A stretch of 50,894 bases of DNA from Anaerolineales bacterium. Lineage in GTDB: Bacteria; Chloroflexota; Anaerolineae; Anaerolineales; UBA4823. The translations under genes were made by a program, and so were the position numbers. The notes beneath the pieces were generated by a model that saw nothing but the letters and a program-made list of their open reading frames with translations, had not been told where the DNA came from and ran no database searches. Positions 1 through 50,894 of the stretch are shown here, piece after piece (the first letter of the stretch is position 1; every line of letters begins with the position of its first letter). The stretch covers positions 1 to 50,894 of the forward strand of contig JAWOHN010000257.1 in the NCBI GenBank assembly GCA_046485135.1, written 5' to 3'.

Positions 1-603
1 CATTACGGTGTACCTGAGCTGGCAGTAACGGTGAATCGCCTGGAAGCGCCGATGCACGACCCGCGCGCCTTTGCAGGCATGGCGGTGACCTATGCGCTTT
101 CACCGCGCGGCGCCTGTCATATGGAAGGGGATATGTACGGGGTGGATACCGGGCAGGGTGCGCCGGTGGAGCTGGGTGTCATTCCGGGCGATCGATTTGA
201 TGACAGCGAGGAAAAAGGCAGGATAGCTGCGCGTCACCAGGCCTGGCGCAATCTGTACAACGCACTGACATTGTGCCAATTCCAAAACCCGGGGGTTATG
301 CCGCTGCTGGAGGCGCTGAACCAGGCAACGGGTTGGAACTGGGAGGCGGAAGAACTGCTAGAAGCTGGTAAGCGTATTGTCAATCTGAAACGCCTGTTGA
401 ATGCAAAATTAGGTCTGACTCGGGCGAATGACCGCCTGCCGGAGCTGATGATGAAAGCGATTCCGGGCGGCGGCACAGAAGGTTTCGTGCCGGACGTGGA
501 GCGCATGCTGACAGGCGCTTATGCCGAGTACGGCTGGGATCCACAAAGCGCCATGCCGGGTGCACAAGTTTTAATGGAGTTGGGGTTGGAGCCAGGTAAG
601 TGA
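1..603 (+). CDS. aor: Aldehyde:ferredoxin oxidoreductase (W/Mo AOR family), C-terminal part, truncated at window start
   Basis: Frame open from base 1; AOR motifs HDPR, YALSPRGACH, LTLCQF and DRLP; typical YAEYGWD ending. Confidence 0.85.
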   Translation, partial: HYGVPELAVTVNRLEAPMHDPRAFAGMAVTYALSPRGACHMEGDMYGVDTGQGAPVELGVIPGDRFDDSEEKGRIAARHQAWRNLYNALTLCQFQNPGVMPLLEALNQATGWNWEAEELLEAGKRIVNLKRLLNAKLGLTRANDRLPELMMKAIPGGGTEGFVPDVERMLTGAYAEYGWDPQSAMPGAQVLMELGLEPGK

Positions 604-631
604 TTTAGCTAATACGGTTCAATTAATAATG

Positions 632-689
632 ACCGTCCCGCAGGGTGGGTGTAGGTCTCGCCTTGACCCATGAAAAACTGCGGGACGGT
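632..689. terminator. GC-rich inverted repeat between convergent genes, probable bidirectional terminator
   Basis: ACCGTCCCGCAG (632-643) is the perfect reverse complement of CTGCGGGACGGT (678-689); inner TGGGT/ACCCA pairing. Confidence 0.5.
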
Positions 690-734
690 TTGCATGCTAA
701 CGGAGGAGCATGGGGCGGGAATTCTTTATTAGCC

Positions 735-1721
735 TTAGCGGACGATGACGTTGCCGGAACTGATCTCAACCGTGATTTCGATCAGCGGAGCGGAGGGGTC
801 GCTGCCGGGGGCCTCCCAGACGCCCTCCCCGTTCGCCTGTCCACTGACCAGTTGGAAGCGCTCGGGCAGACGCACAGTCCCGGAAGATTTGCGGGTCACT
901 TCAAAGCGGACGGGCGATGAAACGGGCAGATCGTAGGTCAGCCTGCCGCTAGAGATGCGCGACTCAAGGATGGTCTCCGCTCCTGGTTGAACACTGACAG
1001 TTAACGAACCCGAACTCATGCGCAGCACAGACCGGTAAGACTTTCCTGTAGCAGGCAGGATCACGGTTGTGTCGCCTGAACTGACCTGGACGGAAGTGGA
1101 CTCGACCTTCAGACCAGAAAGGTCAACGTTTGTATTGCCAGAACTGACCCCTAGTTCAAGGTCGACCGGCACGTCCGGTGAAATGGCTACGTCCCAGCTT
1201 TGTTCGCCCATGAAACTGGGCCAGATGAAGACACCGCTCTCGGGACGAGGCCCGCTCAGGCGGACGTTGCGGTTGGTGGTGCCGCTGTCGGTGAATTCAA
1301 CCGTCCCTGAATGAATCGCAGTGGCTACCAACAGATTTTGGGTACCAGCCAGAGGCCGGATTTGGTTATCTCCAGTCGAAAATTGGACCTCCAGACGAGC
1401 GCGGCGGGCCAGGCCTGAAGGTGCAACAAAGGTCTCCGTTGTCAATTCAGGAGAGCTCACCAACCCGAGGCGGGGACCAGCCAAGGTCATGCCGAGGATT
1501 CCACCCACTACGACCAACCCAATCAGGGCGCTGACGATGGGAAAGCGCCGGCCAAAGAGCAAATCCATGCCGATCCCAATCAATAATAAGGGCCAAAGCT
1601 GGAGGGCAGCCGATAGATTTGCGCCGCTGATCAGGTTGAGGTTATAAAGCATCCAGACGATACCAACCCCAATTAAGACCACCGGCCAAAAGAGAGAGCG
1701 TTTATTGCGATTGTTGTCCAT
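735..1721 (-). CDS. LiaF/DUF5668-type membrane protein with C-terminal beta-repeat (DUF4097/adhesin-like) domain
   Basis: N-terminal TM segments with FWPVVLIGVG and LWPLLLIGIG; repeated xSSGx beta strands; ATG at 1721 preceded by AAGGA. Confidence 0.7.
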   Translation of the reverse strand: MDNNRNKRSLFWPVVLIGVGIVWMLYNLNLISGANLSAALQLWPLLLIGIGMDLLFGRRFPIVSALIGLVVVGGILGMTLAGPRLGLVSSPELTTETFVAPSGLARRARLEVQFSTGDNQIRPLAGTQNLLVATAIHSGTVEFTDSGTTNRNVRLSGPRPESGVFIWPSFMGEQSWDVAISPDVPVDLELGVSSGNTNVDLSGLKVESTSVQVSSGDTTVILPATGKSYRSVLRMSSGSLTVSVQPGAETILESRISSGRLTYDLPVSSPVRFEVTRKSSGTVRLPERFQLVSGQANGEGVWEAPGSDPSAPLIEITVEISSGNVIVR

Positions 1722-1731
1722 TTTCTTATCC

Positions 1732-2544
1732 TTATTCCTGGGTTCCCGCGGTCGGACGCTCTGCGTCATCTACGTCTTCTTCAGGAAAAGCCGGGGGTTC
1801 GGGCTTTTCAGTTTCAATTTCAGGAGCGACTGGAGCGTCTTCATCGAGCAAGGCTTCACCGCTAGGAGGCTCAACAGGCAATGGTTCACCTTGAAATGGA
1901 TCGGTGAGGGGAGGCAGCGGTGCAATGTCTTCAGCGACCGGTGTTTCCCCAGTTGCAGGGGAAGGGATGGGCTCGGTAGGTAGGGTAGGTTCGGCCGGTT
2001 TCCGGCGGGAAAACAGAGCCGAGAACAAGCCAGAGCGGGCTAAAAGCAGGTAAAAACCGAACAGGATCAGCAAAAGCGGCCACATAATACTGCTGCCATC
2101 AAACAGCCCGCTGAGTCCAAAGAAAAGCTCAAAGAAAATCCCAAAGATGACGAAGAGTACCAGCCCAAGGCGGGCTACCACCCCTCCGCTTTGGCGTATC
2201 TTATCCTGATCGGTATAGCGACCAAAAATGCTGATGCCAATGCCGGCAGCAAAGACGATCAAGGTCCAGGCGTAAGCCCAGGTCTCCCAGAAACCGAACG
2301 TGTTGTGGAAGAGCAGGATCAAGCCAACCATGACGATGACGCTGCCGGGGATAGCCAGCGGTCCGCCGGCTTTGCCAGAGACTAGCATAGCGATAAAGAA
2401 AAGCAAGCCAACGCCGATGATAGCAATGGGCCACCAGTCTGACATAAATCGAATTTCGAAGAATTGCAAGGTTAAGAACGTAATGCCCAATACGATCAAT
2501 AGAATGCCGGTCACAATACCGGTGCGCGAATTATTATGGGACAT
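1732..2544 (-). CDS. Multi-pass membrane protein (LiaI/LiaF-like WP repeats) with acidic Pro/Glu-rich tail
   Basis: About 6 hydrophobic helices; WWP and MWP motifs; AGGAGG RBS; low-complexity C-terminus. Confidence 0.7.
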   Translation of the reverse strand: MSHNNSRTGIVTGILLIVLGITFLTLQFFEIRFMSDWWPIAIIGVGLLFFIAMLVSGKAGGPLAIPGSVIVMVGLILLFHNTFGFWETWAYAWTLIVFAAGIGISIFGRYTDQDKIRQSGGVVARLGLVLFVIFGIFFELFFGLSGLFDGSSIMWPLLLILFGFYLLLARSGLFSALFSRRKPAEPTLPTEPIPSPATGETPVAEDIAPLPPLTDPFQGEPLPVEPPSGEALLDEDAPVAPEIETEKPEPPAFPEEDVDDAERPTAGTQE

Positions 2545-2655
2545 AAATGACCTCCTGAAGTTGTGCCTGCCCTATACATACATATACGCAGGTAGAAAAG
2601 ATTCGTTTCACTTTTGCAGGTGCAATAATCCAGCCTGAGTAAAGTCCGGCGACAA

Positions 2656-2823
2656 CTAGCGGACTTCTTTTGTCGCAGCAGTTTCTACGAGCGTTTTTTG
2701 GTAAGCCTTCCAGCCAGGACACCAGGAGGTGTGCCATTTCCACAAGCGCGACCAAAAGCTTTTCGGGTTGGTCTGTGCTTTTTTACGCGCCGGGCAGGTG
2801 GCGCATTTTGGTTCAGTTTCCAT
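2656..2823 (-). CDS. Small Cys/Trp-rich protein, 55 aa, absent from the ORF track
   Basis: METEPKCATCPARKKAQTNPKSFWSRLWKWHTSWCPGWKAYQKTLVETAATKEVR*; AAGGA upstream of ATG; CxxC plus WHxxWCPGWKxY pattern. Confidence 0.75.
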   Translation of the reverse strand: METEPKCATCPARKKAQTNPKSFWSRLWKWHTSWCPGWKAYQKTLVETAATKEVR

Positions 2824-3069
2824 TGCCTGTTTTCCTTACAGCTCAAGCTGAGCCTGGCGGTGGTAAAATCTCTAATAATGGTGTACAAAGAGTTGTGCAC
2901 AGCAAGTGGACAACAGCACTTGTCGAAATTTTCTGACAGATTGATCGATAACGAATCCTCTTTGCGAAAGATTTAGCCTTTTCTGTATCCGATAATCAAT
3001 TATACTTTTTAATCAGGGATTTATCCGGAAATTTTTGTGGCTCATTGGGGCCACTGTCGAGGAGGTAAA

Positions 3070-3789
3070 ATGGAAATCGATCTTAACAGTAAAGTTGTCA
3101 TTGTAACCGGAGCGGTTGGTGCACTGGGCTCTGCTGTCAGCCAGGTATTTCGACAGGCAGGAGCGAAGGTAGCCTATGTTGACCGGGCGGATGAGCGTAT
3201 GGAGCGCGTAGCTGCTAAAGTCGCTGACGACCCGGAACATAACCTGGTGGTTTGTGCAGATTTGATGACCCTGAAAGGGGCTGAACAGATGGCAAGCGAG
3301 GTAAGCGACTATTTTGGCGCCATCGACGTCCTGGTCAACACGGTGGGCGGTTACCGAGCAGGTAAAGCTCTGCACGAAACGCCTGTGGAGACCTGGGATC
3401 TGATGATGGATCTCAATGCTCGCACGGTATACAATACCTGCAAATCTGTCATACCCTATATGCTGCGCTCACAAACGGGCGCCATCGTATCTGTGGCAGC
3501 CCGTCCAGCTCTGGCAGGGAAGGAGAAGATGGCTGCATACAGCGTCTCAAAAGCAGCCGTTCTGCGCCTGACGGAAAGCATGGCGGCTGAACTGCGCGCA
3601 GCGGGCATTCGCGTGAATTGTGTCATCCCTGGAACGATTGATTCACCCGCCAACCGGAAGGATATGCCCGAGGCGGATGCCAGTCGTTGGGTCAAGCCAG
3701 AATCGCTGGCAGGCGTGATCTTATTTCTCTGCTCGGATATGGCTCGCGATATCACTGGGGCGGCCGTGCCTGTATATGGGAGAAGTTGA
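3070..3789 (+). CDS. Short-chain dehydrogenase/reductase (SDR family)
   Basis: TGAVGALG Rossmann motif, YSVSK catalytic motif, RVNCVIPG; GGAGG RBS before ATG at 3070. Confidence 0.9.
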   Translation: MEIDLNSKVVIVTGAVGALGSAVSQVFRQAGAKVAYVDRADERMERVAAKVADDPEHNLVVCADLMTLKGAEQMASEVSDYFGAIDVLVNTVGGYRAGKALHETPVETWDLMMDLNARTVYNTCKSVIPYMLRSQTGAIVSVAARPALAGKEKMAAYSVSKAAVLRLTESMAAELRAAGIRVNCVIPGTIDSPANRKDMPEADASRWVKPESLAGVILFLCSDMARDITGAAVPVYGRS

Positions 3790-3838
3790 TTGATAGATTA
3801 GATATCTGTTTTCTTTTCTCATGATGAGGAGATGCGAA

Positions 3839-5071
3839 ATGCCGTATCGTGTGATGGTCATTTTATTCACTCTAGTTTGGTTGCTATCAGGCTGCCAAAT
3901 AAGAGCTGAGTCAACTGAGCCAGTCGTTCCCACAGATTTACCTGGGTCTCTTGCAAGCCCCATTCCCCCGACCGAGCCGGAATTTACGGAAGCCCCTACG
4001 CAGGAAACGCCGCCAGTTACGGCGACACTAACATCTATTCTGCCCGAAGAGAATGAGAAGTTGGTTTGGGCTTATACGGAGACAGATGTCTACCGGAGCA
4101 CAGATGGAGGCCAAAGCTGGCAAAATGTCACCCCATCTGGCTTGCAGGAAAGCCTGAACGCTGCAGGCGAGCAGTTTGGGGTCACACTTATGGCAGACTT
4201 CTCAGATGAAAATTTCGGCTTGACGGCGATTTCGCAGGTAAATCAGGCCCTGATCTACCGGACTGAGGATGGCGGCAAGACTTGGGAAGAAAGTGTGCTG
4301 CCCTACGCAGAAGATGTGCAAGGGATTGTCTCTGTGGACACGCTGGATGGACAATACGGGTGGTTACTGGTCTCGCGCGGGTTGGGAGCGGGCAATGAAT
4401 GGGTGGATTTATACCATACCCAAGATGGCGGAGTGAGCTGGAGCCACCTGGCCTGGTCCAGTACAGAGGTGGATCCTTACGGTAGCATCCCCAGCGGCGG
4501 TTTGAAGAGTGGTATCCGTTTCAGCGATCCCCGTAGTGGCTGGATTGCCGGTTCAGCGCCAATCGATGCGGTGTATCTTTTGCACAGTCAGGATGGAGGT
4601 CAGACCTGGCAACCCTATCATCTCCCTTTGCCTGACGGTGTCGCTTTCTCCGGCCCTGCCTCCCCACCCATCTTCTTCGATGAGCTACAGGGCGTGCTGA
4701 CTGTTGGTGTATACACCGTAACCGATGAGCCGGGCCGGGTTTTTTTCTGGACTCAGGACGGAGGTCAAAGCTGGCAGCCATCTGCGGTCTTGGAAGGTCG
4801 GTTTACGGCGCAGGATTGGGTCGACCCACAGCATGGTTTTGTCATTGAGGCGAACGATTATAACCAGACCAGGCTTTTAGCCACGCAGGATGGCGGCCTG
4901 ACCTGGGAAGCATATCCCATTCAAATGGCGATGGTCAGCAGAATGGAATTCGTTACAACACAGGCAGGTTGGGCAATTTGCGGTTCAAAGTATGCACCCG
5001 GACAGGGATGCGCCGGAGAGTTGTATCACACATTAGATGGCGGGCGCAGTTGGGAGATCGTATCACCCTGA
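3839..5071 (+). CDS. Lipoprotein with BNR/Asp-box repeats (YCF48/sialidase-like beta-propeller)
   Basis: Lipobox LLSGC, Pro/Thr linker, seven S/T-x-D-G-G-x-S/T-W repeats. Confidence 0.8.
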   Translation: MPYRVMVILFTLVWLLSGCQIRAESTEPVVPTDLPGSLASPIPPTEPEFTEAPTQETPPVTATLTSILPEENEKLVWAYTETDVYRSTDGGQSWQNVTPSGLQESLNAAGEQFGVTLMADFSDENFGLTAISQVNQALIYRTEDGGKTWEESVLPYAEDVQGIVSVDTLDGQYGWLLVSRGLGAGNEWVDLYHTQDGGVSWSHLAWSSTEVDPYGSIPSGGLKSGIRFSDPRSGWIAGSAPIDAVYLLHSQDGGQTWQPYHLPLPDGVAFSGPASPPIFFDELQGVLTVGVYTVTDEPGRVFFWTQDGGQSWQPSAVLEGRFTAQDWVDPQHGFVIEANDYNQTRLLATQDGGLTWEAYPIQMAMVSRMEFVTTQAGWAICGSKYAPGQGCAGELYHTLDGGRSWEIVSP

Positions 5072-5078
5072 AGCTGTG

Positions 5079-5342
5079 CTAAGGATTGCCCCAACGGCGC
5101 GGTGGGCGGATTTCTTTGGCAGCTTTTTCGAGAATCTGGAAGCCAAGAGTTAGCATCCTGTCGATGTGGGGCTGGGAGAAATCGCCTGTAGCAACAATCT
5201 GCTGGCCTGATTCTGTTTGATCTACATACCGCAGCAAAGACCCGCGCAAGCCGCTGGCCCGGTGGGCATACAGGGAGTCGGCAGAGAGTCGCTCGAGGCG
5301 AGAAATCAGTAAGCGGGCAGTTTCGATTTGACGGAGTGACAT
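5079..5342 (-). CDS. Small hypothetical protein
   Basis: 87 aa, helical; RLERLSADSLYAHRASGLRG resembles a small hypothetical family recalled from Anaerolineales (not searched). Confidence 0.6.
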   Translation of the reverse strand: MSLRQIETARLLISRLERLSADSLYAHRASGLRGSLLRYVDQTESGQQIVATGDFSQPHIDRMLTLGFQILEKAAKEIRPPRRWGNP

Positions 5343-5494
5343 GGCAGTTACTCAATTATACTATTGTGAAAAATACTTCGCCTTGTCCAAATCTGGCTCA
5401 TTCTGACGGCAAATCCCAGAGAACCCGATAACAAGACCATCTCTGCCTGAACTGCGGACCTCCTTAAAATTATGTATCAAGAGGATTATATCCG

Positions 5495-6373
5495 TTGACG
5501 CCATTCGTCGTTGCCATCGTCTTGTCCTCCACCTTCATGCATGCCAGCTGGAACCTGCTGGCTCGCTACGGCAGATCTGAGGGGGTTTTCTACCTGCGTT
5601 TGTTGGTTGTGACCTCAGTGGTTGGTTTCATTCCCGCTGTGGTGAGTGAATTTCTCACCCGTTCAATGCCCCCCCTGGCCTGGTTGTGCGTATTAGGCTC
5701 AGGTACGGCCGCAGCCGCTTACTTGTTTTTCATGGCCAGGGCTTTTCAGACTCTGGACTTTTCGACCGTCTACCCGGTCGTCCGCGCCCTTCCGGTGGTA
5801 CTGGTGGCATTTGCGGATGTGGCGCGTGGCCGTTATTTGTCACCGTTCGGGTGGATGGGGGTGTTGCTGGTGGCGGGTGGGTGTTTATTGGTGCCATTGA
5901 GATCTTTCAAAGATATTTCGATTAAGAATTATTTTAATATCAACAGTGTGTGGATGGTGTTGGCGGCGTTGGGCACGGTGGGTTATACCATGCTGGATAA
6001 AGTGGCGGCAGAGGTGGTGCAGCCTGGGCCTTGGACGGCCATCCGTTATGGATATTTTTACTTCCTGATTTCCCTATTCCCTTATTGGGGGATGTTGCGG
6101 GTCAGCGAGACAACCCAGGTCGTACGCGGTTCAGCCAGTTGGAAGCTGGCTTCGCTGGCGGCTTTGTTTCAGTTTGGCGCGTATGGTTTGATCCTGTGGG
6201 CGTACCAACTCACGCCGTATGCCAGTTATGTCGTAGCTTTTCGCCAGTTTAGCATTGTCCTGGGCTCTGTGGCAGCCTTGTTGTTCTACCACGAGCAGGG
6301 TCTGGTTGTGCGCTTGAGTGGGGCGTTGCTGATCACAAGTGGGCTGGTGATGATTGCGGTTTTGGGGTGGTAG
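5495..6373 (+). CDS. EamA/DMT family transporter
   Basis: About 10 TM helices in two repeats; HASWNLL, DFSTVYPVVR, YTMLDK, YVVAFRQFSIV. Confidence 0.85.
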   Translation: MTPFVVAIVLSSTFMHASWNLLARYGRSEGVFYLRLLVVTSVVGFIPAVVSEFLTRSMPPLAWLCVLGSGTAAAAYLFFMARAFQTLDFSTVYPVVRALPVVLVAFADVARGRYLSPFGWMGVLLVAGGCLLVPLRSFKDISIKNYFNINSVWMVLAALGTVGYTMLDKVAAEVVQPGPWTAIRYGYFYFLISLFPYWGMLRVSETTQVVRGSASWKLASLAALFQFGAYGLILWAYQLTPYASYVVAFRQFSIVLGSVAALLFYHEQGLVVRLSGALLITSGLVMIAVLGW

Positions 6374-6499
6374 AGGATTGGGCTATAATTAGGGAGAGGT
6401 GTCGGAGTGACTCTTAATGGATTCACCGCCAAAGTTGTAATGGTTTTAGAATTAAGTGCCTGGTGATTGAGGCTGTTTAGACAAAAAAAGGAGAAAACC

Positions 6500-7024
6500 A
6501 TGAAACTCAGTGGAAAAAAAGTGGCTTATTTGATCGGGCCAGGTTTTGAAGACCTGGAATTTTGGGTTCCTTTGATGCGATTGAAGGAAGAAGGCGCGCA
6601 GGTGACCGTGGTTGGAATCCGAGCAGGTGAGGTCTACACGGGTAAGACTTGCCTGGAAGGAAAGGCAGATGTGGGGGCAGAGGACGTTCGGGCAGCCGAC
6701 TTCGACGCAGTGATCGTGCCAGGTGGGTGGGCGCCGGACAAGATTCGCCGCTATGAATCGATCAAAAAATTGGTGCGGGAGACATACCAGGCAGGCAAAG
6801 TTGTGGGAATGATCTGCCACGCCGGCTTGGTGGGGATTAGCGCGGGTATTGTGGCTGGGCATGAATCAACCGGCAGCCTGGGAATCAAAGATGATTTGAT
6901 TAATGCCGGTGCGACCTGGCGAGATGAGGCTGCCTTCCGCAGCGGAAATATTGTGTGGGGGCGAGTGGTCGAAGATATCCCTGATTTCTGCCGCGAACTG
7001 GTGGCCGCGTTAGCCGGGGAATAA
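6500..7024 (+). CDS. PfpI/DJ-1 family protein (type 1 glutamine amidotransferase fold; protease/deglycase)
   Basis: GFEDLE, FDAVIVPGGWAPD, ICHA nucleophile; AGGAG RBS. Confidence 0.9.
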   Translation: MKLSGKKVAYLIGPGFEDLEFWVPLMRLKEEGAQVTVVGIRAGEVYTGKTCLEGKADVGAEDVRAADFDAVIVPGGWAPDKIRRYESIKKLVRETYQAGKVVGMICHAGLVGISAGIVAGHESTGSLGIKDDLINAGATWRDEAAFRSGNIVWGRVVEDIPDFCRELVAALAGE

Positions 7025-7121
7025 GTCTTCGTTGTAGAAATTTTGGATTCGCGCCAGGTGGGGATATTTCTACCAGTTTACTGTGTACAGTTCGATGATT
7101 ACCGGTGCGAAAGGTGGGACA

Positions 7122-8024
7122 ATGTTTCTTGCTTGGGTGTACGAACGACTCGGCCCGATCCGGAGTCTCTGGCGGGATTACCTGGATCTGACCAAACCGG
7201 GGGTAACGGCAGTCATCGTGCTGAGCGCTTTAACTGTATTGCTGGTTGCCAGTGATGGTCTTCCGCCGGTTGGTACGATCGTGCTCTTGGTGATGGGTGG
7301 TAGTCTGGCTGTGGGTGGGGCTAATGCCATGAATTGTTGTCTGGACGCAGATATTGACGCCCTGATGACCCGTACGGCAGATCGCCCACTGGCAGCCCAT
7401 CGTTTGGACTTGAAGAATTCCTTTACCTTCGGCATGGCGCTGGTGGTAATTTCATTCTTCATACTGAGTATAGGGATTAATCTGCTGGCCGGGGTGCTGG
7501 CGATGCTGGCGGTCTTTATTCATGTGGTGATATATACAGGCCGGCTTAAACGTAGCTCACCATATAGCATCCTGGTGGGCGCAATTCCTGGAGCAATGGC
7601 GCCTCTGATCGGCTGGGTGGCAGCCAGGGGCACATTGAATCCCGAAGCATTTCTATTCTTTGCTATCCTCTTCTGCTGGACCCCCATACATTTCTGGTCT
7701 TTGGCTCTTTCGATGCGCCGGGAGTACCTGCGAGCGGGCATTCCATCCCTGCCGGTTGTTTACGGGCTACAGACTACGCGTATACATCTAGGAGGTCTGG
7801 CGGTTTTGATGGTCATGGTGTCAATTTTGCCGGTTGGTTTTGGGTTATTAAACTCCTTCTATGCCCTCTCGGCAATGCTTTTGGGTGGATTCTATATTTA
7901 CTTTGCATCCACTTTGATGATCATGCCCAGTCTGCGGACCTCCTGGCGCTTGTATAAATTCTCCATGCAGTACCTGGCCTTGCTGCTGGCAGCCATGGTG
8001 GTCGATTGGGTGTTTTTCTTCTAA
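7122..8024 (+). CDS. cyoE: Protoheme IX farnesyltransferase (heme O synthase, CyoE/CtaB)
   Basis: LTKP, DADIDALMTRTADRPL, YTGRLKR, GAIPGAMAPLIGW, WTPIHFWSL. Confidence 0.9.
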   Translation: MFLAWVYERLGPIRSLWRDYLDLTKPGVTAVIVLSALTVLLVASDGLPPVGTIVLLVMGGSLAVGGANAMNCCLDADIDALMTRTADRPLAAHRLDLKNSFTFGMALVVISFFILSIGINLLAGVLAMLAVFIHVVIYTGRLKRSSPYSILVGAIPGAMAPLIGWVAARGTLNPEAFLFFAILFCWTPIHFWSLALSMRREYLRAGIPSLPVVYGLQTTRIHLGGLAVLMVMVSILPVGFGLLNSFYALSAMLLGGFYIYFASTLMIMPSLRTSWRLYKFSMQYLALLLAAMVVDWVFFF

Positions 8025-8158
8025 GCCTTTAACCGAAGACCGGCCTCTTCAATTTATTTCTGCTTTTTGAAAATAGCCGTAAGGGAAACCCAAATCTGGG
8101 AACTTCAATAGGATTTTAACAGTTCGAGGGAACGCTGCCACTTGTGAGCAGCAGATTG

Positions 8159-9304
8159 TTAACGGGGGTGGGCTTTGTAGTGGGGATGTTTCAGCCAGGC
8201 TTTGAGCGTGCCGCGATATAAGGCTCGCTCAAAATAGCCACCTTCGCGGGAGAGGCGCTGGTAGCCTTTTTCCATTAACACTTCCATCAAAGGCTCTAAT
8301 TGTTGTCCATAATGACGCATAGATGCTTCAGGGTGGATGCCCGGCCAAGAATAACAACTGACCACCGCCCGCCTGTGCTGACTGGGGATTGACTCGGGAA
8401 CAGAACTATCCCATTGTGAGTCTTGCGGGTCAAAAATATATTTATCCAGGTTGCCCTGTGGGATACCCTCGACGCCGCGTACAACGGGCGGCTCTGCATC
8501 CAGGGTATAAGGATCGACAGCCAGATCGGTGATGACGGCATGCTCCGGCAGCCAGGCAATCCATGAATTGGGCACAACAGGTTTAGACGAGTCTCGCCGT
8601 TGGGTGGCGTCTACCAGGACATCAGCCAGGCTGAACAGCTCCTGCATGATCTCGGGATTGTCAGAGATGTTGCGACCGATGACCTGGGCGATCACACCTG
8701 GGCCGCCTGCTTCTATATGATCGGCGTTGCGCTCAACATTGCCAAACTTGGTGGCAGCGTCGACAGCGTGTTTGCCGACCATGCCCGTACCCAAGATCAA
8801 CACCTGGATTGGCTTGCCGTCTGGGCGGACCAAACCCGGCCAGCGCTTTTCCAGAACATCAAAAGCAGTTTCCAGGCCGTTCCAGGCAACCGCTTTCATA
8901 TTTTCAACCAAGCGAACGTTTTTGTCGTTCTCTATACTATCCAGAGATATGGCACAGATATCGTGATCTTGCAAAGCGCGTATGCGGATTGGACGGGTAG
9001 GATAGTGCAGCATTGAGATGAGGGTGCTACCTGGTTTGAGCAACTCAAATTCAGCCAACTTGGGGGAGCGCAGGATGATGACGACATCCTGTTGGAAAGC
9101 CTGCTGGCGCGAGCACATATGCACATCCGGGTTGGCTTGTTGGTAGTCAGCAAAGGCCAAGCCGGAACGAGCACCGTAACCTTCTTCAATATAAACCTGC
9201 CCACCTAAATCGGTGAGAAAAGAGATAAATTCTGGCAAGAAGACCCGTTTTTCGCTGGCTTCTTTCATCATGCGCGGAAAGCCAATGGTTTTAGGTCTGG
9301 TCAT
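8159..9304 (-). CDS. AlaDH/PNT-fold NAD(P)-dependent oxidoreductase (alanine dehydrogenase/carboxyethylornithine synthase-like), paralog 2
   Basis: IGFPRMMKE-EKR, IEEGYG, GTGMVG Rossmann motif, DVLVDAT, DLAVDP; start reassigned to ATG 9304 (AAGGAG RBS). Confidence 0.7.
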   Translation of the reverse strand: MTRPKTIGFPRMMKEASEKRVFLPEFISFLTDLGGQVYIEEGYGARSGLAFADYQQANPDVHMCSRQQAFQQDVVIILRSPKLAEFELLKPGSTLISMLHYPTRPIRIRALQDHDICAISLDSIENDKNVRLVENMKAVAWNGLETAFDVLEKRWPGLVRPDGKPIQVLILGTGMVGKHAVDAATKFGNVERNADHIEAGGPGVIAQVIGRNISDNPEIMQELFSLADVLVDATQRRDSSKPVVPNSWIAWLPEHAVITDLAVDPYTLDAEPPVVRGVEGIPQGNLDKYIFDPQDSQWDSSVPESIPSQHRRAVVSCYSWPGIHPEASMRHYGQQLEPLMEVLMEKGYQRLSREGGYFERALYRGTLKAWLKHPHYKAHPR

Positions 9305-9423
9305 GATGGACTCCTTTTCGTTACTACTCAGGCAATAGCCATCGCAGAAGAGGGACACGCAAAATTGGCATGTAAAGGTGGCGTACATCCCTTCTGCACA
9401 CCTGTTTTGCAGGCAACTCAGGG

Positions 9424-10563
9424 TTAAATTGCTTTGTCATTATTATTCCAGCGGGTAAGCTGGGCGCGGGCGATGGCCCTTTCGAAATAACGTCCCTGGG
9501 AATTGATATTGCTGATGCCGCCTCGCTCAATGAGCACGTGCATGATGGGGCGGATTTGACGACCGTAGATCTCCATACAGGACCTGGGATAAATGCCCGG
9601 CCAGGAATAGCAAGAAACTGCATAACGGCGATGGCGGGTGGGTATGCAAGGTGGCACTTGTTCATAAGCGGGATCATCCGGTGAAAAAACGTATTGATCC
9701 AGATTGCCCTGGGGGATGCCTTCGATACCCTTAACGTAGAATGGTTCTGTGTTGCATTGGTAGGGATCCACGGATAAGTCGAGCAAGACGGTATGTTCGG
9801 GAAGGTAGGCAATCCAATCATTGGGGATGACCGGTAAGCCAGGGTCAGGTCGTTGGGTGGCGTCTACCAGGATGTCGGTGCGGGCTAAGATTTCTTGCAT
9901 GAAATTTTGGTAGGGGGTGATATCGTAGTCGATCACGTTGACTTGCACGCCAGGCACCCCTGCAGCGACCAGTTTTCGGCGTAATTTTTCATTCCCGTAA
10001 CGAACAGCAGCCTGGACGACGTGGCTGCCAACCGCGCCGGCTCCCAATAGGGTTACCTGGACCGGAGGGCGCTGCGGGCTTTCGAAGCCAGGGGCAGGAT
10101 AGATTTTTTGCAGTGTTTTGAAGGCAGCCTCGACTCCATTCCAGCCCACCGAGCGCAGGTTTTCGATCAAGCGCCGGCCGGAGTCATCCACCAGACCATC
10201 TAATGAGATTGCTTCCAGGCCGAGCGATCGCAATAGCGCTACACGTTGGGGACGAGTGGGGAAGTGTAACATGCACAGCAGGCAGGCGCCTGGATGCATC
10301 AGGCGGATTTCGTCATCGGTGGGATAACGGAGTACAAGGACATAATCCTGGCGGTAGGCTTCTTTGTGGGGCACAAAGCGGATCCCAGGAGCAACTGCCA
10401 GGTAATCCGCCTCGGTAAAGCCCATTTCAGAGCCATAGCCATGCTCAAGCACGACCTGCGCGCCTTGCTTATATAACCAGGCCACAAACGCCGGTAGGAA
10501 GTCCCGCTTTTCACCTGGTTCTTTGTACATTTGTGGGAGGCCAATGTGAATTCGATCCAGCAT
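9424..10563 (-). CDS. AlaDH/PNT-fold NAD(P)-dependent oxidoreductase, paralog 1
   Basis: IGLPQMYKE-EKR, LEHGYG, GAGAVG, DILVDAT, DLSVDPY; collinear with the downstream paralog. Confidence 0.7.
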   Translation of the reverse strand: MLDRIHIGLPQMYKEPGEKRDFLPAFVAWLYKQGAQVVLEHGYGSEMGFTEADYLAVAPGIRFVPHKEAYRQDYVLVLRYPTDDEIRLMHPGACLLCMLHFPTRPQRVALLRSLGLEAISLDGLVDDSGRRLIENLRSVGWNGVEAAFKTLQKIYPAPGFESPQRPPVQVTLLGAGAVGSHVVQAAVRYGNEKLRRKLVAAGVPGVQVNVIDYDITPYQNFMQEILARTDILVDATQRPDPGLPVIPNDWIAYLPEHTVLLDLSVDPYQCNTEPFYVKGIEGIPQGNLDQYVFSPDDPAYEQVPPCIPTRHRRYAVSCYSWPGIYPRSCMEIYGRQIRPIMHVLIERGGISNINSQGRYFERAIARAQLTRWNNNDKAI

Positions 10564-11099
10564 GCAATACCCTCTATGGAATAATTATAACTGCCGAGGT
10601 TGAGGCTTTTGAAGTGGTGGAACCTTCCCAAATGGTGTGCCATGGAGGAGTGTACAACCTGCGCAAACCATTTTTTTGGGAAATTTTTAAGCAAGCCCAA
10701 GCAGTTATAAATAGTTTACCATATGAAGTTGCTGGGTTTCTAGATTACGGGCAGAGATCACTGCAAGCTTGGGCGTCAATTATTGAGATGACAAATATCC
10801 ATGCATTTCGTGACAGGTGATACTAATAACAATGAGCATGATAAATTATAGTAAAGCTGATAAACCTTCTGGGAATTTCCAGCAGGATCCTGGTGAAGTT
10901 GCATGTGGTTAGAAAGCTCACGGGACCCAGTCTCATTAACAACATTACAGCATGGCGATGAAACTAGACATGGGTCAGGGGGCTATACCTATCATCAAAT
11001 CCAACCGGGTTGGCTGACCTCCAAGGGCTCCCGGAAGGGCATCAGAAATGGCTAGAGCTGGTGTACGCGCTGGCGAGTGGAAAAAAAAACCCCTTCTCA

Positions 11100-11117
11100 A
11101 AGTGAAATACTTCACAA
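11100..11117. promoter_or_regulatory. Putative Rex (NADH/NAD+ sensing repressor) operator
   Basis: AAGTGAAATACTTCACAA matches 12 of 14 defined positions of TTGTGAA-N4-TTCACAA; about 80 bp upstream of the CODH/ACS operon. Confidence 0.65.
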
Positions 11118-11196
11118 CATAACATTATTAAACTGTTTCCATGTTGTTCTCAATATCAACAACGGTTCGAATTATGATAGGAAAGGAAGGTGATGG

Positions 11197-11604
11197 ATGA
11201 TGACATCATCCCTGGACAAATTTAGTTTGGAAGTCCCCGCGCTGTATGGAGACCACCATGTGGTTGAGGTACGGCGCATTCTGTTAGCCCTGCCGGGTGT
11301 GGCAGATGTGTACGCCAGCAGCGCTTTCAGAATGGTTGAGGTTACCTTTGATCCCGACCAGCTTGCCCCAGATGCCATCATCGATGCATTAGGGAAAGTA
11401 GGTTACCTGGAGGAGATCTCCTGGCCGGAGGAAACGGGAAAACCAACCTACAACGTGGAAGGCGCCGACAGCCCGTTCTTCCGGCACACGGTAGCGTACG
11501 AGCAAACCAAGCAGTCGGTCAATTTTAACCAAGTTGTTCCTTACTCTGGCAGACCGCTGTGGACTTGCCCGGGAATGGGTGTAATTAAAACGATGGAGGA
11601 ATAG
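11197..11604 (+). CDS. Heavy-metal-associated (HMA)-fold protein with LYGDHH in place of MxCxxC and a C-terminal WTCPGMG motif
   Basis: Ferredoxin-like HMA pattern (LEVPALYGDHHVVEVRRILLALPGVADV...VEVTFDP...IIDALGKVGY); ends 3 nt before cooS. Confidence 0.75.
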   Translation: MMTSSLDKFSLEVPALYGDHHVVEVRRILLALPGVADVYASSAFRMVEVTFDPDQLAPDAIIDALGKVGYLEEISWPEETGKPTYNVEGADSPFFRHTVAYEQTKQSVNFNQVVPYSGRPLWTCPGMGVIKTMEE

Positions 11605-11607
11605 GAC

Positions 11608-13629
11608 ATGGCAAAAGGAAAACGTAGCATTGAAGAGAGAACCACAGATCCGGCTGCCCAGGAGATCCTCATCTATGCCGACGAGGTAGGAATTGGGACG
11701 GCATTTACCCGGGCTGAGGAAATGACAGCGTGCAATATCGGTGGAGCAGGCATGTGCTGCAAATTGTGCGGCATGGGGCCCTGCCGGCTGACCAAAGAGG
11801 GGCAGACCGGTGTATGCGGCGCGACCATTGACACGATCCAGGCGCGCAACTTAATCCGGGCGATTGCAGCAGGGGCGGCAGCCCACTCGGACCATGGCAG
11901 GGACATGGCTTTTACATTAAAGGCGGTAGCAAATGGGGAGACCGAAGGGTATGTAATCCGGGACGTGGCCAAGTTGCGCAACGTGGCTGCGCGGTACAAC
12001 ATCCCCATTGAGAAGCGCTCCCCGACGGAGATTGCCAACGACCTGGCCGATCTGTATATCAGCCAGTTTGGCCAGCAGCGCGGCGTATTGGCGCCGGTTT
12101 CCCAGGCGCCAGCAAAACGGCAGAAACTGTGGGCCGATACAGGTGTACTGCCGCGCGGTGTAGATCGCGAGGTAGTCGAATCCCTCCACCGGACTCATAT
12201 CGGCGACGACCAGGATGCAGAGCATATCCTACAGCATGCTATACGAGCAGCCCTATCGGATGGCTGGGGTGGTAGCATGATCGCCACAGATGTTTCGGAT
12301 ATCTTATTCGGCACACCTGCCCCCGTTTTAGGACAGGCCAACCTGGGTGTACTTAAGGATGATATGGTCAATGTAGTTGTACACGGTCATGAGCCTACCC
12401 TGAGCCAGATGATTGTGGCAGCCACGCAGGACCCAGAGATCATCGAATATGCCAAGGCCGCGGGCGCTAAGGGTGTCAATCTGTCCGGTATCTGCTGCAC
12501 GGCGAACGAGATCCTGATGCGCCAGGGTGTACCGGCGGCGGGTAATTTCTTGCACCAGGAGCTGGCCATCTTGACCGGCGCGGTGGAAGCGATGGTGGTG
12601 GATGTGCAGTGTATCATGCAGGCGCTGGTAGCTTTGGCGGAAAAATTCCACACCAAAGTCATCACCACTTCACCCAAAGTGAAAATCAAAGGCGCCACGC
12701 ATATCGAGTTTGATGAACACAAAGCCTTATCGACAGCCAAGCAGATCTTGAAAACGGCTATCGATAATTATGCAAATCGAGGCGCTACGCGCATTCCGAA
12801 TTACCGGGAAGATCTGATCCCCGGCTTTTCGCACGAATATATCAACTATATGTTGGGTGGAAGCTACCGGGCCTCTTTCCGGCCACTAAATGACGCGATT
12901 ATGTCTGGACGTATTCGCGGCGTGGCGGCGATCGTGGGTTGCAACAACCCGCGTAGCAAGCAAGATTACCTGCACAACTATGTCGCCAAAGAGCTGCTAA
13001 AACAGGATGTATTGATCGTCGAGACCGGTTGTGGAGCGATCGCCGCTGCCAAGGAAGGCTTGCTGCTGGGCGAAGCTGGTCTGGATAAGGTCGGCCCGGG
13101 GCTGCGAGAGGTATGCGAGACAGTGGGTATCCCGCCAGTGCTGCATATGGGCTCTTGTGTGGACAACACCCGCATCCTGACCGTTCTGACCCAGGTGGTT
13201 GCAGAAGGTGGCCTGGGCGATGACATCGACCAGGTGCCGGCAGTAGGCCTGGCGCCGGAATGGATGAGCGAGAAAGCGCTTTCGATTGGGACTTACTGCG
13301 TAGCCTCTGGAGCGTATGTGATCTTCGGCGGCTCTTCACCAGTGAGCGGTATGCCCGACAAGGTATCGGATAGCGATATCGTGGCGAACTATATCAGCTC
13401 AGGATGGGAGAAACTATACGGCGGGAAGCTGGAATTCGTTCCAGACCCGGACGAGATGATCCGCCTGACGCTGGAGCATATCGACAAGAAGCGGGCAGCC
13501 CTGGGCTTGCCTGAGTATGATCCTGAGCGGTTTGGACGCAGCGGTGACGAGCGGATGATGGAGCTAGAAGCCCTGCCGCTGGAAGAACGCCGCGCAGCGC
13601 TATACGGAATGGCCAAGGTAGGAGGTTAA
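11608..13629 (+). CDS. cooS: Anaerobic Ni-CO dehydrogenase catalytic subunit (CooS/AcsA)
   Basis: D/B-cluster CNIGGAGMCCKLCGMGPC...C; C-cluster ligands in HGHEP, GICCT, DVQC, GCNN, TGCG, GSCVD; SEKA lysine. Confidence 0.97.
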   Translation: MAKGKRSIEERTTDPAAQEILIYADEVGIGTAFTRAEEMTACNIGGAGMCCKLCGMGPCRLTKEGQTGVCGATIDTIQARNLIRAIAAGAAAHSDHGRDMAFTLKAVANGETEGYVIRDVAKLRNVAARYNIPIEKRSPTEIANDLADLYISQFGQQRGVLAPVSQAPAKRQKLWADTGVLPRGVDREVVESLHRTHIGDDQDAEHILQHAIRAALSDGWGGSMIATDVSDILFGTPAPVLGQANLGVLKDDMVNVVVHGHEPTLSQMIVAATQDPEIIEYAKAAGAKGVNLSGICCTANEILMRQGVPAAGNFLHQELAILTGAVEAMVVDVQCIMQALVALAEKFHTKVITTSPKVKIKGATHIEFDEHKALSTAKQILKTAIDNYANRGATRIPNYREDLIPGFSHEYINYMLGGSYRASFRPLNDAIMSGRIRGVAAIVGCNNPRSKQDYLHNYVAKELLKQDVLIVETGCGAIAAAKEGLLLGEAGLDKVGPGLREVCETVGIPPVLHMGSCVDNTRILTVLTQVVAEGGLGDDIDQVPAVGLAPEWMSEKALSIGTYCVASGAYVIFGGSSPVSGMPDKVSDSDIVANYISSGWEKLYGGKLEFVPDPDEMIRLTLEHIDKKRAALGLPEYDPERFGRSGDERMMELEALPLEERRAALYGMAKVGG

Positions 13630-13634
13630 AACCA

Positions 13635-15917
13635 ATGTCACGCTATATTGCTAAACGTGCTATGCGCGGCGCAAACGCCCTGGTAAATGAAGCCGAGCTG
13701 ATGCTGAAAAAGGCGCTGGCGGAAAAAGGGCCTGACACACCCGTACAGTTCCCGAACACGGCCTATTACCTGCCGATGATGTTGGGGATGACGGGCGTCC
13801 CAGTGGAGACGCTCGGACAAATCGAACCGATCTTGGAACACGCACGCTCGCTGCTGCACCCGTTGCCATCTGGGCAACGTTGGACCCCGTACCTGGGAGA
13901 AACGTTGGATAGCGGCATGGCGACCCTGCTGGCGGCGGAGGCTATCGAAGCGGTCCGTTTTGTGTATGGATTGCAACCGGAGCCGATGCCGGGCTTCCAA
14001 CTGGCAGGGGGGACCAACTATGCCGGAATGAATGGCGGCAGTGGGAACGGGGGCGGGCACCTGAATGGCCCGATCGATGATATCCAGTTGCGTTCATGGG
14101 GTATCCAGCTGGTGGATGGGCGTATGCCCGGGTTTGCAGCCATCGTAGGCGCGGCCAAAAATAACGAGGTAGCAGTCACGCTGGTGCGTGAGCTGCAAAA
14201 GCGCAATATCCTGACTTTCCTATCTGGAAATGTCAATGGGCGCAGCATCATCCACCAGTTGATGGAAGAAGGGGTTGAGCTGGGTTACGATACTTATACC
14301 GTCCCCTTTGGAACTGATACCATCAGCGCCATCTATGCCCTGGGCTTCGCGGTACGCTCGGCGTTGACCTTCGGTGGGATGAAAGGCGGCATGGCCCGGG
14401 ATATCCTGATGTACAACAAGAACCGGGTGTTCGCCTTCGTCCTGGCCCTGGGCGAGGTCGACGACTTGAAATATGCGGCCGCGGCGGGAGCGATCAACTT
14501 TGGTTTCCCGGTAATAGCCGATACGGTCATCCCGCAGATCCTGCCCACGGGCGTGACCACCTACGAACACGTGGTGAGCATGCCCTTTGAAGAAATCGAT
14601 GGCAAAACCGATGAAGAAAAGGCAGAGCGCCTGGTGCAGAAATGCATCGAAGTGCGCGGCGTAAAAGTCAAAATGGCAGATGTGCCGGTGCCGGTGCCTT
14701 ATGGCTCTGCCTTTGAAGGCGAGGTGGTGCGCAAGAACGACATGCGGGTGGAATTTGGCGGCAAGCGCTCACGCTGCTTTGAATACCTGCATATGGCTCC
14801 CTTAGACAGTATTGTGGATGGAAAGGTCGAGCTGGTTGGCCCGAGTTTTGACGACATCGCTGCCCAGGGCAGCATGGACATGGGCATCGTGGTTGAAGTG
14901 GCTGGGCGCCAGATGCAGGAAGACTTTGAACCGGTGCTGGAGCGACAGATCCACTACTTCGTCAACGGCGCTTCTGGCATCCAGCATATCGGACAGCGCG
15001 ATATCGCCTGGATCCGTATCTCAAACGGCGCGGCCGAGAAGGGCTTCAACCTGGAACATTTCGGCAAAATCCTACACGCGCGTTTTCACTCCGATTTTGG
15101 CGCGATCGTGGACAAGGTGCAAGTGACGATCTTCACCGACCCGGCTCTGCACGCAGAGTGGCTGGAGAAAGCCCGGGCGGCCTACGACCATCGCAACAAG
15201 CGTCTGGCAGACCTGACTGACGACCGGGTGGAAGAGTTCTACTCCTGCACCCTGTGCCAGTCCTTTGCCCCGAACCACGTGTGCGTGGTCAGCCCGGAAC
15301 GGCTGGGATTATGCGGTGCGTACAACTGGCTGGACTGTAAGGCTTCATTTAGCATTAACCCCACTGGCCCCAACCAACCGATCAAGCTAGGTAAGATTAT
15401 TGATCCGGTAAAGGGTTATTGGACCGGAACGAATGATTACGCCAAAGTCGGCTCGCATGGCGTGGTGGAAGAGGTCTCCATGTACTCGATCATGGAGAAC
15501 CCAATGACGGCTTGCGGCTGCTTTGAGTGCATCGTGATGCTGATTCCAGAGGCTAATGGGGTTATGGTTGTCAGCCGGGAGGACCCCAGCATGACGCCGG
15601 CTGGCATGACCTTTAGCACGCTGGCAGGCATTGCCGGCGGCGGCTTACAGACACCTGGGGTGATGGGCGTGGGTAAATTCTACCTGATCAGCCCCAAGTT
15701 CATCTCGGCCGACGGCGGCTTCAAGCGGGTCATCTGGATGAGCAGCGTCTTAAAAGAGAGCATGGCAGATGAGCTGCAAGCTGTTGCCGAGCGAGAAGGC
15801 GACCTAGATCTGATCAACAAGATCCCTGACGACCGCAGCGCAAACACAGTCGAAGAGTTGTTGGCCTGGTTAGAAGAACATAACCATCCTGCCTTGGTTA
15901 TGGATCCGATTTTCTAA
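13635..15917 (+). CDS. acsB: Acetyl-CoA synthase (CODH/ACS, bacterial type)
   Basis: FPNTAYYLP N-terminal domain; A-cluster motifs CTLCQSFAPNHVC, GLCGA, PMTACGCFEC. Confidence 0.97.
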   Translation: MSRYIAKRAMRGANALVNEAELMLKKALAEKGPDTPVQFPNTAYYLPMMLGMTGVPVETLGQIEPILEHARSLLHPLPSGQRWTPYLGETLDSGMATLLAAEAIEAVRFVYGLQPEPMPGFQLAGGTNYAGMNGGSGNGGGHLNGPIDDIQLRSWGIQLVDGRMPGFAAIVGAAKNNEVAVTLVRELQKRNILTFLSGNVNGRSIIHQLMEEGVELGYDTYTVPFGTDTISAIYALGFAVRSALTFGGMKGGMARDILMYNKNRVFAFVLALGEVDDLKYAAAAGAINFGFPVIADTVIPQILPTGVTTYEHVVSMPFEEIDGKTDEEKAERLVQKCIEVRGVKVKMADVPVPVPYGSAFEGEVVRKNDMRVEFGGKRSRCFEYLHMAPLDSIVDGKVELVGPSFDDIAAQGSMDMGIVVEVAGRQMQEDFEPVLERQIHYFVNGASGIQHIGQRDIAWIRISNGAAEKGFNLEHFGKILHARFHSDFGAIVDKVQVTIFTDPALHAEWLEKARAAYDHRNKRLADLTDDRVEEFYSCTLCQSFAPNHVCVVSPERLGLCGAYNWLDCKASFSINPTGPNQPIKLGKIIDPVKGYWTGTNDYAKVGSHGVVEEVSMYSIMENPMTACGCFECIVMLIPEANGVMVVSREDPSMTPAGMTFSTLAGIAGGGLQTPGVMGVGKFYLISPKFISADGGFKRVIWMSSVLKESMADELQAVAEREGDLDLINKIPDDRSANTVEELLAWLEEHNHPALVMDPIF

Positions 15918-15998
15918 GCGATAACTTGATGGGGGGTGGAGCATAGTGACAAGCTCCACCTTCCCATCCTGTTGCATATCCCAATACAGGTGCGAGAG

Positions 15999-16535
15999 AT
16001 GATGAGCGACGAGAGTCTCCCCTCTGCCCGCCTGGTACGCGACCTGATGAAGGTCGGTGTGCCTACCTGCTCTCCGGATACTCCCGTCCCGGCATTGGCG
16101 CGCCTGTTTGTGGATTTGAACTACGAAGCAATAGTTGTATTGAGTCCGGAGGACGGGCATGCCATCGGCATTGTCAGCCAGCAAGAGCTGGTGGCGGCCT
16201 TCAGCCGGGAAGGCGGCCGAGGCTTGACGGCAGGAGATATCATGCGCGAAGAGGTCTCAAAAGCACCAGCGGATATCCCTCTGGAAGCAGCGGCTCAAAT
16301 TATGCTGGATACGGGTGTGCGAGTGCTGTTTCAAACGCATCATGCCGGTGGGATTGAATACCCAGCGGCAATGCTGACGTTCAACCACCTGTTGCGACAT
16401 CTGGCAGCACAAAGTGATGAAGAACTGAGCGATCTGGGCATCCAAGCCAGGCGAGAGGCGCCTTTAGAGGCGTATTTCAAACGGAGAAAAGAAGCCCGCG
16501 CCAGACATATTAAAACAGATCCGACAAAACCATAG
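15999..16535 (+). CDS. CBS-domain protein
   Basis: VRDLMKVGVPTCSPDTPV, GIVSQQEL, AGDIM..., LEAAAQIMLD form a tandem CBS pair; start uncertain (GTG 15936 or ATG 15999). Confidence 0.8.
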   Translation: MMSDESLPSARLVRDLMKVGVPTCSPDTPVPALARLFVDLNYEAIVVLSPEDGHAIGIVSQQELVAAFSREGGRGLTAGDIMREEVSKAPADIPLEAAAQIMLDTGVRVLFQTHHAGGIEYPAAMLTFNHLLRHLAAQSDEELSDLGIQARREAPLEAYFKRRKEARARHIKTDPTKP

Positions 16536-16555
16536 AAAGTTACAGGAGGGAACCC

Positions 16556-17530
16556 ATGCCCATTGAATTTGTGAAAGATAAATGGCCGGGCAAAGTCCGG
16601 TCAATCACGATTGGGGCAACCGCCGCAGATGGCGGTACGCGCTCCACGACCGTCACGGTAGGTGGCGAAAAATCGCTGCCATTTATGCATAGCGACAGCG
16701 AGATCCCTTACCGGCCGGTGGTGGCAGTGGAGATCAAGGATCGCTTTCCAGAGGATTGGTCAGCGCTGTTAGCGGAGACCTGGGGAGAGGTCATGAAGGA
16801 CCCGGCAGAGTGGGCCAAAGCAGCCGAGGGGGTTGGGGCGGACATGATCGTGCTGGCCTTGAGTGCAACAGATAAGGATGGCGCACCCACCACACCTGCG
16901 GGGGCAGTTGCAGCGGTCAAATCTGTACTTGCAGCGACCGGCTTGCCCCTGGCGGTTTTCGGACCGGGTCAGGCCGAGCTGGATAACGCCTTACTGGTGG
17001 CTGTGGCAGAGGCGACCAAAGGTGAAAGGCTGGTGCTGGGTTTGTGCGAGGATAAAAATTATCGCACGATCGTTGCTACAGCGATGGCCAACGATCACCT
17101 GGTGAGCGCACGTACGCCGATGGACGTTAACCTGGCCAAACAGCTCAATATATTAATCAGCGATATGGGTTTCCCGCTGGAACGGATCCTAATGGATCCC
17201 ACCACTGGGGCGCTGGGCTACGGGATTGAATACGGGTTTTCAGCCATGGAACGCTTGCGCCTGGCGGCTCTGCAAGGTGACAATATGACCCAGCTGCCCA
17301 TGATCGTTACACCTGGATTTGAGGCATGGAAGACGAAAGAATCTAAGGTCGGCTCAGGGGTTCCAGAAAGCTGGGGCGATTGGAAAGAACGTTCCATTAA
17401 CTGGGAAACTCTGACGGCAGTGGCGCTATTGGAAGCCGGTGCAGATATCCTGGTGCTGCGCCACCCTGAAAGTGTGCGGCGCGTCAAGGCAGCCATTGCA
17501 GATTTAATGGCGCCGGTCGAGCTGGCCTGA
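16556..17530 (+). CDS. acsD: Corrinoid iron-sulfur protein small subunit (CdhD/AcsD)
   Basis: VGGEKSLPF, TPMDVNLAKQLN, MDPTTGALGYGIEY, MERLRLAALQGD, AGADILVLRHP. Confidence 0.95.
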   Translation: MPIEFVKDKWPGKVRSITIGATAADGGTRSTTVTVGGEKSLPFMHSDSEIPYRPVVAVEIKDRFPEDWSALLAETWGEVMKDPAEWAKAAEGVGADMIVLALSATDKDGAPTTPAGAVAAVKSVLAATGLPLAVFGPGQAELDNALLVAVAEATKGERLVLGLCEDKNYRTIVATAMANDHLVSARTPMDVNLAKQLNILISDMGFPLERILMDPTTGALGYGIEYGFSAMERLRLAALQGDNMTQLPMIVTPGFEAWKTKESKVGSGVPESWGDWKERSINWETLTAVALLEAGADILVLRHPESVRRVKAAIADLMAPVELA

Positions 17531-17583
17531 GCCAAACAGGCGAGCAATTCGTTTGCGAAAAGAAAATACTCGGAGAAGTTACT

Positions 17584-18900
17584 ATGGCCCTCTCTGGAAT
17601 ACAAATTTATAAAATGCTTCCCCAAACAAACTGCAAGGAATGTGGATTTCCCACCTGCCTTGCCTTTGCTATGAAACTGGCAGCCAAGCAGGTAGAGCTG
17701 GCTTCCTGTCCTTATGTGAGTGAAGAATCAAAAGCCAAATTAGCCGAATCAGCTACTCCACCAATTCGCCTGGTGACGCTCAAATCGGACGGATTTGAGG
17801 TAAAGGCGGGCAATGAAGTGGTGCTGTTCCGGCATGAGAAGACTTTTTATAACAAACCGGGCATCTTTATCAAAGTGCGCGCTGATGCCAGCCCGGAGGA
17901 AATCAAGGCACAAGTTACGGCAGCTGGTGCTTACACTACGAATTATGTGGGCTTGGAGTTATTCCTGGATGGATTTGCTGTGGAGGCGAGTGGGGATGCC
18001 CAAGCATTTGCAAATGCAGTGCAGGCAGTGCGTGGTGCTTCCCATAAACCGTTGATCCTGATCAGCCGCGATCCGGCGGTCATGGCAGCAGGGCTGGGTG
18101 CACTGGATGGCGAAGTCCCGTTGGTGTACGCGGCCGATCCAGGCAATTGGGAAGCCATGGCAGATCTGGCCAAGCAGCACAAGGCCGCCTTGGCGGTCTC
18201 GGCTTCCACTTTGGAAGAGCTGGCTGACTTGACCGAAAAGATCAAAGCAAAGGGAGTTGAAGACCTGGTTTTGGATCCTGACAGCCAGAGTTTGAGCAGC
18301 TCCGTGGTCCAACAGACCCAGATCCGGCGGCTGGCTTTGAAGAAAAACTTCAAAGCGCTGGGTTACCCGAGCATTGCTTTCCCTACGGACGAAGCCAGTG
18401 CGGCTCAGGCCATTGCCAAGTATGCCGGCTTTATTGTGCTGGATCATTTTGCGCCTGAACTGGCCTACCCGCTGTTGGTCTTGCGCCAGAATATCTATAC
18501 AGACCCGCAAAAACCGATTCAGGTGCAGCCTGGGTTGTACGAGATCAATAACCCCAAAGCAGAAGATCCGCTCCTGGTTACCACCAACTTCAGCATTACC
18601 TATTTCAGCGTGGCAAACGAGGTAGAAGGCTCGGGCCTACCAGCCTGGCTGATGGTGGCGGATGCAGAAGGCATGAGCGTATTGACCGCCTGGGCTGCCG
18701 GCAAGTTCGATGCAGAACGAATCGCTAAAGCGGTCAAGACATTCAATGTAGCGGATAAGGTCAGCCGCAAGCGGATCGTCATTCCTGGTCATGTAGCTGT
18801 GCTCTCCGGCGAGCTGGAGGGTGAACTGCCTGGTTGGGAGATCCGGGTTGGTCCGCGCGAGGCAGTTGACCTGCCATCCTTCATGAAACAAGCACTTTAG
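17584..18900 (+). CDS. acsC: Corrinoid iron-sulfur protein large subunit (CdhE/AcsC)
   Basis: LPQTNCKECGFPTCLAFA...CP [4Fe-4S] motif; FRHEKTF; NIYTDPQKP; SVLTAWAAGKF. Confidence 0.96.
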   Translation: MALSGIQIYKMLPQTNCKECGFPTCLAFAMKLAAKQVELASCPYVSEESKAKLAESATPPIRLVTLKSDGFEVKAGNEVVLFRHEKTFYNKPGIFIKVRADASPEEIKAQVTAAGAYTTNYVGLELFLDGFAVEASGDAQAFANAVQAVRGASHKPLILISRDPAVMAAGLGALDGEVPLVYAADPGNWEAMADLAKQHKAALAVSASTLEELADLTEKIKAKGVEDLVLDPDSQSLSSSVVQQTQIRRLALKKNFKALGYPSIAFPTDEASAAQAIAKYAGFIVLDHFAPELAYPLLVLRQNIYTDPQKPIQVQPGLYEINNPKAEDPLLVTTNFSITYFSVANEVEGSGLPAWLMVADAEGMSVLTAWAAGKFDAERIAKAVKTFNVADKVSRKRIVIPGHVAVLSGELEGELPGWEIRVGPREAVDLPSFMKQAL

Positions 18901-18919
18901 TTAGCAAAAAGGGTAGATT

Positions 18920-20902
18920 GTGCCGGACCCGATCATTAAACTGCACAAGGTAAGCTTTGAACTCACAGGCGAGATCCCCGAGAACGAAGACGGGGCCAGT
19001 TCACCTTCCACCGTAGAAGTGCGCACAGGCACGCTGCTCAGTGAAGCAGCTGGCTTGGCGGGCATTGAGTTAATGCAACCTTGCGGTGGGCAGGGACGCT
19101 GTGGGCGTTGTGCTGTGCAGGTTATGGAGGGCAAGGTCCGGCAGCGCAGCACTCTCCGCTTAAGCCAGGAAGACCTGGAACGCGGTTTTGCCCTGGCTTG
19201 CCAAAGTGTGGTGGAAGGCGACCTGCATATTCTCGTACCAACCCAAGAGAAAATCGAACGACGTCTGACAACGGACCGGACCGTCGGTAAGGTATCCGTT
19301 CCCCCGCGTTATGATTTTCGGGTTTCACAGACGATCCAACGCTTACACCTGACTTTAAACCCACCCAGTATGGATGACCAGACGGACGACTGGAGTCGTT
19401 TGCAGACGACCCTTCGTAAGGTAGGTGGGTTCAAAAAGGTAGACATCTCGCTGTCTTTGTTGCGCAAGATCGGCAATGTGTTACGGGAGAGCGATTGGCA
19501 GGTCACAGCCATCTTGAACGTGCAGAGCGATCCGGTTCACCCGCATGACCATGAGCTCCTGATTGACTTAAAGCCAGGGCATGTGCCCGACGAGGAACCG
19601 GTGTGGGGCGCGGCGATCGATATCGGCACTACCACCGTTACGTTGTGGCTGGTTGACCTGGTCACAGGTGAGGTGGTAGAACAGGTCTCTGAGTATAACC
19701 AGCAAATATCCAGGGGCGAGGACGTAGTCTCGCGCATCGTCTATGCCAGCAAGGGAGACGGCGGTGAAGAGATGCGCAGTTTGGTGCTGGAATCGATAAA
19801 CGGCCTGGTTGAGCGGGCTTGCCGGCGGGCAGGAGCGGAACAAAGAGAAATTGTCAAAGCAACTGTTGCCGGTAACAGCACCATGATCCACCTGCTGTTG
19901 GGTGTCCCGGCTGCCAGTATCCGCCTGTCTCCCTTTGTGACCGGCGTTAACGATATCCCACCTATGACAGCATTCCAGGTCGGCCTGGAGATCCATCCAG
20001 AGGCTATCGTGGACTGCTTGCCAGGAGTAGCCAGCTACGTGGGCGCTGATATCACTGCCGGAGTGTACTCTTCAGGAATGGACGATAGCCCGGACGTGAC
20101 GCTGTTTCTGGACATCGGCACCAATGGCGAATCTGTGCTGGGCTCCAGTGAGTGGTTGGTGACCTGCGCCTGCTCGGCCGGACCGGCCTTTGAGGGTGCG
20201 GGGGTTGCGCACGGAATGCGTGCTACCCGAGGAGCGATCGAAGAGGTCTGGATCGCGGGACCGGAAGCTCCTCAGCCTTACGAACCCAGTTACCGGGTAA
20301 TTGGCAATGTCAAACCACGTGGTGTCTGCGGCAGCGGCTTGATCTCCCTGTTGGCTGAGCTTTTCCTGGCAGGCGTCATCGACAAAGGCGGACGCGTCAA
20401 CGAGAGTTTAGAGACCCCCCGTATCCGCCGAGGCGAACATGAAATGGAGTACGTGATTGCCTGGGGAGAAGAGACTGAACATGGCCGCGATATTGTCATC
20501 ACCCACGTGGATATTGACAACCTGTTGCGGACAAAAGCGGCTATCTACGCTGGTTTCACGGTCATGGCGGATAGTGTGGGTGTTCCCCTGGAGGCTGTAG
20601 AGCGGATTTTGATCGGTGGTTCATTTGGCAAGTATATCAATGTGGAGAAGGCCATCCAAATTGGCCTGCTTCCAGACATGCCTTGGGACCACTTCCATTT
20701 TCTAGGCAACACGTCGGTGCGGGGCGCGTATTATGTGCTACTAGACCGGGATGCGCGCGAGCGGGTCCAAGATATCGCGGCGCGCATGACGTATATTGAG
20801 CTTTCGGCTGACAATAGCTTTTATGATGCTTTTGTGTCAGCCCTTTTCCTTCCACATACCGACCTGAACCGGTTTCCTTCGGTGGCGGAAGCGATCAACT
20901 GA
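18920..20902 (+). CDS. acsV: Reductive activator of corrinoid protein (RACo/AcsV; 2Fe-2S plus ASKHA ATPase)
   Basis: CGGQGRCGRC...LACQ ferredoxin; DIGTTT, GEDVVSRI, DIGTNGE, SAGPAFEG, GVCGSG. Confidence 0.93.
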   Translation: MPDPIIKLHKVSFELTGEIPENEDGASSPSTVEVRTGTLLSEAAGLAGIELMQPCGGQGRCGRCAVQVMEGKVRQRSTLRLSQEDLERGFALACQSVVEGDLHILVPTQEKIERRLTTDRTVGKVSVPPRYDFRVSQTIQRLHLTLNPPSMDDQTDDWSRLQTTLRKVGGFKKVDISLSLLRKIGNVLRESDWQVTAILNVQSDPVHPHDHELLIDLKPGHVPDEEPVWGAAIDIGTTTVTLWLVDLVTGEVVEQVSEYNQQISRGEDVVSRIVYASKGDGGEEMRSLVLESINGLVERACRRAGAEQREIVKATVAGNSTMIHLLLGVPAASIRLSPFVTGVNDIPPMTAFQVGLEIHPEAIVDCLPGVASYVGADITAGVYSSGMDDSPDVTLFLDIGTNGESVLGSSEWLVTCACSAGPAFEGAGVAHGMRATRGAIEEVWIAGPEAPQPYEPSYRVIGNVKPRGVCGSGLISLLAELFLAGVIDKGGRVNESLETPRIRRGEHEMEYVIAWGEETEHGRDIVITHVDIDNLLRTKAAIYAGFTVMADSVGVPLEAVERILIGGSFGKYINVEKAIQIGLLPDMPWDHFHFLGNTSVRGAYYVLLDRDARERVQDIAARMTYIELSADNSFYDAFVSALFLPHTDLNRFPSVAEAIN

Positions 20903-20977
20903 TAAGAGAGATTCCGGGTCAACGTTTTTGTCGATCGATGGGTCTCGAAGCATGACCAATAGAAAAGGACAGGAACT

Positions 20978-21901
20978 ATGTACATCATTGGCGAAAACAT
21001 CCATATCATCTCAGACAAGGTTAAAGCGGCGCTGTCTGCGAAAGACGCGAAATTCTTTCAAGAGCTGGCTGTAGCGCAGGTAGAGGCAGGTGCGCAGGCG
21101 CTTGATCTGAATATGGGACCGCGCAAGAAGGACTGGGAAGAGGTCTTTCCCTGGATGGTTGAGACGGTCGAGGCAGTGGTTGATGTGCCGTTGAGCTTTG
21201 ACAGCACCAACTTGATGGGAATTGAGGCCGGCTTAAAGAAGGTGACCAAGGCCCAGCCGATTATCAACTCAACCTCAGCAGAACCAGAGCGCTTGGAGAA
21301 GGTGCCCTTGCTGGCGAAGAAGTACAACACGCGCCTGATCGCCTTGACCATGGGAAAAGGCGGTATTCCAATCGGCGCGGACGAAAGGGTGAATATCGCT
21401 CTGGAATCCTTGATCCCGCGCATGCTGGAGATCGATTTCCCGATCAGCGACCTGATTATCGACCCACTGGTGTTGACTGTATCCGGCTGCCAGGAATATT
21501 GCCCGCACCTCCTTGAAACTATCCGCACGCTGCAGTATGCCTGGGATCCGCCACCATCCATTTCAGTGGGGTTATCCAACGTGTCCAACGCAGTACCCCA
21601 AGAAAACAGAGGGCTGATCAACCAGGTTTATGGGGCGATGCTGATGGGCGTCGGCCTGCAGATGATGATAGCCGATCCCCTGGACAAAGAGTTGACAGAG
21701 ATGATCCGCATCGTTGAAATGCGCGATGATTCTACTCCGGTGGGAGGGTTGTACATCAAGATCGCTGATAGGATTGCCGAGATGGAAGAACCATCGATTG
21801 AAGATGTCGACACCACTGATCCTGAGCAAGTGGCGATCTGGAAGACGGTGCAGATCTTACTGAATAAGGTTATCTACGCTGAGAGCTATCTGACGCAATA
21901 A
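20978..21901 (+). CDS. acsE: Methyl-THF:corrinoid methyltransferase (pterin-binding TIM barrel)
   Basis: MYIIGENI, LDLNMG, LSFDSTN, IINST, IIDPL, GLSNVS; position in the acs operon. Confidence 0.88.
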   Translation: MYIIGENIHIISDKVKAALSAKDAKFFQELAVAQVEAGAQALDLNMGPRKKDWEEVFPWMVETVEAVVDVPLSFDSTNLMGIEAGLKKVTKAQPIINSTSAEPERLEKVPLLAKKYNTRLIALTMGKGGIPIGADERVNIALESLIPRMLEIDFPISDLIIDPLVLTVSGCQEYCPHLLETIRTLQYAWDPPPSISVGLSNVSNAVPQENRGLINQVYGAMLMGVGLQMMIADPLDKELTEMIRIVEMRDDSTPVGGLYIKIADRIAEMEEPSIEDVDTTDPEQVAIWKTVQILLNKVIYAESYLTQ

Positions 21902-21924
21902 AGTTCGTTTGTATGCTAGCGATA

Positions 21925-21955
21925 GCAGTCCCTCAGGAATTGCCTGAGGGACTGC
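21925..21955. terminator. Perfect 13-bp hairpin closing the acs unit
   Basis: GCAGTCCCTCAGG-AATTG-CCTGAGGGACTGC, about 24 nt after the acsE stop; no U-tract. Confidence 0.55.
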
Positions 21956-22022
21956 CCAAAATTAGGGACATTTGGCTTGATAAATATTGACGAAAGACAG
22001 ATGTATATTTAGGAACAATGTC

Positions 22023-22028
22023 TATAAT
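22023..22028 (+). promoter_or_regulatory. Possible sigma70 -10 box for the hdr/met unit
   Basis: Perfect TATAAT in an AT-rich gap about 80 bp before hdrA; no convincing -35 box. Confidence 0.3.
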
Positions 22029-22105
22029 CTAGATAATATAAGACCAATTGGTATTTCCACGCGGCTCTCCACATTGCAGTTCCAAAGAGGCCGGGGGAGG
22101 CAAAT

Positions 22106-25100
22106 ATGCAGATGATCAAACCACAGACTGTCCGGTCGAAGCCTGCGGCTGCCCTAGTTGTGGGCGGTGGTATCGGTGGCATGCGCGCAGCGCTAGACCT
22201 GGCAGATGCTGGATTAAAGGTATACCTGGTAGAACAAACCCCCTGCCTGGGAGGGCGGGTGGCGCAACTTGGGTTTATGTTTCCACAACATGACTGTGTG
22301 CTGTGCCGGGGTACGCAAGACCATGGATACGGGTGCACCCGTCCATCCATTTCTCCGGCTTATATCCAGAATAACCAACACCCAAATATCGAAATCCTGA
22401 CCAATACCCGCATCATGGATGTGCAGGGTGAGGCGGGCGATTTTACGGCTGCATTGGTCCAGGAGCCGCGCCATGTTGACCCCTTTCGGTGCATCAATTG
22501 TGATTTATGCGCGCAGGTGTGCCCGGTGGAGCTGCCAAATGCCTACCAGTTGGGGATGACCAAGCGGAAAGCAGCGTATAAAGTTTCGGCTCGGGCAGCG
22601 CCAGATGCGTATGTGATCGACCGAGGACCTTATTGCGACGATTGCGGGAAATGCGAGCAAGTTTGCCCAACAAATGCCATCAACTTAAGCGAGCAACCTC
22701 GCTTGCTTACGGTGGATGTCGGCGCGATCATCCTGGCGTTGGGATTCAAGGTGTACCCGGCGGGGGAGCACCAGGAATTGGGAGCAGGGCGCTATCCGAA
22801 CGTGCTGGAGTCGATGCAATACGAGCGCCTGGCCAGCCGCTCTGGGCCAACTGAGGGCAGTATTTATCGACCATCGGATGGAAAACCACCTAAGTCAATC
22901 GCCTGGCTGCAATGCATTGGCTCGCGCGAGAAGGATCATCCTTATTGTTCCTCGATTTGCTGCATGTACGCCACCAAAGAGGCCTTGCTGGCAACCCAGC
23001 GCCTGGGAAACGATGTTTCTTGCAGCGTGTTCATCATGGATGAACGGGCATTCAACAAAGAGTACAGCGCCTATTTTCACAAGGCGCGTGAGACGCACGG
23101 CATCCAGTACCACCGTAGCCGGGTATCGGAAATCAAGGAAGATTCTGCCACCCACGACCTGATCCTGAGCTATAGTGATTCGGATGGAAAGACGCATTCA
23201 GAACGTTTCGAGATGGTGGTTTTGGCGACTGGCTTGCAGCCGCCTGATTCAGCACGCCAGCTGGCGGAGATGCTCTCGGTGGAGCTGAACGAACACGGTT
23301 TTTGTGAAACTGATAAATTTACCCCCTTACAAACGACCCGCCCGGGCGTGTTTGTGTGTGGAGCCTTCTCCTCACCCAAGGAGATTGCCGAAACCATCCT
23401 GGACGCTTCTGGGGCGGCAGCAGAGGTCATGCGCTTGCTCAACGACCGGCTGCATACGTACCCATACACGCGCGCCTATCCATTTCTAAGTGCAGAAGAC
23501 TATCCGGATGAACGAGATGTGAGCGGCGACCCGCCGCGGGTAGGAGTGTTCAGCTGTACATGCGGTGGAACCTTAACCAAAGACCTGGACATGTCTGCGC
23601 TGACGGTGCGGTCGTTGAATTGGCCCGGTGTGGAAATGGCAGAGGTGATCGATCTGGCTTGTTTTCCAGAAGAGCTGGAAAGGATGCGCCAGCGGATTGT
23701 AGAGCATGGCTTGAACCGGATCGTGGTAGCTGCCTGTAGTAACCGGACGCACGATGCATTATTCCAGAAATTAATGCGCAGCGCGGGGTTGAATCCGTAT
23801 TTGTTAGAGGTGGTGAACCTGCGTGACCAATGCAGCCAGGTACACCAAGATGTGCGCCTGGCTAACCGCAAGGCAGTGGAGCTTGTGCGCGTAGCTGTGG
23901 GGCGGGTAGTGGTAGCCAGACCGGTGTACAAAGAGAAACACGCTTGCTTCCCAGCCGCGCTGGTTATAGGCGGAGGCGTGGCGGGAATGACGGCAGCCCT
24001 GGCCATTGCCGATAGCGGTTATGACGTGAATTTGGTTGAACGCTCTGAGATCCTGGGTGGACATCTGCGCAACCTGTACTATGTGGCAGAAGGTTACAAC
24101 CCACAACGCCTGTTACGCGACCTGGTGAACCGGGTGCGCGGTCACCAGCGTATCTTCACACATACCCGCACGGTGATTACAGGCCAATCGGGGCATGTAG
24201 GCAGCTTTACGACCGGGTTGCTGACCTACCATACAGATGGCTCAGCGGAGGCATTGAGCGTTGAGCATGGTGTCACGATTATGGCCACGGGCGCGCAAGA
24301 AAACAAACAGCACCCTTTGTTGGAGATGCCTGGGGTGATCGTGCAAAGCGAGCTGGAAGAGAAAATTATCCACCATCCTGAGGAGATTGCAGCTTTGAAG
24401 GATGTGGTCATGATGCAATGTGTGCGCCCGGAAGGGGTGGCAGATTACTGCTCACGGGTGTGTTGCACCAATACCATGAAAAATGCCATCCGCCTCAAGC
24501 TATTTAACCCATCTTGCCGGGTAACCGTGCTTTATAAGAATATTGTCACCTACGGCTTTCGAGAGGAATATTACACAGAAGCGCGCCGGCATGGGGTGAT
24601 CTTTATTCGCTACACTGACCAGGAGCCTCCGCAAGTGAAACGGGTTAACGGCAAACTGGTGGTGCAAGTGCGCGATCTGTCCTTGGATCGCCTGGTGACG
24701 CTACCAGCAGACTTGTTGACCATGAGCATGTCAATCACCCCGGCTGAAGGGAGCAGAGAGCTGGCTGAATTGCTGCGCTTACCCCTATCGACGGAAGGTT
24801 TCTTGGAAGAAGCCCAACTTAAACTTAGACCGATGGATTTCATGCGCGAAGGAATCTTTCTGGCAGGGATGGCGCATTATCCCAAATTCCTAGAAGAAAG
24901 TATCAGCCATGCTCTGGCGGCAGCCGGACGAGCGCTGACCTTGCTCTCTCAGGAGTCACTATACCTGGGCGGGGTGGTGGCGGTCGTTGATGCAGAGAAA
25001 TGCGTGGGCTGTCTGACTTGTACACGGACCTGTCCATTTGAAATCCCCCAGGTGATTGAAGTTGAAGGCCGGCATGGCGTTGGTCAGCTTGGGGGAGCGG

Positions 25101-25264
25101 CTTATATCGATCCGACTCAATGCCAGGGTTGCGGGACATGCACAGGTGAATGTCCCGCCAATGCAATCCAATTGATCCATTACACAGATGAGCAGATGAT
25201 GCTGAGATCCATTGCAGGCCTGGGATCCTGGCAGGCTGAAACGATGATTGAGGCAATACAATGA
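22106..25264 (+). CDS. hdrA: HdrA-family flavo-iron-sulfur protein, double-core type (1052 aa)
   Basis: Two GGGxxG FAD motifs; QCIGSR..YCSSICC and YCSRVCC; CxC/ACS/NLRDQCS N-type domain; two 2x[4Fe-4S] ferredoxin modules. Confidence 0.92.
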   Translation: MQMIKPQTVRSKPAAALVVGGGIGGMRAALDLADAGLKVYLVEQTPCLGGRVAQLGFMFPQHDCVLCRGTQDHGYGCTRPSISPAYIQNNQHPNIEILTNTRIMDVQGEAGDFTAALVQEPRHVDPFRCINCDLCAQVCPVELPNAYQLGMTKRKAAYKVSARAAPDAYVIDRGPYCDDCGKCEQVCPTNAINLSEQPRLLTVDVGAIILALGFKVYPAGEHQELGAGRYPNVLESMQYERLASRSGPTEGSIYRPSDGKPPKSIAWLQCIGSREKDHPYCSSICCMYATKEALLATQRLGNDVSCSVFIMDERAFNKEYSAYFHKARETHGIQYHRSRVSEIKEDSATHDLILSYSDSDGKTHSERFEMVVLATGLQPPDSARQLAEMLSVELNEHGFCETDKFTPLQTTRPGVFVCGAFSSPKEIAETILDASGAAAEVMRLLNDRLHTYPYTRAYPFLSAEDYPDERDVSGDPPRVGVFSCTCGGTLTKDLDMSALTVRSLNWPGVEMAEVIDLACFPEELERMRQRIVEHGLNRIVVAACSNRTHDALFQKLMRSAGLNPYLLEVVNLRDQCSQVHQDVRLANRKAVELVRVAVGRVVVARPVYKEKHACFPAALVIGGGVAGMTAALAIADSGYDVNLVERSEILGGHLRNLYYVAEGYNPQRLLRDLVNRVRGHQRIFTHTRTVITGQSGHVGSFTTGLLTYHTDGSAEALSVEHGVTIMATGAQENKQHPLLEMPGVIVQSELEEKIIHHPEEIAALKDVVMMQCVRPEGVADYCSRVCCTNTMKNAIRLKLFNPSCRVTVLYKNIVTYGFREEYYTEARRHGVIFIRYTDQEPPQVKRVNGKLVVQVRDLSLDRLVTLPADLLTMSMSITPAEGSRELAELLRLPLSTEGFLEEAQLKLRPMDFMREGIFLAGMAHYPKFLEESISHALAAAGRALTLLSQESLYLGGVVAVVDAEKCVGCLTCTRTCPFEIPQVIEVEGRHGVGQLGGAAYIDPTQCQGCGTCTGECPANAIQLIHYTDEQMMLRSIAGLGSWQAETMIEAIQ

Positions 25265-25773
25265 CGCAGAAAGAAATCAGCCAGGAATTTGAACCTGAAA
25301 TCACTGCATTTTATTGCGTTTACTGTGGTTATATGGCAGCAGATACAGCCGGGGCGCTGCATATCCAATACCCGCCGAACGTGAAGTTTGTGCGAATGCC
25401 ATGTGGCGGCAAGACCGATATCCGTTACCTGCTGGAAGCCTTCGAGCAAGGGGCAGACGGAGTTTACTTGCTGGCCTGCCCGATCGGTAACTGTCACCAT
25501 GTGCGGGGGAACGAACGAGGCCAGGCGCGCATGGAACGGGCCAAAGCAATATTAGACGAAATCGGCCTGGGTGGAGAGCGCTTAAACATGTTTTTCATGT
25601 CCGGCAGCCAGGGACAGGCTTTTGCTAACGCAGCGAAAACGATGACGGAGCGCATCCGCAAGCTCGGTCCAAATCCGCTTAAGTTTGCAATTGAGAAAGT
25701 GCACGTTCCGATATCGATTGAAAGTGATCCAGAAGAAGAAAACGGTTTCCGAGGCAGGCGCCCAAAACGCTAA
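25261..25773 (+). CDS. mvhD: MvhD/FlpD [2Fe-2S] subunit, cysteine form
   Basis: FYCVYCGY, MPCGG, GADGVYLLACPIGNCHH (TGC at 25477), LGPNP; ATGA overlap with hdrA. Confidence 0.92.
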   Translation: MTQKEISQEFEPEITAFYCVYCGYMAADTAGALHIQYPPNVKFVRMPCGGKTDIRYLLEAFEQGADGVYLLACPIGNCHHVRGNERGQARMERAKAILDEIGLGGERLNMFFMSGSQGQAFANAAKTMTERIRKLGPNPLKFAIEKVHVPISIESDPEEENGFRGRRPKR

Positions 25774-25823
25774 CATCCTGAAAGGCTCCTGGAAGCAGAC
25801 GTACACGGCAGGGTAAAGAGGAC

Positions 25824-28800
25824 ATGGCAAATTCTAAGGTATCTCCCTCCAAAGAACCTGCAATGCCGACCGGATCAGTAGTGGTCGTGGGTGGTGGAAT
25901 CGCGGGTATACAGGCCTCCCTAGACCTGGTGGAGCAAGGCTTTAAAGTTTATCTGGTTGAAACGCAAACTGCCATCGGTGGCAAGATGGCCCAGCTCGAT
26001 AAGACCTTCCCGACCAATGACTGCGCCATGTGCACGATCTCGCCGAAACTGGTTGAGACCGGGCGCCACCCCAATATCCACGTAATGACGGATACTGAGG
26101 TTTTAGATGTAAAGGGACAGGCTGGAAATTTCAGCGTTACCTTGCAGCATAAGGCCCGCTATATCGATACCTCGAAATGTGTGGGCTGCGGGGAATGCAC
26201 GGCTGTCTGTCCGGTGGTTGTGCCTGATAAGTTTAATGAGGGGCTAGACCAGCGCAGAGCAATTTTCAAGTTATACCCACAGGCTGTCCCAAATGCGTAT
26301 GCGATTGAGAAGCAAGGCATTTCTCCTTGCCGAGACGCCTGCCCGGCGGGTCAGCGTGCCCAAGGGTACATCGCATTAATCCGGGAGGGGCGCTGGGATG
26401 ATGCGCTGCGGGTAATCAAAATGGACAATCCCTTCCCGGGCATCTGCGGACGTATCTGCAACCACCGCTGTGAGACAGCCTGCAATCGCGGTCATGTAGA
26501 TGAGCCGATCAATATCCGGGCTTTGAAGCGATTTGTGACCGATAAGGTATATGCTGAACCACGAACACAAATTGAAGCGGTCCAAATTAAATATCCAGAC
26601 CGGCGGGTAGCGATCATCGGAGCTGGTCCCTGTGGACTGACGGCAGCGCGAGACCTGGTGGAAGCCGGCTATCCGGTTACCGTGGTCGAGGCCATGCCGG
26701 TGGCGGGCGGTATGCTGCGTTTGGGTGTGCCTGAGTACCGCTTGCCAGCAGAGATCATCGAGAGAGAAGTGCAAGACATCCTGGATCTGGGCGTAGAGCT
26801 GCGCTTGAACCACCAGGTGGAAAACCTGGATGATCTGTTTGACGAAGGCTTTGAAGCGGTATTGATTTCAGTGGGCGCGCATGAAGGCGTTCGCCTGCCG
26901 ATCCCCGGCGCAAACCTGGAAGGTGTATTGATCAACACGCACTTCTTGCGAGACGTGCGCCTGGGGAAATATGCGCAAGTCGATATCTCTGGCAACGGAG
27001 ATGCTGCCCCAGAACTGGGTGAACATGTGCTGGTCCTGGGGGGCGGAAATGTGGCGATCGACGTGGCACGCACGGCAGTGCGCCTGGGGCGGAAGGTTTC
27101 GATGGCCTTCCTTGAGTCAAGGGAGACGATGCCCTCTCACGATTGGGAGGTGCAGGCGGCGTTGGATGAAGGTATCCGTCTGTACCCAAGCCGGACCTTT
27201 GAGCGGATTGTGGCGGACGGAGATGGCAAAGCGGCTGGTGTTGAGTGCATGAATGCGCGCAATTTCAGCTTTGATGAAACAGGCCGGCTGAACGTAGATA
27301 AAGAACCGAGCTCTAACCACGTGGTCCCATGCGATACGGTGATCTTCTCGGTCGGGCAGCGGGCGGGTCTGGCCTTTATCCCTGACGATGCCGGGGTGGG
27401 TATGACGAACAAGCGGACCATCGCCATCAACCCCAACACCTTTGCAGCCACCCGTCCAGGTGTGTTTGCAGCCGGTGATAGTGTATCAGGCACAGCTTTT
27501 GTCATTGAGGCGGTAGCCAGTGGGCACACGGCGGCCGAGTCGATCATCCGCTACTTACAGGGAGACCAACTGGAGCCGCAGCCGAAGCCAGATCTGCCGG
27601 TGGTGCACCTGTCGCAGGACGAGCTGGCGGAACGCATTGCCCTTGGCGAGATTCACCGCCAACCACGCGTGCTTTTGCCGCAATTGCCGGTGGCTCAACG
27701 CCTGGATAATTTTGCAGAGGTGGAGGGCGGTTATGATGATGAGTCTGCACAAAGAGAGGCGGCGCGCTGCCTGGCTTGTGGCGTCTGTTCGGAGTGCATG
27801 AGCTGTACTTTTGTCTGCGGGGTCAATGCCATCGACCATAATATGGTCGTCAGAGAGGAGGTCGTTGAAGCCGGGGCGATTATCCTGGCGCCTGGATATC
27901 AGATATACAAGGCTGAGCTGTCAGAAGAGTACGGATTTGGGCGCTATCCAAATGTGATCACCTCTTTGCAATACGAGCGAATCCTTTCGGCCAGCGGACC
28001 GACCCGAGGCCACCTCAAGCGACCTTCCGATAGCAAAGCGCCCAAGCGCATTGCCTTCTTGCAATGCGTAGGCAGCCGCGACCAGAGCCACGATTACTGT
28101 TCGTCCGTGTGTTGTATGTACGCGGCCAAAGAAGCGATTATGACCATCGAGCATGCCCGGGCAGAAGCACGGTTGAGAGGTGAGGAAGCGGATGTATCTT
28201 GCGAGGTCTTTTTCATGGACACGCGCGCCTACAGCAAAGGCTATGAAGAATATTACCGGCGGGCTGAGGGTAAATACGGAGTCAAGTACACCCGAGCGCG
28301 CATCAGCCAATTGCGCGAAGACCCGAAAACTGGGAACCTAATTGTGCGTTATGCTGCTCCTTATGAGGGCAAGCCAAAACCAATTGAGCGTGAATTCGAC
28401 CTGGTGGTCCTGTCTGTTGGGATGGAGATTTCGGAATCGGTGCGCCAACTTGGGCGGACGCTAGGTGTCGAGCTGGACGATTACGGCTTTTGCCATACGA
28501 CGCTATTTGACCCATTGCAAACCAGCCGCCCTGGCATCTTTGCTGCCGGACCTTTCCGTGAGCCGAAGGATATCCCCGAATCGGTCACCGAGGCCAGCGG
28601 GGCGGCAGCGGCTGCTGCACAGCTCCTGTCTGCTTCCCGCTTTACATTGACCAGCGTACCAGAATACCCACCGATGCGCGAAGTGAAGGAAGAACCGCCC
28701 CGGACGGGAGTCTTCGTTTGCCATTGCGGTAGCAATATCGGCGGATATTTGGATGTGCCAGACGTGGCGAAATATGCCGGCTGTCTGCCTGGCGTGGTCC

Positions 28801-30416
28801 ACGCGGAAGATAATTTGTATACCTGCTCGCAGAATACCGTTGAACATATCATTGAGCAAGTGCGCGAGCTTGGGTTGAACCGGGTGGTGGTGGCTTCCTG
28901 TACTCCTTTGACGCATGAGGGCATGTTCCAGGATGCTTTACGACAGGCCGGACTCAACCCGTACTTATTCGAGATGGCCAATATTCGCAACCAGTGTTCC
29001 TGGATTCATTCAAAAGACTGGGATGGAGCTACAGAAAAGGCCAAAGCGCTGGTGCGCATGGCGGTTGGCCGAGTGGGCGAGCTGGAGCAGCTGTACACCG
29101 AAGAGGTGCAGGTGGAACATTCTGCACTGGTGATCGGTGGTGGACCGGCGGGTATGACAGTCGCACTAAGCCTGGCAGATCAGGGATTTCCGGTGCATTT
29201 GGTGGAGCGTAGCGCGAAATTAGGCGGCAATTTACGAAACCTGCGTTATTTCGCTGACCAGGAGCGCACGCCGTTGGATTTCCTGAACGAGATCGAGGCG
29301 AATGTCCTGAAGCACCCCCTGATCACTACCTACCTGGATGCCGAAGTCAAGGAAACCGGCGGCTTCAAAGGTAGCTTTTCCTCCAAAGTGCGTGTAGGCA
29401 CCCAGACGATTCGCGTCCAACATGGCGTGACCATCCTGGCAACCGGCGGAGTCGAATATAAGGGTCAGGAATACGGATACGGGCGTGACTCGCGCATTTT
29501 GACCCAGCTGGAATTTGAGCAGCGCCTGGCAGAGAACGGGGCAGAACTTCCTGGCAAGGTGGTCATGATTCAATGTGTTGGTCCAGGCGAAAAATCTTGC
29601 AGCCGGATATGCTGCACAACTGCCTTGAAAAATGCGCTCAAGCTCAAAGATCTCAACCCTGCTGCGGATGTGACGATTCTATACCGGGATATCCGTACCT
29701 ACGGGTTCAAAGAACGGCTGTACAGTCAAGCCCGCCAGGCAGGGATCCGCTTTGTCCATTTTGAATTCGAGCATAAACCGAAAGTGCGGGTAAGCCCACA
29801 GGACAGCACCCGGCCCGGAAGGCTTTCAGTGAAAATCACAGAGCCTCTCCTGGAGCGCGAGATCGAACTGGGCGCTGACCTGATCGTATTGAGTACGCCA
29901 ATGGTTCCTGCAGAAGGTATCCAGGATCTGGCTACGGCGCTCAAGTTGTCGGTGGGTACGGACGGCTTCTTTATGGAGGCGCATGTTAAGCTACGCCCGG
30001 TCGATTTCACCTCAGACGGGGTCTTTATGGCTGGCGCAGCCCACTTCCCGAAATTCCTGGATGAGACGCTTGCCCAGGCGCAGGCGGCTGCTTCGCGAGC
30101 CGCTATCACGCTGTCGAAACGAACCCTGTTAACCAATGCGAGTGTTGCTGTGGTCGATGCGGAAAAATGCGTTGGATGCCTGACATGCGTGCGGATTTGC
30201 CCTTATGACGTACCAAAGGTTTCGAATGATTACACCGGCGCCGGTGGAATCCTGGGCGCGGCTTATATTGAACCGGCTGTCTGCCATGGATGTGGAAGCT
30301 GTGCGGCTGAATGCCCAGCTCAGGCCATTCAATTGATGCACTATAAAGACGCTCAAATCCTGGTCAAACTGGATGCCTTATTCAATCAAACCCCAGAAAG
30401 GGTCGTGGTGAAGTGA
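25824..30416 (+). CDS. hdrA: HdrL-type HdrA with inserted GltD-like NAD(P)H:FAD oxidoreductase module (1530 aa)
   Basis: QLDKTFPTNDCAMC; insert with PCRDACP, CGRICNHRCETAC, GAGPCG, GGGNVAID, GVFAAGD, EAARCLAC; two HdrA cores; C-terminal ferredoxin. Confidence 0.92.
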   Translation: MANSKVSPSKEPAMPTGSVVVVGGGIAGIQASLDLVEQGFKVYLVETQTAIGGKMAQLDKTFPTNDCAMCTISPKLVETGRHPNIHVMTDTEVLDVKGQAGNFSVTLQHKARYIDTSKCVGCGECTAVCPVVVPDKFNEGLDQRRAIFKLYPQAVPNAYAIEKQGISPCRDACPAGQRAQGYIALIREGRWDDALRVIKMDNPFPGICGRICNHRCETACNRGHVDEPINIRALKRFVTDKVYAEPRTQIEAVQIKYPDRRVAIIGAGPCGLTAARDLVEAGYPVTVVEAMPVAGGMLRLGVPEYRLPAEIIEREVQDILDLGVELRLNHQVENLDDLFDEGFEAVLISVGAHEGVRLPIPGANLEGVLINTHFLRDVRLGKYAQVDISGNGDAAPELGEHVLVLGGGNVAIDVARTAVRLGRKVSMAFLESRETMPSHDWEVQAALDEGIRLYPSRTFERIVADGDGKAAGVECMNARNFSFDETGRLNVDKEPSSNHVVPCDTVIFSVGQRAGLAFIPDDAGVGMTNKRTIAINPNTFAATRPGVFAAGDSVSGTAFVIEAVASGHTAAESIIRYLQGDQLEPQPKPDLPVVHLSQDELAERIALGEIHRQPRVLLPQLPVAQRLDNFAEVEGGYDDESAQREAARCLACGVCSECMSCTFVCGVNAIDHNMVVREEVVEAGAIILAPGYQIYKAELSEEYGFGRYPNVITSLQYERILSASGPTRGHLKRPSDSKAPKRIAFLQCVGSRDQSHDYCSSVCCMYAAKEAIMTIEHARAEARLRGEEADVSCEVFFMDTRAYSKGYEEYYRRAEGKYGVKYTRARISQLREDPKTGNLIVRYAAPYEGKPKPIEREFDLVVLSVGMEISESVRQLGRTLGVELDDYGFCHTTLFDPLQTSRPGIFAAGPFREPKDIPESVTEASGAAAAAAQLLSASRFTLTSVPEYPPMREVKEEPPRTGVFVCHCGSNIGGYLDVPDVAKYAGCLPGVVHAEDNLYTCSQNTVEHIIEQVRELGLNRVVVASCTPLTHEGMFQDALRQAGLNPYLFEMANIRNQCSWIHSKDWDGATEKAKALVRMAVGRVGELEQLYTEEVQVEHSALVIGGGPAGMTVALSLADQGFPVHLVERSAKLGGNLRNLRYFADQERTPLDFLNEIEANVLKHPLITTYLDAEVKETGGFKGSFSSKVRVGTQTIRVQHGVTILATGGVEYKGQEYGYGRDSRILTQLEFEQRLAENGAELPGKVVMIQCVGPGEKSCSRICCTTALKNALKLKDLNPAADVTILYRDIRTYGFKERLYSQARQAGIRFVHFEFEHKPKVRVSPQDSTRPGRLSVKITEPLLEREIELGADLIVLSTPMVPAEGIQDLATALKLSVGTDGFFMEAHVKLRPVDFTSDGVFMAGAAHFPKFLDETLAQAQAAASRAAITLSKRTLLTNASVAVVDAEKCVGCLTCVRICPYDVPKVSNDYTGAGGILGAAYIEPAVCHGCGSCAAECPAQAIQLMHYKDAQILVKLDALFNQTPERVVVK

Positions 30417-30883
30417 TGTCGAGAGAATTTACACCGGAAATCGTCGCCTTTTGCTGTCATTATTGCGCTTACGCGGCCGCGGATCTGGCTGGCGCGATGA
30501 GGTTGGAATATCCCCCCTCGATCAAGATCATCGAGCTGCCCTGCTCTGGAAAACTGGATGTGCTGTACGTACTGCGGGCATTCGAGGACGGTGCGGACGG
30601 GGTCATGGTGGCAGGTTGACTGGAGGGCGAATGCCATTACCTGGAAGGTAATCTCAACGCCCGGCGGCGAATTGAATACGCTCAAAAGATACTGGAAGAA
30701 ATCGGACTGGAAGGCAGGCGAATCCAGATGATCAATGTATCTGCTGCCATGGGAGGGCAGTTTGCCTGGTCAGCGGCTGAGCTGACCGAAGAAATCAAGC
30801 GGCTGGGACCTAATCCGTTGAAGCCAGAATCGAGAGAAGATTGGGTGCAAACAGGGGTTTTAGGTGAGGAGGAAGCCAAATGA
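30416..30883 (+). CDS. mvhD: MvhD [2Fe-2S] subunit, probable selenoprotein (Sec68, UGA 30617-30619), 155 aa
   Basis: GADGVMVAG-U-LEGECHYLEGN continues in frame through GLEGRRIQM and LGPNPL to TGA 30881-30883; SECIS-like hairpin after the UGA; overlaps both neighbours. Confidence 0.9.
30625..30662 (+). promoter_or_regulatory. Bacterial SECIS-like hairpin
   Basis: Upper stem ATTACCT-GGA-AGGTAAT (30636-30652); lower stem GGGCG/CGCCC; G-led apical loop 24 nt after the UGA. Confidence 0.8.
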
Positions 30884-31296
30884 CAAAGGAAGCGTATATC
30901 CTGGTTGTGGATGATGACCCAGACATCCTGGAAAATATTGTCACCATCCTAGAAACCCAACCTTACCGGCTGGCTACAGCGCGGGATGGCAAACAATGTA
31001 TGAAAATGTTGGAACAAGAAACGCCTGACCTGTTGATCTTGGATCTGCTGATGCCACGCATGGATGGGTGGGGCGTGATTCGCGAGATGCGCAGTGAGCG
31101 GAAATTCGATAAGGTTCCTATTATGATCCTCTCCACGGTGGTAGAGGACGCCAGCCGGCGGCGGTATGAACTGGAGACAGGCATGTCGATGGATGTTCAA
31201 GAGTATATCCAGAAGCCAGCCAGACCAGCGGAACTATTACGGCTGGTGGTTAAGCTATTAAATATCAAGGAGGCGGCTGACTTTGAAATTGGTTAG
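30880..31296 (+). CDS. Single-domain response regulator (receiver only)
   Basis: ILVVDDD, PDLLILDLLMPRMDG, IMILST, YIQKP; no output domain. Confidence 0.92.
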   Translation: MTKEAYILVVDDDPDILENIVTILETQPYRLATARDGKQCMKMLEQETPDLLILDLLMPRMDGWGVIREMRSERKFDKVPIMILSTVVEDASRRRYELETGMSMDVQEYIQKPARPAELLRLVVKLLNIKEAADFEIG

Positions 31297-31307
31297 CCGG
31301 TAAGCTG

Positions 31308-32546
31308 ATGGATAACTCCGGGTTTGACAGCGTATTTGATGGAATGGACCCAAGGGTCCTTATCACTGTTGCGCGCTTGCGAAATTCTGAGATCTTTGCG
31401 GAATTGGATGAGGAAGACCTGGTCTCCATTGCTGGATTTTGCCGAGAAGAGAACTACCAGGACGGGCATATTGTCCTTGTTGAAGGACAACCCGCCAACT
31501 CAATGTTCATTATCGAACGTGGCAAGGTTGCGTTGGAGAAAAAAGTGCAAATTGGGCGGCATACGACACCGCGCAATGCAACGATAGATTATGTGGGACC
31601 GGGTCAAATCGCTGGATTCTCGTCGCTGACCCCACCATACTTGTACGCCACATCAGCGGTGTGCACCGAGCCAACCCGAGTTCTGTACATTGATGCGGAT
31701 CAGTTGCGAGAGTATCTACGCGAGCAGCCAAAGGCTGGCTATCCCATCATGTTGAAAATGGCCCGGCTGATCGGGTTTCGCTACCGGGGCTCAATCGATA
31801 CATTGACGTATTTCTTGTCAATCGTCTCTCATGAATTACGCTCCCCCCTGGCGGCGATCGAGAACTATCTGCAAACCATGCTGGGTGGCTTTGCCGGGGA
31901 GCTGACTCAGAAACAAGATAAGATGATCAAGCGGTGCGTGGTGAGAGTGACGGATCTGCGGGCATTGATCAGTGATGTAGTAGATCTGGCCCGTATGCGT
32001 CCCGAGCAAATCCAGGCGGATTTTGAATGGTTTGACCCCGGGGATACGGGCACAGAATCGATCGAGGATGTGCGGCTGGCGGCAGCAGAAAAGAATATCC
32101 GCATCCGGGTGGCGCCACCGGCGAAGTTTGAACCGATTGTGGGGGGGCACCGGCGGCTGAGGCAGGTGTTTACAAATATTTTGAACAATGCCATCAAGTT
32201 TTCACCGCCCGATAGTACGATCATTTTTCGAGCCTGGTACGAAGCGGATCAGCTGATTTTTGAAGTGGAAGATGAAGGACCGGGTATCCCTACAGAGGAG
32301 ATGGATGAGGTCTTTAAGGATTTCTTCCGAGCCAGTAATGTTGGCGATACACCGGGTATGGGTCTGGGCCTGTCCATCGCCCATAATATTATCGAAGCCC
32401 ACAATGGTGAAATCGTGGTGCGTAATGTCGGCGATGAAAGCGGTAAGACTGGCGCCTGCGTACGGATTGTGATCCCGCGCAACTTGATGACGCCGGAGAT
32501 GCGTAAACGAGAGTACGCCAAAGACCTGCAACAGATAGAGCAGTAA
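31308..32546 (+). CDS. Cytoplasmic sensor histidine kinase with N-terminal cNMP-binding/Crp-type domain
   Basis: IFAEL...EGQPANSMFIIERGKV...GPGQIAG; SHELRSPL H-box, NILNNAIKF, DEGPGI, GMGLGLSI; no TM helix. Confidence 0.9.
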   Translation: MDNSGFDSVFDGMDPRVLITVARLRNSEIFAELDEEDLVSIAGFCREENYQDGHIVLVEGQPANSMFIIERGKVALEKKVQIGRHTTPRNATIDYVGPGQIAGFSSLTPPYLYATSAVCTEPTRVLYIDADQLREYLREQPKAGYPIMLKMARLIGFRYRGSIDTLTYFLSIVSHELRSPLAAIENYLQTMLGGFAGELTQKQDKMIKRCVVRVTDLRALISDVVDLARMRPEQIQADFEWFDPGDTGTESIEDVRLAAAEKNIRIRVAPPAKFEPIVGGHRRLRQVFTNILNNAIKFSPPDSTIIFRAWYEADQLIFEVEDEGPGIPTEEMDEVFKDFFRASNVGDTPGMGLGLSIAHNIIEAHNGEIVVRNVGDESGKTGACVRIVIPRNLMTPEMRKREYAKDLQQIEQ

Positions 32547-32549
32547 GCT

Positions 32550-35500
32550 GTGACTACCATGAATGTGAGAAGTGCACCTCCAATTTATGAAGCTGAGCCA
32601 CCTGTAGGGGCCGTCCTGGTAGTTGGCGGTGGAATTGCGGGCATGCAGGCTGCGCTGGATCTGGCAGACCAGGGTTTCAAAGTGTACCTGGTCGAATCAG
32701 ACACGGCGATTGGCGGGCATATGGCGCAGCTCGATAAGACCTTTCCGACCAACGATTGCGCCATGTGCAATATCAGTCCAAAACTGGTGGATACGGGACG
32801 ACATCCGGATATTGATATCCTGACCGGAAGTGAAGTCCTGTCTATTAACGGAGAGGTGGGCAATTTCACCGCCCGGGTATTGAGGAAACCGCGCTACGTC
32901 GATGTGAATAAGTGCATTGGCTGCGGGGAATGTGTTCCGGTCTGTCCAGTGGAAATATTTGATCCGTATGAAGAGGGCTTGAAAACCCGCAAAGCCATTT
33001 ACCGGCGCTATGCTCAGGCGGTTCCGGCAGCCTATGCCATCGAAAAGCTGGGAACTGCCCCTTGCCGGAGTGGCTGCCCGGTAGGTCAGCGCGCCCAAGG
33101 ATATATTGCTTTGATTGCCAAAGGACGATATCGCGATGCCTTACGGGTGATCAAAGAAGACAATCCTTTTCCGAGCGTTTGTGGGCGGACCTGCCACCAT
33201 CCTTGCGAAGGGAAATGTACCCGAGCGCTGGTCGACGAGGCAGTCAGCATTATGTCGCTGAAACGCTTTGTGGTAGATTATGCCCTGGCTTACGGGAGAG
33301 AGAAGGTACAACCCGTTCCACGCACACATCCAGAATGGGTGGCAGTGGTAGGATCTGGCCCGGCTGGTTTGACAGCCGCCCATGATCTGGTCAAAATGGG
33401 CTATGGGGTGACAGTCTATGAAGCTCTCAGTGTCCCAGGTGGCCTGATGCGGGTGGGGATACCGGCCCACCGCCTGCCGAAAGGTGAATTACAACAAGAC
33501 ATCGATGACATCCTGGCCCTTGGCGTTGTCCTAAAAACCAATTCTCCGATAGAGGATCCGGTCAAATTGCTGGAGGAGGGCTATAACGCGGTCTGCCTGG
33601 CGACGGGTATTTCTTCAGCCAATCTCTCCCTGGGGATCGAAGGGGAGCAGGCGGAAGGAGTTTTGTTGGCGCCTGAGTTTCTACGCAAGATCAATTTGGG
33701 CCAGCCCATCCAGATTGGAGATCGGGTGGCAGTGGTAGGTGGAGGCATCACGGCGCTAGATGCGGCGGCTGTCGTGCGCAGGCTGGGTGCGGAAGTCTAC
33801 GTGGTATTAGATCGCCCGCGTGGAGAGCTGCCGGCTTACCAAACTGAAATTGAGGCTGTCGAAGCTGAGGGGATTCATATTTACGATCATATGACCGCGG
33901 CCCGCATCCTGTCAGAAAATGGAGCAGTAGTAGGTGTGGAGCTGGCCAAAGCGGACCAGGGGTATGTTACCGACGCGTCCGGACGGCGGCGGCCAAAGCT
34001 GGTACCCGGCAGCGAGATGCAACTGGAAGTGGATACCGTCATTGGCACTGTGGAACAGTTGTCGGACCTGACTTATCTGGCGCCAAAATATCAAGACCTG
34101 GCGGCGGATAAAAACACACTAGCCAGCAGCGTCCCCGGGCTGTTCGTGGTGGGTGGGCGGAAGACCGGAGCCAGCTATGTCATTGAAGCGGTTGCGCTGG
34201 GGCATAAAGTGGCTCGATCCATTCAGCGCTACCTGCAAGGTCTGCCTTTGTTGCAACCTGAAATACCCGCTCCGCCGATCGCTAAGCTGACCCGGCAAGA
34301 GGTGGCTGAGCGCGTACAAGCCGGGCATATTCAGCTGGCGCCCAGGCAAAAACCTGCTTTGTTGTCGATGGGCGAGCGGGCTACCAGCTTTCGAGAGGTG
34401 GTGCTTGGCTTTACCGAGCATCAGGCCAGGGCAGAAGCAGAGCGCTGCTTGCAGTGCGGCGTTTGCTCAGAATGTATGGAATGCTCTTATGCCTGTGGTG
34501 TGGATGCGATCGATCATGATAGCGTTGCGCGTGAAGAGGAAATCCGGATTGGGGCGGTCATCCTGGCGCCGGGTTACCAGGCATATTCTGCGGAGCATTC
34601 TGAAGAATACGGATTGGGTCGATATCCAAACGTATTGACCGCTCTGCAATTTGAGCGGTTGCTGTCCGCTTCAGGACCCACCTTGGGGCATGTGTTGCGA
34701 CCCTCAGACCAGCGGGAGCCAAGGCGAATTGCCTTCTTGCAATGTGTTGGCTCGCGAGATCGCACGCATGATTACTGTTCTTCTGTTTGCTGTATGTACG
34801 CTACGAAGGAAGCGGTGATCGCCAAAGAGCATTGTCCGGAATTGGATGTGCATATCTTTATGATGGATATGCGCGCGTTTTCAAAGGGTTACCTGGGCTA
34901 TTTTGAACAAGCCAGGCAACGCTACGGGGTCCATTACCACCATAGCCGGATCAGTCAAATCCGCGAAGATGCGCATAGCCACGATTTGCTGTTGCGCTTC
35001 AGCACTGTGGAGGAGACTTCTCAGGGTAAGGACTCTCCGGCAACGGCCCACCTGGAGCGGTTTGACATGGTGGTTCTCTCGGTTGGGATGGAGATTTCAG
35101 AGCCAGTGCGTGAGCTGGGCCAGCGCCTTGGGATTGAACTGGATAACTATGGTTTCTGCCAAACCGTCCAATTTGATCCGTTGGAGACAAACCGGCCTGG
35201 TATCTATGCGGTAGGGCCATTTCGGGAGCCAAAGGATATCCCCGAATCTGTCATCGAAGCGAGCGGGGCTGCGGCGGCGGCCGCTGGGCGCCTTTACCCG
35301 GCTCGGTTCAACCTGAGCAAACGCCCGGAAAAGCCTTTGGAACGAGATGTCAGCGATGAAGAGCCACGAATTGGAGTCTTTGTCTGCTCTTGTGGCTCGA
35401 ATATTGGCGGCTTCCTGGACGTTCCAGAAGTAGCCAGTTACGCGGAAAAGCTGCCGAATGTATGCCATAGTGAATGGAACCTTTACACCTGTGCGCAAGA

Positions 35501-37082
35501 TAGCATCGAGCGAATCACTGAACAGGTGCGGGAGCGTGGACTTAATCGGGTGGTGGTAGCCAGTTGCAGCCCTCTGACTCACAAACCGCTATTTCAAGAC
35601 AGTATTCGAGCGGCTGGTTTGAACCCATATTTATTTGAAATGGCAAATATCCGCAACCAATGCTCCTGGGTACACTCCCTGGATCGAGAAGCAGCCGGCG
35701 AGAAAGCCAAAGAGTTGGTGCGTATGGCGGTGGCAAGAGCAGCCTTATTAGAGGCTCAAAAGATGGTTGCTGTGGAAGTAAATCAGGCGGCTCTGGTGGT
35801 GGGAGGCGGCGCTGCCGGTATGACGGCGGCTCTGTCCCTGGCGGAGCAAGGCTTCCCGGTCCATTTGGTAGAAAAGCAGGCTGAGTTGGGCGGGAATTTG
35901 CGGCATCTTTACAAACAAGCCAGTGGAAAAGATCCACAGGAATACTTGTGCAGGCTGTTGCAAGAGGTGCATGCAAATCCAAATATCAGCGTGCATTTGG
36001 AGAGTCAGGTCGTTGCCAGCTCGGGATTTATGGGCAATTTCAGCAGCACCATCCTTGGCCCGCAAGGCAGGCAGCAAGTGTCTCATGGTGCGACGATATT
36101 GGCTACCGGCGGTGGAGAAGACCGGGAAAGATTAGGCGGTTTGCACAAAGATGAGCGTGTCCTGACGCAGCAAGAATTTGAGGCCTGGCTGTTTGCTTGG
36201 CAGCAGTCTGGGGAGATTGGCAAATCCAAGCGTCCTGCCAGGGTGGTGGTGCACCTGTGTGCAGGACAGGAAGTGGATTACTGTAGCCGGGTTTGTTGCT
36301 ACCAGGCGCTGAAAAATGTCCTTTGGTTGAAAGAGTTGTCTCCAGAAACCGAAGTACTGGTGCTTTACAAAGATATCCGAGCCTATGGTTTCAAAGAGAA
36401 GTTATATAAAGAAGCCCGCGCACAGAAGGTGCTGTTCTTGAGATATGACCATTCTCGCCCCCCACAAGTTGAGCACGTTCTGAGCGGAAAGGAACTCGAA
36501 CCAGCTCTGGCGATACGCGCCTGGGAAAACGCGCTGGGGAAGTGGATCGAGTGGGAAGCGGATCTATACGTGATGAGCTTGCCTGTTATTCCTAACCCGG
36601 AAACAAAAAGGACAGCGTCGATCTTTAAGGTGCCCAGAGATGCGGATGGTTTCTTTGTTGAGGCGCACGTCAAGCTAAGACCGGTGGATTTCGCCTCTGA
36701 GGGCATTTTTATGGCAGGTATGGCCCATTTCCCGAAGCTTTTGGACGAATCGATCATCCAGGCTAAAGCGGCTGCGGCGCGGGCAGCCAGGGTTCTGAGC
36801 CGGGAAATTCGCACGGTGGGGGGGCGGGTGGCAGTGGTCGACCCGGAACTGTGTACCGGTTGCCTGACCTGCGTCCGAATTTGTCCGTTTGGTGTGCCAC
36901 AGATCGACACCAATATTGCTGGAGCGGGAGGGATTATCGGGGCAGCCACGATTGAAGCCGCAGTGTGCCAGGGGTGTGGCAGCTGTGCGGCTGAATGCCC
37001 GGCTCGGGCGATCCAATTGAAGCACTATACGGATACCCAAATGAGCGCATTGGTGACGGCATTGATAGGGGAGGCGGTATGA
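32550..37082 (+). CDS. hdrA: Second HdrL-type HdrA with GltD-like insert (1510 aa)
   Basis: Same architecture as 25824-30416: DCAMC, PCRSGCP, CGRTCHHPCEGKC, GSGPAG, QCVGSR..YCSSVCC, C-terminal ferredoxin. Confidence 0.92.
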   Translation: MTTMNVRSAPPIYEAEPPVGAVLVVGGGIAGMQAALDLADQGFKVYLVESDTAIGGHMAQLDKTFPTNDCAMCNISPKLVDTGRHPDIDILTGSEVLSINGEVGNFTARVLRKPRYVDVNKCIGCGECVPVCPVEIFDPYEEGLKTRKAIYRRYAQAVPAAYAIEKLGTAPCRSGCPVGQRAQGYIALIAKGRYRDALRVIKEDNPFPSVCGRTCHHPCEGKCTRALVDEAVSIMSLKRFVVDYALAYGREKVQPVPRTHPEWVAVVGSGPAGLTAAHDLVKMGYGVTVYEALSVPGGLMRVGIPAHRLPKGELQQDIDDILALGVVLKTNSPIEDPVKLLEEGYNAVCLATGISSANLSLGIEGEQAEGVLLAPEFLRKINLGQPIQIGDRVAVVGGGITALDAAAVVRRLGAEVYVVLDRPRGELPAYQTEIEAVEAEGIHIYDHMTAARILSENGAVVGVELAKADQGYVTDASGRRRPKLVPGSEMQLEVDTVIGTVEQLSDLTYLAPKYQDLAADKNTLASSVPGLFVVGGRKTGASYVIEAVALGHKVARSIQRYLQGLPLLQPEIPAPPIAKLTRQEVAERVQAGHIQLAPRQKPALLSMGERATSFREVVLGFTEHQARAEAERCLQCGVCSECMECSYACGVDAIDHDSVAREEEIRIGAVILAPGYQAYSAEHSEEYGLGRYPNVLTALQFERLLSASGPTLGHVLRPSDQREPRRIAFLQCVGSRDRTHDYCSSVCCMYATKEAVIAKEHCPELDVHIFMMDMRAFSKGYLGYFEQARQRYGVHYHHSRISQIREDAHSHDLLLRFSTVEETSQGKDSPATAHLERFDMVVLSVGMEISEPVRELGQRLGIELDNYGFCQTVQFDPLETNRPGIYAVGPFREPKDIPESVIEASGAAAAAAGRLYPARFNLSKRPEKPLERDVSDEEPRIGVFVCSCGSNIGGFLDVPEVASYAEKLPNVCHSEWNLYTCAQDSIERITEQVRERGLNRVVVASCSPLTHKPLFQDSIRAAGLNPYLFEMANIRNQCSWVHSLDREAAGEKAKELVRMAVARAALLEAQKMVAVEVNQAALVVGGGAAGMTAALSLAEQGFPVHLVEKQAELGGNLRHLYKQASGKDPQEYLCRLLQEVHANPNISVHLESQVVASSGFMGNFSSTILGPQGRQQVSHGATILATGGGEDRERLGGLHKDERVLTQQEFEAWLFAWQQSGEIGKSKRPARVVVHLCAGQEVDYCSRVCCYQALKNVLWLKELSPETEVLVLYKDIRAYGFKEKLYKEARAQKVLFLRYDHSRPPQVEHVLSGKELEPALAIRAWENALGKWIEWEADLYVMSLPVIPNPETKRTASIFKVPRDADGFFVEAHVKLRPVDFASEGIFMAGMAHFPKLLDESIIQAKAAAARAARVLSREIRTVGGRVAVVDPELCTGCLTCVRICPFGVPQIDTNIAGAGGIIGAATIEAAVCQGCGSCAAECPARAIQLKHYTDTQMSALVTALIGEAV

Positions 37083-37516
37083 ACAGCGAAAAGTTCCAAA
37101 TCCTGGCTTACTGCTGCGAACATTGTGCATACGCCGCTGCCGACCAGGCAGGAGGCATGAGGTTACAATACCCAGCGCAAATCAAGATCGTTATGCTGCC
37201 CTGCACGGGAAAGCTGGATGTGTTGATGGTTTTGGAGGCGGTGGAAGCTGGTATTGACGGCGTGCTGGTGGCAGGTTGACTGCCAGGTGACTGCCATTAC
37301 CTGGAAGGTAATGCCAACGCCAGAAGACGGGTAGATCATTTGAGGTGCATTCTGAGCGATATTGGCCTGGAACCAGAGCGATTGCAAATGGTGAATATGT
37401 CCTCTGCGATGGGCGCCCAGTTTGCCCAGATGAGCACGGAGATTACAAATCAGATTATACAGTTAGGCCCTAACCCTTTGAGGTCAGGAAGAGCAGGTAA
37501 GATAAGCGATGTTTAA
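37079..37516 (+). CDS. mvhD: MvhD [2Fe-2S] subunit, probable selenoprotein (Sec67, UGA 37277-37279), 145 aa
   Basis: MNSEKFQILAYCCEHCAY...LPCTG...GVLVAG-U-LPGDCHYLEGN...GLEPERL...LGPNPL to TAA 37514-37516; ATGA overlap with hdrA; GGAGG RBS. Confidence 0.9.
37295..37313 (+). promoter_or_regulatory. Bacterial SECIS-like hairpin
   Basis: CATTACCT-GGA-AGGTAATG; same core sequence and same spacing from the UGA as at 30636. Confidence 0.8.
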
Positions 37517-37575
37517 GCAGAAGAGCAGGGATGACATCATCCCTGACTCAAATCACTCAAAAGGAGTGTGTATCC

Positions 37576-38259
37576 ATGATCGTTGCGGAACAAAAATCCC
37601 TGAATGAAATCAAGCAGCTGGTCGGCGCCGCCAAGAATGTGTTGGTGGTGGGCTGCGGGACATGCGTTACAGTCTGTTTTGCCGGCGGCTCGCGCGAGGC
37701 TGCTATCCTGGCCTCATCGTTGCGCATGGCCTCAAAGCTGGAAGGAGGTCCCAAAGCCGTGACTGACGTGACGGTGCAGCGACAGTGCGAGTGGGAATAT
37801 CTGGACGGCATTGCCGAACAAGTGAAGGAAGCTGAGCTGGTGGTGTCCTTGGGCTGCGGCATTGGTGTTCAAGCAATTGCCGAACATTTCCCGGAGACCT
37901 GGGTCGTGCCGGGGTTGAATACCAGATTCTTAGGTCTGCCCACCGAGCAGGGTATCTGGATGGAGCGCTGCGCGGCTTGCGGGGATTGCGTGTTGGGGTT
38001 GACGGGCGGGATTTGCCCCATTGCCCGTTGTTCGAAGTCCCTGTTGAACGGACCCTGTGGTGGATCGGTAGATGGACATTGCGAGATCGATCCAGAAGTT
38101 CCTTGTGCGTGGCAGCTTATTTACGATCGACTGAACAGCATGGGTAGGCTGGAGTTTATGACCGAAATTCAGCCAGCGAAGAACTGGCGGACAAGCAGGG
38201 ATGGTGGTCCGCGGCGAATAGTTCGCAATGATTTGAGACTGGCAGCAGAGGAGGAGTAG
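37576..38259 (+). CDS. metV: Methylene-THF reductase iron-sulfur subunit MetV
   Basis: GCGTCVTVCFAGG, RQCE, GCGIGVQ, CAACGDC, CPIARCSKSLLNGPCGG, C..CAW; AAGGAG RBS before ATG 37576. Confidence 0.92.
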   Translation: MIVAEQKSLNEIKQLVGAAKNVLVVGCGTCVTVCFAGGSREAAILASSLRMASKLEGGPKAVTDVTVQRQCEWEYLDGIAEQVKEAELVVSLGCGIGVQAIAEHFPETWVVPGLNTRFLGLPTEQGIWMERCAACGDCVLGLTGGICPIARCSKSLLNGPCGGSVDGHCEIDPEVPCAWQLIYDRLNSMGRLEFMTEIQPAKNWRTSRDGGPRRIVRNDLRLAAEEE

Positions 38260-38262
38260 ACC

Positions 38263-39297
38263 ATGGCAGCTAGTGTATCTGGAAATGGTTACCTATCGGG
38301 TTCAAACCTGGAACGAGTATTGCGAGCGGGGCATTTCGCGGTAACAGGAGAGCTTGGGCCGCCGCAGAACGCAGATGGGGAAGTGATTCGCAAGAAAGCT
38401 GCCTTATTGAAAGGCTATGTGGATGCGGTGAACCTCACCGACAACCAGACAGCCATTGTCCGCATGTCGAGCATCGGCGCAGGTACGATCGTGGTGCAAG
38501 AGGGATTGGAGCCGGTAATCCAGATGACTTGCCGCGATCGCAACCGGTTGGCGATGCAAAGCGACTTATTGGGCGCGTATGCACTGGGTATGCGGAACGT
38601 CTTGTGCCTGACGGGCGATCACCAAACATTTGGCAACCATCCTAACTCAAAGAACGTCTTTGATATGGATTCGATACAGTTGGTGCAAATGCTGGTCAAT
38701 ATGCGCGAGGAGAAGGTGTTCCAAAATGGAGAGGCCTTCAAAGGACCTGAGCCGCGTTTCTTCGTTGGCGCAGCTGAGTCACCCTTCGCTCACCCGGTGG
38801 AATTTCGGCCTCTGCGCCTGGCAAAAAAGGTTAAGGCTGGGGCGAACTTCATCCAGACCCAGCTGGTTTATGATATCAAGGCCTTCGAAGCGTTCATGGA
38901 GAAGGTGCGGGCATTGGGAATTCATAAAGAGACCTATATCCTGGCAGGCGTCGGACCATTGAAAAGCCCTGGAATGGCCAAGTATATGATCGAAAACGTG
39001 CCGGGCATTCTCGTTCCGGATGATATGGTCAAAAGGATGACCGCAGCTGGAGCTCCCTGGGCTGGGAAAAGCAAAGACGAGCTGACCAAAGAAGATAAAA
39101 AAGCCCGTTCAAGCGCCTGGCAGCAGGAGGGCATTCAAATTTGTATCGAGCTGATCCAGCAGCTCCAAAAAATCGAAGGTGTAGCAGGTGTTCATATTAT
39201 GGCGATTGAGTGGGAAGAAGCGGTGAAGCCACTGGTAGAAGGGGCGGGATTGTACCCGCGACCCATCGTGGCGAATCCGGTGGAGGAGGTAGCTTAA
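38263..39297 (+). CDS. metF: Methylene-THF reductase flavoprotein subunit MetF
   Basis: TGELGPP, VNLTDNQ, QMTCRDRNRLAMQSDLLGA, LTGDH, KKVKAGANFIQTQ, GVHIM. Confidence 0.95.
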   Translation: MAASVSGNGYLSGSNLERVLRAGHFAVTGELGPPQNADGEVIRKKAALLKGYVDAVNLTDNQTAIVRMSSIGAGTIVVQEGLEPVIQMTCRDRNRLAMQSDLLGAYALGMRNVLCLTGDHQTFGNHPNSKNVFDMDSIQLVQMLVNMREEKVFQNGEAFKGPEPRFFVGAAESPFAHPVEFRPLRLAKKVKAGANFIQTQLVYDIKAFEAFMEKVRALGIHKETYILAGVGPLKSPGMAKYMIENVPGILVPDDMVKRMTAAGAPWAGKSKDELTKEDKKARSSAWQQEGIQICIELIQQLQKIEGVAGVHIMAIEWEEAVKPLVEGAGLYPRPIVANPVEEVA

Positions 39298-40727
39298 TGA
39301 CTAAAGGACAGGAATCTTCTGGAGAACCTTTAACGATCAACCCGGAACTGGCCCAGCGAATCCAGGATGAGATTGGGCAGAACGTTTACCTGTGCTACCA
39401 GTGCATCAAATGCACCAATGGTTGCCCGGTGAGCGAATACTTCGATTGGCAGCCGAACCAGATCATGAGAGCGGTGCAGCTGGGACAGGAAGACATCGCA
39501 TTGCACTCCCAAACTGCATGGCTGTGCGCCAGCTGCCAGACTTGCACGACTCGTTGCCCGCAGGACCTGGATATTACCGCCATCATGGAGTTCTTGACCC
39601 GGGAGGCGCTCGAGCGCGGCATAAAACCAAGCGTGCCAGAGGTGGATGTCTTTAATAAAGCCTTTATGCGGGAGGTACGCATCTGGGGGCGCTCCTATGA
39701 ATTGGGCTTGATGATGGATATGAAGTTGCGCAATATCCGCAGGCACAGCTTGATGGATGACATGGACCTGGGCGTGCGGGTGATTGCAAAAAATAAATTG
39801 CCCTTCCTGCCCAAATATGTGCGGGCTCCTAAAAACGTCAAGCCGGTTCCCGGCGCTGCCAGCGCGGTAGCCTATTATCCAGGCTGCTCGTTACATTCTA
39901 CAGCCGGTGAATATAACGTTTCTACCAAAGCAGTATGTGAGGCGCTGGGGATGCAACTGGTAGAGCCAGATGGGTGGATTTGCTGCGGTAGCTCTGCCGC
40001 TCACCGCTCAGATCCAGAAGAGGCCCTGCGGCTGCCGATGGAAAACCTGCGCCTGATCGAACAGGGCGGTTTTAGCGAGGTAACCATGCCTTGTGCGGCC
40101 TGCTTCAACCGTCACAAGGCTGCCCAATACGAGATCCGCCATCATAAGGACCGCCGGGATGCACTGGACAAGGCCATGGATTATAAATACCAGGACTTGG
40201 TGCAGGTGAACTCTGTAATCGATACAATCTACCAGCGAATTGGCCCGGAGGAGCTCTCAGCGAAAGTGCAGCGCAAGTTGGATGGTTTAAGAGTCGTATG
40301 TTACTATGGCTGTTTGCTGACCCGGCCGCCGCAGGTGACTGAAGCGCAGCACCCGGAAAACCCGACTGAAATGGATGCGCTTATGGAAGCCCTGGGCGCT
40401 CAGGTCTCGGACTGGTCTTACAAGACCACCTGCTGCGGGGCAGCGCATTCGTTGACGCGGCCGGATATTGTATTGGACCTGAGCAGTAACCTGATCGAAC
40501 ATGCCCGGGAGGCGGGCGCTGATGCGATTGTTGTGGCTTGTCCGCTCTGCCACACCAACTTAGATGCCAGGCAGTTCCAAATGAAACTTGAGCAGCCCAT
40601 GCCAGTGTTGTATTTGACGCAGTTGATGTCCATCGCCTTGGGATTGCCAGAGAAATCAGCTGCACTGCACAAGAACCTGGTCGATCCACGACCGATGTTG
40701 AGGAGCAAAGGTTTTCTGGCAGGTTAG
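39297..40727 (+). CDS. Fused HdrC-HdrB (two [4Fe-4S] clusters plus two CCG domains)
   Basis: CYQCIKCTNGCP, CASCQTCTTRCP; YYPGC...CCG...CAAC and YYGC...CCG...CPLC; TAATG overlap with metF. Confidence 0.9.
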   Translation: MTKGQESSGEPLTINPELAQRIQDEIGQNVYLCYQCIKCTNGCPVSEYFDWQPNQIMRAVQLGQEDIALHSQTAWLCASCQTCTTRCPQDLDITAIMEFLTREALERGIKPSVPEVDVFNKAFMREVRIWGRSYELGLMMDMKLRNIRRHSLMDDMDLGVRVIAKNKLPFLPKYVRAPKNVKPVPGAASAVAYYPGCSLHSTAGEYNVSTKAVCEALGMQLVEPDGWICCGSSAAHRSDPEEALRLPMENLRLIEQGGFSEVTMPCAACFNRHKAAQYEIRHHKDRRDALDKAMDYKYQDLVQVNSVIDTIYQRIGPEELSAKVQRKLDGLRVVCYYGCLLTRPPQVTEAQHPENPTEMDALMEALGAQVSDWSYKTTCCGAAHSLTRPDIVLDLSSNLIEHAREAGADAIVVACPLCHTNLDARQFQMKLEQPMPVLYLTQLMSIALGLPEKSAALHKNLVDPRPMLRSKGFLAG

Positions 40728-40815
40728 AAGGCGGCGCATAAATGCACCTCGCCCTTGCGGCGTGTGGCAGTTAATGCAGTTATGCACGTGGAGGTCATTG
40801 GCAACTTAATCCAGC

Positions 40816-41481
40816 ATGTATAAAGAGGAGTACTTTACACCAACAGATATCCAGGAAATATCCAGGGAAATGCTGACAACTTTGTTGCCCTATCGCAAGC
40901 GGCATGGTCTCCAGGCATTTGATGTCCAAAAGGCTGCCTTGCTTGTGTTGGACATGCAGCAATTTTTCCTAAATCCCAGCTCACATGCTTTTATCCCCAG
41001 TGGACCTGCGATCCTACCGAGGATTATGCGGTTGGTGAGAACTTTTGAAGAGCAACAGCGCCTGCTGATCTTGACTCGCCACATCAATTCGGAGGGTGAC
41101 GCACGCTTGATGAGCAGGTGGTGGCAGGACCTTATCCGAAACGAATCTCCGCTCAGCCGGCTGGTAGGTGAATTGGATAATCCGGCTCGAATGGTCATCT
41201 GCAAAAGCCAATACGACGCTTTCTACGGTACGTCCCTAGAGACCATTCTTAAAGATGCTGGGATCGAACAGGTCCTGATCAGTGGTGTCATGACCCACCT
41301 GTGCTGCGAGACAACAGCCAGATCGGCATTTATAAGGGGTTTGGAGGTCTTTGTCACAATCGACGGGATGGCAACCTATACCAGGGCTTTTCACGAGGCG
41401 GCTCTCTTGAATCTGTCGCATGGTTTTGCCGTCCCAATGCTGGTGGATGAGATAGAAGAGCTCATCCATGAGGGAAAATGA
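40816..41481 (+). CDS. Isochorismatase/cysteine hydrolase family protein
   Basis: LLVLDMQ (Asp), ICKSQYDAF (Lys), GVMTHLCCETTARSA (Cys) catalytic triad. Confidence 0.9.
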   Translation: MYKEEYFTPTDIQEISREMLTTLLPYRKRHGLQAFDVQKAALLVLDMQQFFLNPSSHAFIPSGPAILPRIMRLVRTFEEQQRLLILTRHINSEGDARLMSRWWQDLIRNESPLSRLVGELDNPARMVICKSQYDAFYGTSLETILKDAGIEQVLISGVMTHLCCETTARSAFIRGLEVFVTIDGMATYTRAFHEAALLNLSHGFAVPMLVDEIEELIHEGK

Positions 41482-42368
41482 TGTCAGACATGGCGATCGT
41501 TGGAGCTGGTCCATCTGGTCTGGCAATGGCGATTCAACTCAAACGTTATGGCCTGGAGCCGGTGGTTTTTGAACGTAACCAACCGGGAGGTCTCTTATGG
41601 AATGCCAACCTGGTAGAAAATTATCCCGGTTTTCCGGGTGGGATCCCAGGCCCAGAGTTAGTCAAGCTGATCGTTGACCAAGCCAAAGAGATAGGCGTAA
41701 AGATTGTTTTCGAGGAAATCACCAGTTTGGACATCAAAGGAGATGTGTTTATTCTGCGCAGCGGGAATCAACGATACCAATACAGGTGGGTGGCAGTGGC
41801 TTCCGGTACAAAACCGATCCAGGCGATCCGGTCTGACATACCGGCGGGGGCAGAGAAACTCATTTTTTACGAAGTCTATCCAATTATTCGCCAAAAATGG
41901 AAGAAGATCGTCATTGTAGGGGCTGGGGATGCGGCATTTGATTATGCGCTAAACCTGGCCTGGCAAAATGAGGTGATTATATTGAATCGGGGTTCTGCAC
42001 GGGCTTGCTTGCCGCTGCTATTTGATAGAATGAGTGACCATCCAAATATCACTTATTATCAAAATATAGGCGTTTCGGAGATAGATTTTGATGAACCAGT
42101 CAAGCGGCTAAACTTGACCTGTACCAGCCCGGCCGGAATGCGTAAAATAGTGGCTGACTATTTGATCTTTGCCATCGGGCGGGAGCCCAAATTGGATTTC
42201 TTAACAGAGAATTTGGTCGAATTTCAGAAAAACTTAATCGAAAGTGGGCGCTTGTATCTTATTGGAGATGTAAAAAATGAGATCTACCGCCAGACCGCCA
42301 TAGCGGTTGGGGATGGGGTGTTAGCGGCTATGAAGCTGTACCGGTCCAGCACAGAAAACAACCCATAA
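41478..42368 (+). CDS. Thioredoxin reductase-like FAD/NAD(P) oxidoreductase lacking the CxxC
   Basis: GAGPSG, VENYPGFP, GAGDAAFD, FAIGREP, LIGD, QTAIAVGDG; FYEVYP where TrxB has CATC. Confidence 0.82.
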   Translation: MMSDMAIVGAGPSGLAMAIQLKRYGLEPVVFERNQPGGLLWNANLVENYPGFPGGIPGPELVKLIVDQAKEIGVKIVFEEITSLDIKGDVFILRSGNQRYQYRWVAVASGTKPIQAIRSDIPAGAEKLIFYEVYPIIRQKWKKIVIVGAGDAAFDYALNLAWQNEVIILNRGSARACLPLLFDRMSDHPNITYYQNIGVSEIDFDEPVKRLNLTCTSPAGMRKIVADYLIFAIGREPKLDFLTENLVEFQKNLIESGRLYLIGDVKNEIYRQTAIAVGDGVLAAMKLYRSSTENNP

Positions 42369-42389
42369 GCAAGTAGATTGGAGGTATTT

Positions 42390-43376
42390 GTGAAAGTATT
42401 TGCGGTCGCAGGAAAAGATGATGTAGCGATGGTTTATATGGCTGAGTTTGCGCCTGGGAAGGTTATAGAGCTGGTCGAAGCGGTACAGCCCCCGGTACCC
42501 CGGGAGGAAAAATGGGTCCTGATGGTATCGACTTTGTTTGGGTGCCCGGTTGCTTGCCGGATCTGTGATGCGGGCGGATCTTACCAGGGTAAACTTTCAG
42601 CGGATGAAATCCTGGCTCAAATTGATTTCATGGTTGAACGTAGATTTCCTGATTGGCGGGTCCCGGTAAAGAACTTTAAAATCCAGTTTGCGCGTATGGG
42701 AGAGCCAGCTTTCAACCTGGCGGTGCTGGATGTCCTGGAGGCGCTTCCCAAGCGGTATGATGCACCTGGATTGATGCCCTCACTCTCAACAATTGCGCCA
42801 AATTCAGCAGATGAGTTTTTCAAGCGTTTACCTGCAATCAAAAATCGCTATTATGCAGGGGGACAATTCCAATTTCAGTTTTCTGTTCACACCACAGATG
42901 AGGCTCAGCGCGATCAAATGATCCCAGTCAAAAAATGGAGTTTTGGCCAGATGGCTGAATACGGTCGTACCTGGCATCGCCCTGGGGACCGCAAGATCAC
43001 ATTGAACTTTGCCCTGGTGGAAGGCATGCCGGTAGAAGCAGAAACGCTGCTAAAATATTTTAACCCGGACAGATATCTGATCAAAATCACGCCCGTCAAC
43101 CCAACTACACAAGTGGTCAAGCACGGTTATACCTCGCATGTGGATCCCTACCATCCGGAGAAGGGGCACGGTCTGGTGAAGCGGCTGGAAGCGAGTGGTT
43201 ACGAGGTGATTGTAAGCATCGGAGATTTGGAAGAAAACCAGATCGGCAGCAACTGCGGGCAGTATGTTCAAAAATACATGTCAGGCGAGATGGCGGTTAA
43301 AGATGGATATACGTATCCAGTACAGTCCTTGGATAAGATTTACCTACAGGGACAAGATCTGGTTGCAGCCGATTAA
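42390..43376 (+). CDS. RlmN/Cfr-like radical SAM protein (divergent)
   Basis: VSTLFGCPVACRIC (CxxxCxxC), RMGEP, C-terminal SNCGQ; GGAGGT RBS before GTG 42390. Confidence 0.82.
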   Translation: MKVFAVAGKDDVAMVYMAEFAPGKVIELVEAVQPPVPREEKWVLMVSTLFGCPVACRICDAGGSYQGKLSADEILAQIDFMVERRFPDWRVPVKNFKIQFARMGEPAFNLAVLDVLEALPKRYDAPGLMPSLSTIAPNSADEFFKRLPAIKNRYYAGGQFQFQFSVHTTDEAQRDQMIPVKKWSFGQMAEYGRTWHRPGDRKITLNFALVEGMPVEAETLLKYFNPDRYLIKITPVNPTTQVVKHGYTSHVDPYHPEKGHGLVKRLEASGYEVIVSIGDLEENQIGSNCGQYVQKYMSGEMAVKDGYTYPVQSLDKIYLQGQDLVAAD

Positions 43377-43384
43377 TGATAAAA

Positions 43385-43410
43385 CCTGAATAAGCCATCT
43401 CTTATTCAGG
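43385..43410. other. Perfect 10-bp intergenic inverted repeat
   Basis: CCTGAATAAG-CCATCT-CTTATTCAGG between the radical SAM gene and cooC. Confidence 0.5.
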
Positions 43411-43440
43411 AGACCTTAAATAAAGGGATTTGAATTTATT

Positions 43441-44229
43441 ATGAAAATAGCCATCACAGGAAAAGGCGGTGTAGGAAAAACAACCCTGGCGGCGTTATTG
43501 GCTCAGACCTATGCCGATCGTGGGCAGCAAGTACTAGCGGTTGATGCAGACCCTTCACCCTGCCTGGCAGGGGCGTTGGGTTTCCCGGGAGAGCTGCGCG
43601 CGAAGCTCAGCCCGATTGTTGAGATGGATGCTCTGATTGAGGAGCGAACCGGTGCAAAACCAGGTACAACAGGCGGTTTCTTTACCTTGAATCCACGCGT
43701 GGATGACCTGCCTGATCGTTTCAGCGTTTTGCATAGAGGGGTGCGGCTGCTGGAGATGGGCGCAGTGGATCTCGGCGGCGCAGGTTGTATTTGCCCGGAA
43801 AGCGCCATGCTCAAGACCTTGTTCACTCACTTGCTGTTTCGTAAAGACGATGTCTTAATATTGGATATGTATGCCGGGGTGGAGCACCTGGGACGCGCTA
43901 CAGTTGATTTTGTGGATGCCATGCTGGTGGTAGTTGAACCAACCCGGCGCAGCCTGGGTACCGCAGCCCAAATCCGCAAATTGGCAGCGGACATTGGTGT
44001 CCACCGGATGTGGCTGGTGGGGAACAAGGTGCGTAACGCTGAGGAAGCCAGTTTTCTGGAAGCGGAAAGCCCTGGAATCCCTGTATTGGGTTATTTGCAT
44101 GCTAACCAGGCTGTCCAGGAGGCAGATCGCCTGGGAATAGCGGTCTATGATTATGTGCCTGACCTTAAAGAAAGCATCCAGAAGATGGCTGAACAATTAA
44201 TAGGATTGGTAGAGGAGAGCAAGGTATGA
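43441..44229 (+). CDS. cooC: CooC-type nickel-insertion ATPase
   Basis: GKGGVGKTT, DADP, GCICP CxC motif, AGVEHLGR. Confidence 0.92.
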   Translation: MKIAITGKGGVGKTTLAALLAQTYADRGQQVLAVDADPSPCLAGALGFPGELRAKLSPIVEMDALIEERTGAKPGTTGGFFTLNPRVDDLPDRFSVLHRGVRLLEMGAVDLGGAGCICPESAMLKTLFTHLLFRKDDVLILDMYAGVEHLGRATVDFVDAMLVVVEPTRRSLGTAAQIRKLAADIGVHRMWLVGNKVRNAEEASFLEAESPGIPVLGYLHANQAVQEADRLGIAVYDYVPDLKESIQKMAEQLIGLVEESKV

Positions 44230-45017
44230 CGACAACGATCGCCCTGGCTGGTAAGGGTGGAGTGGGCAAGACCACAATAGCGGCTTTATTGATTAAGTAT
44301 CTGGTTGATAAAAAGGACGGGCCGGTGCTGGCCATTGATGCAGATCCCAGCAGCAATTTGAACATGGCGTTGGGGTTAGATCTGGAATGGACGGTCGGCG
44401 ATATCCGGGAAGATTTGCTTGCGCAGGTGCAAAGCTCTCTTACGACCGGCGGGGCAGCCATGGGTACTCTGCCTGGAGGGATCAATAAACGAGATTATCT
44501 GGATTACCAGATCCGCTCATCGGTGTCTGAAGGGGATTACTTTGACCTGATTGCCATGGGGCGCTCGGAGGGGCCAGGTTGCTACTGCGCGGTCAATCAT
44601 AATTTACGGGAAGTGGTAGATACGATCAGTAAAAACTACCGCTATGTGGTCATCGATAACGAAGCTGGTATGGAGCATTTGAGCCGGCGCACAACCCGCG
44701 ATGTGCAGCATATGCTGGTAGTAAGCGACCCGACCCAACGTGGGATTGTAGCCGCGGAACGGATTGCCGCATTTCGACATGGACTGGATATCCATATTGA
44801 AAACGCTTATTTGATCTTGAACCGTCTGAGTGGGGAGATACCGGCGCCCTTACAGGAGAGAATTGACAAGCTGGATATACCCTTGTTGGGAGTGGTTCCG
44901 GCAGATGAAGATCTGACAGCAGCAGAATTCAGCGGTGTTCCAGTAGTTGAGCTGGGAGAACAATCGCGCGTCTACCAGGCGATCATTAAGATTGCCAGCG
45001 GGCTGGAGCCTTTGTAA
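44226..45017 (+). CDS. acsF: CooC2/AcsF-type nickel-insertion ATPase
   Basis: GKGGVGKTT, DADPSSNL, MGRSEGPGCYCAVN, DNEAGMEHLSRRTT. Confidence 0.85.
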   Translation: MTTTIALAGKGGVGKTTIAALLIKYLVDKKDGPVLAIDADPSSNLNMALGLDLEWTVGDIREDLLAQVQSSLTTGGAAMGTLPGGINKRDYLDYQIRSSVSEGDYFDLIAMGRSEGPGCYCAVNHNLREVVDTISKNYRYVVIDNEAGMEHLSRRTTRDVQHMLVVSDPTQRGIVAAERIAAFRHGLDIHIENAYLILNRLSGEIPAPLQERIDKLDIPLLGVVPADEDLTAAEFSGVPVVELGEQSRVYQAIIKIASGLEPL

Positions 45018-45138
45018 ACAGCAGGTATGCCAACTGTCTTATATTTTTTGGTACTTTTGCCACTTCTCTTGGCATCAGATGTGAATAATAATAGGAATAG
45101 CGGAGGGAACCCTTAAATTCCTTCATAAGGAGCAGAAA

Positions 45139-45717
45139 ATGCTAACGAAACCGGATCTCATCTACCGGCAATTGGTTACCCTGCGAGATGGTGCGAGAGT
45201 ACTTTTGAGGCCGCTCACAGCAACTGACCGTCAGGCCCTGATTGATTTGTTTGCTGTGATCACGGAAGAAGAACAGCGCTATTTCCGGACAAATGTCAAA
45301 GACGCTGAGGTGGTCGGGGGTTGGGTAGATCATTTGGATTACGACAAGGTCCTGCCAATCGTTGCAATGATTGGCGACCGGATTGTTGGGGATGCCACCT
45401 TACACTTCCATGAAGGTCCATACCGCCATATTGGAGAGCTGCGCATCTTCCTGGCAAAAGATTTCCGCCATCGCGGCCTGGGGGTGCGTATGTTGAGCGC
45501 TTTAATTGAGCTGGCAAAAAGGCGAAATCTGTACATCCTCCAGGTTGAGATCGTCAATGATCAATTAGAGATCATTCGTGCTTTTCAGAGCGTGGGTTTT
45601 GTGATTAAAAGCGTGTCCCAAGACTTCTTTATGCTTCCTGACGGAGAGTTGCGCGACCTGACACATTTGATCTTGCGCCTGCGGCATCCAGAGACTATCC
45701 AAACAGAAGATTTTTAG
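45139..45717 (+). CDS. GNAT family N-acetyltransferase
   Basis: LRDGARVLLRPL; DFRHRGLG acetyl-CoA-binding motif A; FQSVGF. Confidence 0.88.
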   Translation: MLTKPDLIYRQLVTLRDGARVLLRPLTATDRQALIDLFAVITEEEQRYFRTNVKDAEVVGGWVDHLDYDKVLPIVAMIGDRIVGDATLHFHEGPYRHIGELRIFLAKDFRHRGLGVRMLSALIELAKRRNLYILQVEIVNDQLEIIRAFQSVGFVIKSVSQDFFMLPDGELRDLTHLILRLRHPETIQTEDF

Positions 45718-46047
45718 CCACACTGCGGATTGCTGAAATCGGCAGATATATTCTAGAGTTGTATAGATTGACCGACCAACCGCTTTGATTGGACAAGGGA
45801 GCGATTATGGATCGCTCTTTGTTGGATAATGGTGATTTACCATCTGGGGGACAGCGAAATAAGAGCGAGTACCAGGGGGTTCTACGTTAACTCTGCAACG
45901 ATTATAGTAAAATAAAATCAGGAGGGGCTCTGATTAGCGGTTTTTCTAAGAGCATTATCAATTCCATTGAGATTGCTCAAACTGAAGGCTGTTCGGGATA
46001 AATCCCTCACAGCAGGTGTGAGTGAGCACAAGTAAGGAGCGTAAGGA

Positions 46048-46719
46048 ATGTGCGGACGATTTACGATGACTGTTGACCCCGCGCAATTGCGGGATGCCTT
46101 TCCCTGGCTGGACGTGCGGGAGGATTGGTCACCACGCTATAATATCGCGCCAACACAGCCTGTGGCGGTGGTTCCCAATCGGGGGGATAACCGGTTAGAT
46201 TATTTTCTGTGGGGACTGATCCCATCTTGGGCAAAAGACCCTTCCATTGGGAACCGGCTAATCAATGCACGGGCAGAAACCCTGGCAGAGAAAGCATCTT
46301 TTCGAAACGCTTTCCGCCGGCGGCGTTGCCTGGTTTTAGCCGATGGTTTTTTCGAATGGAAGACGGAGGCGGATAAGAAACGCAAACAACCGATGTATAT
46401 CCGTTTGAAGACCGGTGAGCCTTTTGGCTTTGCTGGGCTGTGGGAGATCTGGAACTCACCAGATGGCTCCCAGGTCTTTTCCTGCACCATCATCACAACT
46501 GAACCCAACGAGCTGGTCAGCGAAATTCACAACAGGATGCCGGTGATCTTGAAGCGTGAGGATTACTCCTCCTGGTTGGATCCGGCCGAAAAACGCCCAC
46601 AGGATTTGCAGGATCTGCTGACACCTTATCCGTCCGGTGAACTGGAGGCGTATCCGGTTTCTACAATGGTGAACAGCCCAGCCAATGACGATCCCGGTTG
46701 TGTATTGCCGCTGGCGTGA
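46048..46719 (+). CDS. SOS response-associated peptidase (SRAP/YedK/HMCES family)
   Basis: MCGRF with Cys2, RYNIAPTQ, WGLIP, INARAET, GFFEW, IHNRMPVIL. Confidence 0.95.
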   Translation: MCGRFTMTVDPAQLRDAFPWLDVREDWSPRYNIAPTQPVAVVPNRGDNRLDYFLWGLIPSWAKDPSIGNRLINARAETLAEKASFRNAFRRRRCLVLADGFFEWKTEADKKRKQPMYIRLKTGEPFGFAGLWEIWNSPDGSQVFSCTIITTEPNELVSEIHNRMPVILKREDYSSWLDPAEKRPQDLQDLLTPYPSGELEAYPVSTMVNSPANDDPGCVLPLA

Positions 46720-46794
46720 TGCCAGGCATCTGGGTGGCAAACAGTCGCTGAATAATATAGATAGTTGTCCTGAACAAATAAGAAAGGGCAAAGC

Positions 46795-47730
46795 ATGGAA
46801 GAGCGTTTAACCAACTTAAAGGGTGAAGGACAACGATTGTACAACAGAGCAAACCGGGTAACAGGGGGTGTCCTGGGAATCGTGGTCGATATGGTGGATG
46901 GCTTTACCAAGGCCCGCGGTGCTGAAGCAGCTGCGTCTATCACCTATTACGTTTTGTTTTCCATATTCCCGTTATTGTTATCGGTGATCGCTATAGGTAG
47001 TTATTTTTTAGAAGATGAACAGGTTATGGACCAGATTGTCCAATTCGTCCAGGCTGGCATACCGGTTGCAGCAGACATGATCCTCCAAAATATTGAAGAG
47101 GTATTAGAAGCGCGTGGCACTTTTGGGGTCATAGGGGTAGGCAGCCTGATCTGGTCAGCTTCAGCTGCATTTATGAGCCTGTTTCGGAATATCAACAGGG
47201 CCTGGATGCGGGCATCTCCGTTAAATACCCTCCTGGCTCGTCTGGTGGGGATTGTGGTGATTTTTGCACTGGTGTTGGTGATCGCTGTGATCCGTGTTGC
47301 CAGTGCAACTGCCAGCCTTCTGCCAACATTCGGGATCGAGCTGTTAGACGATTTTTACGAATCATTTCTCTGGCTATTGCTATCAGTTTTGGTGCCATTG
47401 GTGTTGACTTTTTTGATTTTCATAAGCCTGTATCGCTGGATTCCGAATACGAAAGTGCGTTGGTCTGAGGCTTTTTGGGGAGCGCTGGTGGCATCGGTTG
47501 GCTGGGAGCTGACGACGAATTTATTCACCTATTCTTTGAGCCAAGGGATATTACAATACAAAGTGGTGTATGGGTCGCTTGGAACAATGATCGCGCTATT
47601 GTTCTGGATATATTTGAATAGCACGATTATCTTGATAGGCGCTCATCTATCTGCAGCAATTGCGCGTAATAAACGCCCGATAAACCGAAAACTGGACGAT
47701 ATGGAGGAAGGGCTTGTTGCGCATAGCTAA
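46795..47730 (+). CDS. YihY/virulence factor BrkB family membrane protein
   Basis: AASITYYVLFSIFP, WSAS, YRWIPN, VYGSLG, LFWIY, GAHL. Confidence 0.9.
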   Translation: MEERLTNLKGEGQRLYNRANRVTGGVLGIVVDMVDGFTKARGAEAAASITYYVLFSIFPLLLSVIAIGSYFLEDEQVMDQIVQFVQAGIPVAADMILQNIEEVLEARGTFGVIGVGSLIWSASAAFMSLFRNINRAWMRASPLNTLLARLVGIVVIFALVLVIAVIRVASATASLLPTFGIELLDDFYESFLWLLLSVLVPLVLTFLIFISLYRWIPNTKVRWSEAFWGALVASVGWELTTNLFTYSLSQGILQYKVVYGSLGTMIALLFWIYLNSTIILIGAHLSAAIARNKRPINRKLDDMEEGLVAHS

Positions 47731-49102
47731 AAACCGGTTGATGACATATTCTTTGATGGCTGCACCATGGGGTCAAGAAGCAGTCAAAATCATGACGTCT
47801 GCGTTGGATGCCGTTGACCCTTATGAAGCGACCCAGCGGCATCTCGAACGGCAAGGAAACAGGCTTGACCTGAATGGAGCATCCTTTAACCTGGCCCAAT
47901 ACCAACAGGTCTACCTGGTAGGCGCGGGCAAGGCTGGCGTACCCATGGCTCGTGCAGTTGTAGAATGCCTGGGTGAACAGGTAAAGGCAGGCCTGGTGAT
48001 CGTTAAGGATGGTTACGCGCCGGATGACGACGATTTGACCGCAGCCGGAGTGGAAATCGTCGAAGCCGGGCACCCCATCCCTGACGAGCGAGGAAGATAT
48101 GGGACATTGCGCATCATTAAGCTACTCGAAGGGGTTAAGACCGATGACCTTGTGGTGTGTGTGATCTCCGGTGGTGGCTCGGCTTTGATGCATGCTCTGG
48201 TCGCGGGTGTCTCTTTGCAAGATTTGCAGCGCCTGACCTCCTGCCTGTTAGCTGTTGGCGCTGATATCCAGGAGATCAATACCCTGCGCAAACATTTGGA
48301 TCAAATCAAAGGCGGTGGGCTGGCGAGAGCAGCTTCCCCGGCTCAAGTTGTTACCTTGATACTTTCGGATGTGATCGGGGATCCGCTGGATGTCATCGCT
48401 TCTGGACCAACAGCTCCGGACCGCAGCACGTTTACAGACGCCTGGGCAGTTATCAAGCGTTATGAGATCCTTGATAAAGTTCCGAGCAGCATTTTGGAAC
48501 ACTTGCAACAAGGTATGCGCGGGGAGATTCAGGATACTCCCAAACAAGGAGATGAAATTTTCCAACGGGTGACGAATTGCATCGTCGGCAATAATTCTCA
48601 AGCAGCACAGGCAGCCCTGGAAGCTGCCCGCAGGATTGGTTACCAAGGACTGTTGTTGACGACAGAGCTTCAGGGGGAGGCCAGTCGAGCCGGGCAAACA
48701 CTAGGGGCTCTGGTGAGGCAGGTCAAAAGAGCCAGAGATGCCAACACCCTGGCAAAGCCGCTCTGCCTGGTGGTCGGCGGTGAGACCACGGTTACGATTG
48801 CTGGCGAAGGAAAAGGTGGGCGAAACCAGGAATTAGCTTTAGGCGCTGTTGAAGGATTGGCGGGATTGGATGGCGTAGCATTGGTAACCCTGGCTACTGA
48901 TGGAGGAGATGGTCCGACCGATGCAGCCGGGGCTGTGGTGACCGGTGATAGCTTTGCGCGGGCTAAGGCTATAGGGCTTGTTCCGGCTGATTATCTGAGA
49001 CGAAATGATTCTTACCATTTCTTTGAGGCCCTGGATGATTTAATTAAGACAGGTCCAACTCTGACAAATGTAAATGATTTAACTTTCTTATTCATTATGT
49101 GA
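47714..49102 (+). CDS. Glycerate 2-kinase (MOFRL/DUF4147 family)
   Basis: GAGKA, AGHPIPD, ISGGGSAL, RKHL..IKGGGLA, LSDVIGD, GGETTV, GGRNQE, TDGGDG, TGPTLTNVND; start uncertain. Confidence 0.93.
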   Translation: MLRIAKNRLMTYSLMAAPWGQEAVKIMTSALDAVDPYEATQRHLERQGNRLDLNGASFNLAQYQQVYLVGAGKAGVPMARAVVECLGEQVKAGLVIVKDGYAPDDDDLTAAGVEIVEAGHPIPDERGRYGTLRIIKLLEGVKTDDLVVCVISGGGSALMHALVAGVSLQDLQRLTSCLLAVGADIQEINTLRKHLDQIKGGGLARAASPAQVVTLILSDVIGDPLDVIASGPTAPDRSTFTDAWAVIKRYEILDKVPSSILEHLQQGMRGEIQDTPKQGDEIFQRVTNCIVGNNSQAAQAALEAARRIGYQGLLLTTELQGEASRAGQTLGALVRQVKRARDANTLAKPLCLVVGGETTVTIAGEGKGGRNQELALGAVEGLAGLDGVALVTLATDGGDGPTDAAGAVVTGDSFARAKAIGLVPADYLRRNDSYHFFEALDDLIKTGPTLTNVNDLTFLFIM

Positions 49103-49167
49103 ACATTGTTGACTCTTCAGGTATTACCGGATATGGGCTTGCACTATCCAACAGAGAGGTAAATACA

Positions 49168-49926
49168 ATGACGGTATTTCAAATTTACTTGGAAATTGGA
49201 GCGGAGGGAGAATGTCTGGCGCACGTTCTGGACCTGCCGGGATGTGTACTGAGGGGTGAGAGTCTGGCAGAGGCATTGGAAGGAATGCCGGATGCGATTC
49301 GGGCTCATATTGCATGGCTAAGACGGCATGGGGAAATAGTAGAAGAGGTCGAGCCGCTAGAACTGCGGGTTGTTGAAACAAATCAGGGATTTGGCCCTTT
49401 TCGCCGGGGTGACCGGGCCGCCTTGTTCCCGGCGGACTTATTACCTCCGACGCATGATGAAATGGAGAACCTATATTTCAAACGCGCAAATTATGCCAGG
49501 CAAGATTTACTTGAGCTGGTGCAGAAGTTGCCCGCGAAAGTTTTGGATTGGCGCATGGAAAAGGGAGCCATGACCATCGGGGAAATCCTGCGCCATGTTG
49601 GCAACGCCGAACAATGGTACGTGAGCCGGCTGGTTCCTGCGGAAACCCTGCCAAAGGAGTGGGAAGTTGATGCAGATATGCCTATTCTAGGATTTCTAGA
49701 GTTGGAGCGGCGGACGACGCTTGATAGGTTGCGCCAGTTAGACGAGGATGAGCTTTCGGCGATCACCCGCCCGGTCCATTGGACTAAATATCCGGAAGAA
49801 CCGTGGACGGCCCGGAAAGCCCTACGCCGAATGATCGAGCATGAACTGGAGCATCTTGCGCATATCCACTATATCCTGGATGAATATAACAACCGGACTG
49901 ATGGTGAATCTGATAAAGTTCTTTAA
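49168..49926 (+). CDS. HicB-like N-terminal domain fused to a DinB-family four-helix metal-binding domain
   Basis: AHVLDLPGCVLRGESLAEAL (HicB-like); TIGEILRHVGNAE and HELEH (DinB His triad); GAGGT RBS before ATG 49168. Confidence 0.75.
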   Translation: MTVFQIYLEIGAEGECLAHVLDLPGCVLRGESLAEALEGMPDAIRAHIAWLRRHGEIVEEVEPLELRVVETNQGFGPFRRGDRAALFPADLLPPTHDEMENLYFKRANYARQDLLELVQKLPAKVLDWRMEKGAMTIGEILRHVGNAEQWYVSRLVPAETLPKEWEVDADMPILGFLELERRTTLDRLRQLDEDELSAITRPVHWTKYPEEPWTARKALRRMIEHELEHLAHIHYILDEYNNRTDGESDKVL

Positions 49927-49937
49927 TCACAAATGAT

Positions 49938-50042
49938 TGTCACTGCGAGCAAAGCGTCTAAGCGAAGCGACGCAGTCTACCCATTGTGGACAGATTGCGC
50001 CGCGCTGCTTATCATCGGGCTAGCGCCCTCATTGCAATGACA
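49938..50042. repeat. Degenerate REP/MITE-like palindromic element
   Basis: Ends TGTCACTGCG...TGCAATGACA; inner GCAGTCT/AGATTGC; GCGAAGCGA; lies between convergent genes. Confidence 0.55.
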
Positions 50043-50067
50043 GGATTATTAAGTATTATTGTTGGAT

Positions 50068-50894
50068 TCACTTTACACATTGTATAAAGAATTCTCCCTC
50101 AGCGCGGATTTCGGCCAAGGCCAGGGGGAAGGGCAGGTAGTGGCCGGATGGGTAATCAAAATCGGGGTTTTCCGGTTGTCCCATATATTCCAATGAGTCG
50201 TTGAAAGCTCGTACTGACAACTCTGCCGATGTGCGGATGCGGATCTGCAGGCCGTCGACCAGGCCATACGACCAGCCGCCAGGGAAGATATTCCCCTGGT
50301 AACGGCTGCCCCAATCCGGATAGAAACGGGAATCTGGCGCAATGGCGAGGGGAATCTGGACGGTCAGCGGTTGCTCGGAGAGGTAATCCACCTGGAGGCC
50401 GGATTCAGTCAGGTGGAAAGTCTTGCGCAGATTGTAATGCGAACTTGAAAAGGTCAGCGATTGCCCGGTTTGTTCAACGGCAAAGGATTCCCAAGTGGGA
50501 ATGCTACTACCGGCAGGTAGATCGCTAAAGGCGCCACGTAATTGGGATCCATCGCCAGCAATACCTCTATCGGTTTTCCAGCTCAGGGGATCCCCCAACC
50601 CAACTGTAAACTGGGTTGATGGAGCGATAACTTGATGCAGTCCAGCGGAGTCGTGCAGGAAGGCCAGCGCTAAATAACCGCCGCGCGCTTCAAAAAGAGC
50701 GAAAAATGTCCCAGATGCAAGGATATACTCATCTTCGCCATCATAATCCAGGTCAAGGGTAGCCAGGCATGTACCGGATCCGTCTGCTAAGGGACAGAAG
50801 GCGCTGATCCCGTTTGAGCCCCAATGGGCCGCCGCCAGGAGATGACCAATCTGGCCCAAATAGGCAGCGCGCAAGGTCGCCAGCGAAGGGGATG
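50068..50894 (-). CDS. C-terminal part of a large protein, truncated at window end (possibly a GH57-associated beta-sandwich)
   Basis: Frame open to the window edge; DLDYDGEDE motif followed by a beta-rich region. Confidence 0.55.
   Translation of the reverse strand, partial: SPSLATLRAAYLGQIGHLLAAAHWGSNGISAFCPLADGSGTCLATLDLDYDGEDEYILASGTFFALFEARGGYLALAFLHDSAGLHQVIAPSTQFTVGLGDPLSWKTDRGIAGDGSQLRGAFSDLPAGSSIPTWESFAVEQTGQSLTFSSSHYNLRKTFHLTESGLQVDYLSEQPLTVQIPLAIAPDSRFYPDWGSRYQGNIFPGGWSYGLVDGLQIRIRTSAELSVRAFNDSLEYMGQPENPDFDYPSGHYLPFPLALAEIRAEGEFFIQCVK

Follow-up and report, generated by a model that had tools for sequence, protein, structure and literature searches.

Three non-equivalent HdrA-MvhD modules in a predicted Hdr-type methylene-THF reductase operon of an Anaerolineae bacterium

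The stretch of DNA analyzed here (the window) covers 50,894 nucleotides of a contig from an Anaerolineales bacterium, whose source genome is a fragmented metagenome-assembled genome of 262 contigs and 82% completeness. All the genes described lie on the forward strand. Directly 5' of the hdrA cluster, and on the same strand, is an acs operon composed of acsA (CODH, 11608-13629), acsB (13635-15917), an open reading frame with a CBS domain (15936-16535), acsD (16556-17530), acsC (17584-18900), acsV (18920-20902) and the methyltransferase gene acsE (20978-21901), with NCBIfam matches over or near the cut-off for each acs gene. The cluster itself holds three hdrA-mvhD pairs followed by metV (37531-38259; PF12225, the C-terminal domain of MetV-type proteins, 3e-37), metF (38263-39297; PF02219, methylene-THF reductase, 2.3e-35) and an hdrCB fusion of about 476 aa (39297..40727), so every gene claimed by the preliminary description is present. 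The hdrCB product carries two ferredoxin-type Cys motifs and then two CCG domains, matching PF02754 twice together with Fer4_17/Fer4_8 in one 476-505-aa protein. Its start is most likely the ATG at 39297, one base into the metF stop codon, and not the GTG at 39210; this probable start had been missed before. Family or domain matches were obtained for all eleven cluster genes, and the junctions from hdrA1 to hdrCB are either overlapping or separated by gaps of 3-50 nt. Each mvhD start overlaps the end of its hdrA gene (ATGA at 25261-25264, TGATG at 30414-30418 and ATGA at 37079-37082), and the mvhD2 stop overlaps the start of the response regulator gene (ATGA). These matches, together with the acs operon directly upstream, verified the earlier assignment to the Moorella-type MetVF-HdrCB-HdrA-MvhD cluster. 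Judged from its sequence, the operon belongs to the Wood-Ljungdahl pathway and encodes a methylene-THF reductase of the Hdr type (Moorella-type, "type IV").

The first HdrA differs from the other two in its domain layout. HdrA1 (22106-25264, 1052 aa) has HdrA-like domain matches and two tandem TrxR-like FAD modules, the first of which contains a complete inserted 2x[4Fe-4S] ferredoxin domain that aligns with the ferredoxin-reducing domain of the methanogen protein. Neither domain search nor alignment found a GltD/NAD(P)H module in HdrA1, which places it outside the Moorella-type HdrA. HdrA2 (25824-30416, 1530 aa) has the HdrA1 frame plus a GltD/NfnB-like insert of ~435 aa (about residues 166-600) that sits inside the inserted ferredoxin domain, and HdrA3 (32550-37082, 1510 aa) repeats this layout at 52% identity to HdrA2. 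In both giant proteins the two halves match solved HdrA, residues 166-600 match NfnB/GltD-type proteins, and the combination of a GltD-interrupted TrxR-like module with a C-terminal part without an inserted ferredoxin domain is that of the Moorella-type HdrA. The preliminary description had regarded the giant HdrA as an expansion; however, an HdrA of 162.8 kDa with a GltD-interrupted TrxR-like domain is the layout already given for Moorella in PMC9430772. Each of the three tandem HdrA has a single MvhD-like N-domain and a single C-terminal ferredoxin domain, the expected dock for HdrC, which is well preserved in HdrA1, HdrA2 and HdrA3.

Equivalents of E356/K409 of Methanothermococcus thermolithotrophicus HdrA (5ODC), the bifurcation signature of Appel et al. 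2021 as quoted in PMC9430772, are kept in all six TrxR-like modules: E240/K291 and E751/K792 in HdrA1, E718/K769 and E1232/K1269 in HdrA2, and E702/K753 and E1211/K1255 in HdrA3. These residues were mapped via alignments to 5ODC because BLASTP of the N- against the C-terminal TrxR-like modules aligned no further than the FAD motif. The pair would mark all six modules as potentially bifurcating, as a signature and not as a proof.

As a rule of thumb, NADH is the likelier substrate of an NAD(P)H fold whose second strand is followed by an acidic residue. The acidic motifs from which NADH had been proposed for both inserts are real, reading FLES in HdrA2 and VLDR in HdrA3, whereas five of five solved NfnB-like relatives have YRR. 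For HdrA2 the proposal is a fair inference, since in the HdrA2-like clade a "CLE"-type acidic motif occurs in 83 of 85 proteins (YRR in NADPH-type relatives) and the GltD flavin "GD" motif in all 85. For HdrA3 it did not hold up equally, because the insert has diverged and the GD motif reads GGRK. Among 16 members of the HdrA3 lineages, the acidic NAD-site motif is kept in 13, with HdrA3 itself retaining one Arg, and the GD-motif Asp is missing in 13, so the insert might no longer function as an ordinary flavin site. Between HdrA2 and HdrA3 paralogues the insert is only 43-48% identical, versus 61-75% for the beginning of the N-terminal flavin module (11 of 11 pairs), while between orthologues it is the best or second-best preserved part (73-79% in 4 pairs). 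By these comparisons HdrA3 is an old paralogue whose divergence from HdrA2 peaks in the NAD(P)H-binding insert, which leaves NADH a reasonable reading for HdrA2 only. The three HdrA had also been treated as equivalent; that view is not sustained, as HdrA1 lacks the NAD(P)H module and HdrA3 belongs to an old separate lineage with a diverged insert.

The three MvhD proteins show a parallel distinction. MvhD1 (25261..25773, 170 aa) belongs to the FlpD family (3e-42) and has Cys (TGC) where MvhD2 (30416..30883, 155 aa) and MvhD3 (37079..37516, 145 aa) have selenocysteine, encoded by TGA at 30617-30619 and 37277-37279, respectively. Solved MvhD/VhuD proteins match MvhD2 at 5e-42, MvhD2 and MvhD3 share 64% identity, and the selenocysteine of the window aligns with the second one ("vagX") of VhuD in 9SFI chain K. 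The in-frame TGA makes ordinary ORF calling split both genes, and it is well supported by sequence features that they are whole only if this codon is read as selenocysteine. The two codons had been overlooked in the preliminary description. Across the window and 80 related loci this position is TGA in 86 genes, TGC in 46 and TGT in 23 (69 Cys genes), and the in-frame stop is always TGA. A SECIS-like hairpin (CATTACC-TGGAA-GGTAAT) follows the codon in both genes, at 30635..30653 in mvhD2, with its start 18 nt downstream of the first UGA base, and at 37295..37313 in mvhD3. A stem of at least 6 bp at this fixed distance was present in 86 of 86 TGA genes versus 6 of 67 Cys genes. The fold z-scores of the two hairpins are only -1.9 and -2.3, and TGA and Cys genes could not be told apart by folding energy over the 60 nt after the codon (mean -17.4 versus -19.7 kcal/mol); the Cys genes are richer in G+C, and only the position-specific hairpin count separates the two groups. 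An Rfam scan of the window at gathering thresholds gave no match, which means that none of the curated SECIS or riboswitch families applies. The genome encodes tRNA-Sec (on contig C137), SelA (533 bits) and SelD (350 bits), and one contig end carries a SelB fragment of 123 aa that scores 178 bits, under the cut-off. The split is strict, Cys-MvhD going with short HdrA and Sec-MvhD with giant HdrA, and it offers a clean annotation handle because gene callers break the Sec genes.

Between mvhD2 and hdrA3 lie two genes that had previously been overlooked, for a receiver-domain-only response regulator without an output domain (30880-31296, 138 aa) and a soluble histidine kinase with a cNMP-binding domain, HisKA and HATPase_c (31308-32546, 412 aa). 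Their place is conserved: two giant HdrA genes split by the same two-component genes occur in 23 of 80 related Chloroflexota loci, and wherever a second giant HdrA exists these genes accompany it (23 of 23). The HdrA1 pair is upstream in 9-11 of those 23 loci. Considering all 80, an HdrA1-type pair lies within 1.5 kb upstream of a giant HdrA in 48, is absent within 4.2 kb in 16, and could not be classified in the other 16, while the minimal set conserved in relatives is giant HdrA-MvhD-MetV-MetF-HdrCB. A genome search over the class gave a prevalence of 182 of 401 genomes, with two candidates scored per genome, a figure that does not convey copy numbers.

The source genome is fragmented and two of the mvhD genes carry in-frame stops, which could make the array a chimera of paralogous clusters or a set of decaying duplicates with mvhD pseudogenes. 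We reject this explanation as highly improbable. Contigs from two other studies span every junction of the cluster and 23 of the 80 loci, which come from other species, repeat the order; TGA at a single codon is the only stop seen, and the hairpin follows it in 86 of 86 genes, in a genome with tRNA-Sec, SelA and SelD; and the cofactor motifs are all intact. The recurrence of the layout in related genomes thus indicates that the threefold array is real, and the synteny survey in Chloroflexota removes the concern over an assembly chimera.

The nearest described relative is the MetFV-HdrCBA-MvhD of Moorella thermoacetica, an Hdr-type methylene-THF reductase (Mock et al. 2014, summarized in PMC9430772) reported to oxidize NADH with an unknown second acceptor. 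According to the same account, the Sporomusa and Moorella complexes have not been purified intact, so the reference mechanism is itself open. Our comparisons with both organisms rest on these published descriptions and not on subunit sequences. As described there, Moorella shares with our locus metV, metF, hdrB/C, mvhD and an HdrA of ~1500 aa beside acs genes; in that HdrA, a GltD-type FAD/NAD(P)H domain splits the N-terminal TrxR-like domain, the C-terminal part is methanogen-like without the inserted ferredoxin domain, and the E/K signature is found in both TrxR-like modules. In contrast, our locus has three HdrA-MvhD pairs where Moorella has one, a fusion of hdrC with hdrB placed after metF, selenocysteine in two MvhD, and two-component genes inside the cluster. 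HdrA1 fits the description of the 101-kDa HdrA in the HdrCBA-MvhD-MetVF of Sporomusa ovata (PMC9430772), with two TrxR-like FAD modules, five [4Fe-4S] motifs and no GltD, but the E/K signature is given for one module only in S. ovata and occurs in both modules of HdrA1; moreover, the HdrA1 layout here shares one operon with a Moorella-type HdrA. Marine Anaerolineae of the same phylum (DscP3, An-B22 and SM23 bins; Sewell et al. 2017, PMC5736913) have the same hdrA-mvhD-metVF-hdrCB cluster type, with a fused hdrCB and a two-component system ("phoBR") beside metF. The text of that paper speaks of one HdrABC-MvhD-MetVF complex and does not discuss multiple HdrA-MvhD pairs, their types or MvhD selenocysteine, although its Fig. 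2 may already draw several HdrA genes. In Desulfobacterium autotrophicum (Strittmatter et al. 2009, PMC2702500), HdrL proteins are described as giant HdrA/glutamate-synthase-type fusions that possess an NADH site and each precede an mvhD gene, with several selenocysteine-containing MvhD and many Hdr loci per genome; however, those loci lie beside dsr, fdh and others rather than metVF, and some of the HdrL proteins contain selenocysteine as well. Therefore, the three-module locus is a variant of an already known system, and its novelty is that giant-flavoprotein HdrA-MvhD inputs number three, not one.

How three modules might serve one core is suggested by another described assembly. In the Hdr-Vhu-Fwd assembly of Methanococcus maripaludis, which includes VhuD (PDB 9SFI; PMC13518236), the input modules on one Hdr are exchangeable and can even be concurrent. 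There, as described, hydrogenase and formate dehydrogenase are swapped on one HdrA, whereas in our locus it is the whole HdrA-MvhD unit that is present in several copies. No hydrogenase gene is among the annotated ORFs of the window, as had been noted before, and no NiFe or FeFe hydrogenase large subunit turned up in the whole 82%-complete genome. Since the cluster has one HdrCB gene against three HdrA, each with one C-terminal ferredoxin domain and one N-domain, one core per HdrA with alternative occupancy would fit. We consider it most likely, at about an even chance, that the three modules bind one HdrCB-MetVF core singly as alternative inputs. The electron paths, the use of NADH, bifurcation and the choice of core-binding modules proposed below are all read from the genes. 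The catalytic core would be MetF-MetV wired via the fused HdrCB and served by three non-equivalent HdrA-MvhD modules. HdrA2 with Sec-MvhD2 would be the standard module: NADH would deliver its electrons at the GltD-like insert, Fe-S clusters would carry them to the flavins of both TrxR-like modules, and the C-terminal ferredoxin domain would hand them on to HdrCB, MetV and MetF. Because HdrA1 with Cys-MvhD1 has no pyridine-nucleotide site and exposes a methanogen-type ferredoxin domain, its expected redox partner is ferredoxin or else a protein that docks at MvhD1. HdrA3 with Sec-MvhD3, given its altered nucleotide/flavin insert, may be a condition-specific input tied to the cNMP-sensing two-component pair.

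The pairing of HdrA1-type with giant HdrA is so regular that obligatory co-function in one complex is an equally good reading of the synteny as alternation. HdrA1-MvhD1 and HdrA2-MvhD2, plus HdrA3-MvhD3 if present, would then sit together on the HdrCB-MetVF core, with the giant HdrA as the entry point for NADH and the exposed HdrA1 ferredoxin domain as the low-potential branch, giving 2 NADH + methylene-THF + oxidized ferredoxin -> methyl-THF + reduced ferredoxin, or the reverse. The directly upstream HdrA1-type pair in 48 of 80 loci and the tight coupling in the window agree with this, as does the GltD insert that fills the inserted ferredoxin domain of HdrA2 and HdrA3 while the HdrA1 copy is uninterrupted. 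It would also suit the second acceptor of the Moorella-type enzyme, given as unknown in PMC9430772, and the simultaneous binding of two different input modules to one methanogen Hdr described in PMC13518236. However, 16 of 80 loci have giant HdrA-MvhD-MetVF(-HdrCB) but lack any HdrA1-type gene in the 4.2 kb upstream, Moorella by its published description (PMC9430772) manages with giant HdrA alone, and the cluster has a single HdrCB gene. Co-assembly is thus a tentative alternative, appreciably less probable than alternation. Its bolder version, in which HdrA1 with Cys-MvhD and a giant NADH-type module with Sec-MvhD co-assemble, HdrA1 being the missing ferredoxin branch, and a cNMP-regulated third module swaps the donor, seems improbable to us as a whole.

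It may also be that only HdrA2-MvhD2 works in methylene-THF reductase and that the HdrA1 and/or HdrA3 pairs are merely co-transcribed with Wood-Ljungdahl genes and serve other acceptors; CODH/ACS or unlinked reductases, for example, could receive their low-potential electrons. A further HdrCB-like gene and no fewer than three additional HdrA-like genes lie on other contigs of the same genome and might supply partners from outside the cluster, and HdrA-MvhD or HdrA-HdrCB sets there adjoin fumarate-reductase-type flavoproteins, implying that several terminal enzymes use such modules. The location of HdrA1 at the acs side and the minimal set of the relatives point the same way. Nevertheless, we regard this reading as unlikely, because the direct neighbor of metV is HdrA3-MvhD3 and not HdrA2-MvhD2, both in the window and in the 23 loci with two giant HdrA, no alternative acceptor gene lies within the cluster, and the ferredoxin domain expected to dock HdrC is well kept in all three HdrA.

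The donor/acceptor scheme of Hdr-type methylene-THF reductase is an open point in Wood-Ljungdahl energetics. The locus leaves the known kind of system unchanged, and our functional statements are predictions, but Anaerolineae, which are abundant in sediments, commonly pair both published HdrA layouts with a single MetVF-HdrCB core, and a third, regulated and diverged module is present in roughly one in three classifiable loci. Loci with one, two or three modules form a natural comparison set for module roles. If HdrA1 and giant HdrA do co-assemble, HdrA1 would supply the ferredoxin branch absent from every model of Hdr-type methylene-THF reductase, and the operon would be a natural system that makes the second acceptor of the Moorella type testable.

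A consensus scan of 21500-41200 returned 9 promoter-like and 22 terminator-like sites, versus 13.5 and 17.9 in shuffles, none of them intergenic, and is uninformative. A look-up of RNA runs covering 30000-39999 returned none. Two MinD/ParA-type ATPase genes, possibly CooC/AcsF-like (43441..45017), recur 3' of the cluster in related loci.

The window is a complete contig (C187), one of 262 in a 3.10-Mb, 82% complete source genome, and every gene between 11197 and 40727 is on the plus strand. Upstream of hdrA1, the acs genes run in the order acsA, acsB, a CBS-domain open reading frame (ORF), acsD, acsC, acsV and acsE. They are followed by hdrA1 (22106-25264), mvhD1 (25261-25773), hdrA2 (25824-30416), mvhD2 (30416-30883), a REC-only response regulator (30880-31296), a soluble cNMP-binding histidine kinase (31308-32546), hdrA3 (32550-37082), mvhD3 (37079-37516), metV (37531-38259), metF (38263-39297) and an hdrCB fusion ending at 40727. 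When we re-derived the ORFs, the HdrA lengths, coordinates and translational coupling of the preliminary description proved right; the two-component genes and two in-frame stops are additional to it. In all three pairs the hdrA stop overlaps the start of its own mvhD, mvhD2 overlaps the response-regulator start, and no intergenic gap within the cluster exceeds 50 nt. Because relatives of HdrCB align only from residues 24 to 47 of the long ORF onward and ATG 39297 overlaps the metF stop, hdrCB likely starts at this ATG. Promoter- and terminator-like sites, sought by a consensus scan of the cluster, were not commoner than in shuffled sequences. The acs operon opens with a 135-aa ORF (11197-11604) that shows a weak likeness to UxxU metal-binding (seleno)proteins (27 bits against a cut-off of 95) and had no match in a Pfam search. 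The CBS-domain protein between acsB and acsD (199 aa, 15936-16535) occupies the same place in some related loci.

By gene content and domain features, all of which are present, we assign the cluster to the Hdr-type methylene-THF reductase clusters. The text of a 2017 report describes a marine Chloroflexi cluster in which, as in our window, hdrC and hdrB are fused and a two-component system lies close by (PMC5736913). In HdrA1, the first of two TrxR-like FAD modules aligns to residues 145 to 510 of solved methanogen HdrA, inserted two-cluster ferredoxin domain included; after it come an MvhD-like N-domain, the second TrxR-like module without an inserted domain, and a C-terminal two-cluster domain. 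HdrA2 and HdrA3 are built likewise, with some 435 additional residues that separate the two cluster motifs of the inserted ferredoxin domain and match NfnB/GltD-type proteins (E 1e-68 to 1e-80). HdrA2 and HdrA3 are 52% identical over their full length and HdrA1 and HdrA2 44% over 880 shared residues, while equivalents of the bifurcation signature residues E356/K409 (M. thermolithotrophicus numbering, 5ODC) are kept in all six TrxR-like modules. According to the published description, Moorella HdrA (162.8 kDa) carries a GltD domain within a TrxR-like domain and has the E/K residues in both modules, and Sporomusa HdrA (101 kDa), which lacks GltD, has two TrxR-like domains and five clusters (PMC9430772). 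Compared with these descriptions, HdrA2 and HdrA3 share the Moorella layout, which accounts for their giant size, and HdrA1 resembles the Sporomusa layout. As predicted proteins, the three HdrA differ in kind and are not equivalents of one another. Full-text searches covering running article text turned up no account of a single MetVF core with more than one kind of HdrA-MvhD pair; new here is the order of three modules, in which one operon combines the two published HdrA layouts.

As a rule of thumb, an acidic residue instead of the arginines of YRR points to NADH rather than NADPH, and GD is a flavin-site motif. At the site where all five of the nearest solved relatives have YRR, HdrA2 reads FLES and HdrA3 reads VLDR. 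The three columns (relatives/HdrA2/HdrA3) are Y/F/L, R/L/D and R/E/R, so the acid of HdrA3 lies one position earlier than that of HdrA2, and HdrA3 retains one arginine at the site. The GD position of HdrA3 reads GGRK (residues about 545 to 555; window 33900-34100). We surveyed these motifs in 101 giant HdrA from the window and related loci. The HdrA2-like clade has an acidic CLE-type motif in 83 of 85 proteins and YRR in the other two, with GD kept in all 85. Among the deep HdrA3-like lineages, 13 of 16 proteins have L[D/H][R/K/Q]P with GG[R/H]K or AGRK replacing GD, and the canonical YRRT and GGD of the NADPH-type form occur in three, a minority to which the HdrA3 of the window does not belong; by alignment, the GGRK-type change is a conserved replacement in these lineages. 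Because its clade keeps both the acidic motif and GD, and because NADH oxidation has been reported for Moorella HdrA (PMC9430772), HdrA2 can fairly be expected to use NADH. The proposal that both GltD-like inserts are NADH-type is thus a fair one for HdrA2 alone; HdrA3, with its shifted acid, retained arginine and GGRK, may take another donor and may not bind flavin normally in its insert.

The two modules with giant HdrA differ from the HdrA1 module in their MvhD as well. Both mvhD2 and mvhD3 contain one in-frame TGA (VAG-U-LEGECHY and VAG-U-LPGDCHY), aligned with a Cys of MvhD1 and with the second Sec of M. maripaludis VhuD (PDB 9SFI). In the window and 80 related loci together, this codon is TGA in 86 cases, TGC in 46 and TGT in 23. 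Sorted by position, with 16 hits not assignable to an hdrA type, mvhD has a Cys codon after an HdrA1-type gene (45 of 45) and TGA after a giant hdrA that is the first or the only one of its locus (69 of 74) and mostly after the second (13 of 18). A hairpin of at least 6 bp at a fixed distance, mostly CATTACC-TGGAA-GGTAAT, was found in 86 of 86 TGA genes versus 6 of 67 Cys genes. Whole-segment folding energy did not separate the two gene sets, and the fold z-scores of the window hairpins are modest (-1.9 and -2.3). The genome encodes tRNA-Sec, SelA, SelD and, as a fragment at a contig end, SelB. The selD gene (contig C72, 22551-23486) has one in-frame TGA itself, as is common in many Sec-using organisms. 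Sec in MvhD is already known (PMC2702500; PMC13518236); the split between Cys-MvhD with short HdrA and Sec-MvhD with giant HdrA was not found described in the texts searched and is new.

HdrA2 has more than 120 cluster representatives (about 1535 aa) at ≥70% identity among the matches listed, and those with names are Anaerolineales or Chloroflexi. In a class survey, with two candidates scored per genome, 182 of 401 sampled genomes, from 113 of 216 genera, had HdrA2-like matches at E ≤1e-100. A synteny survey had been proposed in the preliminary description, and the threefold order does recur. HdrA2 relatives are encoded in 496 stretches of species-representative genomes; in the best 80 of the 496, which are kin to one another, the complete arrangement of the window (a short and then a giant pair, the two-component genes and another giant pair) was found in 9, or 11 if a 3-kb spacer is allowed. 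After the giant hdrA-mvhD pair, metV comes next in 45 of the 80, two-component genes and then a second giant hdrA in 23, and two-component genes and then metV in 2; in 10 the pair stands at the cut end of the locus. A near-identical 10-kb core was found in 20 sequencing runs of 7 studies. Contigs of run X2 (spanning 21900-27292, 28878-34682 and 34684-37748) and of run X6, from another study (21900-26027, 27402-33980 and 33957-40800), bridge all junctions and the order recurs in other loci, which rules out an assembly chimera. Six related loci (L025, L065, L066, L074, L085 and L086) have extra, more distant metV/metF-like pairs (32 to 53% identical) up- or downstream of the Hdr cluster, recalling the two MetVF sets reported in the text on DscP3 (PMC5736913).

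We then compared the giant HdrA in a FastTree tree of 101 ORFs covering more than 1350 query residues, rooted on six hand-picked HdrA1 and with SH-like support only. All first or only copies fall in one clade of 85 rows (support 100). Outside it, 16 of the 20 second copies form three deeply branching groups (5, 8 and 3 rows), window HdrA3 being in the group of 8 (support 99); the other four second copies lie inside the 85-row clade, and two of them are obvious recent duplicates. Between first and second copies of the same locus, the GltD insert is the least alike part (43 to 48%, versus 61 to 75% in the first part of the N-terminal flavin module; 11 of 11 pairs), and between orthologues it is the best or second-best kept part (73 to 79%; four pairs). 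This newly seen, insert-focused divergence fits HdrA3 as a long-kept paralogue differing in what would enter at the insert. In locus L037, the two copies (7195-11886 and 13861-18474) reach 100% identity in the second part of the N-terminal flavin module and 90% in the domain after it, with 48 to 70% elsewhere, which suggests gene conversion or local misassembly (assembly collapse). Wherever a second giant hdrA occurs (23 of 23 loci), two-component genes come with it, a fixed link also new, with regulator (r) and kinase (k) in the orders r-k, k-r, k-r-r and r-k-k-r. In the window, the gene pair (30880-32546) sits inside the redox-enzyme operon, with the response regulator translationally coupled to mvhD2; no DNA-binding output domain was found in it.

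Electron paths, bifurcation and binding are all predictions from sequence. Each tandem HdrA has a single MvhD-like N-domain and a single C-terminal ferredoxin domain, and for this reason each would hold one MvhD and dock one HdrCB. Since the cluster has one hdrCB, one metV and one metF, the simplest reading, to which we give even chances, is three alternative assemblies on a common HdrCB-MetVF core. The standard assembly, linked to NADH, would contain HdrA2/Sec-MvhD2. The one with HdrA1/Cys-MvhD1 would be linked to ferredoxin or else to some partner bound at MvhD1, and the one with HdrA3/Sec-MvhD3 would be specific to certain conditions and tied to the REC-only regulator and the cNMP-sensing kinase. 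The main rival, which we hold to be possible though clearly less probable, is that short and giant modules co-assemble, HdrA1 supplying the ferredoxin branch. The pairing of short and giant modules is regular, with an HdrA1-type pair at most 1.5 kb upstream in 48 of the 80 loci (16 unscorable), which favours co-assembly; however, 16 loci have no such pair within 4.2 kb and Moorella has a single HdrA, both of which argue against an obligatory role for the short module.

Further Hdr sets in this genome adjoin other flavoproteins. Contig C5 (1973-6592) encodes fumarate-reductase-type A and B subunits (FrdA/FrdB-like), an HdrCB-like and an HdrA-like gene, and C48 (1-6653) an HdrA fragment, MvhD, an unknown gene, a ferredoxin and an FAD_binding_2 flavoprotein. 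Because of these neighbours, HdrA-MvhD units are, on gene context, modules used with several terminal enzymes in this organism. That HdrA1, HdrA3 or both serve other acceptors than the alternative assemblies would imply is, in our estimate, improbable. C130 has two HdrA-like genes and C214 two NfnB-like ones; additional copies of metF are found on C98, C220 and C262. The genome encodes a formate dehydrogenase alpha subunit; neither a large subunit of NiFe or FeFe hydrogenase nor RnfD was found in it, a result that, at 82% completeness, does not establish absence. Downstream of the cluster, two adjoining MinD/ParA-type ATPase genes (43441-45017), with sub-threshold NCBIfam matches of MinD type only, recur 3' of hdrCB in related loci and may encode CooC/AcsF-type nickel-insertion proteins for CODH/ACS.

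Follow-up and report, generated by a model that had tools for sequence, protein, structure and literature searches.

An in-frame UGA codon in the second of three mvhD copies in one operon of an Anaerolineae-like bacterium is very probably read as selenocysteine (Sec). The product would be a 155-aa MvhD protein whose Sec68 is a predicted [2Fe-2S] ligand, and which likely relays electrons in a methylene-tetrahydrofolate (methylene-THF) reductase formed by HdrL, MvhD, MetVF and HdrCB. The gene lies in a stretch of 50,894 nucleotides (contig JAWOHN010000257.1; the window) and is likely intact rather than broken. It belongs to a selenoprotein family that has long been known, as a genuine but unremarkable case, and involves no new mechanism. 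The main value of the finding is correct annotation: standard gene calling cuts copy 2 at 67 aa or writes Trp at the recoded position, as happened in 17 of the top 120 database proteins. Such miscalling hides an intact methylene-THF reductase subunit and, for Anaerolineae that are widespread in sediments, the selenium need of the Wood-Ljungdahl pathway.

An open and conserved frame beyond the UGA

The TGA is in frame with the ATG at 30416 (context DGVMVAG*LEGECHY) and is followed by 87 sense codons before the stop TGA at 30881-30883. As the original prediction had it, this codon stands opposite a cysteine of the paralogous copy 1 (TGC in YLLA-C-PIGNCHH), and the frame beyond it stays open and MvhD-like: the read-through product matches the FlpD family (Pfam: PF02662) over its full length (1-123 of 123, E 1.3e-48, 164.5 bits against a cut-off of 22.3), whereas the stopped form matches over 1-59 only (E 3.7e-25). 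The proposed extension of a 68-aa open reading frame to 155 aa holds as far as read-through is concerned, but the starts differ: the 68 residues are counted from a GTG at 30413, the 155 from the ATG (67 + Sec + 87).

The homolog alignment that had been suggested as a check bears out the recoded column. Among related genomes, 22 from several families have an in-frame TGA there, in 28 copies altogether, as do 45 of 80 loci found by scanning a genome collection; four solved MvhD structures have Cys there. The frame 3' of the TGA is open in all 28 copies (69 or more codons). No stop interrupts the 68 codons 3' of the TGA in the 13 closest relative copies, and their mean pN is 0.13 versus a pS of 0.62, while the 60 codons 5' of it show a pN of 0.06 and a pS of 0.73; the post-TGA sequence is thus under purifying selection. 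Cys14, Cys17, Cys43 and Cys73 are invariant in 91 aligned sequences, for which Cys-form rows were chosen, so that column 68 is Cys by this choice. In the tree, three Cys copies fall within a 33-row clade that otherwise carries TGA, with internal support too weak to give the direction of change.

Could the gene be a dead copy, its Cys codon turned into a stop by mutation while a Cys paralog served as backup? A single change (TGC/TGT to TGA) would suffice, and Cys paralogs are present in the same operon and elsewhere in the genome. Yet a TGA common to so many copies, a downstream frame that is open and under purifying selection, and a hairpin tied to the TGA make a pseudogene extremely improbable, and conservation already refutes it. 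An error of sequencing or assembly is less credible still. The assembly is derived from a metagenome, 82% complete and with 4.9% contamination, but contigs from two different studies cover the whole stretch and both carry TGA at the site; each is flagged as a possible source of this record, and at most one can be the source. Runs X15 and X12 cover the TGA with only 21 and 15 letters, respectively, on one side of it and do not count as bridging the site. Copy 3 likewise has its TGA in assembled contigs, and with dozens of relatives sharing the codon at copy 2, an error is refuted by the relatives.

A TGA-linked hairpin and the selenocysteine machinery

A hairpin of the form ATTACC-nGnnn-GGTAAT begins 17 nt past the TGA. 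All 30 TGA copies have its 6-bp stem without a mismatch and none of the 22 Cys copies examined does, in a comparison among related and hence not independent copies from which L051, which duplicates the window copy, and L067, where the pattern was unmatched, were left out. The stem codons CAT/TAC/GGT/AAT are invariant in all 30 TGA copies and the loop is conserved only at the G in its second position, while synonymous codons beside the stem vary (Cys: 19 TGT, 11 TGC; Gly: 16 GGC, 10 GGT, 4 GGA). In the 80 further loci, a set that partly overlaps the first, the exact stem occurs in 44 of 45 TGA copies versus 2 of 35 Cys copies; the remaining TGA copy has the compensatory pair ATTTCC/GGAAAT. Three of these loci, unparsed at first and read later, are all TGA with the exact stem. 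Within 3.1 Mb of genome the motif has only two sites, each after an mvhD UGA. Because the stability of the hairpin is unremarkable (z -1.6; 19 of 200 shuffles fold equally well), the case for a SECIS element is a comparative one.

As to the search for selA, selB, selC and selD that had been proposed, selA (E 3e-160), tRNA-Sec (selC; 76.6 bits, anticodon TCA) and a selD with its own in-frame TGA were found, and selB in part. The N-terminal ~120 aa of SelB, with an identity of 84-92% to the complete SelB proteins of relatives, end at the edge of contig C258; a profile search of the 82%-complete assembly gave no SECIS-binding C-terminal wing (Pfam: PF09107) because selB is cut by this contig break. 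A genome of the same genus (G001) has the full gene. Across the order, selA occurs in 53 and selB in 44 of 60 genomes, and in 20 and 15, respectively, of the 22 TGA-bearing genomes; since both are present almost throughout the order, this co-occurrence has little power to discriminate. In G038, a TGA-bearing relative that is 93% complete, neither selA nor selB gave a match, yet tRNA-Sec and a TGA-containing selD are present. Furthermore, TGA stands at a UxxC position in four more genes of the genome under study that encode a thioredoxin fold. These are the motif-bearing candidates followed up from two ab initio scans for further UGA read-through genes, which were too noisy for a count of the selenoproteome.

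A genome-wide reassignment of UGA to Trp or Gly (table 4/25), by which residue 68 would not be Sec, could account for the Trp in 17 database proteins, but Cys stands at this column in 88 of the same 120. Moreover, the only TCA-anticodon tRNA detected is of the Sec type. TGA is not reassigned genome-wide because it ends 559 of 1487 long open reading frames, and stop-codon usage thereby already refutes this very remote reading; the Trp forms are most simply explained as gene-caller artefacts on short contigs. Recoding of the UGA as Cys, by a Cys-inserting tRNA or in a SECIS-dependent manner, or a gene that works as two split peptides, has slightly more to be said for it and is nevertheless very unlikely. 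The tRNA set is incompletely known, as aragorn found neither tRNA-Cys nor tRNA-Trp in the incomplete assembly (30 tRNA types), but a canonical tRNA-Sec, selA and selD are present. For split peptides, the same frame has no separate open reading frame of at least 60 aa beyond the TGA that begins at a common start, and the conserved cysteines would be separated and one of them lost.

Selenocysteine insertion is thus the preferred reading, and the initial choice of recoding over decay is borne out by the Sec machinery, the TGA column shared among relatives, the TGA-linked SECIS-type hairpin and purifying selection 3' of the codon. At the level of DNA, this reading draws on the in-frame UGA, the open selected frame, the hairpin 17 nt on, selA, selC, selD and part of selB. 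According to the scheme established for bacteria, with SelB, Sec-tRNA and a hairpin (parts of PMC1794560 and PMC9312934), SelB with Sec-tRNA(UCA) would almost surely bind the hairpin and insert Sec at the UGA.

Fold, gene neighbourhood and proposed role

An alignment-based model of copy 2 with U as C (pLDDT 86.8) resembles the MvhD chains of 5odh, 7bkb, 5odc and 8rvu (target-normalised TM 0.90-0.94 over 128-137 columns), with an rmsd of 1.3-2.0 A to 5odh_D and 7bkb_F; a single-sequence prediction (pLDDT 40.5) was set aside. At the column of Sec68, VhuD of M. maripaludis (9sfi_K) has X, a non-standard residue, and four other solved MvhDs have C. Cys14, Cys43, Sec68 and Cys73 would probably bind the cluster, with Cys17 as a free cysteine. 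We infer the role of residue 68 by homology and by elimination, using a passage on BamF and MvhD; a literature search gave no usable passage with the residue numbers of MvhD/VhuD cluster ligands.

Features of the window that bear on mvhD copy 2
Feature	Position	Strand	Remarks
Wood-Ljungdahl carbonyl branch	11608-21901	+	CODH, ACS, CBS protein, AcsD, AcsC, AcsV, AcsE
HdrA-like flavoprotein	22106-25264	+	1052 aa; partner gene of Cys mvhD
mvhD copy 1, Cys form	25261-25773	+	TGC 25477-25479; without hairpin
HdrL-type flavoprotein	25824-30416	+	1530 aa; HdrA + GltD-like NAD(P)H domain
mvhD copy 2, Sec form	30416-30883	+	155 aa on UGA read-through; Cys14, Cys17, Cys43, Sec68, Cys73
In-frame UGA	30617-30619	+	predicted Sec68
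Predicted extended stem-loop, copy 2	30620-30667	+
Predicted bacterial SECIS core, copy 2	30636-30652	+	ATTACC-TGGAA-GGTAAT; conserved G 30643 (+24 after UGA)
Shine-Dalgarno-like site and stop/start overlap	30866-30883	+	GAGGAGG 30866-30872; ATGA overlap with response regulator
Stand-alone receiver-domain protein	30880-31296	+	response regulator
cNMP-domain histidine kinase	31308-32546	+
Second HdrL-type flavoprotein	32550-37082	+	1510 aa; partner gene of mvhD copy 3
mvhD copy 3, Sec form	37079-37516	+	145 aa; in-frame UGA 37277-37279 (Sec67)
Predicted SECIS core, copy 3	37296-37312	+	ATTACC-TGGAA-GGTAAT; identical to copy 2
metV	37531-38259	+
metF	38263-39297	+
Fused hdrCB	39297-40727	+

HdrA and MvhD are a textbook pair, and hdrA, mvhD, metV, metF and hdrBC all lie in one cluster. 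The stop of the 1530-aa HdrL gene overlaps the start of copy 2 (TGATG), and this HdrL keeps the bifurcation signature, at the positions matching E356 and K409 of 5odc_A, in the one flavin domain aligned. Within a Wood-Ljungdahl cluster, copy 2 would most likely serve an HdrL-MvhD-MetVF-HdrCB methylene-THF reductase as its [2Fe-2S] adaptor. It may well dock on the HdrL encoded just upstream, with electrons that the GltD-like domain takes from NAD(P)H passing to a bifurcating FAD and on to MetVF/HdrCB and a low-potential acceptor, a route proposed for Moorella and Sporomusa in the relevant part of PMC9430772; docking and relay, taken together, are moderately favoured. Copy 2 is probably not a hydrogenase subunit, because a search of the 82%-complete assembly gave no NiFe hydrogenase large subunit (Pfam: PF00374). 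The original prediction contained neither copy 3 nor the hairpin. The overlap of the stop with the next start (ATGA 30880-30883) that it described is present; its conservation is not, with ATGA in 0 of 17 relative loci that have the regulator next, which rules out a conserved translational coupling of mvhD and regulator.

A wider reading would be that selenium is the lineage-wide MvhD [2Fe-2S] ligand in Anaerolineae and is used by the operon as a switch, which we consider unlikely. If it were so, the HdrA and Cys-MvhD module would be selenium-free and the two HdrL modules with NAD(P)H input would require Sec-MvhD; a shortage of selenium would stall ribosomes at the UGA, and polarity would lower expression of the regulator/kinase pair, metVF and hdrCB. 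Treponema primitia has been shown to have polarity of this kind at fdhF(Sec), according to the relevant part of PMC3892789. The Cys-then-Sec gene order recurs in relatives, which speaks for a switch; the lack of ATGA coupling in relatives and the Cys form of a downstream copy in some of them speak against it. Regardless of a switch, the presence of Sec and Cys paralogs side by side in the operon would offer a natural pair to gauge the effect of a selenium ligand on the [2Fe-2S] potential.

Comparison with known systems

Archaeal VhuD (9sfi_K) shares with copy 2 the family and fold (E 2e-39), a non-standard residue at the column of Sec68 and the function of a [2Fe-2S] adaptor on HdrA. It differs in a second X at the CxxU column, where copy 2 has Cys17, in an archaeal SECIS in the 3'-UTR and in its partner, a NiFeSe hydrogenase or Fdh. 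With 165 bits, copy 2 scores below the cut-off of 215 of NCBIfam NF045873. BamF of the class II benzoyl-CoA reductase of Geobacter metallireducens is likewise a bacterial MvhD-homologous [2Fe-2S] adaptor with one Sec, but its Sec19 is a free non-ligand residue beside the cluster, not in the GU column, and the protein is >100 aa longer (bioRxiv 10.64898/2026.04.10.717634). BamF, for which alone among bacterial MvhD-type proteins a structure with Sec has been described, counts against Sec68 as a ligand.

Sec-containing MvhD/FrhD is a published selenoprotein family that includes bacteria (PMC1794560, PMC1976440, PMC2702500): Sec-FrhD in Syntrophobacter, Moorella thermoacetica and Carboxydothermus (PMC1794560, Table 3), Sec-FrhD/MvhD in Olavius symbionts (PMC1976440), and mvhD1, 2, 3 and 5 beside hdrA/hdrL in Desulfobacterium autotrophicum (PMC2702500). 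The bacterial forms bear just one of the two archaeal Sec positions (PMC1976440) and, like copy 2, are encoded directly after hdrA/hdrL. Unlike at those loci, the neighbouring HdrA/HdrL genes are open frames with Cys here, and the host belongs to the Chloroflexota (Anaerolineae) instead of the Deltaproteobacteria or Clostridia. A literature search, supplements aside, found no paper naming a Sec-MvhD in Chloroflexota, which may be an under-documented host group.

The closest counterparts of the whole cluster are the HdrABC-MvhD-MetVF enzymes that PMC9430772 treats in Moorella thermoacetica and Sporomusa ovata and PMC5736913 in marine Anaerolineae. As far as the relevant parts of these papers go, they have hdrA/L, mvhD, metV, metF and fused hdrCB in one cluster, a large HdrA that contains GltD, and the E and K of the bifurcation signature in the aligned domain; the same parts do not mention Sec in MvhD. 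The operon described here differs from them in its three HdrA-MvhD modules, one with Cys and two with Sec, and in the inserted regulator/kinase pair.

Reading frame and conservation of the TGA codon

In mvhD copy 2, an in-frame TGA stands as codon 68 between DGVMVAG and LEGECHY, and 87 sense codons follow it up to a stop that overlaps the ATG of the next gene; the sequence matches the original prediction in both the TGA and the open frame downstream. The predicted length of 155 aa holds from ATG 30416 (67 + 1 + 87), the start we favor because the stop of the upstream HdrL overlaps the same ATG (TGATG); the 68 aa given for the short ORF had been counted from GTG 30413 instead. In a profile comparison, the read-through product matches PF02662 over 1-123/123, versus 1-59 if stopped. 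Its predicted structure (U read as C, from a 91-sequence alignment) has a pLDDT of 86.8, and this model superimposes on solved MvhDs with an rmsd of 1.3-2.0 A.

Contigs assembled in two separate studies cover the whole stretch without any other letter in the codon; each is flagged as a possible source of the record, so at most one of them is. Together with the same TGA in relatives, they rule out a sequencing error. An MvhD match was obtained in 47 of the 61 genomes searched. For the alignment at column 68 (copy 2 numbering), named as a check in the original prediction, 53 of the top-scoring loci were examined and 52 parsed. TGA is present in 30, two of them own copies and 28 spread over 22 other genomes; the remaining 22 have TGC/TGT. 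The frame remains open for at least 69 codons after the TGA in every TGA copy of this set. Among the 13 closest copies, the part after the TGA has a mean identity of 0.78 (pN 0.13, pS 0.62) and the part upstream 0.88 (pN 0.06, pS 0.73). A pseudogene is ruled out by the TGA in the 22 other genomes, the open downstream frame and the low pN relative to pS in it.

A scan of named genomes, partly overlapping this set, gave at least 80 mvhD loci; those listed comprise 45 with TGA and 35 with Cys at column 68. Its best 20 matches are all titled Chloroflexota, mostly Anaerolineae/Anaerolineales; a Chloroflexota title also goes with 43 of the 45 TGA copies among the matches listed. An alternative genetic code is also ruled out: TGA is a normal stop here, terminating 559 of 1487 long ORFs. 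Among 120 database matches, column 68 is Cys in 88, Trp in 17, and other or unparsed in 15; given the normal use of TGA as a stop, the Trp is most simply a gene-calling artefact. Two loci stand apart. L095 is a TGA copy with Tyr in the conserved Cys73 column (LEGDYHY), be it a variant, an error or decay; in L141, column 68 holds Cys and a stop lies instead at the other known Sec position, the CxxU column.

A SECIS-type hairpin behind the UGA

The hairpin core ATTACC-TGGAA-GGTAAT, absent from the original prediction, starts 17 bases past the UGA of copy 2. It tops a predicted stem-loop of -18.8 kcal/mol (z -1.6; 19 of 200 shuffles equally good); the corresponding fold of the Cys paralog is worse than all 200 shuffles. 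Fold stability alone proves little, but the comparative evidence for a putative SECIS is strong. All six stem pairs are perfect in 30/30 TGA copies versus 0/22 Cys copies of the 52 parsed loci, although neither hairpin nor TGA counts are independent events, because the copies are kin. The stem codons CAT, TAC, GGT and AAT (own-genome usage 0.51, 0.50, 0.23 and 0.45; product about 0.026) are invariant in all 30, and adjoining synonymous sites vary freely. Of the loop (TGGAA, TGGAT, TGGAG, TGTTA, AGTTA, AGGTA) only the second G is constant, which fits the G that bacterial SECIS elements conserve in their apical loop according to the available parts of PMC1794560 and PMC1976440.

Among the matches listed in the named-genome scan, the exact stem occurs in 44 of the 45 with TGA; the remaining TGA copy, L136, lies outside the titled Chloroflexota and shows the compensatory stem ATTTCC/GGAAAT. 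The exact stem is retained in 2 of the 35 Cys copies listed, both from close Anaerolineae (L102, L112), and two further listed Cys copies could form six pairs with G-U. The L102 and L112 hairpins look like the remnant SECIS described in the accessible text of PMC1794560, and both loci are probably recent Sec-to-Cys changes. Across the 3.1-Mb assembly the motif occurs at two sites only, each after an mvhD UGA.

Selenocysteine machinery

The search for Sec genes, likewise proposed as a check, succeeded in the 82%-complete own assembly for selA (533 bits, over cut-off), tRNA-Sec (anticodon TCA) and selD, which has an in-frame TGA of its own between CAG and ASK. It succeeded in part for selB: the first ~120 codons, truncated by the end of contig C258, encode a piece with 84-92% identity to the full-length proteins in four relatives, and the C-terminus was not found in this assembly. 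In four further genes a TGA occupies a UxxC position, and their read-through products match families of the thioredoxin fold; one of these matches, to TIGR02187, exceeds the cut-off. The formate dehydrogenase on contig C228 is a Cys form. Contig C106 contains identical stretches on both strands (e.g. 18828+ and 7353-), which suggests a palindromic assembly artefact.

The presence of the machinery should not be over-read, as most of the order has it (selA in 53/60 and selB in 44/60 genomes, some with a Cys-form MvhD ortholog). No selA was found in two TGA-bearing genomes, G036 (63% complete) and G038 (93% complete), each with tRNA-Sec and TGA-selD; G038 (L026, L064) has no selB match either, and both absences there are probably assembly gaps (640 contigs). 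With the TGA common to relatives and tied to a hairpin, the downstream frame open and constrained, and Sec genes present, we conclude that the in-frame TGA of copy 2 is real and very likely recoded, as originally interpreted, and not the mark of a pseudogene.

Gene cluster, predicted ligands and known systems

The cluster runs on one strand: CODH, ACS, CBS protein, AcsD, AcsC, AcsV and AcsE; HdrA-like (1052 aa), mvhD copy 1, HdrL (1530 aa) and mvhD copy 2; a receiver protein and a cNMP-domain kinase, which separate modules 2 and 3; HdrL (1510 aa) and mvhD copy 3; metV, metF and fused hdrCB. Copy 3 was missing from the original prediction; its TGA is unchanged in the other contigs compared. Several relatives space their three mvhD genes alike, and the module layout, with the receiver/kinase pair between modules 2 and 3, is also seen in relatives.

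Features in the window and likely selenoprotein genes elsewhere in the assembly (G000)
Feature	Position	Strand	Remarks
Heavy-metal-associated-like small ORF	11197-11604	+	directly before CODH gene; NF041115 (metal-binding (seleno)protein) weak, 26 bits, far below cut-off
Three HdrA/HdrL-MvhD modules	22106-40727	+	1 Cys, 2 Sec; single metVF-hdrCB set
mvhD copy 1	25261-25773	+	Cys form
mvhD copy 2	30416-30883	+	Sec form; TGA 30617-30619; stop 30881-30883
Hairpin core of copy 2	30636-30652	+	
mvhD copy 3	37079-37516	+	Sec-type; TGA 37277-37279; SECIS core identical to copy 2
Two tandem P-loop ATPases	43441-45017	+	downstream of cluster; Pfam CbiA/ParA matches; presumably CooC/AcsF-like
L018, L167-L170: SelD, protein disulfide oxidoreductase (TIGR02187), two Prx/SelL-like, deiodinase-like	C72:22581, C183:3449, C41:245, C222:2290, C241:8181	+, -, -, +, +	likely selenoprotein genes

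A search of the 82%-complete assembly gave no large subunit of a NiFe hydrogenase; in so far as an incomplete assembly allows, HdrA adaptor is therefore a better description of the copy 2 protein than subunit of a hydrogenase. Codon, frame, hairpin, Sec machinery and gene order are seen directly in the DNA; the later steps we infer. By known bacterial decoding, the UGA of copy 2 would almost certainly direct SelB-dependent Sec insertion, and Sec68 would very probably be a ligand of the MvhD [2Fe-2S] cluster. Across the family, Cys or Sec is conserved in five columns (14, 17, 43, 68, 73), of which we take 14, 43, 68 and 73 to be the four cluster ligands in the M. thermolithotrophicus structure. 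In the available text of the BamF preprint (bioRxiv 10.64898/2026.04.10.717634), one near-cluster cysteine, which in BamF is Sec19, is a non-ligand; by position we take it to be column 17 here, which would leave 14, 43, 68 and 73 as ligands. PDB 9sfi_K has X at columns 17 and 68.

PF02662 is among the selenoprotein families listed in the accessible parts of PMC13188914 and PMC9312934, and the copy 2 MvhD is very likely a further member. According to the available texts, MvhD-type proteins carry two Sec in archaea and one of these two in bacteria (PMC1976440), Sec-FrhD occurs in Syntrophobacter, Syntrophus, Moorella and others (PMC1794560, Table 3), and four Sec-mvhD genes adjoin hdrA/hdrL (PMC2702500). 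An hdrABC-mvhD-metVF cluster in Anaerolineae (PMC5736913) and Sec-Fdh in Anaerolineales (PMC4959059) are described without mention of Sec in MvhD in the available portions of either paper. No publication that names a Chloroflexota Sec-MvhD came up in our literature search; it may be listed in supplements or database annotations. The HdrL upstream of copy 2 conserves, in its first flavin domain, the counterparts of 5odc_A E356 and K409 (counted on the alignment), a bifurcation signature according to the accessible part of PMC9430772. The same part reports that Sporomusa MvhD interacts with HdrA, HdrB and MetF in pulldowns, with no stable complex and bifurcation not demonstrated. On the model of the route proposed for Moorella, NAD(P)H oxidised at the GltD-like domain may well supply electrons that the [2Fe-2S] cluster of the copy 2 protein relays to the bifurcating FAD, from where they would reach MetVF/HdrCB.

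Follow-up and report, generated by a model that had tools for sequence, protein, structure and literature searches.

The mvhD gene that lies directly upstream of metV and metF in an Anaerolineales genome (GCA_046485135.1) is intact, and its single in-frame UGA, codon 67, very likely specifies selenocysteine (Sec), so that the product is a predicted [2Fe-2S] relay serving the giant HdrA of an Hdr-linked methylene-tetrahydrofolate (methylene-THF) reductase. The gene resides in contig JAWOHN010000257.1, of which a stretch of 50,894 nucleotides, hereafter the window, was analysed (Table 1). It is a real and well supported new member of a known selenoprotein family, found in a known gene cluster. 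A hidden selenoprotein had been proposed at this site in an earlier note, and the proposal is supported by the pairing of TGA with cysteine codons at the same column in relatives, by a hairpin past the UGA, by the selenium machinery of the genome and by purifying selection downstream of the codon.

Table 1. Features of the window (positions count from its first letter)
Feature	Position	Strand	Description and basis
mvhD (FlpD/FrhD family)	37079..37516	+	145 aa with TGA as Sec; translation, Pfam, structure model
In-frame UGA, mvhD codon 67, inferred selenocysteine	37277..37279	+	context GVLVAG-*-LPGDCHY; conserved Cys column
Ribosome-binding site of mvhD, GGAGG	37070..37074	+	sequence
Bacterial SECIS-type hairpin	37295..37313	+	7-base-pair stem, 5-base loop; alternatively, 8 pairs enclosing GGA
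Giant HdrA (HdrL type)	32550..37082	+	1510 aa; pyridine-nucleotide oxidoreductase insert; domains; no in-frame stop
metV (DUF5981)	37576..38259	+	Pfam; longest ORF from 37531
metF (MTHFR)	38263..39297	+	Pfam
Fused hdrC-hdrB	39297..40727	+	Fer4 and two CCG domains; domains; longest ORF from 39210
First UGA-type mvhD	30416..30883	+	TGA 30617-30619; identical hairpin
First giant HdrA	25824..30416	+	1530 aa; Pfam; 52% identity to second giant HdrA
Cys-type mvhD paralog	25261..25773	+	TGC at the column, without hairpin; 44% identity
Shorter HdrA	22106..25264	+	1052 aa; paired with Cys-type mvhD; Pfam
Response regulator and cNMP-domain histidine kinase	30880..32546	+	between the two HdrL-MvhD modules; Pfam
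CO dehydrogenase/acetyl-CoA synthase block	11608..21901	+	Wood-Ljungdahl pathway; Pfam

The mvhD frame opens with an ATG that shares the tetranucleotide ATGA (37079-37082) with the hdrL stop, contains one TGA only, and closes with TAA at 37514-37516; the reading of the frame given in the earlier note, open from the TGA to the terminal TAA, is thus borne out by the sequence. The read-through product matches the PF02662 (FlpD) profile from position 1 to 123 of 123 (E 2e-45), scoring 154 bits against a curated cut-off of 22.3. The UGA codon is crossed by long contigs of four out of four public runs, one of them a possible source of the DNA analysed, and none shows another letter there, which rules out an assembly error. 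A second UGA-type copy, which the same note had located at the same column, is present as well; its terminal TGA overlaps the start codon of the next gene, and the two copies are 62% identical over 109 aa. From the same-codon stop in two paralogs it had been argued that a random nonsense mutation or a sequencing error is very unlikely. Chance is excluded by the codons found in relatives (TGA in 75 of 80 loci, TGY in the other 5), but the two stops do not count as two independent events, as the copies are related paralogs and their common UGA was most simply inherited and retained.

From 101 confirmed loci the best 80 were kept to represent the relatives, a choice which skews the set to close ones; nearly all are titled Chloroflexota, and are mostly Anaerolineae. 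No codon other than TGA, TGT or TGC was found at the column in the best mvhD of these 80 loci. metV is found within 1.3 kb 3' of mvhD in 76 of them (71 TGA, 5 Cys); of the other four, three are near a contig edge, and in one mvhD is followed by hdrA. A response regulator, as found next to the first UGA copy of the window, follows the metV-linked mvhD in none of the 80. Codons 8-135 are free of further stops in all of 78 UGA copies, 76 from the loci and 2 from the window. A survey of the class covered 301 genomes, 189 of which gave a match, and 20 TGA and 20 stop-free top matches were picked by hand; three of the former repeat loci of the first set. Cysteine occupies column 67 in 25 orthologs, the 5 of the first set and the 20 hand-picked, and 23 of these precede metV (5 of the 76 metV-linked loci in the first set, 18 of the 20 hand-picked). 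Each of the five first-set Cys copies has UGA-type sisters in the tree (support 51-98), and in four the hairpin stem is intact or carries one G-U pair, features which point to a recent and repeated change from Sec to Cys in metV-linked mvhD. Cys orthologs do not arise upon loss of the Sec machinery, selA being kept in 5/5 and 21/21 of the genomes carrying them. Coupling of the change with a substitution of Asp71 by Asn, seen in three of the five first-set copies, was likewise rejected, Asn being found in 0/20 further Cys orthologs.

In the window, genes are arranged in the order CODH/ACS, hdrA, mvhD (Cys), hdrL, mvhD (UGA), two-component pair, hdrL, mvhD (UGA), metV, metF, hdrCB, where the names hdrL and hdrCB are assigned from domains and published clusters. 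The set of genes for an Hdr-type methylene-THF reductase (hdrA, mvhD, metV, metF, hdrC, hdrB) is complete in one cluster which, judged by its genes, is the known Moorella-type Hdr-MvhD-MetVF arrangement. The HdrL encoded immediately upstream is the likely partner of the MvhD under study; partnership with HdrL and MetVF is suggested by gene order and by other organisms. In methanogens, according to accessible parts of the literature, electrons are handed on from the cluster of MvhD to the flavin of HdrA. Here, NAD(P)H would be oxidised at the HdrA insert, and electrons would reach MetVF through the MvhD cluster and the HdrA flavin, possibly with bifurcation and possibly in the reverse direction; the scheme is carried over from Moorella on the basis of gene content.

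According to the earlier note, the reductase complex of this organism depends on selenium. Four mvhD genes reside in the genome, the two UGA-type copies and two Cys-type ones (that in Table 1 and one on contig C48), and both HdrL modules carry a UGA-type MvhD. Dependence is therefore plausible for the HdrL-MvhD input arm of this organism, to which the claim should be narrowed; it does not extend to the enzyme type as a whole, given the 23 Cys orthologs found before metV. Deprived of selenium, the metV-linked copy would yield a useless product of 66 residues, so that the HdrL arm likely needs the element, and would likely fail, as the sole full FdhA match is free of in-frame stops and both modules are of the UGA type. 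A stricter version, in which the organism could not reduce methylene-THF at all without selenium, is possible, though the odds are somewhat against it. It draws on the UGA-type MvhD of both giant-HdrA modules, on the Cys paralog being a separate type (44% identical) tied to the shorter HdrA, on the UGA kept in 71 of the 76 metV-linked loci of closest relatives, and on the stop-free FdhA, so that MvhD may be the only Sec site of the pathway in the assembly. Weighing against it are two more metV-like/metF pairs (contigs C98 and C220), further metF matches (C262 and C129), the two Cys-type mvhD genes, and an assembly that is 82% complete; moreover, MetVF of Sporomusa ovata was purified without HdrBCA-MvhD, ferredoxin being needed for product (PMC9430772, accessible text). 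Since Cys works in many relatives, the most likely role of selenium is to tune the cluster, and the chemistry would proceed without a strict need for it; selenium is probably a refinement, and a strict need of the enzyme type is unlikely. The broader proposal that throughout the Anaerolineae the electrons of the Wood-Ljungdahl methylene-THF reductase cross a Se-ligated [2Fe-2S] cluster, with MvhD, and not formate dehydrogenase, as the point at which selenium supply gates the step, appears rather unlikely, and is put forward tentatively.

The AlphaFold model of the protein, built with Sec as Cys on a 25-row alignment, has a pLDDT of 90.5, and superposes on the solved MvhD/ElpC chains 7bkb_F, 5odc_D, 5odh_D and 8rvu_F with TM scores of 0.85-0.89 over 127-134 columns. 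Residue numbers coincide with those of chains 9sw2_D and 5odc_D; column 67 is X in PDB chain 9sfi_K. Five Cys/Sec columns (C13, C16, C42, U67, C72) are invariant in the 25 rows; the accessible text of PMC13580544 treats Cys16 as the surplus cysteine. The earlier note called the UGA a ligand codon. This is a deduction by elimination, Cys16 being the extra one of the five invariant columns; a literature search for a paper naming the ligands of the MvhD cluster found none. By analogy, the product would bind a [2Fe-2S] cluster held by C13, C42, U67 and C72, and with U67 among the four ligands selenium would bind iron directly.

Sec67 might instead be real and lie off the iron, engaging in selenol/disulfide exchange with a cysteine pair of HdrA, as proposed for Sec19 of BamF. 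Thiol or selenol relays linking the MvhD cluster to the flavin have been proposed in three papers (PMC13580544 and bioRxiv 10.64898/2026.04.10.717634 among them), and position 67 adjoins residues 68 and 71, which are at that interface (PMC13580544). The same two sources, as far as their accessible parts go, place the exchange at the Cys16 column, where every locus examined has Cys, as does the window's copy; moreover, the cluster requires four ligands, and no more than five invariant cysteines are at hand. We regard exchange at position 67 as improbable, and favour Sec67 as a cluster ligand.

The hairpin starts 15 bases past the UGA, and its loop is 22-23 bases past the codon. Bacterial SECIS elements have been defined by a loop of 3-9 bases with G in the first two places, at a distance of 16-37 bases from the UGA, and by a stem of 4-16 pairs with an energy of -7.5 kcal/mol or lower (PMC13188914, accessible text); the mvhD hairpin conforms to this definition, with -8.2 kcal/mol for 37292-37316, the bare hairpin measuring -7.1. 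The exact hairpin is found in 78/78 UGA copies, with an invariant loop G. In all 78, His73, Tyr74, Gly77 and Asn78 are each encoded by one codon, against a background codon identity of 0.36-0.54, as is Leu75 in 76/76; the excess of codon identity is limited to codons 64-83 in UGA copies. The stem being invariant across UGA copies, no covariation is seen. Pairing of all six stem positions was found in none of 31 Cys paralogs (one more was dropped, at a contig edge), and in the hand-picked orthologs from the class survey the hairpin occurs in 20/20 TGA versus 1/20 Cys genes. Folding energy does not differ significantly from that of shuffled sequences (z -0.5 to -1.1). In the window's copy, a competing fold wins in segments of 42 and 84 bases (hairpin probability 0.01-0.02), and the hairpin has a probability of 0.82-0.88 in segments of 50 and 60 bases; at 60 bases it is favoured in 76/78 UGA copies. 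A scan of 30000-38500 against Rfam, with E values up to 1 admitted, gave zero matches. When the whole genome was screened loosely for SECIS elements, 250 candidates came up, mostly noise, 8 of which were compared with Pfam, and a hairpin taken alone is therefore weak evidence.

The genome carries selA (above the profile cut-off), selD, which has an in-frame TGA of its own, and, on contig C137, a tRNA-Sec identified by ARAGORN; a selB-like N-terminus (profile positions 2-118), below the family cut-off, is found at the end of contig C258. Among TGA-bearing relatives, selA was found in 5/5 and 35/40 genomes, the five misses being 64-91% complete. In the proposed mechanism, SelB would bind the hairpin and bring Sec-tRNA to the UGA. 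Reading of the codon as Trp, Gly or Cys, whether by an altered genetic code or with the UGA serving for both Cys and Sec, would agree with the tolerance for Cys at the column in 25 orthologs; TGA, however, ends genes normally in this genome, the hairpin goes with the UGA, and the sole UCA-anticodon tRNA found is tRNA-SeC, in a set of 33 tRNAs that is incomplete at this number. Such a reading is very improbable, and insertion of Sec is preferred.

Selection on either side of the UGA was compared, a check set by the earlier note. In UGA copies omega amounts to 0.065 over codons 8-66, to 0.148 over codons 68-135, and to 0.127 over codons 81-135, which leave out the hairpin; in the Cys paralogs, used as a control lacking UGA, the same three regions give 0.037, 0.058 and 0.066. 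The rise past the column is 2.0-2.3-fold in the UGA set versus 1.6-1.8-fold in the control: both sets vary more in the C-terminal half, the UGA set slightly more so. At 0.13-0.15 omega is far from neutral, and purifying selection persists past the UGA. Uncorrected pairwise pN/pS values (0.23 before, 0.38-0.40 after the UGA) are inflated by saturation, and were not relied on. A true stop, yielding a pseudogene or a truncated product or reflecting a sequencing error, can be practically dismissed: TGA does terminate 12 of 33 plus-strand window ORFs examined and omega is about twofold higher past the codon, but the Cys control has a similar rise, the 80 loci have TGA in 75 and no other stop, the TGA recurs in other public runs, and a product of 66 residues would be missing C72 together with both long helices (77-94 and 112-129 in the model); helix N76-L93 of VhuD mediates binding in a solved complex.

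Gene calling with table 11 cuts mvhD at 66 residues, so that the cluster can seem devoid of MvhD, or to have lost it, in many Chloroflexota genomes. For uncultured Anaerolineae of sediments, selenium is likely needed when they fix carbon or turn over acetate, a point to consider in the design of growth media. The gene also offers a comparison of Sec with Cys, made by nature, at what is probably a [2Fe-2S] ligand, and orthologs of the two kinds, sharing one operon setting, make a ready series for the transfer from the MvhD cluster to the HdrA flavin, a step left unresolved by recent structure papers in their accessible parts. A selenoprotein specialist is expected to find nothing surprising here.

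Known systems are compared from the accessible parts of the sources cited. Sec-containing FrhD/MvhD/VhuD proteins (PF02662) form a known bacterial selenoprotein family (PMC1794560, PMC13188914), the third most numerous in a 2006 table, with 19 proteins (PMC1794560). In contrast to that family, the window's mvhD has a single Sec, the CxxC at 13-16 being made of Cys. Sec-FrhD of Moorella thermoacetica (PMC1794560, supplement 4) has U at column 67 of the window's mvhD; it may belong to a cluster other than the reductase, as the N-terminus of the Sec-HdrA in the 2006 list does not resemble that of giant HdrA (PMC1794560). The Sec-FrhD of archaea and Deltaproteobacteria reported in 2006 are found in hdrA-frhD-frhG-frhA hydrogenase operons (PMC1794560), whereas the window's copy precedes metV-metF. 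'Chloroflex' is absent from the accessible text of the review PMC13188914, and no statement of Sec in a reductase-linked MvhD was found in the literature, within which subscription papers are thinly covered.

The fourth-type reductase MetFV-HdrABC-MvhD of M. thermoacetica and S. ovata comprises the same six kinds of genes as the window, and a giant HdrA of ~1500 aa with an oxidoreductase insert is common to the window and Moorella (1487 aa) (PMC9430772). The window differs from both in that hdrC and hdrB are fused and lie 3' of metF, and in having three HdrA-MvhD modules. The complex of S. ovata has been shown by pull-downs only; for that of Moorella, it is proposed, but not proven, that the giant HdrA oxidises NADH and bifurcates the electrons to methylene-THF and an unknown acceptor, and a Glu/Lys signature of bifurcation in HdrA has been described (all PMC9430772). 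Selenium is not mentioned in the accessible main text of that paper. Within the same phylum, marine Anaerolineae have an hdrABC-mvhD-metVF cluster with the same fused hdrCB (Sewell et al. 2017, PMC5736913); in the accessible text its FlpD is described as having 4 conserved cysteines, and Sec is mentioned for formate dehydrogenases only.

Four Sec-MvhD genes reside in Desulfobacterium autotrophicum HRM2 (PMC2702500). Sec-MvhD beside HdrL in HRM2, and BamF of class II benzoyl-CoA reductase (bioRxiv 10.64898/2026.04.10.717634), are bacterial adaptors on HdrA/HdrL with no hydrogenase, as in the window; output enzymes are other than those of the window in both systems. Sec19 of BamF occupies a non-ligand column, in contrast to Sec67, the probable ligand. 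Two HdrL of HRM2 are themselves selenoproteins (PMC2702500), whereas the hdrL genes of the window have no in-frame stop.

Among the 20 Cys-coded orthologs hand-picked from the class survey, Tyr74 is replaced by Phe or Leu in 19, and residues 75–76 are variable. These differences suggest that the protein sequence of the UGA copies is constrained by the hairpin, the SECIS-type stem-loop following the UGA. Between the two HdrL-MvhD(Sec) modules of the window (HdrL is a giant HdrA with an oxidoreductase insert) lie two genes, one for a response regulator and one for a histidine kinase with a cNMP domain. The first UGA-type mvhD contains TGA in two roles, internally as the inferred Sec codon and at its end as the terminating stop. 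Two UGA-type copies reside also in the related locus L071, the first being sister to the first copy of the window (tree support 99).

Among the best 80 of 101 related mvhD loci, metV follows mvhD in 76, and an extra gene lies between the two in 13 of these. Related proteins of 187–197 aa, which by eye look like GNAT acetyltransferases, are encoded at the junction in 7 loci (L012, L013, L025, L037, L063, L079, L080); a GNAT gene is found also in the window. Two other types of junction protein are listed in the table, and the helical one is encoded in an insert of lower GC. The Chloroflexota-type gene is present in four records labelled Acidobacteriota, Desulfobacteraceae, Acidimicrobiaceae and Steroidobacteraceae (L048, L054, L058, L068), which may reflect either transfer or mis-binning.

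Coordinates of features in the window, in loci (L) of related genomes or, for L090 and L093–L096, of the host assembly, and in contigs (C) of the host assembly
Feature	Location	Strand
Response regulator, histidine kinase	window 30880-32546	
GNAT gene	window 45139-45717	
Helical protein, 118–124 aa	L023:6410-6784	
Helical protein, 118–124 aa	L033:6473-6844	
Helical protein, 118–124 aa	L051:6456-6812	
160-aa protein, one hydrophobic stretch	L015, L016, L027, about 6430-7030	
Candidate selenoprotein (L093)	C183:3225-3893	-
Candidate selenoprotein (L094)	C222:2161-2625	+
Candidate selenoprotein (L095)	C241:7974-8675	+
DUF1573/Ig-like protein (L096)	C207:1603-2094	-
Formate dehydrogenase alpha subunit	C228:12085-14157	
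metV-like/metF cluster (C220)	L090:3267-9994	

A loose genome-wide SECIS screen of the host assembly gave 250 candidates, mostly noise, 8 of which were compared with Pfam. Domain matches extend across the TGA in L093–L095, which are likely three additional selenoproteins: one with a thioredoxin/glutaredoxin domain (UxxC), one of the AhpC/TSA family and one resembling deiodinases. The DUF1573/Ig-like protein, possibly a less familiar selenoprotein, has a Cys-UGA pair inside its domain match, and a strong hairpin follows the UGA. No stop interrupts the reading frame of the formate dehydrogenase alpha subunit, despite the predicted Sec synthesis of this genome. A second metV-like/metF pair resides in a corrinoid methyltransferase cluster, along with a B12-binding protein, RACo, DUF1638 and a pterin-binding protein; the cluster may be a module for methyl-group utilisation.
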